A stretch of 63,726 bases of DNA, counting the filler, from Octopus bimaculoides (taxonomy: Eukaryota), in assembly GCF_001194135.2 (NCBI RefSeq). It is 4 parts of 4 records of this genome, joined end to end, with 100 filler letters (N's around TTAATTAATTAA, not from the genome) between each part and the next. Parts side by side here need not be neighbours in the genome. Positions count along the whole stretch, not along the records: positions 34,805 to 62,246 come from NC_068982.1; 3 more parts are not named here. One strand, written 5' to 3'. Shown in pieces: positions 1-63,726 of the stretch (its first letter is position 1; every line of letters begins with the position of its first letter). Made by a program: the position numbers and the translations under genes. The notes under the pieces are model-generated. The model saw only the letters and a list, made by a program, of their open reading frames with translations, did not search any database and had not been told where the DNA came from.

Positions 1-249
1 ATATATATATATATATACATACACATATATATCTTATATCTTTTACTTGTTTCAGTTACTAAACTGCGGTCATGCCTTTAAGAACTTTTAGTTGAATGAA
101 TTAGTCCCAGTACTTATTTTTGTTGAGTTGAGCCTGGTACTTATTTCATAGATCCCTTCCTTTCCATGAGCCTGGTCACTATTCATTTGTATAATTTGAA
201 GATGATTATCATCTTAGTTTCAAAGATATGACATCACAAATATAACTAA

Positions 250-1569
250 TTAGCAGAGACACCTGGCATTGCTCGAGATTAAAATGGTTTAGTTTGTATA
301 TAACTTACAGTTATGTTGAAATATGTGATATGGGAAAGTGCAGCGTTGGCAATAATATATTTCTGGAGCAAATTTTAAATCTTTGTAGAAATGACAATTT
401 GAGTTTAGCACACCGATTTGGAGAGAATTATAATTTTTATAAGAATGGGATGGATCATATATGGAAGCAGTTCCAGGAGTTGTGTAGAATGAATTTGTAC
501 GTGGTCTGTTTCTAGGAGCTATTCTATCATACCTCTGTGTAATATGGTGTGCTAAACATTGCGTTAACGATCAAGCATTAAGTGCTGCAGTATGCCTTTG
601 CTGATCTTGAGAAAGTCTCATGTCCCTTATCCTTGCTTCATAGGTGTTTCAGGAGAGATTACACTTTTTTCCTTGGTGGCATATTCTTTTTCAATATTGT
701 AATTAAAAAATTATGAACATAGAAAAAATATACATTAATCTCTATTTTTGTAAGCAGTTGTATGAATGTAGTATGTCTGTATTTTTGTATGCAGTGTAAA
801 TTAACCAAACATAAGCAAATTGCAACCTTGCAACTACTGCGATAATTATGAACTGGTAATTGAACAGTAGATGTGTATTTTTATATACCTTGGACGTGTA
901 ACCTAACTGTTTTTGTCAAGAGTTTCACCTCCAGCTGTTCTCATCACATATGTATGCGTAGATGTGTGTGTGTGTGTGTGTGTTTAATAATGTATGTAAT
1001 GAACGTGCAAACACCCATACAATTACAGACATACACATTCATATACAAAATGTGACAATACACACACATACACTCTCACATACATTCACATATGAGGGAC
1101 TTGTACAAACATATATTCATGCACATCAGTCGTCATATATGTATATGTATGTGTAGATGTGTGTGTGTTTAATAATGTACCTAATGTGGAAACACACACA
1201 CACAGTCATAGAGACATACACACTCATACACTCACAGATATATACACATACACACTCATATACAAAATGTGACATCGTGGTGGTGGTGGTGGTATAAAAT
1301 GTCCTTTACCATCTCGTACTTATTGAATTCAAAAACACAGACACAGACACATACACACTCATAGAAAATGTCCTGTACTATAATTGACTATAGAAAGATT
1401 ATGTCTATGAAATGTTATATTGTTTTAATGGAAATGAAAAAAGATATTGACGGTCGTGGGGTGTAATACTACATAGTAAATGAGACACACACAGACTTTC
1501 ATACATGTCAGACGTCACTTATGTTTATGTATGTGTAGATGTGTGTGTTGAATAACATATCTAACATGG

Positions 1570-1645
<76 letters not shown>

Positions 1646-2369
1646 AGACACATTCACACTCATCCACTCACATATATACACTAACAGACACATGCACACT
1701 CATATACAAAATGTGACGTTGTCACCATTATCGTCATCATCGTGGTATAAAATGTCCTGAATTATATTTGACTATAGAAAGATTATCTCTATAAAATGTT
1801 ATATTGTTTTAATCGAAATAAAAAAAATTACATGCTGAAACTCGTGTGGTGTGATATTATTACCTTGTAAAATTTGGTTTGATTTGGTGGAGCCATTTGA
1901 TATATATAGATTGACCAAACAGAAACACATGTACAAACTGTTAATTTAATGGTAAGCATGACAATAATCATTATAGATATAAATTTCTTAATATATATAT
2001 ATATATATATATATATTAAGCACATGTATTAAATGTTAATTTAAGGGTTAATGTGTAACTGTAAATACCTTGCAATCTTGCAACTGCTGCGATAATTATT
2101 AACTGGTAATTGAACGCACATTAGAATTAAAAGTGAAAGAATAAAAGTGAAACAATATTCACTTTTGACATGTAATACCAAACCAGTCTACAAGATTGCT
2201 CTGGAGTTGCATTAGACAAGAAGTTGAAACTATTTTGGCCCATGACACTCCATGGACCCTAAGTAATGCATGTGTAAAATTTGAATGAAATCAGTTGGCT
2301 AGTTCTCGAGATTTAGGGATTCACACATACAGACAGGCAGACACATATTCTTAGTTTTATATATATAGA
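250..2369 (-). mobile_element. Non-autonomous Helitron
   Basis: Minus strand starts A|TCTATATATATAAAA (2369) and ends with a decayed hairpin (ctcgagcaatgccagg) followed by CTAA|T (250). The interior has three related CA/TG-microsatellite-bearing units (about 960-1870). Confidence 0.6.
1572..1643. repeat. (CA)n microsatellite
   Basis: Read directly. Confidence 0.95.
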
Positions 2370-2552
2370 TTATTCATTTAGGCAAATTAGATATGATTTC
2401 GACCATTTTACTGACCATTCAAATTGCTATATTTCTTAAAATAGTCCTCAAAATTTCGCAAATGAGGTAATAAAATGTTTCTTTCTGGATGTTCTTCAAG
2501 AAAAAGTACAGAAGAAATTACATTTAAATACCTTCAAAACTTCATAATGATA

Positions 2553-2847
2553 CCTAGTAGAAGACACTTGTCTAAGGGCCCAAGCAGTAGTACTGAATCT
2601 AGGACAATGAAGTTGGGTTGGGAAGCAAGCTTCTTACCACACAGCCACATCTATGCATGTATTTATATGTGTGGTAAGAAGCTAGGCACAGGCATAACTG
2701 TATGGAAAGAAGCTTGCTTCCCAACCAAATGGTTTAGGTTCAGCTTCACTGTGTGGCACCTTGGGCAAGTGTCTTCTACTATAGCCTCGGGCCGACCAAA
2801 GCCTTCTGAGTGATTTGATAGACAGAAACTGAGAGAAGCCCGTTTTG
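2553..2847. mobile_element. Two CORE-like tRNA-SINE 5' parts, head to head (family A)
   Basis: Minus copy about 2553-2650 and plus copy about 2684-2847, with ggcaccttgggcaagtgtcttctactatagcc core. Confidence 0.75.
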
Positions 2848-3044
2848 TNNNNNNNNNNNNNNNNNNNNNNNNNNNNNNNNNNNNNNNNNNNNNNNNNNNN
2901 NNNNNNNNNNNNNNNNNNNNNNNNNNNNNNNNNNNNNNNNNNNNNNNNNNNNNNNNNNNNNNNNNNNNNNNNNNNNNNNNNNNNNNNNNNNNNNNNNNNN
3001 NNNNNNNNNNNNNNNNTATATATATATATAAATGTGAGAAATTG

Positions 3045-3440
3045 TTACTCTTTACTCTTTTACTCTTTTACTGGTTTCAATCATTTGACCGCGGCCATGC
3101 TGGAGTACCGCCTTTAGTCGAGCAAATCGACCCCAGGACTTATTCTTTGTAAGCCTAGCACTTATTCTATCAGTCTCTTTTGCAAAACCGCAAAGTTACG
3201 GGGACGTAAACACACCACCATCGGTTGACAAGCGATGTTGAGGGGACAAACACACACATATATGTACATATACATATATACGATGGGCTTCTTTCAGTTT
3301 CCGTCTACCAAATCCACTCACAAGGCTTTGGTCGGCCCGAGGCTATAGTAGAAGACACTTGCCCAAGGTGCCATACAGTGGGACAGAACCCGGAACCATG
3401 TGGTTGGTAAGCAAGCTACTTACCACACTGCCACTCCTGA
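3045..3440 (-). mobile_element. Family A SINE, near full length
   Basis: tactctttt tail, core, and tRNA-like head; high similarity to 35789-36177. Confidence 0.85.
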
Positions 3441-3599
3441 TTAAAATTTTATAAAACTTTTAACATTTTCTCTTCTTTATCTTTAATTGTTTGTTGAGTT
3501 TCTATAGGATACCTGTTCTATAAATGCTCATAACACACCTTATACTTTATATATATATATATATAGATACACACACACACACATATGTACATATATATG

Positions 3600-4070
3600 T
3601 GTGTGTGTGTGTTTGTGTTGTGTGTTTTTGTGTTTATGTTTGTTCTCCCATCACCACTTGACAACTGGTGCTGGTTTGTTTGTGTCCTTGTAATTAAGCA
3701 GTTTGGAAAAAGAGAATAAGAGAATAAATACCACGCTTTAAAAAAATAATTTCTGGGGTCGGCTTGTTCACCTAAAACCCTTCAGGGCTGTGCTCCAGCA
3801 TGACTGCAGTCAAATGACTGGAACAAGTGAAAGAATAAAAGAATATTGATTCTTTTATTTTTCTTTTATTCTTATACTTGTTTCAGTGATTTAACTGCAG
3901 CCATGCTGGAGTATTACCTTTAGTTGAAGAAACTGACCCCAAGACTTATACTTTGTAAGCCTAGTACTTATTTCATTGGTCTATTTTGCTGAACTGCTAA
4001 GTTATGGGGATGTAAACACACTAACATCAGTTGTCAAGTAATGCCAGAGGGGACAAACTGAGACATACAA
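3600..4070. mobile_element. Tail-to-tail pair of family A SINE 3' halves
   Basis: Plus copy ends about 3842 (gaacaagtgaaagaataaaagaa); minus copy starts about 3850 (ttcttttatt...cttgtttcagt). Confidence 0.8.
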
Positions 4071-4167
4071 ACATATACACACACATATATATATATAATA
4101 AATAGTAAATAATATATAGTATATGTAAATATATATATATATGTGTGTGTGTATGTATATATATATA

Positions 4168-4189
4168 TCTATATATATAAAAATGAGAA

Positions 4190-4232
<43 letters not shown>

Positions 4233-4397
4233 CCCTAAAACTCGAGAACTACACAACCAATTTCATTCAAATTTTACACATGTCTTACTTAGGGTTCCGG
4301 TTGTGTTTTAGTCAAAAAAATTCTTTAACTTCTTGCAGAGTTAGAGCCCACGGCAACATAATATCTCCTCCACTATTTAAGTATTACGTGTCAAAAG
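4168..4397 (+). mobile_element. 5' end of a second Helitron copy of the same family, cut by gap
   Basis: A|TCTATATATATAAAA start; ccctaaaactcgagaacta...tttcattcaaattttacacatg...tgtcaaaagtgaa matches the reverse complement of 2150-2369. Confidence 0.6.
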
Positions 4398-4517
4398 TGA
4401 AACAAAAACACTCATGTNNNNNNNNNNNNNNNNNNNNNNNNNNNNNNNNNNNNNNNNNNNNTTAATTAATTAANNNNNNNNNNNNNNNNNNNNNNNNNNN
4501 NNNNNNNNNNNNNNNNN

Positions 4518-4766
4518 CTGGCTCTTGTGTGGGTGGCACATAAAAGACACCATTTCGAGCATGGCCTTTTTCGTGCGGGTGACACGTAAAAGCACCCACT
4601 ACACTCTCTGAGTGATTGGCGTTAGGAAGGGCATCCAGCTGTAGAAACTCTGCCAAATTAGATTGGAGCCTGGTGTTGCCATCCGGTTTCACCAGTCCTC
4701 AGTCAAATCGTCCAACCCATGCTAGCATGGAAGGCGGACGTTAATCGATGATGATGATGATGATGA
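4518..4766 (+). mobile_element. Family B non-autonomous retroelement (GAT-repeat tail)
   Basis: cacccactacactctc.gagt..ttggcgttaggaagggcatccagctgtagaaac...catgctagcatggaa..cggacgttaa(gat)n. Confidence 0.85.
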
Positions 4767-5029
4767 TATATATAGCCCCTTGACAATATTTTCACATTTG
4801 ATTCCCATTTCTGATAATTTTTATATTTTGTGTTTAATTATTTCTTTGTATAATAGTGCTCACTTGCTTTGTAAGTATTGCTTTCATTATTTTATCACAA
4901 TCATAATCTCTCTCTTTTGATCAAACATCACGGTGGTCCAACAACAGAGGGAGAAACAGTTTGTCAAGTTTTACCTTCCTCTCAAAGTAACAGAGATTTC
5001 AATTCAGCAGCACATCTGTAAGATTTGCA

Positions 5030-5066
<37 letters not shown>

Positions 5067-6125
5067 GAGAGAGAACATTAAAAACAATGAATGAAATAAA
5101 TGTGAGATGAAAAAATTGTATAAATAAAAGGGCATTATTACAGATATATATGCCCCTGACTTTGTTGCCTCATGACATCCAAAAAAAATGGATTCTTTTT
5201 GACGAAATTTTCTAGAAATACAGCTTAGATATTGTGGCTTCAGAGTATACAGGTATTTATAAGAAAGACTTTTTCTGTGGTGGAGAGAGGAGTTTTGGAA
5301 AACTCACACNNNNNNNNNNNNNNNNNNNNNNNNNNNNNNNNNNNNNNNNNNNNNNNNNNNNNNNNNNNNNNNNNNNNNNNNNNNNNNNNNNNNNNNNNNN
5401 NNNNNNNNNNNNNNNNNNNNNNNNNNNNNNNNNNNNNNNNNNNNNNNNNNNNNNNNNNNNNNNNNNNNNNNNNNNNNNNNNNNNNNNNNNNNNNNNNNNN
5501 NNNNNNNNNNNNNNNNNNNNNNNNNNNNNNNNNNNNNNNNNNNNNNNNNNNNNNNNNNNNNNNNNNNNNNNNNNNNNNNNNNNNNNNNNNNNNNNNNNNN
5601 NNNNNNNNNNNNNNNNNNNNNNNNNNNNNNNNNNNNNNNNNNNNNNNNNNNNNNNNNNTATTTTGGCCAAATTTTTTTTGCACTTCAAAACTATGCAAAG
5701 AGCATTTTCAGTAAAAAATTTTGATATTTTCAGAGGGAAAAGTGAGTGATTTAGGGCAATTTAGCTGTTGTTTCTAGCATATCCAAAGACAACCTACCTC
5801 GTTTCTTTATCACTCTTGCATGTGTTGATGTTTTTCAATATTTTTCCCCCCTAAATACATTTATATGCTATAGAAAAGACAATTTGAGAAATTATTAATT
5901 TTTTGCAACCCCACTCCCTGCCCCTGATTGTTTCTGTTTAGAAATTAAAATATTGGAGAGGCTGAGACGGTCATTGATGGAATTTATCCACAGTGATTTT
6001 AAAAAATTATGGAGATGTACTTGTACAGCAAGTGACTTGAACTGAGATTGTGTGCTGAAACAAAAACAATTGTAGCATAGATGTCTGTAAGCCGTTCAAG
6101 AACACACAGAAACCATTAGTTTCAT

Positions 6126-6365
6126 GGCACTACTTAAATAAAGAGGTCCCAATGCATCTACGTAACAATACAAAGGGGAGGATTAGTTCTAGGGTTAGTT
6201 TTTAGGGTTAACATTAGGGCTAGTTTTAGGGTTGGTTAGGGTTAGAGTGTCATTACACATCCACACAGCGTACATTTAAAATGTTTTGTATGTAACACCT
6301 GTATTTAAGTAGTGCCTCTATATTTAAGAAGTACCATCAAGGGACTTCTGTATTCAAGTAGTACC
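6126..6365. mobile_element. Merlin-like MITE with TTAGGG-rich core
   Basis: Ends GGCACTACTTAAATA / TATTCAAGTAGTACC; 8-bp TSD agtttcat / agtttcac; degenerate TTAGGG at 6191-6245; terminal motif present three times at the right end. Confidence 0.65.
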
Positions 6366-6863
6366 AGTTTCACTTCAACATTAAAACTTCATTTGTGTCC
6401 AAACATTTTCTTCACTTTGAAACCTCAACTTCTTCACTGACAAAACTTCGCAAAAGTAATGCAACACAAAGTTTTGTCAGTGAGTAGCAAACACACACAC
6501 ACATTCATTGCCTTTCATTTGGGTGCGCAAATGTGTCACTGTTGAAGTCCCTCATGCAACTTGTTTGTGTTTATATTGGCTTAGTGGTATAGAGTGAACA
6601 AGGTGCAAGTTTCGAGTACTTGTCGGTAACTTTTTTCTCCTCATCTTCTAATAGTAATTACCCACTTTTCTAGGCTCTTCTCACAGCTATCCTGCATTCA
6701 AAACTTATACGGGTATTTAAAAAATTTTCATTCAATAAAATTAATAGAAAAATAAATAATAAATTACGTATACACTAATAGAATAAACTGTTGGTTTTCC
6801 AAATAGTGAATGTAAACTTAAAAGAGAAAGTGAGAGATTTTGCAAATGAGAATGGAATATTCC

Positions 6864-6936
6864 ACAGTGAATACAATGAATATTTAAATTTGTGAATTGG
6901 ACGCAGTGAATGCAATGAATATTTAAATTTGTGAGA
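6864..6936. repeat. 39-bp minisatellite running into gap
   Basis: cagtgaat(a/g)caatgaatatttaaatttgtga, two units visible. Confidence 0.7.
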
Positions 6937-7894
6937 NNNNNNNNNNNNNNNNNNNNNNNNNNNNNNNNNNNNNNNNNNNNNNNNNNNNNNNNNNNNNNNN
7001 NNNNNNNNNNNNNNNNNNNNNNNNNNNNNNNNNNNNNNNNNNNNNNNNNNNNNNNNNNNNNNNNNNNNNNNNNNNNNNNNNNNNNNNNNNNNNNNNNNNN
7101 NNNNNNNNNNNNNNNNNNNNNNNNNNNNNNNNNNNNNNNNNNNNNNNNNNNNNNNNNNNNNNNNNNNNNNNNNNNNNNNNNNNNNNNNNNNNNNNNNNNN
7201 NNNNNNNNNNNNNNNNNNNNNNNNNNNNNNNNNNNNNNNNNNNNNNNNNNNNNNNNNNNNNNNNNNNNNNNNNNNNNNNNNNNNNNNNNNNNNNNNNNNN
7301 NNNNNNNNNNNNNNNNNNNNNNNNNNNNNNNNNNNNNNNNNNNNNNNNNNNNNNNNNNNNNNNNNNNNNNNNNNNNNNNNNNNNNNNNNNNNNNNNNNNN
7401 NNNNNNNNNNNNNNNNNATACATAAATATAAAATTTAGAGAAAAGAACCAAAGTTCATGAACTCATCCATGAAAATCCACAGTCACATATAGAAAAAATT
7501 AATAAGTAAATACACGATAAATAAGTATAAGATACAAAGTAAAAATCATAAAATAATAATAATAAAATGACTACAAGTGTTTCATAACCAAGTTTTCAAA
7601 TAGAAAATAAAATATAATCAAGTCGATTAAATCGATTGAAAATCAATTCTATTCAAAAATATAGCTAATCTTCAGGTCAAAATACAACAATAATAATAAT
7701 AAAATGAATACATATATCAACTAACAATAAATAACAAATGGGTGTATAGAAAAATACTTATTATATCAAGATAGAAAAATGTTAAACAATATTATTAAAG
7801 ATTAGATTTGCATTTAATATTCTAATAAATGTAAAGTTAATAATGTCACATTTATAATTTTTGATAAGATTAGTATTACATAAACTTTATTCAA

Positions 7895-8720
7895 CCTGTA
7901 TAGTGAGAAAGCTCTAAGCAAGATCACGACAATTGCAGGGCTACAACTGGAGGAAAAGAATTATAACAATCTGAGGTACGCAGACGATATGGCTTTGTTT
8001 GCAGACACAGAAGAGAAACTTGACAGATTGATTAATATCATGACTGAGGAGAGTGGAAAGCTTAGATTGACGGTTAACTGCCAGAAAACCTTCTCAACAG
8101 TCTGTACCAAGAAACACAGGTACCTGCATGTCGCTTGACGGTGAATAGAACTGGGATAGAGCAGAAGGACAGTTTCATATATCTGGGAAGGTGGATAACA
8201 TCAGATGGAAGGTCAGACAAGGACATCAAGTGCAGAATTGGATTAGAAAAGAAGGCTTTTATGGATATGAGGAGCATTTTTTGTGCAAAGAGAATTGGAA
8301 TGGAAGTCAAGAAAAGACTATTGAAGTGCTACATCTGGTCGGTGCTAACGTATAGATGTGAGTCTAGGACGATAAGCAAAGTCATGGAGAAGAGACTCAA
8401 AGCTGCAGAAATGTGGTTTTATAGAAAAATGGTTGACGAATGTGGAAGTGTTGAGGAAGATGAAAGTGAAGAGACAGTTGATAGATACTATCAGAGAGAG
8501 AGACAGTGGCAATTTGTTGGTCGTTTTCTCAGAGAGGATGACAGAATGGAGCATTACATGGTGGAGACTGAGCTGATGGAAAGGAGAGTGAGAGGAAGGC
8601 AGAGATTGAAGATGTTTGACTAAATGAAGAAGAGAATGAACGTGCAGAGCGAGAAAGACCTGGGTAATGTTGCGAGAGACAGAAATAAATAGAGGAGGAA
8701 CAAGACACAAGAGAGAGATG
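7895..8720 (+). mobile_element. RTE-clade LINE, reverse transcriptase C-terminal fragment
   Basis: NNLRYADDMALFADTEEKL; ORF 8135..8623 SFIYLGRWITSDGRSDKDIKCRIG; frameshifted. Confidence 0.85.
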
Positions 8721-8724
8721 AAGT

Positions 8725-9165
8725 TTTGGCAAAATACATGTCATAAAGCACATCTTTACCCCACTCCACCACCTGAGGTCAAATGGGTAGGTAGAAAGAT
8801 TTGTCAACACATTCAAAAGAGCTCTAAGAAAAGCTAGGAATGAGCTAGATAATGATGAGGCACTAACAAAATTTTTGAGAGTATACAGAATAACGCCAAA
8901 TCCAAATACTAATTCAGAAAAGTCACCAGCAGAGTTAATGTTTGCATGTAAAATAAAATCAATCTTTGATAAATTATTGTCAGGAAAAAATATGTATAAA
9001 GGAAAGACAAAAAACACATTTGAAGGAAATACAAGAAATATTACAAAACATTTCAAAGTAGGAGATAAAGTTCATTTTAAAAATTACAAAAATGGTAAAG
9101 ATGGTTGGGAGGATGGCTGTGTAATCAAAAGATTAGGTAACATGATGTATTCAGTTAAAGGACAA
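8725..9165 (+). mobile_element. Ty3/Gypsy integrase C-terminal fragment
   Basis: SNG*VERFVNTFKRALRK...FLRVYRITPNPN...KSPAELMF; closely parallels 16380-16750. Confidence 0.85.
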
Positions 9166-10260
9166 CTTTTTTCTTCCGCTTCTTTCACCTTGCGGGTGGG
9201 GTAGTTTTGCCACATTTGTAGCATCTGGGTTTCCTGCCCTCCACCATTATCCGCAAAGTGGTTTCTTCTCCGATGTAGATGTTTTCTGCAATTTCTTCTA
9301 AAGTCTGGGTGGGGGGGCTGCTTGGATTATGATTTCAAGCCCTTGGACCCATCAGTTCTGTTGTTGTATTCTGGAAGCTTCAGTCATCTTGATTTTATCC
9401 TCAAGCCCCATTAGAAGGGCTGAGATAATCCAGATGACATTTATTTCTGGTGGGATATCCTCGAAAACTATTTTGGATGTTCTCCTACCCATATAGGTTG
9501 GTAACAAAACGACTTCATTGGTTTTTATCGGTTGGAGCGAGTGTTTTATTGCCTTTTCTTCGTTTTTAAAGTACACCACTACTGTGGCGTATCTTCTCCT
9601 TCTGGTCAAGAACTCGATGTCTTGCCAGATGGGTTGTAGAGACTTCTCGATTTGTTCTTTGGATGCCTCGTCTATTTTCTTGTCTTTTATCATCATTGTT
9701 TTAAATGTAATTATTTTTCTCTTTGATTCTTCGATGAGTTCCTTAGGGAGGGTGGCTTTAACATCAAAACCTTCCCTTTCGAACATACCTCTGTATTGTT
9801 GCAGTGAGTCTAGCTCTATGTTTAATTTGTCTTTTCTCACACCGGCTGCAGTGGCAAAATTAATTTTTTTTGGTTGTCTTTTGTTGGGTTTACTTTTCCG
9901 TTATTCATTTCAGCATTTATTTTTCCTTCTTGGTCCCTTTTTTCGTTTACTGCATTTATATGGCTTTTGTTCACATTTTCTTTCATTTTTACTTGCTTTA
10001 CGGTTACTTTTTGCTTAGCTTGGTCAGGGTTAGAAGACTTGTCGTATGAATTCATTTTCACAAATATTTTTTCCAAAATACTTTTTTAAAAATTATTTCA
10101 AAAATTATTTTGTTACGGAGGGGAACAACAGTCTACTACGTCTGTTAAAACAGTACGTAGAACAATAACAAAAGTTCAAAATTTAGCAATAAATGGCAAC
10201 AATAACAATAAATAATGATAACAATTACTAACCAAATTCTCGCAAAGACAAATCAACCTA
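9165..10260 (-). mobile_element. 5' part (UTR and ORF1) of a Tx1/L1-like LINE
   Basis: ORFs 9837..10076 and 9352..9840 are probably joined by a frameshift at a poly-T run. They are followed by VEGRKPRCYKCGK, the start of a zinc knuckle, cut at about 9165. Confidence 0.65.
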
Positions 10261-10584
10261 AGCGTGCTAACGTTTCTGCTAGCTCGCCACCTTAAAATGA
10301 ACAAGTTTATCTAATGACAAAAGTAATGATGATGAAATAATATATTATACAGTTTTGTAAGTTATACAGTGTAAATGAAGTGTGTAATGTAGTTCACTGT
10401 CATGCAAATTATGAAACCAGATATGTGTGTGTGTTCGTGCGTGCATACATACAATAAATAGGACCTTTATACAGTTAACCTGATTTCTTCAAAAATTCTA
10501 ACACTATATTTCAGTGCTTGATATCCTAAATTTATTGAGTGAGTGTTATTATCAAATAAATGATATAACAGAAATTAGACATAA

Positions 10585-11932
10585 TACAAGGAGGTAACCA
10601 AAAGTAACCGGAAATGTTCTCTGTGGGAGAAGCTCGTTGTTATTCAGGCTTCCGCTGCTTGATGCGACCCTCAGGCATCAATCTGTCGACCGGCGTTGTC
10701 CAGTGGGATCATACTACCACGATGTGTTTTGCCTTGTAGTGCTTCTCCTATGTTTGCCAATTTTTGCGATGACTGGAACGAAGGAACAGCATGCTTCCAT
10801 GAAATTCTGTTTTCTGCTGTAGAAAACGGCAGTCAAAATAGTTGTCATGCTTCAAACAGTTTACAGGGATGCTGCCATGAGTAAAACACAAGTTTATGAG
10901 TAGTTTTCATGCTTTGGAAATGGTCACGGCAAGACTTTCTTTTGTACNNNNNNNNNNNNNNNNNNNNNNNNNNNNNNNNNNNNNNNNNNNNNNNNNNNNN
11001 NNNNNNNNNNNNNNNNNNNNNNNNNNNNNNNNNNNNNNNNNNNNNNNNNNNNNNNNNNNNNNNNNNNNNNNNNNNNNNNNNNNNNNNNNNNNNNNNNNNN
11101 NNNNNNNNNNNNNNNNNNNNNNNNNNNNNNNNNNNNNNNNNNNNNNNNNNNNNNNNNNNNNNNNNNNNNNNNNNNNNNNNNNNNNNNNNNNNNNNNNNNN
11201 NNNNNNNNNNNNNNNNNNNNNNNNNNNNNNNNNNNNNNNNNNNNNNNNNNNNNNNNNNNNNNNNNNNNNNNNNNNNNNNNNNNNNNNNNNNNNNNNNNNN
11301 NNNNNNNNNNNNNNNNNNNNNNNNNNNNNNNNNNNNNNNNNNAAAAAATGTTGCGAGAAAATGTGGGGGAACGTGAGGAAGTCTTTCCATGGTCACTTGA
11401 GAACCAACCTCGTTCTGGGCGACCGCCGACCTTCTGAACAAATGAAAACATAATGAAAATTCATGAACTGATCTTGGAGGACCATCACCGAACAATTGAC
11501 GAACTTGTTGATATGACTGGTATGTCTTTGAGCACCTGCCAACGAATTTTGAGCGAGGTATTGCGAATGAAAAGAGTTGCAGCAAAATTTGTGTCTCGCT
11601 TGCTCACGGAAGATCATAAGCAGACACGACTGTTTGCGTGTCGTGAACAGAAAGAACAGTTGAAAGTTGATCCGGACCTTTTTCTGAAGGTCATTACTGG
11701 TGACGAAGGATGGTGCTACAGAATTTGCAGACGTGGAAGAGGTGAAGAAAAAAACGACGAAGGCGTTAAAAGTGCATGAGTTCCAGCACTACTTCGAACA
11801 GTGGAAAACGCGTCTGGACTGATGCGTTGCTTCAAATGGAGAATATTTTGTAGGCGATAAAGTGTAAACATGTAAAACTAAGTGAATGAAATATATTGCA
11901 AAATTCGGATCTCTCTTAGGTACCCACTCGTA
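10585..11932 (+). mobile_element. mariner transposon, internally deleted, spans gap
   Basis: TA-bounded imperfect TIRs (tacaaggaggtaaccaaaag / ttaggtacccactcgta); transposase MKRVAAKFVSRLLT...VITGDEGWCY and C-terminal FEQWKTRLD*CVASNGEYF. Confidence 0.85.
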
Positions 11933-12010
11933 TATCAGAAAAATTACAGAAATTGGGAATCAACTGCGTAAATATCATTTAGTGACTATGGTTATTTATA
12001 TGCTATAAGC

Positions 12011-12161
12011 CAGTGGTTCCCAACCCTTTAATTTAAATGAGTTTTCCTACGGACCCCTTTTAATATACTTATCCTTATGCATAAATATATATATGAAATT
12101 TTGAATTTAGTTCACAGACCCCCCAGTACAACCATTGCGGACCCCAGGTTGGGAACCACTG
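12011..12161. mobile_element. hAT-type MITE
   Basis: Perfect 15-bp TIR cagtggttcccaacc; exact 8-bp TSD ctataagc (12003-12010 and 12162-12169). Confidence 0.92.
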
Positions 12162-13000
12162 CTATAAGCGTTAGAATATATCCAAGTGATCCCTGCTATT
12201 TCTGGTACACAAAACGACCATGTATATGAGCTAATTTTGATTTTGTTTCAAAGAGAGAAATTAAAAGTGCAATAGAATAATGAAAGGAATATTTACTGAA
12301 TGAGTACTATTACATAACATAACATATCAGAAAAATTACACAAATTGGGAAACAAATGAGTAAATATAATTTATAGTAAACTGCCTATAGGTCAGTCTTC
12401 TTGCTTGTGATAGAGATGAAAAACCATATTGCAAGGTGTTTCAGTCAATACTCTGCCGCTTCTTTACCTACTCCTAATAAATTTTAAAACGAAAATGATT
12501 CCCAAAACAAAATTAATTCTAAACCAAGGGAAATAACTCCCAATAAACTAAGCACAATTAAGTGCTTACCTTAGCAAACTTTCTAGAAAAATAAATTAAT
12601 TGAAACTATTTTCTGCGAAAAGAATTTAATTTTTCTTAGTGTCCTAACTTTTTATTTCGCAACTTCCCACTACCTACTTCTTTGATATACCTATAGGGAA
12701 CCTACAGTTCTATATGAAACCGTTAAAATAGCTAAATGACGAAGACAGTGTATAACATGAAATAACTCTAGTGATTATGCGTAGCGGTGTGTGTAACTAG
12801 CATAAATTTTGTAAGTGGAGCTGGTTATATTACAACCAGAAATTGAAGCTGACAGAAGTTTATTTCACATTTACAGATAATATACTGGAGATAACATACT
12901 GAATAAATTTTTTAACATAGCAAATTGCTATACAACATATGATACTAAGAAATATTTCATAGATAGTCTATGATTTTATCAAATGATATTTTATAGATAA

Positions 13001-13160
13001 CTTGCAGAGGTACCTGGCATTGCCATGGAATGAAATTGTTCCTTATATATTGGAAGAAAAAAGCAAAATATGTTGTATAGAAATTTCTTGTTTTAAATTC
13101 AATTTATTGGGATATAATTTATTTTTTAATTGTGAAATCAATTCTGAATTCATAATACAA

Positions 13161-13201
<41 letters not shown>

Positions 13202-14680
13202 TGATGATGATGATGATGATAAACGAAAATACAAAATTTACCACTTTATGAAAGGAGATAAATTCTATCACATATTTTGAAGGAAGTTATGTACGAGCTT
13301 CTGAGTAAACAACATTGTTTTCTGGTTTGAAGCATAAACAAATAAGTCTTGCAAACTACCAACCCAGGAGCAACCAATATAAAGTTGACCATGAGAAAAA
13401 CAAGCCAATAGATTTGTAAGTCTGACCTTGCAGCCTTCTAGTTCACCAGTCCTCAGTCAAATCGTCCAACCCATGCTAGCATGGAAGGCAAATGTTAAAC
13501 GATGATGATTGCGAAGCAAAATCGCACAGGGAATTGTGTTCATTTGAACTCAGATGATATGTCTGTTGGTTTGATGGGAATTTTTGGAATGAAAACTTCT
13601 TTCCCAGAGGCACATCCAGTGATGATGGTAGCTTCTGTCACATTAGGTGACAATGTCTTCATAATCAACATTGTCCCATTGCATAATTTAGGAGGATTTA
13701 AATTTCTTAGAAGCATTATTAGGACTCCTGCCTTCAGAAAAAGTTTATGTGGAGGAGTTCCTGGTAGCTCAAGGGAATTAAGGAACTCTGTTGGGTAATG
13801 GACAGCTTGATTTTTATCAATGACTGAGTCAACTGATTTGTACTCGTTAATGACTATTGGAATCTTATTCATTAATTCATAGTTAATCTTTGCTACTGTC
13901 TCATTTTTCAGAGCTCTTTCACACAACCATTTATGTGAATTATAATTATTACTTAAGTCTGGAAATACCCTGTTCTTCATTTCAGCTGGGGAATTCACTA
14001 TAACAATATGAGCCAAATTGATATCAAATGGTACTTTCCCATTTCCTAATTGGAAGAGCCAGGTTGAAAACTGTTCTGCACATTGGTCCCCATGTAATAA
14101 AGCTTGCACACTAATATTGAAAGAGAATTTCTGTACTTTATTCCATAGATGTGAAGACTTAATGCATGCTTTTATTTCATCAGATCTTGTTTGTCTCAGA
14201 ATGACTGGTAATGTCTGTCTGAAGTCTTCTGATAAAATTAATGTAATTTATTGTTGCCTCTTATGTCCTGCAAGGTCTTATCAAGAGCTTCCATTGCACC
14301 TCTATGTAACATGGTGCATTAATCCCAAATGGTAAGGTGGCATTGGCACAACACTTCTGCTGAACCTGAACCTTTGCTTATGTTACAATTGGATTGTCAT
14401 TTGTGACCAGATTTTGCAGTAATTTAAAAGCAGAATAGCTATTTGTCCTCTGGGGAGAATAGCGGCAGCAAAGCCAGACAAGGCTACAGCAACTGCAATT
14501 CTTTCTTGTTGCCTTACCTTGGAGAGAAGTGATGTTGTTACAAATGTTTTACCTGTGCCACTAGAAACATCAAGAAAGAAAATTCCTCCGCTTTTTTTCT
14601 CTGACTGACAAAATCCATCAAATGTAAATAATGTAAATAATGTAAATAATTCCTCATCTCTTAAATATAGAACTGAATTA
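13001..14680 (-). mobile_element. Decayed autonomous Helitron, 3' part (Pif1-like helicase plus 3' terminus)
   Basis: Walker A-like GGIFFLDVSSGTGKTF (about 14545-14590); ORF 13540..14109 YPTEFLNSLELPGTPPHKLFLKAG...LLRNLNPPKLCNGT; C-terminal GQTYKSIG..FSHGQLY (about 13290-13430); 3' end ccatggcaatgccaggtacctctgCAAG|T near 13001. Confidence 0.9.
13162..13220. repeat. (AAT)n(GAT)n microsatellite
   Basis: Read directly. Confidence 0.95.
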
Positions 14681-14694
14681 AAGTAAAGTCTGAG

Positions 14695-17014
14695 TTAAAA
14701 GAAAATGCAGTGCTGGTGTTTAAACTGAAAAGGAATGTACCATTTGCGGCATTGAATCAAGCTGAGAAGGAATTAAAACGATTGGAAGACCTGGAAGTAA
14801 TTGAAAAAGTGGATTACTTGGAGTGGGCGGCTCCTACGGTATATATAAAAAAAGAAGAATAACGAAGTAAGAGTATGTGCAGACTTCTCAACTGGGCTGA
14901 ATGACTGTTTAAAAAGTATAATTATCCACTGCCAAATGCAGAGGAAGTATATGCCAAGTGCAATGGTGGGAAAATTTTTTCCAAGATGGATTTGTCTTAG
15001 GCCTACCTCCAATTACAGGTAGACGAAGAATGTGCTAAAGTATTAACCTGGATGACATATTGATTAAAAGTGAATCAAGGGACCAATATAGTGAACATAT
15101 AGAAGAGGTGCTCAAACGAATTAGTGATTATGGATTTAAAGTAAGGGAGGATAAATGTGAATTTGTTTTTACTAAAATATAGTACTTAGGACAGGTGATC
15201 AATGAAAACGGACAAAAACCAGACCCTTCTAGGATTGACGTGATAAAAAACATGCCTGCTCCCACTAATAAAACAACACTACAAGCATTTTTAGGGTTGG
15301 TAAGTTATTACCAGTTGTACATACCTAAAATGTATGAGCTAAGAGCTCCGTTGAATAAGTTGCTAAAGAAGGACTCGAAATGGAGCTGGACAAATGAATG
15401 TCAGAAATCATTCGAGGAACTAAAAAAAATGGTTAACATCAGAGTTATCATTAACTCGTTTCGACCCAAATCTGAAAATAATTGTGGCATCGGATGCCAG
15501 TGAATATGGCATAGGAGCGGTGATATTGCATAGATTTAATGATGGAAAAATCAAAGCTATTGCACATGCATCGAGAGTTCTGTTACCAGCGGAAAGAAAC
15601 TACAGCCAGATTGAAAAAGAGGCATTATCATNNNNNNNNNNNNNNNNNNNNNNNNNNNNNNNNNNNNNNNNNNNNNNNNNNNNNNNNNNNNNNNNNNNNN
15701 NNNNNNNNNNNNNNNNNNNNNNNNNNNNTTGAAGAACATTTTGTGCAATGTAATACATGATTTGCCGGTAATGCTGGAAGAAATTAAATTGAAATCGGGA
15801 AATGATAGGTTTATAAATAAGATTAAAAATATGTTGTGTAACACAAAAAATATAAATGAGTGGGACATAGGTTCAAAGCACTATTCAGTATGTGATGAGG
15901 TATTATTATGTGCACAAAGAATGGTAATACCTGAAGCACTGCAAAACAGAGTATTAAAAGATTTTCATGTAGGACATCCGGGGATTGTCTGGAAGAAGAG
16001 CCTTATGAGAAGTTACGTTTATTGGCCGAATATGGACAAGTAAATTGAGAGACTGGTAAAACAGCGTAGGGGATGCACGATGGCAGCAAGGGCGCCCCCA
16101 GTGCAGATACAGCCTTGGCCAAAAATAGATTCGGCATGGTCTAGATTACATGTGGATTTCGTAGGACCATTAAATGACTCCTATTATATCATTGTGGCCT
16201 GAAGAGTGTAAATATTCAAGGCCAACCACAAGTGTGACTATTGACTTCTTGGAAGAACTGTTCGCTTGGTATGGAGTGCTAGATACGATCGTGTCAGATA
16301 ATGGGACACAGTTCACAGTGAAGGAGTTCAAAAGATTCTGTAAGTCGGTTCAGATGAAGCATGAACTCTGCCATACCACCCAAGGTCAAATGGATTAGAG
16401 GAAAGATTCGTCGACACATTCAAGAGAGCTTTAAGGAAGACCAGACGGGAAACCTTTGAAGATACAAATATGACAAAGTTTTTGCAGGTATATAGAATAA
16501 CACCAAATCCAAATGCAGAGTCAGGTAGGTCACCCGCAGATTTGATGTTTTCCAGAAAAATTCGTTCTATTTTTGACAAATGGTTGCCCAGCAGGAAATA
16601 GAAAATAGAAAATTCAGGAAGTAAAATGAAATTTTTTAACACAGGTGACAAAGTGTATTTTAGAGTATATAAGTAACAGAAAATGACTGAGAACAAGGAA
16701 GTATAACGGGACGTCTGGGTAACGTGATGTACATGGTAAAAGGACCAAAATATGAACACAGAAGGCATATAAACCAATTAAAAAAAAAATATACCAAAAA
16801 CCAAGAGAGGCAAGAGGAACAAATGGATCTGTGGTATGATTTGTTCGAGGTCCCAGAACCACAAGCACAAGCAGAACCGACACGTAGGTCGAGTAGGAAG
16901 AGAAAACCTACAGAAATGATGGAAATAAATGCCAAGAGAAAAAGATATGCCAGTTTCTCACCGAGGAAATAAAATTGATAAATTCAGGTTTAAAAAACTC
17001 AAAAGGGGGAGATG
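14695..17014 (+). mobile_element. Decayed Ty3/Gypsy pol (RT, RNase H, integrase) with polypurine tract
   Basis: EWAAPTVYIKK..VRVCADFSTGLN; [27 protein letters not shown]; HVGHPGIV; DTIVSDNGTQF; PPT aaaagggggaga at 17001-17012 followed by TG. Confidence 0.92.
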
Positions 17015-17214
17015 TGTTGACGCCTCCAGATGATGAAGTAGGCTAGCTCAATATGTAGATATAGAGGGAGAAGTCTAGACGTTGAGGTAGTTGAGTAGAG
17101 GTCATCTGAACATGTGATATAACAGTCTTCTATTATAGTCTTTGGATGACCAAACCTTGTAAGTTTGGTAGACAGGAAATGAAAGAAGCTTGTTGTATGT
17201 GTGTGTGTATGTGC

Positions 17215-17420
17215 AAATGTGTGTTTGTACTTGTTACTCATCATGACAACTAGTGTTGGTTTATGTCCCTGTAACTTAACAGTTCAGCAAAAAAACTGAT
17301 AGAATAAGTACCAGGCTTAAAAGAAATTCTGGGGTTGATTTGTTCAACTAAACCCTTACAGTGGTGCCTCAGCATTGCCATAGTCCAGTGACTGGAACAA
17401 GTAAAAGGTAAAAGATAAAA
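17215..17420 (+). mobile_element. Family A SINE 3' half
   Basis: gatagaataagtaccaggctt...gtggtgcctcagcattgcc...gaacaagtaaaag. Confidence 0.75.
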
Positions 17421-17907
17421 AAATCATCAATGAAATCAGTAAAATTGATACAAAAATATGCAAGTTTCTCACAATGCACATCTAAACAGACAACACATCC
17501 CTTGGAGACATGAGAACATGGACTGATGCAGCTGCTTCAAAAGACATCAACCACAAGGTTAGACACTTATCTGAAGATCAAAAATGACTGGATGCTTGTA
17601 TTTGTCTGTAAACATGAGAGTACCAAGAAACTGTACTCAGTATCAGATGGAATAAAGAAATATGTAAAGGAATTGAAAATTACAGAGACTCAGGTGCAAC
17701 CATACGAAATAGAATCCACTGTGAAAGCAAAAGTAATAAAAGTTCTCAGCATCTGATCTGCTTTCTCTTCAATATATCATTGCTCATCATAAATAACACC
17801 TGTAGTAAAATGTCCAACTTGCTGTTACTTGAGATCTCATATAAAACAGAGCAATAACAAAGAAAATAACAACAACAACAACAATAACAATAATGATGAT
17901 GACAATG

Positions 17908-20900
17908 ATTTCTTTATTAATCAAAAAGTATTTACATTAAGAAAACATTAAGGATGACACAATTCAAAACAATGAAAGTGTGTGTGTATGTACATGCATG
18001 TAAGCAGGTGTAATAAAAAAAAAGTTGTAATAACGTTTTAATAATGTGTATTCCTCAATAGGGAGGAGACAATTGAGGGCTGCTCATGGAAACACCCCCA
18101 TAAAACCATGGATGCCCTGACTCCGGGGAAAGGTGCCTTTCCTCAGTTCCTCATTTCTGATTTACAGGCATATGCTCAGGGTAGGCCCATCTACTTGCAC
18201 TATACTTGCCACTCTTACCTACCTTTCAACAAAATGGTTGGAAGGTAACAATTTACTCTCCACCCAAATTTTACTCAAGTGAAACTTGTAGTAGTTGATG
18301 AGGGATTGGCCAGAGAGGAAAGTGTTTGTCTTCAGCCCCTTCAATCTCATCCACCATACCACTTTTGCCAAGGCCACCAGGCATATAAAAACTGCCTATC
18401 CTTCCCAGTTACAAGAAGGTGGCAGGACGATCTTCAAGATAGGTTCAGTTGATAGCTGGATCCATCTCACATGTGACAGCAGGTGTTCGACATAAATCCA
18501 CAGGTCAGCAATGTTTGAGTGCATGCTAAATGGTTTTGTTTCCCTGCATGCATCTTGGACATGCTCTGATGATGGCACCTCTGTGCCTGTAGAGTTTATC
18601 GCAAACTGGCAATGCTCATTGGTAGCACTGCCAAGCCAGGGATTTCTGGAAGTTATCCATCAGCCCTGGGCCAAAAGTTCTGTGGAAGAGAGTGATTAGT
18701 TGATTGTCTTTGATGCTCAGGGTTTCCCCAATAACATTGCTGCACTTTCCTGCCACTAAATCCATTATAGAATACTAAATTGGACTTTCCACTTATCACA
18801 CTGCCTGACTGGCTGAGGGCAGTGAGCACTTGAAGACATTTCATTTTCCAAATGCTTTCTCTCAGGCTCTGCTTGACCCAGGATGGAAGCTCTGTCAAGG
18901 AGACCAGCTGAGGAATCACATGTCAAGCAAATGGTGACCAAATCTGTTCACCATCAATGAATCACTGGAGATGTAGTCTCAGCACATGTTTGTGCATCAT
19001 CAGCAACAGCATGCCAAGTTCACCATTCAGAAGGTATTGACAGCAGATAGACTACCTAACCATTGGAATGTGTCCCTTCCACATGAAGCAAAAGAGTATA
19101 TGCTCCAATGCAGTCAGATAAAGACTGGAATGAGGCAACCATTCAGTTGGATGGCATGGACTTGCTTCTCCTGGTGCTGAGCTGCAAACCCACTGACTTT
19201 TCCTGGTTAATTTTCACTCCTGACACCACTTTGTAGTCCCTGAAAATGGTGCCAATTATCTCAATGTGTTTGCTTTTTGACATCACTATGGTCCTAATTC
19301 ATGTGAGATGTCCCTCAATGTCTCCAGCTTGTGTAGTAGTGGCTCAAAAATCAGTATGTAGAATAGGGAGAAGAGGGGGCAATCTTGGCAGACCAAGTGC
19401 ATGATGTTGAAGGGTTCTGAGAGGAGACCGCTCACTCTGATTACTGAATAGATGTTGCTGTGCATTGCAGCAATCCATCCCCTGAAAACAGGTCCAAAAC
19501 TGACCACCTTGAGGACTACTGCCAAGTACAGATGGTCAACCCTGTTAAAAGCTTTGAATTGATCTAAATTGATTAGGAACCCACCAATGCTAGGTTCTTT
19601 AACTACCTTCTCTATGATGTATTGCATAAGAAGTAAGTTGTCACGAACAGATCTTTCCAGGATGGCACATGTCTGTGCCTTCCCTACCAGACCACTGACA
19701 ACAAGCACCAACCTTGTAACTAACACCTTGGTCAAAATTTTGAACTCTACATTCAGTGTAGTTATGTGCCTAAAAGCATCAATGAAGTTCTCCTTGTTTG
19801 GGTCTTTTCACAGCAGCACCACCGCTCTTTGGTTCACAAAACTGGGAATTCTTCCTTTCTGTTGCCAGTTGCAGTCAACATTTCCCAAGGTGTCATCAAA
19901 CAAGTCTGGCATGAAAGTGTAAAGCGTGTAGGGCAGACCATCTAATTCAGGCTAGTTACCCTTCATGCAGTTAGCTATTGCTTCCTGTATTTCAGCAGCT
20001 GTTATTGGCCTCTCACAACTCCCCATCTCTATCACTGAGAGCTATAGCAGTCTGTTGAGAGGGGATGTGATGTCTGACCTGTGATTTGGCTCACCACTGT
20101 TCCCAAACAGTTGAGTGAAGTGCTGTTGAAAATCCTCACACATCTGTTTGAGATCTACTAGTATATCCTTTAAGATTGGATTCTGGATTTATTGCCATGC
20201 CGAGCCTCTGCCACTCGACTCATTGAATGGCTTTCATCCCTTCATGTCTAAGAGCACACACATTAGCTTTGACAATGCAGTCTTCATGTTTTGTGTTGAA
20301 GAATTGGTCAAGTGCCAATCTCACTGTAAGCACATCAGTCATGACGTCTTTTTTAAATGCCTCACCTAACTTTCTAACTAGCTCTACCTCTACTCCATTT
20401 ATGAAACCTCATTGATTCTATTCTAATTACCCTCTTCAGGATAAACTACAATTTGTTGTAGATGATTGCCCCTGTCTACACCTGCTCAATTAATTCACTA
20501 ATCCAGTCTCTAAAAGCTTTGCATACCAGGATGGATGCATTCAGATTCCAGTAACTGGGTCCCTGTCTATGGAGCCTATCTAAGTTAACTGTACAGATCA
20601 TAAATTTGTAGTGTGTGTAGTTGACTACTTTAAATTGTGGACAACCTATGCTATCCTTATCTGCTTCCCTACAGAATACCCTATCTGGATATGATCTGTT
20701 TCAGCAGGTCTACAATGGAACACCAGGAAAAATCCAGTCAATACCTGTAAGACAGTTGTAATCGTCTGAGCAGGTTTGTAAGGCTTTTGCACCTTCTCCC
20801 TGATCTGCTAAGACCACACACAGAAGGAGAAAAGGCAAAAAGAAAAACAAATGAACTGACAATGAACAAACCTCATCTATACTAACAGTGGAGAGGGAAA

Positions 20901-23330
20901 AAATAAAAGCCACAAGGCAAAAATCATCCAAGATCCTGTTCCAGTCACTCACTAATACTAAAGAGTGGGATGTCCTCAGAAAAGTTTTCAGATGCCTGAA
21001 GAAATCTGGTCCTCCTGCTCCTGTCAAAGTATAGACAACAACTAGCCTAAAAGTATGTCCTTTACTGCTGGTCACATTCAGCACCACCAACTTACCTTTT
21101 GGATCCAGGAAGATAGTCCATACTATGAGATCCAGGTTCTTCTGAAATGACATGGTGACTCTGCCTCCTGCTCCCAGTTGATTTGGACATGCATACACCT
21201 CATAGTCTCCAAAAACAGGTTCAAAGTTTCATGGTTCAGAAATTCTGGTTCCACTGATGGTCATCACATCAACCTTCAGTGACCTGAGGTCATTGAGCAG
21301 GTGACCCTGCTTCCAAGGTGATCCCAGGCCACATGCATTCATGCTGGCTATTCTGAGCAAGGGCACATTACTGGGATAAGAAGAAAGGTGAGAAGGAAAA
21401 CTTACTTAGTTTTGTGTGGAGGGGCAATTTGTCTATTTGATTGGAGTTTCCATTAACAGATCACCAAGTATTTGCATGGTGGTGCTCTTTCAAAATTCAC
21501 TGATTTTTGCTTTTAATTTAGTTTTTAGGTGTGTGTATGTCTTGTGTTGTTCAAATGATCTATGTGTGTAGGTATAGGGACTGTGGGTGTTGTTATGTTG
21601 GTGTGTTTATGTATTTCATGAAATCTGTGGTTTTGGTGTTTATTGCCGTGTAATTTGTAAGGATTTCTTTACTATGTGTTTGCTTCTGTTTTTGTTGTTG
21701 TGTATGTGACATGGGTTGTGCTTGTGATGATGTTTCAGGTGTTTATGGCAATGATGGTGATGTAGTTTAGTTTTCTATGCTTTTTGCTATGCAGCTTCTT
21801 GTGTGGATTTAGCTTTGTTCATTATCTGTTCTTGATTTGTTTTTCTTTTTGTCTTTTTTCCTTCTTTTGCTTTTCATTTTCCACTCTAGTGGCTGTTGAT
21901 TGATTACTTGAAAATTTATAAAATTTATCATTCATAGATTGAATTATTGTGTAAAGATGACATTAGTATTTGTACACAATTGTTCTGTTAAAATTTAGAT
22001 TTTTCATGTTATGTCTGACTGCTTGGAATCAGCGAATGACATGTTTTGTACTGCAGTTGAGAAACAACTGGGGGAATCCATTGTTGTTATAGTAGGAATT
22101 AGTGTTGCAGTAGCTGTTGTTTTTGTTGTTGGACTTTCTGTTGATGTTGCAGCTTGTGCTGTTGATGGTGCTGTTGTTGTGTTTTGAGCTTTAGTGGCTG
22201 TTGATGGATTCCATAGTGTTAGGAGAAGAGAGGATTCCTTCTTTCCCCTTCAATTTAAGAGAGAAGGCTCTCAGGTGTGTGGTTGAAAGGCAAATATGGC
22301 ATTTGGTCTGCCTTCCTTCCACTGTAACAGGTATGATGATGCCATTCGAAAGATGTATTTGGTCTGGGATGGCATCCACATTTTTTTGACTGGTTTGGAT
22401 GAGAAGTTCTATGCCCCATTCTCAACCACTTCTCTGTTTTGGTCTGGTAGACTCTGATGATTTTTGTTTTCCTTGATGTCTACCATTAGCCAAGGAATAG
22501 CTATTTCTGGCAGCACCAGCTGAAGATAGATTTGAAATCTCACTTCCACCGTTGTATAACCCCTTTCCTCCTAATATATTTTCTTTTAGGTTCTAAATGG
22601 AACCTAATGCCTTTTGCCTCTTTCCGCCCTTCTTGACTTGAATCCAATTGTACAGTATATCACCAAGCAATGCACAGTATTTTAGATGGTGTCAACTGGG
22701 ATGTTGAGTTTGATAGTCCATCTCACATCTAGCCTTTTTGATTTCTCCCTCAGAGAAGTTTACTCTTTGACAAGCAACTGGTGAAAGAGAGCACTGGTGT
22801 TTGAAATTGCTGTTGTACTGGCTTGTTGGTCTGTTCTTATGTCAATACTACATTTGTTATTGCTGTTGTCATTGTTATTGCACATACCTGTGTCAAACAT
22901 AGTCTTCAGTGTGTTGATATTGTCTGTCAAATCACATCAAATAACACTGGTTTGTCTATGTTTTTTATTGTTGGTATTGGTGTTGTTCACTTTTTCTAGT
23001 CTGTTTCACTTCAAAGTGGGTGTTATTATTGTAGCTGAATAAATTGGTTTCCAAGAGTTCTTTGTTGAAATATTCCACCATATGAACAATTTCAAAGTCA
23101 CTTGTGCTAAAAACAGGCTTATTGTTTGTTTTTTCTAAGGGAATAACATAGCATGTCATGCTCAATCTCACTTTCATTATGATCTGCTGATGCTCTTCAC
23201 TCTCTCCTCGTCTCTTATATTGATGTGTCACCCATCAATTGAAGTTTTCTTCATGGATGAAAAAAAATGAAATGTTTACAATACAAATAAAATAAAATTG
23301 AGCTGTCTCTCAGACTGAGGGACAGCACAT
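17908..23330 (-). mobile_element. Near full-length decayed Tx1/L1-clade LINE (ORF1, APE, RT)
   Basis: APE start SMNACGLGS (about 21340), APE ORF 20710..21198, RT ORF 19286..19735 (NLDQFKAFNRVDHLYL...QDCPLFSLFY), ORF1 remnants 22191-23231 (VTVEGRQTKCHIC), AATAAA near 17915. Confidence 0.88.
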
Positions 23331-23920
23331 GAAAGAAACTCATCAGTTGATAGTAATGAATTTGCTTTCTACAATGGTACAAATTCCAAAATGGGATACA
23401 ACAGTTATGAGTGGTTTTCTTTACAAAATTTATGGAGTACTACGCTCAAGTGTGGTTTGCCAAGCTGATGGCCATAAATAATGATAATAATAATAATATC
23501 TGGGATGATATTTATATGGAATCAAGATCATTGTCTCTATAAAGCTCTAACATTAACTGCTTCTGCTCAACAAGGCTAACCAATTAGTAATATGATATTG
23601 GAAACATTTTTTGGAAACGAATAGTTACTAAAAGGGAAAAAAGGGAGCGGTAACAGACAAAGGGATGATGTTACTGAGATTAGCTATGAATATGGAAACT
23701 AGCAACATCAGTCCAAACTAACACCTGGAAGCCACCTTGCCAGAGTTACAGTGAAGCCATGTTTCTACAGTGTGATGGATGGTGAACTATAGTGGATCAA
23801 TTCAAATCGGAATCAAATCCATGGAGAATCACACCTGATGTGGAGTGGAAGGACTTGGTTAATGGTCTAATAATATTAATAATACAAGGAGTAGCTCATC
23901 AATGATCTAGTAATATTAAT

Positions 23921-24679
23921 AACTAGAAGTGAAAATGTGCATGCTCAAAAGGGTTGGGACTAGCATCGTTGCTCAAAAATATTGGAATCACTATATATTG
24001 TACATTCTGTGGCATCGTAAAACGAAAAGAGACTCATGTGTGAATTACGATGTCACGATAATTATTAAACCGAGTTCTTAATATAAAATTTGAAAATGCA
24101 CAAAATATGATCTTTAACTTCGAAGAAGTAAATTCATTATAATACTCTTCAGATCAAAGTATATAAAAAAAACCATATTTCACACTGCATGCAAATTACT
24201 ATGATAAAAAACCCCCAAAAAACTGGAAATATAATGAAGTTGAATCTATATAACAGCAAAAGTATGAAACTGAAATAATTATAAGCAAAGATAATTCGCA
24301 TTATGATACACATATTAATAGAATAGTTATGCGCAATAAACAAATTACTACTAAATTATTTTTGATTGATTACTTGAAAATTTATTAAAATTAGCATTCA
24401 TAGATTGAATTATTGCGTAAAGATGACATTAGCATTTGTACACAATTGTTTTTTTAAAACAATTGTGTACTTAATTAATGTTTAATATAACTTAATTAAT
24501 GTTTAATATAACTTGATTTCGATGAACTAAACAAATTTCTAGTGATAAAAGGATTCCACAGAATGTACAACATATAGTGATTCCAATATTTTTGAGCAAC
24601 AATGCTAGTCCCATACTTTTTAAGGTTTATTATGACATTCTGTAACCCTTTTGAGTGTGTGCATTTTTCAATTCTAGTT
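23921..24679. repeat. Foldback structure with about 95-bp imperfect inverted arms
   Basis: aactagaa..ctcaaaagggtt..gggactagcat.gttgctcaaaaatattggaatcactatat.ttgtacattctgtgg at 23921-24012 is mirrored at about 24553-24679 (right arm has an extra 34 bp). Confidence 0.8.
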
Positions 24680-24950
24680 TCGTACTTTTTAAGGCAGTGC
24701 ATGTAATATTTCATATATGTACCATATTTCACCTAATGGTGTGGCAGCTAATGGGTGTACATCTGTGTGTGAATGCGTGTGCTTGTTCTTGTGTATATGT
24801 GTGTGTGTGAGTGCAAGCATGTTCTTGTATAGTCCCACAGATCTTGTTTAATTTAGCTTTAAAATTAATAGAAATCAATGTCATTTATATTTCTTTCTTT
24901 AGCATTTCCTTTAATCAATAGCAAGTGTTTACATTTCTTCCTTTTCTCTA

Positions 24951-25117
24951 ATGCATGTTGCAATATTTCGGCTCTTTGATGCATGTTGCAATAAATATGT
25001 TCTTTAATGCATGTTGCAATATATCAGCTCTTTAATGCATGTTGCAATATTTTGGCTCTTTGATGCATGCCACAATATTTTGGCTGTTTGATTCATGTTG
25101 CTATATATCAGCTCTTT
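24951..25117. repeat. 28-bp minisatellite, about 6 diverged units
   Basis: Unit atgcatgttgcaatatttcggctctttg. Confidence 0.85.
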
Positions 25118-25885
25118 GGTGGTTGAAAAATAACCACATGGACTATTATAACGAATATGGCTTTTCTGACATTGATCTTGTTTTCTTCTTGGTAATCTAT
25201 GGATTTTATATACACAAATGAAGCAGGTAAGAACAAATACACAAGGCTTTTCTCAAGTATAAAATGCGACATTGTTTTTGTTATATCTACATTCCACACA
25301 TATAAACACATAAAAACTGAACATGCTCACACACACATGTACACCCAGTAACTTCCTCCACACACAAAAATACATAAAAACAGAACATGCTCACACAAAT
25401 ACACACACACAAGAACAAGCACGCGTACACACAGAGACTCATACACTCACAGACACAAGAACAAGCACACACACACATACGTACACCCATTAGCTTCCAT
25501 GTCAAACAGAACAAGCAGGCACAAAGACAGCTCCATGCCAAATTATCGCTCATTGTCTATGTAATCCCCAATATATTTTAATCTGTAAACAGTGTCAAAA
25601 TACTTTTTGATGTACATAACAGCTAACACTTTTACTGCCACCTTAACATCAAACTATCATCTTATAATCAAATTACTTTGAAAATAAACTTTTAATTTAC
25701 TTATGTTTTAACAGACATTCTCTAGAACAATACTGTGCAAAGCCAAATATATGGTACCCTAATCATAACACCAACTTGGACTTCTAACTTGTAGCCTCTG
25801 GGTGAGACTTGGAGTCAACTTGTACAAATACAAAGCAAAAGTCAAACATATAATAATAATAATGATAATAATAATAATAATAATC

Positions 25886-26095
25886 CTTTCGACTGAAGGT
25901 ACAATGCTTGAAATTTTGGGGGAGGGACTAGTGAATTACATTGACCCCAGTCCTTCATTGGTACTTAATTTATCAACCCCGAAAGGATGAAAGGCAAAGT
26001 TAACTTTGGTGGAATTTTAACTCACAACATAAAGATGGATGAAATGCTACTCAGCATTTTGCCTGGCATGCTAATGATTCTGCCAGCTTGCTGCA
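25886..26095 (-). mobile_element. Family C SINE, older copy
   Basis: ccccgaaaggatgaaaggcaaag..gattctgccagcttgc. Confidence 0.8.
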
Positions 26096-26100
26096 GCAGC

Positions 26101-26106
26101 AGTAGC

Positions 26107-26189
<83 letters not shown>
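26101..26189. repeat. (AGT)n(AAT)n microsatellite
   Basis: Read directly. Confidence 0.95.
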
Positions 26190-26736
26190 GGGAACCCCAA
26201 ACCTTCATTGGAAGTATGGATACAAGGTAACAGGTGCTTGGTACCACCATACACTGGAAAAGGTAATGGACAAAAAGGAGAAGGCAAAAATCCTTTGGGA
26301 TTTTGACTTCCAGACAGACAAGCCGCAAGAGTACCGAAGGCCGAATATAGTAACCTTTAGGAGGGACAAACAAGAGTGCCTAATAATCTACGTGGCAGTG
26401 CCAAGAGATCAACATATCATCATGAAAGAAAGAGAAAAGAGTAATAAATATGGCGACCTGAGAATTGAGATCACCAAAATGTGGCTGCTATGAAAGTCAA
26501 ACATAAAGTTTGTCTCTGTTGTTATCGGAGCATTGGGTTCAATACCACCCAAGCTGAAGAAACATCTGGAAACTTTAGAAATATTTCAAAAATTGGCATT
26601 ACTTGGAATTGCATGTATATTGTGTAAAGTACTGTCATACTGAGGCGCTTGTTGTGACTTGACAGACAGTACAAACCCCTGGCAGACACAATATCTTTAA
26701 TCAACATCACAATATTGGATACGGTGCAATGTCTTA
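26190..26736 (+). mobile_element. R4/Dong-like non-LTR retrotransposon 3' fragment (restriction-like endonuclease)
   Basis: KILWDFDFQTDK..RRPNIV..CLIIYVAVP..KEREKSNKYGDL..VVIGALGSIP; flanked by TAA repeats on both sides. Confidence 0.8.
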
Positions 26737-26777
26737 AATAATAATAATGACAACGACAGCGGTGGCGGTGACGACGA

Positions 26778-26992
26778 TTCTTTCTATGATAGGCAGAAGG
26801 CCAGAAATTTTGGGGAGCGGTATAGTTGACTACATCGATCCCAGTGTTTCACTGGTACTTAATTTATTGACTCTGAAAGGATGAAAGCAAAGTCAATCTT
26901 GGCGGAATTTGAACTCAGAACATAGTGATGGACAAAATACTGCTAAGCATTTTGCCTGGCATGCTAACGACTCTCCCAGCTCACCACCTTAA
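26778..26992 (-). mobile_element. Family C SINE, older copy
   Basis: gaaaggatgaaagcaaagtcaatcttggcggaatttgaactcagaac..ccagctcaccacc. Confidence 0.8.
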
Positions 26993-27014
26993 TAATACTG
27001 ATGATAATAATAAT

Positions 27015-27940
27015 GATATTGTAACAAAGATGCTGGGCCAAATATCTTGAAACATGTAATGACTGGATGCTAAAACACATTGACAATCATAAGAGGCACA
27101 AGAAGCTTCATTCTGTCATGAAGGAGAGCAAAAAATTTGCAATTGAGTTCATACATAATACCCAAGTTAAACAACATGATGGAAGTGTGGTAATTGTTGT
27201 TGCAAAAAAGGAGTAATCAATGGCAAAGAAAGCATATGAATAATTGGCTGATAGGTGGGAACAAAAACCTCTGTATGGCAAATATGTGGCTTAAAGTAAA
27301 CAAGCTGATGTAGATCAGAAGCACACCTATCATTAGTTATGGAGCCCAGGGCTAAAGGCAGAGAGTGAAGATCAGAGCTTATTCATCCAGAACTACCAAG
27401 CCAATGTAATGAAAAATGGAGTAGACTCAAGGTGCCGAGATTGAAACAGTGGACTGCCTAATCTCTAGATGTAAAGTTTTAGTACCTATAGAGTTTAAAT
27501 CAAGATATTGACAGTGTTGGTCAATATCTACACTGGTTAGTATGTCGGCATTATAAAATCAAAACTGCTGCAAATGGTACAAGCACCACCCTGAGGAAGA
27601 AAATGTAACGATTCTTTGGGACTTCCCCATACATATAGACCAGATCATCAAAGCTAATAAACCAGATATTGTTTTGAAAGACCAAAACAATAAAGTCTGT
27701 TTATTGATTGACATGAGCATACCTTGTCACCATAATATTTCGGCAAAAGAATTTGATAAGCTCATGAAATCGTAAAAACATAGTATCTTGAGACAGTTAT
27801 AATACCAGTGATTGTAAGAGCACTTGGAATGATCAGAAAAGGAACTGAAAATTATTTGAGAATGATCCATCCATGCAAGAAGTGCAAGAGATTGTTTTAA
27901 CTGGTACGTCACACATATTGAGAAGAGCACTGTTGCTGTA
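27015..27940 (+). mobile_element. Second R4/Dong-like 3' fragment (zinc knuckle plus RLE)
   Basis: CR..ETVDCLISRCKVL..YLHWLVCRHY; ILWDFPIHIDQIIKANKPDIVLKD..CLLIDMSIP; decayed. Confidence 0.75.
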
Positions 27941-29563
27941 AATTTTCTTTTCCTTTCCTCCCCATCTTTTCTTTTTTTCTATTTTTTATTTTTATTTTGC
28001 TTTTTCTTTTTTTTCTATCACTTTTCTTGATTTTATAAATGAACACAATGAGTTTCTTTGCCCTAGGTGTTGGGAAGACACTATGCAAGAAATGGAAACA
28101 GAATTGAAAGGAGGAGGGGGAGAAGGAGGTTTGAGATCAGGGTGGGAGTGCGGTTCTCTGGGGAGGAGCTAGGAAAAGAGGAAGAGATGAAATGTGGTGT
28201 ATAGGGAAATGGGCATAGAAGGAGGCGGAAGGTGAATAGGTGTGAATGTGATATAAGTAAGAGGGTTGCATGGAGGAAAAAATTTCCTTAGAGAAGAAAA
28301 AGTATAGTTGGTGAGAAAAAATATAATAATATAAAACAAGTACAAAGTTAAAGGAAAAGTTGTAAGGTTGATATATAGCATGAAAAAGTAATAAAAGTGA
28401 AAAGGTTGGGTATAATATCCAAGGGAAAAACAGCTGCGTGAAAGAACATGTAAAATAGAAAAGATTATTTGAAATGAAGAAGGGATTATAAAAAGTAAGT
28501 TTTAAAAAAGGGTTTGTATAAGAAGTGTGGAGGAAAATGTTATTTAACACATGTAGTGATGAACCTGTTAGCAGAGGTGAATGTAGTAAAAAAGGTAATG
28601 AAATCCAATATAGAGGTGGTAAAGATCCTGTGTAAGGTTAGGGAGTGAAATGTATCCAAGATTGGTGAGTAAGGTCTGTGAAATGGAATTCAAGAAGCAA
28701 TTTTTTTTATCTATAAAACTGTACCAAATGTTTTATTTCAACAGTCAGTTATACAACAAATCACATTTCGAATTACAACATTTAAATACAAAGAAACAGA
28801 AAACAAAAGAAACAAAAAAAAAGGGTAAAGTGGCAGAAGATGGCGGTTGAGGGGATGATGGGCTCCACACCAGAACAAATGATGTACTTGGCTGCACTCT
28901 GCAGTAATGACTGTGATGTCATTGCTACAGAGAATGGCCAGTGACACTCATTGCAGCAGCCACTTCACCTCACAGAGCTTATTTCTCAGATGGGCTACCG
29001 TTATCCTGATTTTGCAGAGGAAATTGGTAGTACAGGACCTGAGAACAAGGAAATAATGGTACTTAGGATGCAATGTATAGAGGTGTAAATATGTGTCAGA
29101 CAAAGTGGTTAGTGGGAGAAAGAAAGATTATAGTGGAATGTTATGGAGAGCAACTCAAATGTGTGTGTATGTATGGCATGCACATATTGTTTTGGTTGTG
29201 GGTGTGTCTGTGTGCATGTAAGAGCAGACTGAAGAAAAAGAGGTAGTTGACCACAAGTCAGTAGTCAGACAAGGTGGGAGTGACAAGTGAAAGGAGGGTG
29301 AATGTGGGCAAAGTAGGCAGGTGAGAGTGTGCACTCTAACATAGGTATATAAATATATGTGTAGGGTGGAATATAGCTGTGAGTATATGTGTGTGGGGGA
29401 TTATGGGGTAGAAGCATGTTGGGAAATGTGTGTGGTGGCACATATACATGGGTAGAAAGTAAGTTGTATGTAAGTAAATGCATCATAGTGAGAGAATGTG
29501 GGAGGGATGCAAGTGTGGATATTCAGGTGCAGTTATGGGTGGAATATAGTATATCAGTGTAGG

Positions 29564-30688
29564 TACGAGGGGTGTTCATTAAAGATTTTCCCTGACCCAC
29601 TTCTCAAGGAGTGGATAAATGAAACTTGGCATAATTATTAGTCCTTCTCTATATAGCCACCACCAATGGTGACACACTTCTCCCATTCCTTTATGCAGCT
29701 GTGAAGACCTCGTTTGTAGAAGTCAATAGGTTGCGTCTGGAGCCAAGATTTCACCTCGGAAATAAGTTCATCATCATCATCCGAAAAGTGATTCCCTTTC
29801 AAAAAAGACATCATGGTTTGAAAAAAGTGGAAGTCAGATGGTGTAAGGCTGGGAGAATAAGGGGGATGAGGAAGGATTTTGTGGTTGCACGAGTGTGCTT
29901 TCATCTGGGCAACATGCACATTATGGGGCATTGTCTTGGAGGAGGCAGACTCCTTTGGTCAGCATGCCACACTTCTCTACTTTGATGGTGTCCTACAATT
30001 TCTACAGCAGAGAAGCATAATATGCCTTGTTAATTGTGGTGCCCTTTGCCAGAAAATCCATTATCACGACTCTGCACTGGATCCGAAAGACTGTGAGCAT
30101 CGCCTTGTCTGCTAAGGATTGGACACAAGCGTTCTTTGGAGGTGGTGAGTTATCTGGACTTTAGTCTCAGGATCATAGTGTTGGACCCATGTTTCATCTT
30201 GTGTGATAAGTCTGCCAACAAAGTCCTCCACATTGCCAAAAGAGCCTGGGAACAATTGACTTGTTCCTGCTTCTGAAAAGGTGTGAGCATCCAGGAAATC
30301 CATCGTACCAACAACTTCTGCATGTGCAAATGGTTGTGAATGATTTTTTCCACAGATCTTCACCTCTTGGGCTAGTTGCTGAATAGTTATGTGACAATCC
30401 TCCAAAATGGAGGCTTCCACTTTATGAATGGTGTTGTCATCAATGACAGAATGTGGCTGTCCAGGAATAGGAGCAATTTCCACTGATGTCCGACCACATT
30501 TGAACTGGCAATGCCAGTGCATGACTACATCATATGATGGTGCATTGTCACCATAAACTTCTTTGATCTCATCAAAAGTCTCTTTTGGTGTATGACTTTC
30601 AAGTATAACAACCTGATCAATGATCTGCATTCAAATACCTCCAGTACCTTAGTGGGTCAAGGGGAATCTTTAATGAATACTCCTTGTA
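29564..30688 (-). mobile_element. mariner transposon, decayed
   Basis: About 34-bp TIRs (tacgaggggtgttcattaaagatttt / aatctttaatgaatactccttgta); LITQDETWVQHYDPETK and HPPYSPSLTPSDFHFF in ORFs 29638..30630. Confidence 0.92.
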
Positions 30689-31169
30689 CATGAGTGTGGG
30701 ATTTTGTATGTCATGGTAGGTACGAGATGGTGTGTGAGTGTGTGTGTGTATGCTGGTGTATATATGTTGGGAAATGTAAAAGGGGATAGGAAGGTGGAGT
30801 GGAAGGCGGTACATGTGAGGTAAGGGTAAAAAGGAGGGTTGGGGTAGAGAGGTAGATGTTGGTGTACGAAAGGTGGAAAAAGTGTAAGTATAGGTTTGTG
30901 AGGGGTGAATAAGGTGAGGTTGAAGGGTGCAAGTGTGGGAAATGACAAGAAAGTGGCAGGCAGAGAAGGTGAATATGGCAGGGGATTAGAGAAATTGGGG
31001 AGAGGAATTGAGGCTGAAAGGACTGTAAGTCTGAAGATAGAAAACAAGCTCCTCTGGAAGTGAGTGATGGGGGAGCCAAAGGTGGTGGCCAAGACAAAAA
31101 CTGAGAGGTGGAGCTGAAATACTGAGACAGAAGATGCATGTATATATGTATGTTATATATAAATACACG

Positions 31170-32418
31170 CAGGGTACGTAAAGTATTTGAAGACATACCT
31201 TTTTTTCTTTAGCATTTTTTGCTAACTCTGTATAATCTTTGTTTTAGAAAATAATAATTGTAGACCCTCAGCTTGACCCACAAGAAATGAAGAGGCATGC
31301 TGTTATTGTGGTTATAAAGGCTGAGCATAACGATTTTAAAATATCTTGATTTTTAAAACTTGCCAGATCTTTTGTCTACAAAGTTTGTAAGGAACTAGAG
31401 ACTGAAGATGGAAATGTATCACCAATATCAAAGCATAAAAAGCATTCTATATGCTCTGAAATCATCAGAACACCTGAATTTATCCAGCAACTTCAACAGA
31501 CCATTGATTACAATCCGAGAAAGTCCATGAGGTCAACTGTAAAAGATCTCCATATGTCAGAAGGAACAGTCAGAAATGTTGTCCATGAAGACATCAGATA
31601 TAAGACTTATCTGATGAAGAAAGGTCAATTTGTCAGAAAAAAATGAAAGAAAATCACCACATCAGGTCTAAAACGTTCTTAAACAAACTGAAAAGTCCAG
31701 TAGATTTGATTTGGTTTTTCTCACATGAGAAAACTTTGACCAAAATCAAAAAGTTAACAGAAGAAATGACAGATGGTTATGTGTAGACCATTCTGAAGTC
31801 CCAAGTATTATGTATACAAAATTTCCTGCAACTGTCATAGTTTTAGGGGTTGTCAGCAATGAAGGTATGTGATGCCTCCTTACTTATTTCCACAAGGTCT
31901 TAGAGTTAGCTCTGCCACCTATATTGAGGTCCTGGTAATATTTGTTAAGCCCTGGATAGACAGTGTATGCAATGGAATATCATATGTGTTTCAGTAAGAT
32001 TGCACTATCACACATGGCTCTAGTAACACAGGAATGGAGCACTGAAAATCTTCATGATCACATAACCCCTAATATTTGGCTTTCTAATTCCCCAGATGTC
32101 AATCCATTGGACTATTACATGTGAAGTGTTGTTGAGAGAGAGGTCAATGAACACACTCATAACACCAAAGATTCTTTGAAAGCTGCCATAGTCAGCGTAA
32201 TGTCAAAATGAACTAGGACCACTTGATTCAAGCATGTAGATGATTTAGATCTCATATAGAATCAGTTATTGAAGCTGAAGGTGGCTTTATTGAACAACAT
32301 TATAGAAAAGACGGTTTATTTTTATCCTCATAGCATTTTTTGATAAAATTATTATCTGTTATTATATACTTGTTTTTTTAATAACATAAATCTGTCCTCA
32401 AATATCTTATGCACTCTG
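31170..32418 (+). mobile_element. Tc1/mariner DD37D (maT-like) transposon, full length, decayed
   Basis: TIRs cagggtacgtaaagtatttgaagaca / tgtcctcaaatatcttatgcactctg; WFFSHEK, FQ*D, then 37 residues (after repairing one frameshift) to the last D of SPDVNPLD. Confidence 0.8.
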
Positions 32419-32559
32419 TATATATATATATATATATATGTACAGACACACACACACACACATATACATACATATATATATATTTATATATACAAATACA
32501 CATACACACATGCACACTCATACACACACACACTCAAATAAATACATATATATATAAGC

Positions 32560-32950
32560 ACAGGAGTGGCTGTGTGATAAGTAGCTTGCTTGCCAACAAC
32601 ATGGTTCTGGGTTCAGTCCTACTGTGTGGCACCTTGGGCATGTGTCTTCTACTATAGCCTCAGGCTGACCAAAGCCTTGTGAGTGGATTTGGTAGATGGA
32701 AACTGAAAGAAGCCCGTCGTATATATGTATATATATATACATTTGTGTGTCTGTGTTTGTCCCCCCAACATCACTTGATAACCGATGCTGGTGTGTTTAC
32801 ATCTCCATAACTTAGCGGTTCAGCTTAAGAGACTGATAGAATAAGTACTAGGCTTACAAAAATAAGTCCTGGGGTCGATTTGCTCAACTAAAAGGTGGTG
32901 CTCCAGCATGACCGCAGTCATAGGACTGAAACAAGTAAAAGAATAAAAGA
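32560..32950 (+). mobile_element. Family A SINE
   Basis: Head ggagtggctgtgtgataagtagcttgc, B-box-like gggttcagtcc, core, internal TA/TG repeat and tail. Confidence 0.85.
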
Positions 32951-33849
32951 ATATATACACGTACAAATATATTTATACATACACACACACTCACATACAT
33001 ATATACATGAGTATTCATGAAATTCTTCTTACATCTCATAATTTGTAGAATTTCAATGTAATATAATGAACATCTGCTGCCCCCTCAAGACCTCTTGTAT
33101 TTAATATCCTATCTTTTTAATTCCCAAGTTTTAGCAGTCAATGATGCTGAATTGACTTTACCTTTTCTCCTAAAGGTATGTAACTGATTGCATCTTGGAC
33201 AAATACCTTGACTATTGCTGCAGGCCAAAGATTTCTATGTGGGATAGACACTACTTGGAATTCTGTCACAACCATGTCTGTATGTGTGTGTTTGCATGCA
33301 TGTACTTGTTTGTGACAGCCAATCAGCAGATTCGCTTTGACAACAGCTGTATTATTTACTGCAGAGCATTAGCTGCCCATCAAATTTCTTTCACCATAAA
33401 ATCCAACACTTGAAGAGGATACGGGCTCTTGACCACTCCCCTTCTAGTACATGCCTATGTCAATTTAGTTGCCTGTGCAGTTGTGATGTTTGATAGGTCA
33501 CAAGCCTTAATATCTCCAGCCCAATTTGAAAATCCATATTTCTTTGAAGCCTCATTTTCATTAATTTTGTTTATAGATATTATCTTCATAGATTCATAGA
33601 ATTTCATTGAACAACAACTTAATATAATTTGATGAAATGGGGTGGTTATACAACAATGTGAAATTACTTTGCATTGGTAATACATAACCATACAACTGGA
33701 ATGTGTGTAGTAATATTTTGAAATATCCATTTTCATTTACTAAATGATAGACTGCATATGTACCAATTATGCCACTGATACATACATAGAGTTACAAGAT
33801 ACCTAAAACCAGTAAACAGCTGTTTAACTTTATATGGACTACTATACTG

Positions 33850-34704
33850 ACCAGTTGAAAAATGAACGTATAATGACGCTACGGTTGCACTTGAAAGGTA
33901 AGCGGTTTGCTACTCTAATAAGTGCCTATGCACCTACTTTGATTAGCTGTGATGAAGATAAAACAATCTTTTATACCCAGCTGAGAGCTATACTTAGAAA
34001 AATCCCCAATTCTGATAAAGTCATTCTATTGGGGGATTTCAATGCCAGGGTTGGAACAGACTGGCAAACATGGAACTCTCTCGAATGTTTTGGAGGAGGG
34101 AAAATGAATAGCAATGGTCTCATGCTACTGGAGCTTTGCGAAGAACATGGACTCATTTTATGCACAAAGGTGATCACACAACAACATGGATGCATCCAAG
34201 GTCCAAAGTTTGGCACATGCCGGATTATGTCATCATCCGCAAGCGCGACATTTATGACATTTGTAATGTCAAGTCGTTGCATGAATCAGAATGCTGGACA
34301 GACCACAGTCTGGTGCGAGCAAAGTTCCGAATGGTGATTAGGGTGAAAGAGAGAAGAGGACCAGTCAGCATTCCTCACTGTCTAAATGTCCACAAGGTAT
34401 ATGATGTTGTGGTTAGGAAAGAGCTTCAGACTCGCTTGTCCAGCATTGAAACTGCTGCAGCATGGGAGGATTTTCGAGACCAGGTTCTTCAATGTGCAGC
34501 CGAAACACTGGGATATGTTACTGCCAGACAGTTTGATGAGAATGATCCTGAAGTTCAGCGACTATTGGTGGTAAAGCGCCATGCTCACAGTGTATTGCTA
34601 CACAGAGAACTGTCTACTGTGCAGTGAAGTCTAGCACTTGCCCACTATAACAATGTAAAATCACTACTGCAGCGATCTCTCAGGAAGATGCAGAACATTT
34701 GGTG
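33850..34704 (+). mobile_element. RTE-clade LINE, AP-endonuclease fragment
   Basis: RIMTLRL..ISAYAPT..ILLGDFNARVG..NSNGLMLLELC; TWMHPRSKVWHMPDYVI. Confidence 0.9.
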
Positions 34705-34804
34705 NNNNNNNNNNNNNNNNNNNNNNNNNNNNNNNNNNNNNNNNNNNNTTAATTAATTAANNNNNNNNNNNNNNNNNNNNNNNNNNNNNNNNNNNNNNNN
34801 NNNN

Positions 34805-35088
34805 GTTGCCAGTGCCCCTGGACTGGCTCTTGTGTGAGTGGCACATAAAATACACCATTTTGATCATGGCTGTTGCCAGTACCGCCTGACTGGTCTTCGT
34901 GCGGGTGACACGTAAAAGCACCCACTACACTCTCTGAGTGGTTGGCGTTAGGAAGGGCATCCAGCTGTAGAAACTCTGCCAAATCAGATTGGAGCCTGGT
35001 GTAGCCATCTGGTTTCACCAGTCCTCAGTCAAATCGTCCAACCCATGCTAGCATGGAAAGCGGACGTTAAATGATGATGATGATGATG
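34805..35088 (+). mobile_element. Family B element, young copy
   Basis: Near-identical to 51600-51852; abuts a linker gap. Confidence 0.88.
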
Positions 35089-35788
35089 AACGATTTCTCA
35101 GAATTATGGTTTTCTGCTCTATAGATCTGGTACATAATCTACACCTCATCCATTTGATACAGCTAGATTACACTTGGTATATTTCCTATGTTTTCTATTA
35201 CAATTAAACAGAAATGTTTCTTTTTTGGCATATTGAAAAACAACCATTACAATATTTTGGCTCATAGTCACAAACAGAATTTGATATTCAAATTTCAAAT
35301 GACATATTCTTTTAAAATGGACAATAGTGGGTGTATATATACGAGCTAGTGTTGAAAATAGAAATCAGAATTGCTCACTGACTGACTAATACCCCGTCCT
35401 CTCTCTCTTTCCCTATCACAACATGCATCCCACCCTTCCTTTGTTCTATACTCCCTCTCTCACAAAATTTCATCACTGCTTCCTTTCGATTTCTTTCTTT
35501 AGTTTTGTTTGTTTTTTTCTTCCTTGTTGTATCATACTTTCACTTATTTTCTCAAGAGCTCATGTGACCAAAAGCAAATACAATCACCCAACAACTTGCT
35601 TGCCCTTGACCCAGTTTAATATCTGGGATATAACAGCTAAAGAGAGAAAGTGTTGCACCAGCACTAGACCGTTACTCATTTTTTAACTCAGTAGGCTGCA
35701 GCAACATAAAACAAAATGTCTTGCTCAAAGATATACTGCAATGCCTGCTTTTATATATATACACCCTCTTTTTTTAAAAAGAGAACAT

Positions 35789-36177
35789 AGGCGCAGGAGT
35801 GACTGTATGGTAAGTAGCTTGCTTACCAACCACATGGTTCCGGGTTCATTCCCACTGCGTGGCACCTTGGGCAAGTGTCTTCTACTATAGCCTCGAGCTG
35901 ACCAAAGCTTTGTGAGTGGATTTGGTAGACGAAAATTGAAAGAAGCCCGTCGTATATATGTATATGTATATATATATATATGTGTGTGTATATGTTTGTG
36001 TCTGTGTTTGTTCCCCCAGCATCGCATGACAACCGATGGTGGTGTGTTTAAGAGACTGATAGAATAAGTACTAGGCTTCCAAAGAATAGGTCCTGGGCCA
36101 ATTTGCTCGACTAAAAAGGCGGTGCTCCAGCATGGCCGCAGTCAAATTACTAAAACAAGTAAAAGAGTAAAAGAGTA
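35789..36177 (+). mobile_element. Family A SINE, well preserved, ending 58 bp from the exon 9 donor
   Basis: ggcgcaggagtgactgtatggtaagtagc head through aaagagtaaaagagtaa tail. Confidence 0.88.
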
Positions 36178-36234
36178 ATCTTTAAAAAATTGGAAAACAG
36201 GAATAATTAAAAGACAAAATTTAGTTCTACTTAC

Positions 36235-36329
36235 ACCATTTCTATATCGGGAAGATCTTTAAAATATTTTGGAATTAGTGGCATGATTTCATCTTCACAA
36301 ATTTTCTTGACATATTCTAATAATTCTTC
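36235..36329 (-). CDS. DUF885 gene exon 9 (EELLEYVKKICEDEIMPLIPKYFKDLPDIEMV)
   Basis: Acceptor tttctcattgcag, donor GTAAGT, 95 nt, phase 0 to 2. Confidence 0.88.
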
Positions 36330-36614
36330 CTGCAATGAGAAAGAGCCTAGTCTTAGCATCAGAGGTAACACATCAAAGAACAAATGTTAAATAACTTATC
36401 AAATACTAATGATGATGATGATGATGATGATGATAACACTGAAAATGATAATAGAATAACAAGAAGAGAAAAGATGGTGGATATCACGTCCTAACAAAAT
36501 GCATATCTATAGGTAATATGGGTACCATCAGACAACATTCAAATACAACCAAACACAGCCCGCTTCCTTGCAAACTTCACTTACCAATAAGTTTGACTGC
36601 TATTACTATATTAG

Positions 36615-36664
36615 GAAAAGCAGCTGAAAAGCAGCTGAAAAGCAGCTGAAAAGCAGCTGAAAAG
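36615..36664. repeat. 11-bp perfect tandem repeat (gaaaagcagct) x4.5
   Basis: Read directly; creates four CAGCTG words. Confidence 0.95.
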
Positions 36665-36998
36665 AGCCTTGGGCTGGCTATATACATACGTGTTACATTA
36701 AAAATATAAATATTAACAGGTAACAAAAACATCAATTATAATGAAGTTGATATTGCTACTCTTTAGTCCAAAGTTAGTCCTGATAGAGTAGCCCAAATTC
36801 AATGGTATGACCATCCTGACATTTTTCAAGAATATAGTAGCCTGGACAATAACATCTACTATATCGATTAGTTTTTTTTTGTATGACAGTATGGATCATT
36901 TAAAGGAAATCTGGCTGCTGTTTTTAGCAAGCTGAAGGATTAGTTAAAGGCTCCATCAGCTCATCAATGAGTTGCATGAGTAGCAATGAGATTATACA

Positions 36999-37520
36999 AT
37001 GAGGGTTAGCTGAAAAGTTCATAGGCTGACCAAAATACTCTCATGGAATGTGACCAAATGAGGTTTATTTTCCAATATAGTCCTCCTTGCAGTCCACACA
37101 CTTCTTCCATTGCTATTGCATTGTTTTAATCCCATTAGTGAAGAAGCTTTCATTCTGTTGGTCAAAAAAGTTAACAGCAGATATGACATCATCACTACTG
37201 TGATACTCATTCCCAGCCAAAAGTTTTTTCATGTTGGGGAATGTATGATAATCAGACGGGGCCAAATCAGGAGAGTGGGGGAAGTGATCAACCCATTCAA
37301 AGCTAAGTCATGCAACCAATGTTGCAACACACAGCTCGTGTACTGCAACATTATCTTGATGAAAAAGACACCTTTCATTAGATTTCCTGGGTGTTTGGTC
37401 TTGACAGTCTTTCATAACTGTCTCAGTAAGTTGGCATAGTACTCTCCATTGATGGTGTGGCCTTTTGAAGATAGTCAATAAACACAATGTCTTTTGCATC
37501 CCCAAAAAACTGACCTCATC
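36999..37520 (-). mobile_element. mariner 3' fragment, same family as 48973-50183
   Basis: gagggttagctgaaaagttcataggctgacc TIR and adjacent sequence match the reverse complement of about 50000-50183; LFHQDNVAVH motif. Confidence 0.8.
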
Positions 37521-37585
37521 AACATTGCCATCAATCAGTTGTCATAGATTATTTGAAAAGAGAAAGAACTATAATTTTCAGCCAC

Positions 37586-37777
37586 CATCATCATCATGAT
37601 CATCATCGTTTAACGTCCGTTTTCCATGCTAGCATGGGTTGGACGATTTGATTGAGGACTGGTGAAACTGGATGGCAACACCAGGCTCCAATCTAATTTG
37701 GCAGAGTTTCTACAGCTGGATGCCCTTCCTAACGCCAACCACTCAGAGAGTGTAGTGGGTGCTTTTACGTGTCACCC
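37586..37777 (-). mobile_element. Family B element, young copy, in intron 8
   Basis: About 7 differences in about 180 bp versus 34900-35088. Confidence 0.88.
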
Positions 37778-38341
37778 ACCATAATTTGCTGAATTAAAAA
37801 AAAAAATTATCTACGGGAAGTAACTGAGATGGGCCACTGGTTTGAATTTACATGATTAAATTGTAACAGGTTTCTTCTCAGATTTGATCTTGCAACATTT
37901 CTATCTGAATTATTACCATGTTTGGTAATTTTTATCACAACTCACAATAAAACACTCATGCAATCATCCAGCATACCAGGTGATATACATTACAGCCAAT
38001 CACATTTGGCAGCAGACATCAAGGAACCCATTTTAGTTTACATGCATAAATACAAAAGAACATTTTAAAAGTTTACTGTGAGATTGTATTAAACCATGAT
38101 TTTAGCTCTCACTAGAGATCACCTTAGTCACAGTTGGAGGTCAGGTTCACTCATTTGCTAACCACTTTACAGTGTGTACTGGGTGCACTAGTACCAACAC
38201 TAGAGGGATTGTTTCTTTCATCAAACACTCTACATGATGTTTGTGGGAATGGTGGCTTTCTGCTATGGCCCCAACATATGAAGAGGATATGAAAGGGGTT
38301 ACTATGTATCTATATGTAATCAACAACAATGCCATGCCTAC

Positions 38342-38596
38342 CTTTGTTTGACAAAAGAATTCTTTCCTTGTCTTAAGTAATTTACTACATTCTTTCATGT
38401 CCAATGGAAGATTCTCAGCCTTGTAGATTTTCATAATTTCAGATTTGATACGTTCAACTTCTGACAGCCCAAGCTTGTGGATCTCTTCAGGACTTAGGTT
38501 GGATGATGTATGGAAACGGACACAAGCATCATAAAACTCCTTCCCATTTGGCAAATAACAGGCACCTGGTTCTTGACGGGAATGTTTCAGGTATAC
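38342..38596 (-). CDS. DUF885 gene exon 8 (VYLKHSRQEPGACYLPNGKEFY...EFFCQTK)
   Basis: Acceptor ttttcctcaag, donor GTAGGC, 255 nt, phase 0 to 0; strongest DUF885 signature; core of ORF 38147..38620. Confidence 0.92.
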
Positions 38597-39688
38597 CTTG
38601 AGGAAAACATAAACCAACAATTAAGAACCATCACAATTTTTTTTTTTTTTTATTACAAAATGAAATGGAAACACACTTGCAATACAACCACACCTACATA
38701 GACATGCAATAAAATTTTTATATATTTCACATTTATGACCCAACATAAACTCTCTCTCTCTCTCACACACAGAGAGTGAGAGCAAGGTAGGCAAGCAATA
38801 AAACTGGAGCAGGAAGGTATATAGAGTTAAAAGGCCCAGCTATGATACCTAGATTATAAGAAGTGCTATGTAAAACTAATTGAATGTTTGTGAGAGCTAA
38901 CCAATGAGAACCGAGAACCACAAACCAGCTTTGTAGATCGAAAAATGCCCTGGAACTAAAGAAATAGTAAGTGATACACTACAATGGTGAAACAGTACAA
39001 TAGAGCCGTAACATCTAGGTTTGTCAAGAGAGGGGTGGAGAGTGAAGAGAGTAAGGAACACTAGCAGGTAGCTAGAAGGAAAGCTATGTGTCAAATATTT
39101 TGAGCTTAAGAAGTTTTCCATTCTATGCTCTGTGAAGACCAGGAGTGCAACTGTGGTTTTCGAGACTACAAAGCAATCCATCAGAGTAAGTTAGGGTGTC
39201 GTTGGTAAAAAAGTAAATGTAGAATAATTGTGGAACACATGTCCAGATCAACACTGACAAGAAGTAGAGAAGCAATATTACAAGCAGTCACTGAAAGAGG
39301 GGAATGTGTAATAGGCAAAAGAGCGAAGTGCTCAAGTGGATCCAACAGGGAGACTGGCTACTTTGAGATTTACTGTTATATGGTAGAAAGGGTCATTAAG
39401 GATATGAAGGAAGAAAAAGAAGCAAGCCCATTAGAGATAGTTGTTCAGAATCTGAAAACATCAAGTAAAGTAGAACATATAAAGTGAGAATTTACGAAAA
39501 ACAAAAGACAAAGACAGATGTATAAACAACAAACAGATGTATTAGTTTAACGCTCGGGAAGTGAGAAAGTCTTTTACATTTCGAGCCTATGCTCTTCGAC
39601 AGAAAGGAACACAGAAATAAACAAGGAGAGAAAATAGAAAAAGGTTTAGTGGCTAGCGATCTATCATGGCAAATCCCCTAATCAAGTT

Positions 39689-39730
<42 letters not shown>

Positions 39731-40284
39731 CTTCTCCCTCTCTCTGTCACACACACACACACACACACACAAACCCTGTGCTTTTCTCTTTCTTCTGTTA
39801 AGACTCTTTATCTTCCCATTAATGCTTTAAGCTAACATCACATTGATTAAGCCTTGTCCCTTCTATGTCATTTTTTTTTTATTGTTCATTGCATTTATAA
39901 TTCATAAATATATAAACTTTTTAGTGGTTAGATTGGTATTATGCTGTTATAGAATTCATACCAGGAAATTTATAAATATGAGCATAGCATGTTCAATTTG
40001 TACCCAAATATAGGTCAGGGATAGGTCACAGTTGGTGATTAGTGTTGAAAACTTATCTTCAAGTAAATTTTCAATTGAGTTTGTAGAAGGGGTTGGGTTG
40101 ATATAAGTTTTGTTAAAGTAAAATATCTATTGGAGTGTGTGAGTATGTGTATGCATATGGTGCGTGTGTGTGTGTCTATGGGATAGATAAAGCAAATGCA
40201 CATTGATACATGCACAGCTAAATGAATGCATATATATGGCATACACTTCCCTAAAAATATGCATTTGTATATGCATATATATAC

Positions 40285-40600
40285 GGCACGTGAAAAGACA
40301 TTCGAGCGAGATCGTTGCCAGTGCCAATGGACTGGCTCCTGTGCAGGTGACATGTAAAATACACCATTTCGAGCGTGGTCATCGCCAGTACCCATGTGAC
40401 TGGCCCTCGTACCGGTGGCATGTAAAAGCACCCACTACACTCTCGGAGTGGTTGGCGTTAGGAAGGGCATCCAGCTGTAGAAACTCTGCCAAATCAAATT
40501 GGAGCCTGGTGTCACCTCCTGGTCCACCAGTCCTCAGACAAATCATCCAACCCATGCTAGCATGGAAAGCGGACGTTAAACGACGATGATGATGATGATG
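40285..40600 (+). mobile_element. Family B element in intron 7
   Basis: Internal ttgccagt units, core and (gat)n tail. Confidence 0.85.
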
Positions 40601-41387
40601 ATACATACAGACAGACAAGGATACATACATAAGCTTGCAAACATATATATATGCTTTCATACATACATATTTGTATACATGTATACATACATACACATAT
40701 ATTTACATACACATGAAAAAAAGATCAAAGGTTCTCCCTGAGCCATTGGTTCATATGACCAGTTTCCCAGATTCTGTAGCATATATTTCCACCAACTAGA
40801 CGGGATGCTGGTCCATCACAAGATTACTCATTTTTGCCAGCTGAGAGAACTGGAGTAACATGAAATGAACTGTTTTGCTCATGAACATAACACATCACTT
40901 GGTCCTGGAATCGAAGCTACCCAAACCCCCAACATATACTTGCCACGCATATACTTTTTCTTGTTGTTTTCTTACACAAACACTTCTTTCTCCCTACAAA
41001 GAGATTAGAACCATGCCTAATTTTCATATTCATAGTTTCACCTATCAAATGAACAACCCACCCCTCTTGTCATCAATAAACTATATAAAAGATCTGAAGG
41101 CCTAACCAAGCCATAATCTGACAATGACAAGTATGCCAAAACTTCAAAGTCACTTTCAACCTTTTCCTTGTAAAACAACATATGGTACTCTACTGAAAAA
41201 TATTAATGATCCTTTAATTTAATGTTCAACTGATTTTTTATATAGCTTTACATAAAAAACAAACATTAATATATACACATACACACAGCATGTAAAAGCA
41301 AATGTAACAAAATAAAATTTCCTCTTCATCTCCTCCTCTAATATACACATTATAATTCACTTCATTCACACCATTTCAAAGGTGTCT

Positions 41388-41427
<40 letters not shown>

Positions 41428-41634
41428 CATAAACACATGCACACAACTGAAATGTTAAAGTTGTTCAGTTTTGATATTTTTTCCTTAAAAAAAATATGCT
41501 AAAACTTAATAACCCAAACGTCAGAAATGTTTTGTTTTTTTTTCTCTTGATGATTATCACTCATAATAACATGACTCTTATTCAACACTAGACACAAGCT
41601 GTAAGAGAGTATCAGGAAACTGAAAATATAAGCA

Positions 41635-41705
41635 ATCCTATAGCATCAGGTGGCAGCTATCATGACTCTTCTGGTTATGATAGCTGCCACCTGATGCTAT
41701 AGGAT
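41635..41705. repeat. Hairpin 1: perfect 29-bp inverted repeat, 13-nt spacer
   Basis: atcctatagcatcaggtggcagctatcat (41635-41663) is the exact reverse complement of 41677-41705. Confidence 0.95.
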
Positions 41706-41709
41706 GTTG

Positions 41710-41849
41710 TGGGTAAAAACTGTAAATGAAAAATTAAGAATATTTCCATTGTTGAGTATGTTGATGTAGCTTGGCTCCTTGTAGCCAAGCTACATCAACA
41801 TACTCAACATTGGAAATATTTTTAATTTTTCATTTACAGTTTTTACCCA
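41710..41849. repeat. Hairpin 2: 67-bp inverted repeat (65/67), 6-nt loop
   Basis: 41710-41776 pairs with 41783-41849; loop ccttgt. Confidence 0.95.
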
Positions 41850-42234
41850 AGCATTTACAGCTGGTCAGACTAATCTTTGTAACAACTACCTCCCACTCTC
41901 ATTGTCATCTACTAAGTGCCTTCCACAGATAACACACACTCCAAATAAACTACTTAGAACCAACTTGAAGATGGCTATGCTTCCAATAGATATAAACAGA
42001 AACAAAATGCTTGTGGATAGAAATGTCACCCACTTCTTGATACTCTTAAAGTAACCTTATTTCAATTAAATAAATACAGTTTAAGGAGTGTTAAATTTTC
42101 AATTTAAAAAGGAGGAATGAAAAAATAACTATGCAGCAAACATATCCTTTTATGAAGTGCAAGTTTTCAAAAGCTGATATTCATATCCTGATTACTAAAC
42201 AGAAAAGAAGCAAACCTATTTTTGAGTATTCATT

Positions 42235-42483
42235 GATTCTTTTACTTGTTTCAGTCATCTGACTGGGGCCATGTTGGAGCACTGCCTTTTAGTCAAAGAA
42301 ATTGACCCCTGGACTTATTCTTTGTAAGCCTGGTATTTATTCTATTGGTCTTTTCTGTCAAACTGCTAAGTTACGGGGACATAAACACACCAACATTGGT
42401 TGTCAAGTGATGGGGGGGGGGAGACAAACAGACACACATAAATACACACACACACACATACACACACACACACATACACACAC
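42235..42483 (-). mobile_element. Family A SINE 3' half
   Basis: ttcttttacttgtttcagtca...gggacataaacacaccaacat. Confidence 0.8.
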
Positions 42484-42959
42484 NNNNNNNNNNTTCACAC
42501 TTACTGTAATGGTTCTTCAATTTTTCTTAGCCCTGTCAAAGGACTCAGAAGGTCGGGCGCCCAACCAGGTCTTTTGCAATACTCTTAAAGGCAGGAACTT
42601 TACAGCACCCCCTCTTACATTGATAGATTTTGATACATATCTACTTGGCCCTTTTCACTCTTTTATAGATACTCTGGTTATGTAATGGCTTTTAAAATTT
42701 TGTCCAATATATTAACATCTACTATTTTGACTACCATAAAATAAAAATGTAAACTGTGTAATGAATACTCGAATCCATTATCACATGCATGTGTACACAT
42801 ACACACACATGTATATATGTGCATACACAATATGCTCATGCATCTATACGCACATATGCATATACAACATATTTCAAAGTTTATCATAATAAAAAATAAT
42901 ATTCGCATTTTCATGTAACAAAACTATCACAAGAAAAATATAATTTTTAAATAATTCAC

Positions 42960-43047
42960 ATTTTCAAAAAATTCTTTTAACTTTTGCAACGCTGGCTTCA
43001 ATTGATTCTGGAGAATTTCAGATAGCTGTGTTTTAGTTTCTTCCACC
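42960..43047 (-). CDS. DUF885 gene exon 7 (VEETKTQLSEILQNQLKPALQKLKEFFEN)
   Basis: Acceptor ttactttctag, donor GTGAAT, 88 nt, phase 2 to 0; lies within ORF 42927..43118. Confidence 0.88.
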
Positions 43048-43099
43048 CTAGAAAGTAAAATAGAGTAACACAAAGTATACATATGCACATATATATTAT

Positions 43100-43300
43100 T
43101 GGTTTCAAGTTTTGGCACAAGGCCAGAAATTTCAGGGGAGGGGGTAAGCTGATTATATTCATTTCAGTGCTCAACAGGTACTTATTTTATGATGAAAGGC
43201 AAAGCTGACCTCAGCAGAATTTGAACACAGAACATAAAGACAGATGAAATGCCACCAAGTATTTTACCTGGTTTGCTAACAATTCTGCCAGCTTGCCTTA
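43100..43300 (-). mobile_element. Family C SINE, 53 bp upstream of the exon 7 acceptor
   Basis: gatgaaaggcaaagctgacctcagcagaatttgaac..aattctgccagcttgcc. Confidence 0.75.
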
Positions 43301-44424
43301 CACTCTGACTTTTAATCAGAATTGCAATTAATGGTTAGATAAGCATAGGGTTCTATAAACAGCATTCTTCATGCAAAAAGGAAAATGGTTGAAAGGATCT
43401 AACATTCCTGATAAAATTATGCCAATGTACAGTTCATCATGAAAATGCACTGGGTGATAGGAGTAAGAATAAGTGACAGAATTTCCTTCATTCCTTCGGG
43501 GTCAATAAATAAAGTGCCAATTAGGTACTAGAGTCGACTCCCCCCCCTCCACTCTCTCTCTCTCTCTTTCTGGAAGAAATCACTTGTAGTCAGATCTAAA
43601 GAGGGATGAACTCTGCCACATTTAAATTGCCCAAATGTCTGAAATACTGTATGTTACAACACATCCTTACAACTCCACAAGGAGGTGAGAGTCCAAGACA
43701 AGGCAAATAGCCATAGTCAAATGAAATTGTTTTTCCATGCAAGGATTTTAAACACTAAATAACAATAATATTATTCAGTTAATGGAATAGCAGCTATTAA
43801 AAATCCTCACACTCTAAAATACACATTACAGCAACTCAAACAAACACCTAAATTTGCAGAACAAGTCAACTCATGCAAGTAGGGAAAGAAATATGGACAC
43901 AAAATATTAAAATTAGTAATAAGCTTTTAAACATTTCAACTATACTAAGTACATCACAAGGTTACAACTGGCCAAGACAATAGGATACTCAGCTGAAGCA
44001 TCAGTAGTTGATGACCCATCATTGTTCTGTATCACTAGTAAAGACAACACTCAACAAACAGTCCATTTATCTGTAAAGAACTGCTCCGGTAGGTAACAGT
44101 AGGGAACTTTTTGCTGTTATCCTCTGAAAGAACATTGTTTAAATGATGTTTCATGAGTTTATAGTGCTAAGTTCAAGTGTATATGTCAACTGAAGTGAGC
44201 TGATCTATTCAAACTGACTTACCTAAGATACACTTTGAAGATGAAGTGAGGAAGTAGTCTTCATTTGTATTACAACAACTTAATACACTGTGGAACTCAC
44301 TGCCAATCAAAAAATTATGCTATGAAAATCATAGAACTGCTGTAAGTTCTCGGTAAAACAGTTTGTCGTCTAGCCTAGAACAGTTTTATTTCCCTTTTAG
44401 CATAAATACTTTTGCAAACAACAT

Positions 44425-44610
44425 TCGGCATGACACAGAACGTGAGAAGGCTAGATCTTTGAAATAGAGGTACTACTCATTTTTGCCAGCTGAGCGGACT
44501 GGAGCAACGTGAAATAAAATGTCTTGCTCAAGGACACAACATGCAGCTGGGAATTGAACTTACAACTGTGAGCTGAGTATCTCTAACCACTAAGCTACAT
44601 GCCTTCACAA
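44425..44610 (-). mobile_element. Family E CORE-like tRNA-SINE (related copy about 40735-40930)
   Basis: Minus head ggcatgtagcttagtggttag..gttcaattcc, then ccttgagcaag. Confidence 0.7.
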
Positions 44611-44644
44611 TATAAATATATATAAATGAACATAAATTCAAAAA

Positions 44645-44795
44645 CATCTATGTGGTTAAGATGCTTGCTTGGCAATCATGTGGTTTCAGATTCAGCCCCA
44701 CTACACAGGACCTTGAGCAAGTGTCTTCTTTTATAGCCTTAAGCCAGTCAATGCTTTCAAAGTGACTTTGGTAGACAGAAACTGTGTGAAAGCAG

Positions 44796-44831
<36 letters not shown>

Positions 44832-45022
44832 ATTTGTCAGCCGTCACCACTTGGCAACTGGTGTTGGTTTATTTACATTCCCATATCTTGGCAGTTTGAC
44901 AAAAGAGACCATTAGAATAAGTAGCCAGACTTAAAATATAAGCACTTGTTCAATTAAGTCTTTTGAGGTGGTGCCCCAGCATGGCCACAGTTCAATGACT
45001 GAAACAAGTAAAAGATAAAAGA
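44645..45022 (+). mobile_element. Family A SINE, older copy
   Basis: ccttgagcaagtgtcttct core, TG repeat, gaaacaagtaaaagataaaaga tail. Confidence 0.75.
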
Positions 45023-45117
45023 TATATATAAAACAATGGATAATTCTCATATCATGGTGAAGTGTCTAGAAACTAGTAGAGTATCTGACTGAAGAAATAT
45101 TCAGTTGTAAAATATAT

Positions 45118-45506
45118 TGTTGTTATTGTTGGCACTCCATCGCTTACGATGTCGAGGGTTCCAGTTGATCCGATCAACAGAACAGCCTGCTCGTGAAATT
45201 AATGTGCAAGTGGCTGAGCACTCCACAGACACGTGTACCCTTAACGTAGTTCTCGGGGATATTCAGCGTGACACAGTGTGACAAGGCTGGCCCTTTGAAA
45301 TACAGGCACAACAGAAACAGGAAGAAAGAGTGAGAGAAAGTTGTGGTGAAAGATTACAGCAGGGTTTGCCACCATCCCCTGCCGGGGTCTCATGGAGCTT
45401 TAGGTGTTTTCGCTCAATAAACACTCACAACGCCTGGTCTGGGAATCAAAACCGCGATCCTATGACCGCGAGTCCGCTACCCTAACTACTGGGCCATTGT
45501 GCCTCC
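45118..45506 (-). mobile_element. Family D tRNA-SINE, full length
   Basis: Minus-strand head ggaggcacaatggcccagtagttaggg..ggttttgattccc (A and B boxes); (ttg)n tail; imperfect TSD tgtaaaatatat / tgtaaactatat. Confidence 0.8.
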
Positions 45507-45651
45507 ACTGTAAACTATATATCCACTAACAATTCATGAAGTAGTATCCAGCTGCAAAAGCATACTCTAATTGTCCACAGATATAACAAACATATAAGGT
45601 GAACACCAAAACAAAAACGAGGAAAATTATAAACTTCAGGATAATACTTAC

Positions 45652-45761
45652 ATTCCTAACAGTTTCTCATTAGTTGGTGTCTTTTTAAATGGGTTTAAAA
45701 ACACTGAAGTTCCACTGTCTATTTTCTTTATTAAGTCTTCTAATTGTTGAGGAACTTCTCT
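45652..45761 (-). CDS. DUF885 gene exon 6 (REVPQQLEDLIKKIDSGTSVFLNPFKKTPTNEKLLGM)
   Basis: Acceptor ttttcaag, donor GTAAGT, 110 nt, phase 0 to 2. Confidence 0.85.
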
Positions 45762-45879
45762 CTTGAAAATAAATAAATTATAAATATAAAAAAAGAAAAA
45801 CATAATTTTTTTTAAAATTTTAATACTTGTTTTTATTAATATTGATATTTTAAAAAAATATTTCTTTTAATTATCATCA

Positions 45880-46060
45880 CCATTTAATGTCCATGTTCCA
45901 TGTTAGCATGTGTTGGATGGTTCGACAAGAACTAATGTGTCTAAGGACAGCATTGATTTCCAATGCCTGTTTTGGCATGGTTTCTATGGCTGGATGCCCT
46001 TCCTAATGTCAGCCACTTTACAGAGTGCACTGGATCCTTTTTTTGTTGTGTCACCTGCAC
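45880..46060 (-). mobile_element. Family B-like element, old copy
   Basis: catcaccatttaatgtcc..ccatg..agcatg..ggctggatgcccttcctaatg. Confidence 0.7.
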
Positions 46061-46609
46061 TATTGAGGTTGCAGAATTATGAGCCCAGGCATAGGTGGGT
46101 GAGGGTCAGATTCATGCTTGGGAATGAAAGGATTACTATGAGAGAGGGAAACAGAGAAGGTTCCTGCAGAGGGACCAGTATAACTACTCACATCTATAAT
46201 GCAAAAAAAAAGTGGGGGGATGATCAGTAGAGAGCTGCAATGCCCAGAACGGTGTTAAGGTGCCCAGGTGGCCCAACCACAAAGCAAAAGCTGAGTATAA
46301 GTAGGTAGGTAGTTTGCAAGGTTGTATGGGAAATTGAATGAGTGGTGAGCAGACTGCCAAAATGTGTAGAGGTGAAGGGAGAATGAGACAAGATCCCAGA
46401 GTTGGGCATATAGAGGGATGAGGAATTACAAAGGGAATCCAGTCATAGAAACTAAACTAAAAACAACATGTATGCAAGTAATAACTTCAAATAACTTGGA
46501 ATGTGATGACATATCCAACTCCTAACGTTTCTTTCTGCTCAGAAAGCAGGCAGAAAATAATGATGATACTGATAATGTAATAAATGAAAATAGATTAGAT
46601 AATACATAC

Positions 46610-46678
46610 CACTGACTCAATAGGACAAATCATCTTCTTCTCAATTCCCTCCAGTAAAATAGTTTCTATATCACCCAA
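46610..46678 (-). CDS. DUF885 gene exon 5 (LGDIETILLEGIEKKMICPIESV)
   Basis: Acceptor tttgtttcag, donor GTATGT, 69 nt, phase 0 to 0. Confidence 0.85.
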
Positions 46679-48600
46679 CTGAAACAAAATTATTATAGAA
46701 TTTAATATAGAAGCAACTAGAAGCAATCAGCTTTAGAACTTTTCCTAGATATTCAGCTTCAAATCTTCTAAAATCTTTTAAGAACATTATTGTATTATTT
46801 AGCATCTAGTTAGTGGTTTCAGAAGTAATAGCATTAGACAACATACTTTAAACAATCTAAATTTGGAGTTCAAATCTTGCTCGAGTAAAGTTTACTCTTG
46901 ATCCTATGAAGGTTACAAAATAAATAGTAATTCTACTGAATTCTACTGAAAGATAAGTTTACAATAGAAGTGGTACCAAACTCTAACATTAGGTAAAAAT
47001 GAAAGAAATATGTAGCATTATGTGTTAGGCATTTTTACAAAGTTTCAACAAATTGGCAATAAAAAGCCATTTTAATTTTATCTGTCAAACAACTTTTTTT
47101 TTTATTCCAAGGATTTAGATTTGCATTTCCTCCACTGGGTTAATTAAAACAAGAAGAATATGCCCATCTAAATCTTTAATAGACACTGCTGTTCAAAATA
47201 AGATCAGAAATTTCTACAGAAAATGCTACCATAGATGTGTAGAAATGGATATTTACATAAATCAATGCAGTGTTCTCAGTTTGAATCAGCCATAAAGCTA
47301 AACTGATAAAGACAAGGAAATAAAGTCAGCTGTAACAGAGTATGCTAAGGCATTCCATCCGTGACCAACTTGTCCTTCATTCAGACAATATCATCCAACA
47401 TGTCCCTACTTTATAAGACAGTAGGCTGTAATTTGAAGGAGATTAGCTGTTATTTCTAGCAGGTCAAGGGACCACATAGAAGGTACTTCACAGGCTTGAG
47501 GGATTAACATATATTACACAGAGTAATTTTAATATCCCTCATGAGCTTTGATTTTAATAAATCCAGTACATTGAACAAAAGACCTGAACCTAATCATTCA
47601 ACCTGCTAGAAACAGCAACTGTATATCTCCCTCATATCACACCCTACCACCCTAGAAAAGGAAGATACTTTGGAAATATGATCCTAGATACATTACACAT
47701 GGGGAAAACAAACAAGACAGTCATGTTTGGAATGTTACAGATCACTGCTGTTTGATCAGAGATGACTTGGTGCCAATAAGAATAACAACAAATCAAGTAG
47801 AACCCCAACACCATTACACATCTACTATTGAAACTGCACAAAAGACTATAACTTATCTGAACAGCAGATATGAAATTCAAAATTAAAATTATGTTAGTAA
47901 ACGCTCAACAGTTACTAACTCTACTGTTTATATAGAGCAGATTTTTTCAGTTTTCACAGAAAGTCAGATATTAAGCACAACACAACAGAATGTTAACACC
48001 AATTTTATAAAATATTTTGAAAACTGGTTATTTAATGGAAAGTTGTCAAAATTATTTTGACCCCTTCTTTGTATAAGTGCTCGATCTGTTGAGCATTAGC
48101 ATTCAATCTTGCTAATAAAGTATATCTCTGATAACTTGCCATATGGTAACACAGCTATGATTAGTTCTATACATGGACTTGTTATTGAATGTTTGCTTTG
48201 ATATTTCTCAAAGTCATTGACTCCATGCTCAAATTAACATCCAAGATGTGCTTATGTCATCATTATCAACATTTCTTTATCAATAAAAAAAATAGATAAC
48301 AAACTTGAAATTTACAGTGGTTTACTTGATCCTTATTGCTAGATATATGTCAGATTTATTATTTTTTTGTTTTTTACTTCTAATATGTATAGGCCAAATC
48401 AGCAGAATTCATCCAATTCTATCTTTTATCATCAAATATACACTTTTCAATTTTCTGTTATCTATTGTATATTACATTGCAATCTCTCTAGGCCTAGTAT
48501 TATCTAGATTATTAAACCAAGATAATTATTGCAAGCCATGAACTTGCAATAATTGCTCATACACACTGCATTCATCTATTATGAGGTTAGTTTAACTTAC

Positions 48601-48730
48601 CTGCTTTACAAAACTCTTCATACAGGCAACATATTTCTGGTAGTCAGCTTCTTCCTTAAACTGCATCCAGTCAACACGGAACATAAAATTTATGTGTGGA
48701 TTTTCTAGGAAACTGACAGGAAAGTAGTAG
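48601..48730 (-). CDS. DUF885 gene exon 4 (YYFPVSFLENPHINFMFRVDWMQFKEEADYQKYVACMKSFVKQ)
   Basis: Acceptor tctcctag, donor GTAAGT, 130 nt, phase 2 to 0. Confidence 0.9.
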
Positions 48731-48972
48731 CTAGGAGATAAGGAAAAATAGTAATTAACAAACAAGTTACAATAGTAAAGGATTGTAAGCTCTCATAATG
48801 AGTTCATGAGCTCATGTGAATCTTAGAAACATGTCATTTTTTGACCAGTGGTCATACACAGTGAAACAAAATATATAAGATATACTCATAAACAAATAAC
48901 TGATAGAGCAATCGAACTAAAAGTTTAATCCAAAATGCTTTTAGGATGTTGAGAGCAAACAGATTCAGATTA

Positions 48973-50183
48973 TATGAGGGTGGGCTGAAAAGTTCATTGG
49001 TTGCTATGAAGGAGTGGCTCTAGAGCTGTGAAATTTTGCATGCATTAATTTCAACCTTCCTTATTAATAACTGTATTGCTTCTTTTGAAGTAAACTGATA
49101 TACGACAGTTCAAAGACGACTTCAAAAGTAACTCATAGCAACTTCTCTTGAAAACTGATAAAATTTGGCAAATTTGGCACAAAAAAGGGTTTAGTCCCCA
49201 AGGACATTCATGCTGACACAGTTGATACAGCACAGGATGATAATCCAGCTTTATCAACAGTGCAAAAGTAGGCTGGTGAATTTAAGAGGGGAAGGGAGAA
49301 TCTTGGTGATGACCCAAGGTGTGGATGTCCTGCAACTGCCACTACTGAGGAAAACATTGATGTGTTCATCACATGGTGATGGATGACAGGCGACTGACTA
49401 TAAATCAAATGGTGAATGCTATTAGCATATCCCATGAGAGGGGTGAGAATATTTTGCAAAATGAATATGGCATAAAGAATGTTTCTGCTGGTGTGTTTTT
49501 GAACACACCAGGCTGATCACAACACAAGAAAACCTGACATTGTTCAAGGATGAGTGTTGGCCTCATCACTTTGCTACAAAGAAGGCCAAGGCCGTTTCAT
49601 CTGCAGAGAAGGTAACAGCCTCAGGTTTTGGGGATTCAAAAGGCATCATATTTATTGACTAGAGAAGGTAACAGCCTCAGGTTTTTGGGATTCAAAAGGC
49701 ATCATATTTATTGACTATCTTCAAAAGAGCTACACTATTAATGGAGAGTACTATACCAACTTGCTGAGGCAGTTATGATAGGCTATGAAGACTAAACACA
49801 CAGGAAAACTGATGAAAGCAGTCATTTTCATCAGGACAATGCTCCAGTATACAAGTCCTTACTTTCAGTAGCTGCTGTGCATGAGTGCAGTTTTGAACTG
49901 GTTGATCACCCTCCCTATTCTCCTGATTTGGCCCCATCTGACTATCATCTGTTGCCCGACATGAGAAATCTTTTGGCTGGGAAGCAGTATTGCAGTGATG
50001 ACTGTTGATGACTTTTTTGACCAACAAGATGAAAGCTTCTTCATTAATGGGATCCCAGCACTGCAAACTCAATAGAAGAAATGGGTGAACTGCAAGGGGA
50101 CTATGTTGAAAAATAAGCCTCATTTGGTCACATTCCATGAGAGTATTTTGGTCAGCCTGTGAACTTTTCAGCTGATCCCTATA
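48973..50183 (+). mobile_element. mariner transposon, decayed, with 56-bp internal tandem duplication (49605-49716)
   Basis: TIRs tatgagggtgggctgaaaagttca / tgaacttttcagctgatccctata; FHQDNAPVY, HPPYSPDLAPSDYHL. Confidence 0.88.
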
Positions 50184-50429
50184 AATAAAAGGCTTGTATT
50201 TTAAATGAATCTCATTAACAAACATTGTTGCTCTTGTTCATAGAGATCATTGACATATCTCACATCCAATGTTTCCTTGATATTCCAATGAAAAACAAAA
50301 ACTCTGATTTTACTCGATAAAACCTTATAATCAAGATCTAGATAGAACTAATAGATGTTACTACTAGGTACAAGATACCAGAATATCCAAAGACACAGTT
50401 TTTGGCAATGAAAGAATAACAAGAGAATA

Positions 50430-50582
50430 CTGTGTAATAAGAAATTTGCATCCAAATCACGTGGTTTCAGGTTCAGTCCCACTGTGTAGCACCTTGAGCA
50501 AGTGTCTTCTACAACAGCCCCAGGCAAGCCAAAGCTTTGTGAGTGGATTTGATAAACAGAAACTGAAAGAAGCCTGTCGTAT
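50430..50582 (+). mobile_element. Family A SINE 5' part
   Basis: ggttcagtcccactg..ccttgagcaagtgtcttct..gaaactgaaagaagcctgtcg. Confidence 0.7.
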
Positions 50583-50589
50583 ATAATCA

Positions 50590-50726
50590 CCATCATCATT
50601 TAATGTCCAAATTTCATGCTTGCAAGGGTCACACCCATTGGTTGCTTTGAGTGGATGCTCTTCCTAACACCAACCACTTCACAGAGTGTACCGGTTGCAC
50701 TTTTTTCATGCCATTATGTCTGTGTG

Positions 50727-50771
<45 letters not shown>

Positions 50772-51020
50772 ATGCATGTGTTATTTCTTCTGGCCTTGAC
50801 ATCATATGATAGTTGTAACTGAGTGTCGCCATCATGCAAGCGGTGTCCTTCATTTCCAATCTTGCAAGATATGTCTGGTCATTGAGAAATGTTACCTTAC
50901 TTGGAAACAGGTGAGGGTTGGTGACAGAAAGAGCATCCAGCTGTAAAAAATCCACCTAAACAAATTCCATCCAACCCATGCAAGCAAGGAGAAGTGGACA
51001 TTAAACAATGATGGTGATGA
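50590..51020. mobile_element. Two old family B-like copies in opposite orientation around a TG repeat
   Basis: Minus copy about 50590-50710; plus copy about 50790-51020 (gggttggtgacagaaagagcatccagctg). Confidence 0.65.
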
Positions 51021-51359
51021 TGACAAAGACTGTAAATAATTCACCAATGTAAATTTTAAACTTTAACATTACAGAACAATAGAAGAAATGGCTACAAGAC
51101 GGCCTGTTAACAGCAGATTTGTTTTAAAAGAGTATGAATGAAAGCATTGATATTCATATTTTCCTCAAAAATGTCTTTGGTGTAAATGAATTCAAGTAGT
51201 TTCAAATAAAAATTGAAGCCCAAGTTGCAAATTTGGTGTACTGAGAAATTATTCATCATTATAGAAAGAACTGAAAAAAATGATTTCCAAAGTTTATCAC
51301 TCATGAATTGGAACCCAACCATTGTCAAAGGAATTAACCATTTTTTGCTGATCAATTGA

Positions 51360-51852
51360 CTATCATAGTAGTAGTTGAGTTAAAGTTGCTGATAGGCGAT
51401 GACTACGGACCGAGACCTTTGGAAATGTGCTGTGCGTGAGAAGACCCGGCAAGCCAAGTAAGATCGTTGCCAGTGCCCCTGGACTGGTTCTTGTGCGGGT
51501 GGCACATGAGATGCACCATTTTGAGCGTGGCCGTTGCCAGTACCGCCTGACTGGCTCCTGTAGGATTTTCGAGCGAGATTGTTGCCAGTGCCCCTGGACT
51601 GGCTTGTGCGGGTGGCACATAAAAGACACCATTTCGAGCGTGGCCGTTTTCGTGCGGGTGACACGTAAAAGCACCCACTACACTCTCTGAGTGGTTGGCG
51701 TTAGGAAGGGCATCCAGCTGTAGAAACTCTGCCAAATCAGACTGGAGCCTGGTGTTGCCATCCGGTTTCACCAGTCCTCAGTCAAATCGTCCAACCCATG
51801 CTAGCATGGAAAGCGGACGTTAAACGATGATGATGATGATGATGATGATGAT
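51360..51852 (+). mobile_element. Family B element, longest copy, with modular internal repeats
   Basis: 5' leader, three gttgccagt-initiated units (67, 48 and 65 bp), core and (gat)n tail. Confidence 0.88.
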
Positions 51853-51968
51853 GTGAGACAGAGAAGAGAGATATGCACATCAGGTGATTCAGAGCAGCAG
51901 TGTTTATCAGAGAGAGAAGGAGACAGACAGAGATTGAAAAGCTAATAAAGAAATAAAGTGTAACTTAC

Positions 51969-52099
51969 CCCATGAAGTCTAAACCTTTAAGAGTGCTCTC
52001 AAGATCTTCTTTTAGTAAACGAAGATTTATTTTGGAGTCATGATCAAGATCTGACATGTCTATAGCAGAAGCTTCTTTCAAAAATCCTTCTATAATTGG
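51969..52099 (-). CDS. DUF885 gene exon 3 (PIIEGFLKEASAIDMSDLDHDSKINLRLLKEDLESTLKGLDFMG)
   Basis: Acceptor ttacag, donor GTAAGT, 131 nt, phase 0 to 2. Confidence 0.9.
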
Positions 52100-52999
52100 C
52101 TGTAACCATATTAAAAAGGAAAAGAAACAAAAGAACAGTAACAATTTATAAAGGTTTAAAGAAGAAAGTTTAAAATCAACATGACATTATTTACAGTAAA
52201 ATTCAAACCAGAACATCACTGGTGAATAATCTCTAAGCTAAGCACTGTTAGCAAAGAATTTTGCAACACCAAAAGTTTTTCAACAAAGAATTTTATATGC
52301 TAGACTATCTTCCTTGTTTTGTTATTTGAAGTGAAAACACTCCATCATAATATTTTTGCTTTCATCATCATTATTTAACATCCTCCTTCCATGCTGGCAG
52401 AGGTTTTACAGGAACTGACATATCAGAAGACTGTGCCAAGCTCTAAATCCTTTCAGACTTGTGGGCAAATTGATGTTTAATTTAAACTTCTGTAGGTTGA
52501 CATTTGAAGAAAACATAGAAGGGCATTCGAGAGGGCAGCAGCTTTAATTGAGAATTGATTAACAAAGGAATTATAACAGGATCTAGGGTAAGATGCAGGG
52601 AGTACAATGTAAGGAGAGACAAATAAGACAGATGAATCTGGATGGAAGTGTATGCAGCTTACTGGTTCAGAATAGTGAAAGCAGTTGCTGTAGCAGACGG
52701 AAGAAACTTTTTTTTGTAAGTACTACTGCTTGTTTTTTTTTTTTATCAGTTTGATCTGCAAGAAGAGGTTACACCCAAAGTCTGCACAAGCTCTCCAAGA
52801 TTGGTGAAATTTATACTGTTACTGTTCCTATTTAAAAAGTTAATAGCAGCTAGATGACATATTCAGAGAAAAATTTTTCAACAGACTAAAGCTCTGGGGA
52901 GAAAGGATTGAGAATAGTGATTAATCTGAGAGCTTGAGATACTGAACACAATACGAGCCTCAAGGACAAAATCCCACTGGTGAGTGACATGAATGAGTA

Positions 53000-53228
53000 G
53001 GCGGCGAGCAGGCAGAATCATTAGCACGCCGGGCGAAATGCTTAGCAGTATTTCGTCTGCCGTTACGTTCTGAGTTCAAATTCCGCCGAGGTCGACTTTG
53101 CCTTTCATCCTTTCGGGGTCGATTAAATAAGTACCAGTTACGCACTGGGGGTCGATGTAATCGACTTAATCCCTTTGTCTGTCCTTGTTTGTCCCCTGTT
53201 TAGCCCCCTGTGGGCAGTAAAGAAATAA
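53000..53228 (+). mobile_element. Family C tRNA-SINE, young copy with TSD
   Basis: Head ggcggcgagcaggcagaatcattagc, B-box gagttcaaattcc, core gcctttcatcctttcggggtcgat; flanking direct repeat gaatgagtagg (52991-53001 and 53229-53239). Confidence 0.9.
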
Positions 53229-54144
53229 GAATGAGTAGGTCTCTAGTAGATCTTGCTTTACCACAACTGTTACTCAAAACAGCACTCCAGTTGTATCTCC
53301 ATGTAAGACTATATTATGTCGCCGTACATCTTTAACCTGCTTGATGGTGGGATATTAATTCAACTTCATTGGTTATAGAAGCAGCATGCATTAAATGAGT
53401 GGAAAGTTGAAGTATAAAGTACAAAGTTTGAATACTTGAGTTCAGTGAGTTGTTTATAATGAAAAGTCAAGCATGAGAAACAGAGAAATATATGAAAACA
53501 GGGTTTGGGTCATGGCAGTGTGCAGCCAACACAGTCTATTAGAGTAGTGTTAGACTATGCAAACATAGTACAAAGTTAGGCTTAAGAACACCAGTAATCA
53601 GATAGTCATATCCCTATATTTGAGACCTGACTATATGTTGAATATCTGCTGAATACAATTACTTAGTAGCTTAAACTGTTATTTGCTGTAAAGGTAAAAC
53701 TAAAATTGGATATAGTTTTCACAATGTTGGAGATATAAAACTGTCGAAGGCAATAAATCTTTGCACAGGTAAAGATGGTGGTAAATGTTTGTGAAAATTA
53801 AGAGTACAACGTGATATTTTTCTTTAAAATCAATGATATTTTGTTTTGGAAAAGCTTTTTAAACATTACTAGGGTGTAACAGCCTAATTTGAATAAAATT
53901 TTATTCTTAATCCTTTCATAACAGAATTCCTGTTAAAATATACTGCCTTTGTTTTAATTAATTTTGGTAATAATGAAGAATTTAGTAAAATAACTTTATC
54001 AGAATTAAACTGGAGTTTAGTACATAAATTAACATGAAATTTTTACGGAAGGTTTTAATTTAGTTCATTTTAAAATAGGAAGTTTGCATCATAGATCCAT
54101 GGGCAGTTTGGTAATAAAAGGGTTAATGATGGAAAAACCAGTAC

Positions 54145-54292
54145 CTTTTGCTTTATATAAGCTTCAACACGTAAGTCATCTACTCTATCATTATATTCCA
54201 TTTTCCCACAAAAAGCAGCAAAATCAGGGCTGTCTTCAAGACGCCACTGCCAAAACCTTTCAAATAAGTCTTCAAGTTTTCCACCTTTACCC
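54145..54292 (-). CDS. DUF885 gene exon 2 (GKGGKLEDLFERFWQWRLEDSPDFAAFCGKMEYNDRVDDLRVEAYIKQK)
   Basis: Acceptor tttttcag, donor GTACTG, 148 nt; carries the N-terminal FWxWRLxxSPxFA motif. Confidence 0.9.
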
Positions 54293-54347
54293 CTGAAAAA
54301 TATAAAGTGATTATTGATAACAGCAAAATGCCAACCAATCGCAGCCT

Positions 54348-54433
54348 TACATTGTGAAAAAATAAAAATAAAGGTGAATATTACATTTCACTGTTGTGGT
54401 GTTGCTGTAAGGTGTTATACATTAGAAAGAAGT
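54348..54433 (+). repeat. 86-bp direct repeat, copy 1
   Basis: tacattgtgaaaaaataaaaataaaggtgaatattac...agaaagaagt, repeated at 56471-56556 with about 3 differences. Confidence 0.9.
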
Positions 54434-55545
54434 CACGTGAGACAGTCTTTTCTAAACTTCTGGTGAGCCAGCTGCATCGTATAAAGCACTAGCTTCACAC
54501 CGTCTCAAGGTCTTTCGGTTCCAGACCTTTTGAGGTCTAGCCACTGACCACAGAGCACACAGCCAGTTCCGTTGAGACATAACAGCAGCTACATGGAGAC
54601 TCATCAACACTTGACTAACAGCATACGGCAATCTCTTTCTTTGTCGCCTCCATCTTCTCAACGTCAACATCATCTCTCAACGTACACACCAATCAGCAAC
54701 GCTCGCACAGGTTCTATCTCCACACTGTTTGTGAATTAATTCATCATGGTTAACAGCAAATACAACCTGCGACAACCTTCTGTAACAAGAGACTGGCTCT
54801 GCATCGTAGCCACAACTTCTTATACAACAGTACCTCAACCGGCTCTGCATTGCAGCCATAACTTCTTGGTACAGCATTTCAACTATCATATACCTTGACT
54901 ACGAACTGGTATTTATCATCCTTGTGTCTGAACATTCTTCTTACGTCATATTATAGACTCTTTCAATGCTCTGTACTTATCACACATGCATACACCCATG
55001 TTTGTACACGCACGCTTTGTATACATGACAACCTGTCTATTATTATGTTTATATGACGCACACACAGACACACATGTTAACCTATAGATAAAATCTTCTC
55101 TTAAACATTCTACCCCGGTTGTGTCTCTCTTTTCCTTCTGGCACTTATACTCATTTATTTCTTTTTCATATTTTATTTGTATCGACCATGCCATGTACTA
55201 AAGGAGCCATTCTCATCACTTCTCCTTTCGCACGGTCGTTTACAAATCTCTCTCTAGCTTGTATCAAGTGCTTGCAGCTGACTAAAAAGAAGAGGAAACA
55301 TGAAACAAAAATTTTTATCATATTTCATAAAAAATACAACAGCTTTTTTCTAACCAAATATATTAAATATATGTTTTGATAAGTATTTCTACATAAGTTA
55401 ATTTGTTGTTCTTGAGAACACTTATGTGAATGTTGCTAACACTCATTATGTGTAATATCAAGGCTAATAATATTATTATCAAGATGCATGATTAGGATAT
55501 GAAATAATGTAATAAAATACAGGTTTAATATATGTGTGGGTGTGT

Positions 55546-55548
<3 letters not shown>

Positions 55549-55604
<56 letters not shown>
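55549..55604. repeat. (GA)n microsatellite
   Basis: Read directly. Confidence 0.95.
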
Positions 55605-55608
<4 letters not shown>

Positions 55609-55924
55609 AGATAATGTCTTCATACTGAGACAATTGCAAAAAGTTGCTAGCCAAGTGTAAGCTTCTCTACTTAGCATTTGTTGATTTCGAGCAGAGTACT
55701 ACAATCTATTGTCTGAGAGTTACTAAGGAAATCGTGATTTGAATGGTTGGGGAAAGCAGCACAATCTATGTAAAGAGATCTCCAACTAAATTTAGGTAAC
55801 TATGCAGCTCTACTACAAGAACCTGCACTTCCCACAACTTTTCTGTCAAACTGTGTCCTCTCAATCTCTAAAATAAAGCTGACAACCCATTTCCTCGAAG
55901 TGTATACTCTTGGAAGCTACATGG

Positions 55925-56115
55925 CAACCTCAGTAGTACTGGTGCCATGAAAAAATAAACCCAGTACACTCTGTAATTAGTTGGCATTAGGATGAGCATC
56001 CAGCCATAGAAACTATGCCAAAGCAGACACTGGAGCCTGATGCAGTCCTTGGACTCATTGAATCCTGTCAACCCATCCAACCTATGCCAGAGTAGAACAT
56101 GGATGTTAAATGATG
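55925..56115 (+). mobile_element. Family B-like element, old copy
   Basis: gttggcattaggatgagcatccagcc..gaaactatgccaaa..ccaacctatgcc..ggatgttaaatgatg. Confidence 0.65.
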
Positions 56116-56139
56116 TTGATAGTAATACTGATGATGCAA

Positions 56140-57600
56140 TCAGCAAAGTAAGATTTGGCAATAAATTCAATGAGGAATTTAGAGTGCAAGTAGGTGTCCA
56201 TCAGGACTTGCTTCTCAGCCCCCTCCTAGCCATAACAATGGAGTTGAAGAATGGTTGCACATGGGAACTCCTATATGCCGATACTAAATTCTTACAGCAG
56301 AGACTGTGGAAGATTTAGAGAAAAGTTCCAGGCATGGAATCAAAACCTAGTAAAACCTAATGTAAACTTAGCAACTACTAAAGAAGACATTTGGACATTT
56401 GTACCCTGCTGTGAGAAGAATAATTTCCAATCCATTGTGATTAATACCTTAGAGGTGTGCGTGTGTTCAATACATTGTGAAAAAATAAAAATAAAGGTGA
56501 ATATTACATTTCACAGTTGTGGAGTAGCTGTAAGGTGTTATACATTAGAAAGAAGTACTTCATTTTATGTTGTGTCTGAAGTTAAAGGCTCAGTAAGTAC
56601 CTTTGGACTAGTTCTATAGGTGCCAGAATTTTAACAAAATCTGTGGAAATGGTGGCATGCTGTACATAAATTATATATATGGTATGTATATGATGTTAGG
56701 GTTGTTTACAGAAAGGGTTATTGCAAAACTGATTAGGAACAGAATTAGCCTGAATGAGAAGCAGTTCAGCTTGGCCCCAGGAAAAGGTACTGATGCCATA
56801 TTCTTTGTGAGATAATTGCATGTACATGGCTAGGAGTAAACCCCTATACCTAGCAATTTGAAAAAAGCCTTTGACAGAGGACCTCACATTGTAATTGGGT
56901 AGGTGTTAAGGAAACTAGGAATAGATGAATGACTTGTACAAGTTATGTACAAGAGAGCAATCAACAAGGTGATAATCAGCAATAAGTTCAGAAGAGAATT
57001 TAGCATGCATGTAAAGATATATCATGTCTCAGTTCTCTTTATTACAGTCTTTCATGTCATAACAAAAGAATATGAAACCAGCTCTTCTTGGGAACTTCTG
57101 TATGCTGCTAACTTAGCTCTTATAGCAGAATCTGTAGCAGATATGCCAGACACAGAATTGAAGGGTCTTAAAGTAACTTAGCTAAAACAAAAATTTTAGT
57201 AGTGTGGGAACACAAAATCCTTATAGGAATAAGGAAATGATTGTGTTCTGCTTTCAGAAAAGGAATTGGTAGAAATTCTATGAGGTGTACCTAGTGTAAA
57301 CAATGGGCACACAAGAGGCTAAAACAGTAGGATAATGTACCCTCAACATGCTGCCTACTGCTTATTTCCTACTCTCACACCTTTCCACTACCTCCTTTCC
57401 CCTCTGCTCCACTGTACCTATTCTATATCCTTTCATCTCTCCACCATCTTCTATTATACCAGGCCACCTGTAACTGAGCCGAAAGCATTCAACCTGTACA
57501 AGAGAGCAGTCAGTAAGGTGATAATCAGCAATAAGTTCAGCAGAGACCCTCACATTGTAATTAGGTGGGTGCTAAGGAAACTAGCATCAGCTCTTCTCCT
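56140..57600 (+). mobile_element. Several overlapping RTE RT fragments
   Basis: EEFRVQVGVHQDLLLSPLL..WELLYAD; QFSLAPGKGTDAIFFVR..KKAFDR..VLRKLG; the gtacaagagagca...aataagttcag segment occurs twice (about 56945 and 57495). Confidence 0.75.
56471..56556 (+). repeat. 86-bp direct repeat, copy 2
   Basis: Matches 54348-54433. Confidence 0.9.
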
Positions 57601-57804
57601 GCATACCTTACTATACCACCCAACTTATGGATTCTGAATCCCCCTACTTCCACCGCTTACATACTGTGATCGCACCTTCTTCTTTCCATCTAAATTATGA
57701 TGCTTGAAAAGAAATAAGTGGAACTGCATTCTTGCAACCTTCACTCACTGTCCTTAAGTCTTCTGTCACCATGCTCTCTTCACCTTATTGGTCATGTTAC
57801 TTTG

Positions 57805-57940
57805 AGAATGTGTCCAGTCTCTTTTGCTGAATCGCTAAGTTACAGGGACATAAACACACCAACATCAGTTTTCAAGTGATGGTGGGGGCACAAACACAGA
57901 CGCACACATAAATATATATATATACATATACATATCTCAT

Positions 57941-57993
<53 letters not shown>

Positions 57994-58135
57994 TGAAAGT
58001 CTCTTTCAGTTTCCATCTACCAAATTTACTAACAAGGCTTTGGCCAGCCCAAAGACACTTACTCAAGGTACCACACACTAGGATTGAACCCGGAACCATG
58101 CAGTTGAGAAGCAAGCTTCTTACCACACAGCCATC
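57805..58135 (-). mobile_element. Family A SINE, older copy
   Basis: ctttcagtttccatctaccaaat...gaacccggaaccatg...accacacagcca. Confidence 0.75.
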
Positions 58136-58626
58136 ATTACATGGTAATTAAATTTCCCACAAATCACATCATACCATTTAATGCCAAATTGTGACATGCA
58201 AGCCCAAATAATGTTGTTTGAAGATCTTGGTTTAAAAATAAAAAGACAAAATGATCATGTTTTGAATGCAGGATGGTTACAGTTAAAACGCTTTTCAAGA
58301 ATAGGATGGTCACAGCTGAAATGCCTTTAAAAGACAGGATTTTCATAGAATATCTTTAAAGAAAGACGAATGTTTCCAATCTGCATTGATGAATTGGACA
58401 CATTATTTTCCACTGCAAAAAATTTTTCGTTTTAGACTATGGGATACTCAAAAAAAGCATTTGTAAAACATCTATAAATGCTTTGTCAAAAAATATATAT
58501 ATTACCAAAGGACATTTTTATTTCTTTGCATTGGGGCATTTCATTCAAGGGCATTTTTGCCCAGGCTCCATGGTTGTTACAGTAGATTAGGTTTTATGAG
58601 TGGAATTCTAGGTTAAGAACCCTATA

Positions 58627-59149
58627 GAACCCCTCATAACTTATTTTTTGGGGAATTTTCAGAAAAATTTTGCCAATTTATGGAAATTCATAATTCAAAA
58701 TTTATTTTAATTTTTGCGAATTTATGGAAATTCGTAATTCAAAATTTACTTCTATAATTTTTTACCTCACCCCGCCCAATCCTAAAAGTTTTGATCGTTT
58801 TCGAATTTGTTTTTAAAATCCAAGTTGAAAATACAAACAGTCCGAATTTTTCATTTAAATCCCAGCAAAGAACGCATCATCATTCTTTTAAATGTGTTTG
58901 TGGGGAGAAAAGTATTGAAGGACATCAATACATGTCAGAATGCCAAAGAAATGAGGAAACTATCAGGTGGTTGTGAAATGTGCTAAAAACAACAGCTAAA
59001 TCACCTAAACACACATGAAAAAAAAACTTGTTTTTTTCTATTTTATTTTGCATGATCGTATGAATTCCCGTGTGTAGAACACAAATTCGCAAAAGTTTTC
59101 TGAAAATTCTAAAAAGTTAAGAAAAAGCTGAGGGGTTATGTGGGGTGCT
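58627..59149. mobile_element. Possible old MITE with imperfect terminal inverted repeats
   Basis: gaacccctcataac..gaattttcagaaaaattttgccaattt versus the reverse complement of 59080-59149; no TSD confirmed. Confidence 0.4.
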
Positions 59150-59207
59150 TGAACCAAAATTCCGCCCATAAATTTTTAGGATTTAAGGGGAGGGGGTAAA
59201 AATATTT

Positions 59208-59379
59208 GGTAAATTTTCAGATCAACACCCGCACGATTTTCACTAGGGTGTTAGGGTTAAGGTTTTAGGGTTAGGGTTTTAGGGTTGTAGAGTTAAGGTT
59301 AGGGTTAGGGTGTTAGTTTTAGGGTTAGGGTTTTAGGGTTAGGGTTTTTAGCGTGTGGGTGTTAATCTGAAAATTTACC
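59208..59379. mobile_element. Merlin-like MITE with one-directional TTAGGG array
   Basis: GGTAA...TTACC ends, 28-bp TIR with 2 mismatches, exact 8-bp TSD aaatattt. Confidence 0.8.
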
Positions 59380-59827
59380 AAATATTTAAAAATTTGAATT
59401 TTGAATTCCAGTATGTAGAAAACAAATTCGTAATCATTTTCTAGTGTTGAAAAATTATTACAGCTGCAGTTCTGTTCAGGACAAAAACATGATCTGAATT
59501 CTGCATTACTTGGTGTAAACGTTTGGGGTACTGTGACATTTCTCTCCATTTATTATGCTAATAATTGAAAAGACCTGACATATCATATTTTCTTCTTTTA
59601 ATGTTAAAAAAATCTGACGTTGTGTGTGCAGTTAAAGAACACAATTGGGTTAATGTTTACTCTATTACCCAATCACGAAAAACAAAATAAAAACTAGTGC
59701 AACGGGTGTGGAAAAAAATGTGTATGAAACGAATATGAAAACAAAAAGGTGCATAAACCAACAGGGGTTGGAGAGAGGACTTTCGGAAAATTCACAAGAT
59801 CCGAGTTTTTCCCGCATAGCTTTTAGG

Positions 59828-59859
<32 letters not shown>

Positions 59860-61090
59860 NNNNNNNNNNNNNNNNNNNNNNNNNNNNNNNNNNNNNNNNN
59901 NNNNNNNNNNNNNNNNNNNNNNNNNNNNNNNNNNNNNNNNNNNNNNNNNNNNNNNNNNNNNNNNNNNNNNNNNNNNNNNNNNNNNNNNNNNNNNNNNNNN
60001 NNNNNNNNNNNNNNNNNNNNNNNNNNNNNNNNNNNNNNNNNNNNNNNNNNNNNNNNNNNNNNNNNNNNNNNNNNNNNNNNNNNNNNNNNNNNNNNNTTTT
60101 AATGAAATTTTATATAAATACCTTTCAAACGGCATACCTTTCTATTCACACTCAAAATATTGAGCATTTATGGGGAAGCTTTGAAAAGTGCATTGTTCGA
60201 CCCGGAATGAGTGAGACCTAGCTACTTGAAACAATGCCGCTCGTTTAGTTTTCATACAAGCCATCTGACCGCCAACCTAGCGACTTCATAAGTTTCTTTT
60301 GGGGGCTGCAAGACTATACCCGTGTCCCTGATGACACAGAAGAATGAATACCGGTTTTTGTTGTCGTTCACCAATAACTCTCGTTGGCGCATTTTTTATA
60401 CTGCAAAACATTCGATGGGGGGAAAAAATCCAACCTTCTGAATTTTCTGAAAGTTAACCGGTTAATAAAGTAAACATGAACCAAACAATTGCGTCAAACG
60501 AATAAGAATCTAGTAAGAGGTAACCAAACATTCAGTTTTTAGTTTACTTGCGTCAGGTTTTGCTTTCATTATTTATTTAAATAGTGGTGCCTTTCTAAAC
60601 AATTCCTGATAACGTGGAAATTTTCGGGAATAAATTACCACGAAGATGATTTATTACTTCGTCCTGGAGTCGATTTCAATTTATATCCCTATAAATATAT
60701 ATGCACCGTAGTTTCTGCAAGCGTATTTGCTATTTTGCATTCAATACCAATATCGTGTTGAAAAAAAAAGTATTATATATACATTCAGTCATTCATGCAA
60801 ATATAATTATTTTATAGCATCTATTTTAATTTATTTTTAAACAGCTAATTGTGGATCCATTTAAAAAAAACTGAGAACACTGTCGGTCGAAATTCCATTT
60901 ATGGAAAACATCACTCGAAGAAAATGATAAACACGACATAAATGAAAAATGAAAGTTAATTGAACGTACAATGAAAGTACAAATCTTTAAATTAAAACAA
61001 TCAGTTTGGTATTTCATTTGGCTAAGACAAATAATTAATAGATATATATAAAAAACAAATTAAAACAAGAATAAATGAAATACTACTCAC

Positions 61091-61101
61091 ATCTTGGACA
61101 T
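61091..61101 (-). CDS. DUF885 gene exon 1, coding part (ATG TCC AAG AT)
   Basis: Followed by perfect donor GTGAGT (61090-61085). The phase-2 end fits the single leading G of exon 2. An in-frame TAG lies upstream of the ATG. Only 11 nt, so linkage is inferred. Confidence 0.6.
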
Positions 61102-61365
61102 AGAAGTTAAGTAAGTTGCAATAAGAGTAAATGCCTTCTCAGCAGCTTGCTAAGCAAATACGTGGCTCGAACTTTGTCACAAACTTAAGTTGTGTCCCTT
61201 TATCATGAGTCACTTGAAAAAATATCCGCTTAGTATTTCTTGGACGAGAGAGAAAGCACAGAAAACAGATAACTTTCATCTTCGGTCAAGCCTCATCGAC
61301 TTTTTAAAATTCCATTGGAAAAGAAAGATGAGGGTTGAGAGGAAAGGTGCTGCACCCCACTCCAA
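61102..61365 (-). promoter_or_regulatory. Putative 5' UTR/promoter of the DUF885 gene, with AP-1-like TGAGTCA at 61206-61212
   Basis: Unique-looking sequence upstream of exon 1 ATG, in a region visibly richer in CpG than the introns. TSS not determinable. Confidence 0.4.
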
Positions 61366-61373
61366 GTAAATTT

Positions 61374-61554
61374 GGTAATTTTTCAGATTAACACTCGCAC
61401 GATCTTCACTGGGGTGTTAGAGTTACGGTTCTAGGGTTAGGGTTTTAGGGTTAGTTTTAAGGTTAGGGTTAGGATTACGGTTACGGTTGGTGTTTAGGGT
61501 TAGGGTTACGGTTAGGGGCGGAATTCCCTAACCCAAACCCTAAAACCCTAACTG

Positions 61555-61588
<34 letters not shown>

Positions 61589-61631
61589 CACCCTAGTGAA
61601 GATCGTGCGGGTGTTAATCTGAAAAATTACC
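61374..61631. mobile_element. Merlin-like palindromic MITE, (TTAGGG)n facing (CCCTAA)n
   Basis: 47-bp TIR (45/47), exact 8-bp TSD gtaaattt (61366-61373 and 61632-61639), central ggaattcc at 61520-61527; same TIR as the 59208 copy. Confidence 0.85.
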
Positions 61632-61972
61632 GTAAATTTTTTGAAAGGCGAGTGAATAAGGTAAGGATGGCCCGAGAGAGTGGTCCTAGTCTAAGGTGGT
61701 ACGTGTAGGGTGTGGAGTAAGGGAGAGAGATGCATACTTAACATGATGCTCCTGGTGAGTAGGGTGGCTTAGGATCTGTGGAGCTCCTCGATTGCCCTTA
61801 GGTGACGTTTTTACCCCCTTATTGAACGTTTTTTTTTTTAATTTTTGCAAACTGATAGTTTTTCTTTATTATTTACACGTTTCTATGTAGACCTCCATTA
61901 ACTTTTGTCTTTATATTGATCTAAATGTTTTTCACAGCTCTTGTGGCCAATAAAGAATCATCATCATCATCA

Positions 61973-62017
<45 letters not shown>

Positions 62018-62613
62018 GATTGATAGATGAGTTCTTAACTTTTGTATACGATTGCCAAATTCCATCACTAAGGTAAACATAGCTGACGTAATCCATCACT
62101 ACGGTCAACTCAATGACAAAAAGCGCAACTCGAAAGTAACTTATTTATTGGTCCTTTGAACAATATTTCGACATCTCGTGTGTCTTCAACAGGTTCAAAA
62201 TAAAATAAATGTCAGTCTAATTCATTTCCAGTCCTCTCTATAAACTNNNNNNNNNNNNNNNNNNNNNNNNNNNNNNNNNNNNNNNNNNNNTTAATTAATT
62301 AANNNNNNNNNNNNNNNNNNNNNNNNNNNNNNNNNNNNNNNNNNNNTAGAAAGGGTTTTAATCAAAGAAATTTTAATTCCCTTATTCTGTAAAATAATAT
62401 TTAATTAGTTTAAATGTACACAAATGCATACAAATAATTTTTAATTCCATTAGACATTCTAAAATGCTATTAAATTTCATTCAATTTAAAAAAAGTAAAA
62501 TCAGACCGAACTTATGAGATGACCTGATATATATGTTGTTGACAGGGCCATTAGAGAAAAGAAACAGGCTTGGAAGGACTGGAAGAATGGTATTACAGAA
62601 GTTAAATTAATAT

Positions 62614-62616
<3 letters not shown>

Positions 62617-62674
<58 letters not shown>
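62617..62674. repeat. (TG)n microsatellite
   Basis: Read directly. Confidence 0.95.
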
Positions 62675-62678
<4 letters not shown>

Positions 62679-62699
62679 AGCGTGCGCGCGTGTTATCGC

Positions 62700-62905
62700 T
62701 TTATTTATAAGTATTGGTTTCAAATTTAGCACAAAAACCAACAATTTGGGGACAGTAAGTGCTCAACAATTCCTTCTTTTATCGACCCAGAACGATCAAA
62801 GGCAAAGTTGACCATGGTGGAATTTAAACTCAGAACGTAAAGACGGACAAAATGCCCCTAAGCATATAGTCCGGCGTGTTATCAATTCTGCCAAACTCGC
62901 CGCCT
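62700..62905 (-). mobile_element. Family C SINE
   Basis: aaaggcaaagttgaccatggtggaatttaaactcagaacgtaa..attctgccaaactcgccgcc. Confidence 0.75.
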
Positions 62906-63726
62906 TGATAAACCAATCTGTCTTTTCGAATACCAATTTTTCCATTTAATAAGTAATCAAACGAGAGTTATCTCCCGTGATTTGCTCGCACGCAGAGGTA
63001 AGTATTTCAAGGGAGGTAACCTATATTTGTACAATATTTCATAAGCGCAATCAAGTGCCATTGGTTACTCTAAAACCACGTGATTCAGTGGTTAGGATAT
63101 TCACAGCACGAAATAAAGTCCGTGAGTTCGATTCCTAGGAATGGGGATGAGTTACTTCTTTGAGGTATGGCTGTGAGGTAAGAAATCCACCTCGGCGTTA
63201 TTTGAAATCAGAACGGAAAGACGGACGAAATGCTGCTAAGCGTTTTGTCCGGCTTGCAGCCGATTCTGCCTGCTCGCCGCCTTGTGCATTCTAATAATAA
63301 TAATAATAATAATCCCATATGGTTTGATAATCCCTGCTTCGATTCTTTGACAGTTAATGGCTGTCCGCAGGCTTTCATTCTATGTGAGACCCTCTTCATA
63401 GCAACCCCTTGTTGCTCCACCCCCACCCCCACTCAAGGGCTTTGTCATTAATAAACACATCATTAATTATGCATTTGTTCATTTCTTCTTTTCGTCGTCG
63501 TCGTCGTCGTCATCATCATCATCATCATCGTCATCATCATCATCATCTCGACGTTTGTCCTTTATTGGTATGTTTCCTGTTGTTTTTAGCTGTTGTTATT
63601 AAAGATTATTACGTTGCTGCTGCTGCTGCTGCCAATGGTAATGATAATGTCCGCGCCATTTTGTCAACGATGTGTTTCGTATGTGTATGCGTGCGTGCGT
63701 GCGTGCGTGCGTGTGTGTATGTGTGT

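What the first reader, a model, noticed from the sequence alone, without database searches (positions are those of the whole stretch)
36235..61101. Intron-rich animal gene for a mainly bacterial, uncharacterised DUF885 protein
Seen: nine exons splice to an open 345-aa frame, though only two of them appear in the ORF track. No signal peptide is apparent at the N-terminus. Established (recalled): DUF885 is known mostly from bacteria, often as secreted or lipoproteins, with a conserved HExxPGHH zincin-like motif and no settled function. Inference: a cytosolic metallopeptidase-like protein, either anciently transferred and fully intronised or ancestral and patchily retained; function in cephalopods is undescribed as far as I know.
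Basis: partly seen in the sequence, partly recalled or inferred. Interest (0 to 1): 0.7.

Follow-up and report, generated by a model that had tools for sequence, protein, structure and literature searches.

The report
Octopus DUF885 gene, first nine exons
This is the front 59% of an already annotated Octopus bimaculoides gene for a conserved, uncharacterised zinc-peptidase-like (DUF885) protein, and its intron layout shows animals have inherited it vertically since before corals and bilaterians split, so it is real but ordinary.

Summary
On the minus strand, nine GT-AG exons (61101 to 36235) splice into an open frame of 345 codons plus 2 nt. The product matches Pfam DUF885 (E 8e-47). It is 345/345 identical to Octopus bimaculoides XP_014768738.1 (LOC106868120, UniProt "DUF885 domain-containing protein", 581 aa), so the gene is already annotated.

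The piece holds only the N-terminal helical lobe. The HExxPGHH motif and the other 236 residues lie beyond the piece's edge. Both assembly gaps sit in introns (1 and 7) and do not touch the frame.

dN/dS is 0.17 against O. sinensis and 0.16 against Argonauta. There is no N-terminal hydrophobic segment.

Seven of the eight introns in the piece, plus the ninth donor, share position and phase with Aplysia, amphioxus, horseshoe crab and the coral Porites. Animal sequences form one clade (94.5% bootstrap). Any bacterial origin therefore predates the cnidarian-bilaterian ancestor, and a recent transfer is excluded.

No biochemical function is known. The orthologue's predicted fold matches only unannotated DUF885 crystal structures, with a weak link to M3 oligopeptidases. 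The most likely role is a cytosolic zinc oligo- or carboxypeptidase, and that is inferred, not shown. Interest is low.

The parts
61091..61101 (-). Coding exon 1 (ATGTCCAAGAT, 11 nt, MSK plus 2 nt), donor gtgagt. This is the first exon of isoform X2.
   Evidence: The same 11 nt and donor are present in O. sinensis. The N-terminus MSKMGK matches XP_014768738.1.
60122..60135 (-). Alternative first coding exon 1b (ATGCCGTTTGAAAG, MPFE plus 2 nt), donor gtattt. It gives isoform X1 (MPFERGKGG...) and lies 25 nt before the 59860-60096 gap.
   Evidence: Sequence read. Joined to exon 2, it reproduces the N-terminus of P0284, O. bimaculoides isoform X1.
54145..54292 (-). Exon 2 (148 nt).
   Evidence: 138/148 nt identical to O. 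sinensis.
51969..52099 (-). Exon 3 (131 nt).
   Evidence: The same 131-nt exon occurs in Aplysia, Branchiostoma and Limulus, and is split 60+71 in Porites.
48601..48730 (-). Exon 4 (130 nt).
46610..46678 (-). Exon 5 (69 nt, LGDIETILLEGIEKKMICPIESV).
   Evidence: A 69-nt exon occurs at this place in all six other genes mapped, from Argonauta to the coral.
45652..45761 (-). Exon 6 (110 nt).
42960..43047 (-). Exon 7 (88 nt).
38342..38596 (-). Exon 8 (255 nt). It carries the invariant Y231, Y251 and G272 and the HxxGLxEVxRI stretch. It equals the 168+87 nt exons of amphioxus and Limulus, so one intron was lost in molluscs.
36235..36329 (-). Exon 9 (95 nt). It ends in phase 2 with donor gtaagt, and the rest of the gene is off the piece.
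   Evidence: In O. sinensis exon 10 lies 2.57 kb further on, and only 1.43 kb remain here.
42484..42493 (.). Assembly gap inside intron 7, next to a CA/TG microsatellite.
59860..60096 (.). Assembly gap inside intron 1, just downstream of alternative exon 1b.

Best explanation
The piece carries the 5' part of Octopus bimaculoides gene LOC106868120: nine coding exons plus one alternative first exon. They encode residues 1-345 of a 581-residue DUF885-family protein.

Shown:
- The gene is a normal, vertically inherited animal gene under purifying selection.
- Its exon-intron structure was already in place in the common ancestor of cnidarians and bilaterians.

Inferred:
- The protein stays in the cytosol, because it has no leader peptide.
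- It is a two-lobed enzyme. The helical N-terminal lobe encoded here closes over a C-terminal zincin-like lobe encoded off the piece. That lobe has a small beta-sheet, then a helix ending in H396-E397, then a P-G turn and H402-H403, with E442/E449 downstream.
- A zinc ion held by these residues would activate water to cut short peptides. The most likely activity is oligopeptidase or carboxypeptidase, as in the M3/M32 families.

I put identity and evolutionary history at about 0.95. I put the zinc-peptidase mechanism at about 0.5.
For: Identity:
- 345/345 residues identical to XP_014768738.1.
- 95.1% identical to O. sinensis LOC115232424 and 72.5% to the Argonauta hians orthologue.
- Pfam DUF885 at E 8e-47 for the piece and 2e-141 for the full orthologue.

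Selection:
- dN/dS is 0.169 against O. sinensis and 0.16 against Argonauta. It is 0.13 over the full length between those two species.
- All nine splice sites are identical in O. sinensis.

Age:
- Exon sizes 131/130/69/~110/~85/(168+87)/95/117/61/111/65/72/103/67/~110 recur in Aplysia, Branchiostoma, Limulus and Porites.
- 15 of the 16 octopus introns are shared in position and phase with Aplysia, Branchiostoma and Porites, one of them offset by a single alignment column next to an indel. Limulus shares 14; its annotated protein ends before the last one.
- In a neighbour-joining tree Metazoa are monophyletic at 94.5% bootstrap, Mollusca at 100% and cephalopods at 100%.

Expression elsewhere:
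- Intronless 1.9-2.5 kb Logan contigs encode full-length orthologues in other cephalopods, on many contigs. Their cluster includes a cuttlefish protein.

Fold and chemistry:
- The AlphaFold model of the O. sinensis orthologue has pLDDT 94.6.
- Foldseek gives TM 0.90 to 3o0y, 0.76-0.80 to 3iuk and 0.70-0.74 to 3u24. The next match is oligoendopeptidase F 2h1j, at probability 0.91 and E 0.04.
- H396, E397, P400, G401, H402, H403 and E449 are invariant across 64 animal and bacterial sequences.
- Pfam places DUF885 in the Peptidase_MA clan (PMC12572635).
- FFAS saw an M32-carboxypeptidase-like fold for a spider DUF885 protein (PMC7682650).
- InterPro's DUF885 entry (IPR010281) is listed among annotations enriched at zinc sites in solved structures (PMC4539273).

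Cytosolic:
- There is no N-terminal hydrophobic stretch in the mollusc or amphioxus forms.
Against: - No DUF885 protein has a demonstrated activity in the library searched.
- The motif is HExxPGHH, not the canonical HExxH. The two halves sit on different helices in the model.
- The only link to a characterised peptidase is weak: 2h1j at TM 0.30. Profile searches of the PDB and of Pfam found nothing beyond DUF885.
- The catalytic half is not in this piece, so nothing about it is read from this sequence.
- No transcript data for O. bimaculoides itself were available.
- Octopods replace two near-invariant residues in the N-terminal lobe: G107 to N and R133 to C.
- The tree is a quick distance tree on 34 sequences. 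Its bacterial sample was drawn by similarity to an animal-biased profile.
Confidence: 0.85

Rival explanations
1. Recent horizontal transfer from bacteria into cephalopods or molluscs, followed by intron gain.
For: Pfam describes the family as bacterial, and most hits are bacterial or from metagenomes. Octopus-to-bacteria identity (33-37%) is only slightly below octopus-to-other-phyla identity (38-45%). A Dictyostelium DUF885 gene has been listed as a transfer candidate (PMC3188802).
Against: 15 of 16 octopus introns are shared in position and phase with a gastropod, a chordate and a coral, and 14 with a chelicerate. Animals form one clade at 94.5% bootstrap, with internal branching close to the species tree. 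The locus is collinear between two octopus species inside chromosome-scale scaffolds.
Confidence: 0.01
2. The protein has the zincin-like fold but is not a peptidase. It could act on another amide or ester substrate, or work as a binding or scaffold protein.
For: No activity is known for any member. The motif is atypical and split over two helices. The fold link to true peptidases is weak. A bacterial DUF885 paper (OMP76) came up in a host-protein-binding context (title only).
Against: Invariance of H396, E397, H402, H403 and E449 from bacteria to animals points to conserved catalysis rather than binding alone. Clan placement and M32-like threading also point to peptidases.
Confidence: 0.3
3. 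The copy in this genome is decaying or is a mis-assembled pseudogene. The open 345-codon frame would then be a remnant, and the gaps would hide damage.
For: There are two assembly gaps within the gene span, and the C-terminal 41% is not visible in the piece. In O. vulgaris the annotated gene is split into two partial proteins.
Against: All nine exons are open with intact splice sites. dN/dS is 0.17. Both gaps lie in introns with collinear flanks. RefSeq holds a complete 581-aa product for this species with every invariant residue.
Confidence: 0.03

Closest known systems
Octopus bimaculoides LOC106868120 (XP_014768738.1 isoform X2; UniProt A0A0L8HWW8, 'DUF885 domain-containing protein')
   Same: Identical over all 345 residues encoded in the piece. 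Isoform X1's alternative first exon is also present in the piece.
   Different: Nothing differs. The piece simply lacks exons 10-17 (residues 346-581).
Octopus sinensis LOC115232424 (XP_029658148.1) and the Argonauta hians orthologue
   Same: Same 17-exon structure. Identity is 95.1% and 72.5% over the 345 residues. The O. sinensis locus is collinear, introns included.
   Different: The species differ. The first coding exon is 2 nt in the Argonauta annotation, against 11 nt here.
Bacterial DUF885 crystal structures 3O0Y (Colwellia 'lipoprotein'), 3IUK (Arthrobacter) and 3U24 (Shewanella)
   Same: Same Pfam family and fold. The orthologue model superposes on 3o0y at TM 0.90, and the profile E-value is 2.5e-138.
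   Different: Sequence identity is only 15-26%. Two of the bacterial proteins are labelled lipoproteins, which implies export, whereas the octopus protein has no leader. None has an assigned function.
M3 / M32 zinc peptidases (oligoendopeptidase F 2H1J; Taq-type carboxypeptidases)
   Same: Same Pfam clan, Peptidase_MA (PMC12572635). Both are large, mostly helical two-lobed proteins. There is a weak Foldseek match to 2h1j (probability 0.91) and a published FFAS link to M32.
   Different: The motif is HExxPGHH rather than HExxH. TM to 2h1j is only 0.30. There is no sequence-level match, and no activity has been shown.
Secreted or membrane-anchored animal DUF885 proteins (Limulus, Priapulus, Lineus, Trinorchestia; the abundant pholcid-spider venom protein)
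   Same: Same family. For Limulus, the same intron positions.
   Different: Those carry an N-terminal hydrophobic leader or anchor. The octopus, gastropod and amphioxus forms do not.

Membership tests
Pfam PF05960 (DUF885) | Profile match above the curated gathering score | tested here: met
   161.4 bits against a cut-off of 32.4, E 8.2e-47. Residues 26-344 cover profile positions 1-314 of 532.
Pfam PF05960 (DUF885) | Conserved HExxPGHH motif and the C-terminal half of the domain | not testable with these tools
   These lie beyond the piece's edge. The same-species RefSeq protein, identical over the 345 residues, has LHEGIPGHH, and so do the orthologues. H396, E397, P400, G401, H402 and H403 are invariant in 64 sequences.
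Pfam PF05960 (DUF885) | Fold shared with the solved DUF885 structures | tested here: met
   Tested on the 95%-identical O. sinensis orthologue, not on the piece. pLDDT is 94.6. TM is 0.90 to 3o0y, 0.76-0.80 to 3iuk and 0.70-0.74 to 3u24.
Peptidase_MA clan (zincin/gluzincin metallopeptidases) | HExxH on one helix plus a downstream Glu as zinc ligands | tested here: inconclusive
   The motif is H-E-x-x-P-G-H-H. HE sits at the end of helix 387-397 and HH at the start of helix 402-410. E449 is invariant and E442 nearly so.
Peptidase_MA clan (zincin/gluzincin metallopeptidases) | Structural similarity to a characterised member | tested here: inconclusive
   The only match is 2h1j (oligoendopeptidase F), at E 0.038, probability 0.91 and TM 0.30. 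There are no sequence or profile hits. Clan placement and M32 threading come from the literature.
Peptidase_MA clan (zincin/gluzincin metallopeptidases) | Metal-dependent peptide-bond hydrolysis | not testable with these tools
   This needs biochemistry. No report for any DUF885 protein was found.
Recent bacterium-to-animal horizontally transferred genes | Animal sequences nested within a bacterial subclade, narrow host distribution, and introns absent or lineage-specific | tested here: not met
   Metazoa are monophyletic at 94.5%. Homologues are named in Mollusca, Chordata, Arthropoda, Priapulida, Nemertea and Cnidaria. Of the introns in the piece, 7 of 8 plus the ninth donor are shared across phyla.

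The most novel reading that the evidence does not exclude
DUF885 would be an unrecognised, ancient eumetazoan family of zinc peptidases with an atypical split HE...HH site, existing in a cytosolic form (molluscs, amphioxus) and a secreted or anchored form (ecdysozoans, nemerteans, spider venom). No vertebrate or insect name appeared among the named hits I saw, but those lists were truncated and absence was not tested. Characterising the octopus enzyme would then define a new peptidase family and its physiological substrate.
Probability: 0.4. Interest if true: 0.4.

Novelty: already known. Interest (0 to 1): 0.2.

Why it matters
As a genome feature it adds little, because the gene, its exon structure and its DUF885 label are already in RefSeq and UniProt.

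What this check adds is a clear answer to the transfer question. The gene's intron layout is shared from corals to octopus, amphioxus and horseshoe crab. It is therefore an old animal gene and not a cephalopod acquisition.

The open point is biochemical. A widely conserved, strongly constrained protein with an invariant metal-site-like motif has no known activity in any organism.

Tried and rejected
1. A false exon 5. My first model used a 24-nt 'exon' at 48085-48062 (IEHLYKEG, weak gtcaaa donor), picked from a marginal HMM hit (E 12). It gave 330 aa. The O. sinensis protein showed the true exon 5 at 46678-46610. The 48.1-kb stretch carries a stop and a 34-nt indel against O. sinensis and evolves like intron, so the resemblance is chance.

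2. A failed protein search. Searching with the 80-aa exon 8 peptide alone found nothing, because the index needs shared words. The full spliced query worked.

3. Fungal introns. I mapped the chytrid Globomyces gene to ask whether introns are shared beyond animals. The annotated introns are 27-29 nt, and one junction has no GT-AG solution, so the mapping was uninformative and I dropped it.

4. Links to characterised peptidases. A Pfam scan of the catalytic half at E up to 10, NCBIfam, and a PDB profile search at E up to 10 gave nothing beyond DUF885.

5. Other content of the piece. There are no tRNA genes and no Rfam families. Ten intronic ORFs that looked like transposase or reverse-transcriptase remnants gave no Pfam hit at E 0.01 or better.

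6. Contamination and pseudogene readings were rejected; see the rival explanations.


Full report
**What is in the piece.**
The usable piece runs from 34805 to 62246. It is 36% G+C and has two internal N runs, 42484-42493 and 59860-60096. The DUF885 signal is on the minus strand. The largest open stretch, 38147-38620, matches Pfam PF05960 at profile positions 195-283.

I had no reference protein at first. I joined the obvious open segments and searched the representative library, which returned 2827 relatives at E below 1e-3, the best at about 38% identity. A profile built from those relatives picked out minus-strand segments in the order of the protein.

My first splice model held one wrong micro-exon and gave 330 codons. 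The O. sinensis protein found with the spliced query showed the true exon 5 at 46678-46610.

The final model has nine exons, all GT-AG, totalling 1037 nt. That is 345 codons plus 2 nt with no stop, running from 61101 to 36235.

**Identity.**
The 345-residue product hits DUF885 at E 8.2e-47, covering profile positions 1-314 of 532. Its matches to annotated cephalopod proteins are:
- 345/345 to Octopus bimaculoides XP_014768738.1 (LOC106868120 isoform X2, 581 aa; UniProt A0A0L8HWW8, "DUF885 domain-containing protein");
- 95.1% to O. sinensis LOC115232424;
- 72.5% to the Argonauta hians orthologue.

The window is therefore O. bimaculoides, and the gene is already annotated with this structure.

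Isoform X1 begins MPFER. Its 14-nt alternative first exon is also in the piece, at 60135-60122 with donor gtattt, 25 nt before the larger gap.

**What is missing.**
The piece ends 1430 nt beyond exon 9. In O. sinensis exon 10 lies 2.57 kb beyond exon 9, and the gene has 17 coding exons. Residues 346-581 are therefore off the piece, and they include the LHEGIPGHH motif at 394-402.

**The gaps.**
Gap 42484-42493 lies in intron 7 and gap 59860-60096 lies in intron 1, so frame continuity is not at issue. Aligning the whole piece to the O. sinensis locus shows one collinear series of matches. Introns are 87-95% identical and exons 96.0% (996/1037).

The flanks of each gap land in order in the same intron. 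O. sinensis has about 1.5 kb and 3.3 kb more between them, partly made of interspersed repeats. The true gap sizes are therefore unknown. No coding exon is hidden, because the protein is continuous across both gaps.

**Is the gene alive?**
All nine splice sites are identical in O. sinensis. The dN/dS values are:

| Comparison | Codons | dN/dS | dS |
|---|---|---|---|
| Window vs O. sinensis | 345 | 0.169 | 0.125 |
| Window vs Argonauta | 342 | 0.16 | 1.0 |
| O. sinensis vs Argonauta, full length | 578 | 0.13 | 1.07 |

No transcript assembly for O. bimaculoides itself was on record. Orthologues at 47-58% identity are encoded without introns on many 1.9-2.5 kb Logan contigs. One such cluster includes a cuttlefish (Acanthosepion pharaonis) protein. 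That is the expected signature of spliced mRNA in other cephalopods.

**Age and origin.**
Named homologues come from:
- gastropods: Haliotis, Aplysia, Physella, Elysia, Nucella, Batillaria, Bradybaena;
- amphioxus;
- horseshoe crabs, an amphipod and an ostracod;
- Priapulus and the nemertean Lineus;
- Porites corals;
- chytrid fungi, a Heimdallarchaeon and many bacteria.

I mapped the annotated proteins exactly onto their genomic loci. The exon sizes are nearly the same in every animal:

| Species | Coding exon sizes (nt) |
|---|---|
| Octopus (O. sinensis) | 11, 148, 131, 130, 69, 110, 88, 255, 95, 117, 61, 111, 65, 72, 103, 67, 110 |
| Aplysia | 153, 131, 130, 69, 107, 85, 252, 95, 117, 61, 111, 65, 72, 103, 67, 110 |
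| Branchiostoma | 153, 131, 130, 69, 107, 85, 168, 87, 95, 117, 61, 111, 65, 72, 103, 67, 113 |
| Limulus | same pattern from the 131-nt exon to the 103-nt exon, with small length differences; different first and last exons |
| Porites | 144, 60+71, 133, 69, 110, 85, 72+96, 87, 95, 120, 61, 111, 65, 72, 103, 67, 113 |

In alignment columns, 15 of the 16 octopus introns coincide in position and phase with Aplysia, Branchiostoma and Porites. One of them is offset by a single column beside an indel. Limulus shares 14, because its annotated protein ends before the last intron. Only intron 1 is octopod-specific. Molluscs have lost one intron inside exon 8. Within the piece, 7 of the 8 introns plus the ninth donor are shared.

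A neighbour-joining tree of 34 domain sequences gives these bootstrap values:
- Metazoa 94.5%;
- Mollusca 100%;
- cephalopods 100%;
- arthropods plus Priapulus 60%.

Together these results rule out a recent transfer. They place the gene, already intron-rich, before the cnidarian-bilaterian ancestor. Whether eukaryotes first obtained it from bacteria is not resolved. Animals plus chytrids group at only 56.5%, and the chytrid intron mapping was uninformative.

**How it probably works.**
The protein has no N-terminal hydrophobic segment. The highest 12-residue hydropathy in residues 1-45 is 0.18. The gastropod and amphioxus forms also lack one. The Limulus, Priapulus, Lineus and Trinorchestia homologues score 2.8-3.1. 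A cytosolic location is therefore the simplest reading. This is inferred.

The AlphaFold model of the O. sinensis orthologue is confident, with pLDDT 94.6 and pTM 0.93. Its layout is:
- residues 1-336, the part encoded here, form an all-helical lobe;
- residues 345-377 form a three-stranded sheet;
- helix 387-397 ends in H396-E397;
- P400-G401 form a turn;
- H402-H403 open the next helix.

H396, E397, P400, G401, H402, H403 and E449 are invariant in 64 animal and bacterial sequences. So are several Arg, Lys and Tyr residues.

Foldseek matches only the three structural-genomics DUF885 entries strongly (TM 0.90, 0.76-0.80 and 0.70-0.74). The next match is oligoendopeptidase F (M3) at probability 0.91 but TM 0.30. 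Three papers give further context:
- Pfam places DUF885 in the Peptidase_MA clan (PMC12572635).
- A spider-venom study reported an abundant DUF885 protein with an M32-carboxypeptidase-like fold by threading (PMC7682650).
- A survey of zinc sites in solved structures lists InterPro's DUF885 entry (IPR010281) among its enriched annotations (PMC4539273).

I therefore favour a zinc-dependent oligopeptidase or carboxypeptidase in which the N-terminal lobe gates access to the active site. I put that at about 0.5. No activity has been shown for any family member, and the motif is not the canonical HExxH.

**Verdict.**
However, the gene is already annotated. The piece holds only the non-catalytic half. 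The family is broadly and vertically inherited in animals. It is a sound but ordinary finding.

Noticed in passing
window 34805-35089, 37583-37777, 40285-40609, 51566-51851: An interspersed repeat of about 280 nt, SINE-like in size, occurs in both orientations inside introns. Three copies are 96-97% alike. At least nine further copies lie in the O. sinensis locus L001. No tRNA-like or Rfam match was found in the piece.
   Followed up: partly
window 35787-36185, 44626-45038, 50429-50585: A second interspersed repeat family, up to about 400 nt and adjoining CA/TG microsatellites. It also has several copies in L001.
   Followed up: partly
window 37116-37307 (-), 49877-50008 (+); inverted arms 37335-37466 / 49724-49855: Short open frames contain '...SPDLAPSDYH...'. 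From memory this resembles the C-terminal part of mariner/Tc1 transposases, so they are probably decayed transposon copies in introns 8 and 3. Pfam gave no hit at E 0.01 or better.
   Followed up: partly
window 56040-57181 (+): Plus-strand open frames in intron 1 look like reverse-transcriptase remnants by eye, for example '...GVHQDLLLSPLL...'. Pfam gave no hit at E 0.01 or better.
   Followed up: partly
window 48062-48085 (-): An intronic stretch translates to QQIEHLYKEGVKIILTTFH, which resembles the exon-5 peptide of homologues and misled my first gene model. It ends in a stop, lacks a usable donor, and carries a 34-nt indel against O. sinensis. It is chance resemblance or a long-dead relic.
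   Followed up: yes
window exon 4 (48601-48730), residues 107 and 133: Octopods carry N at position 107 and C at position 133. At least 90% of 64 homologues have G and R there, and a Logan cephalopod-like orthologue (P0153) keeps R at the second position. The significance is unknown.
   Followed up: no
related proteins P0163-P0166 and chytrid proteins P0007, P0018, P0021: Some homologues carry two or three DUF885 domains in tandem on one polypeptide, 1090-1690 aa long. This is seen in metagenomic proteins and in chytrid fungi.
   Followed up: no
O. vulgaris proteins P0286 and P0287 (CAI9717121.1, CAI9717120.1): In the O. vulgaris annotation the orthologue is split into two partial proteins of 298 and 202 aa. 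This is probably an annotation or assembly break rather than biology.
   Followed up: no
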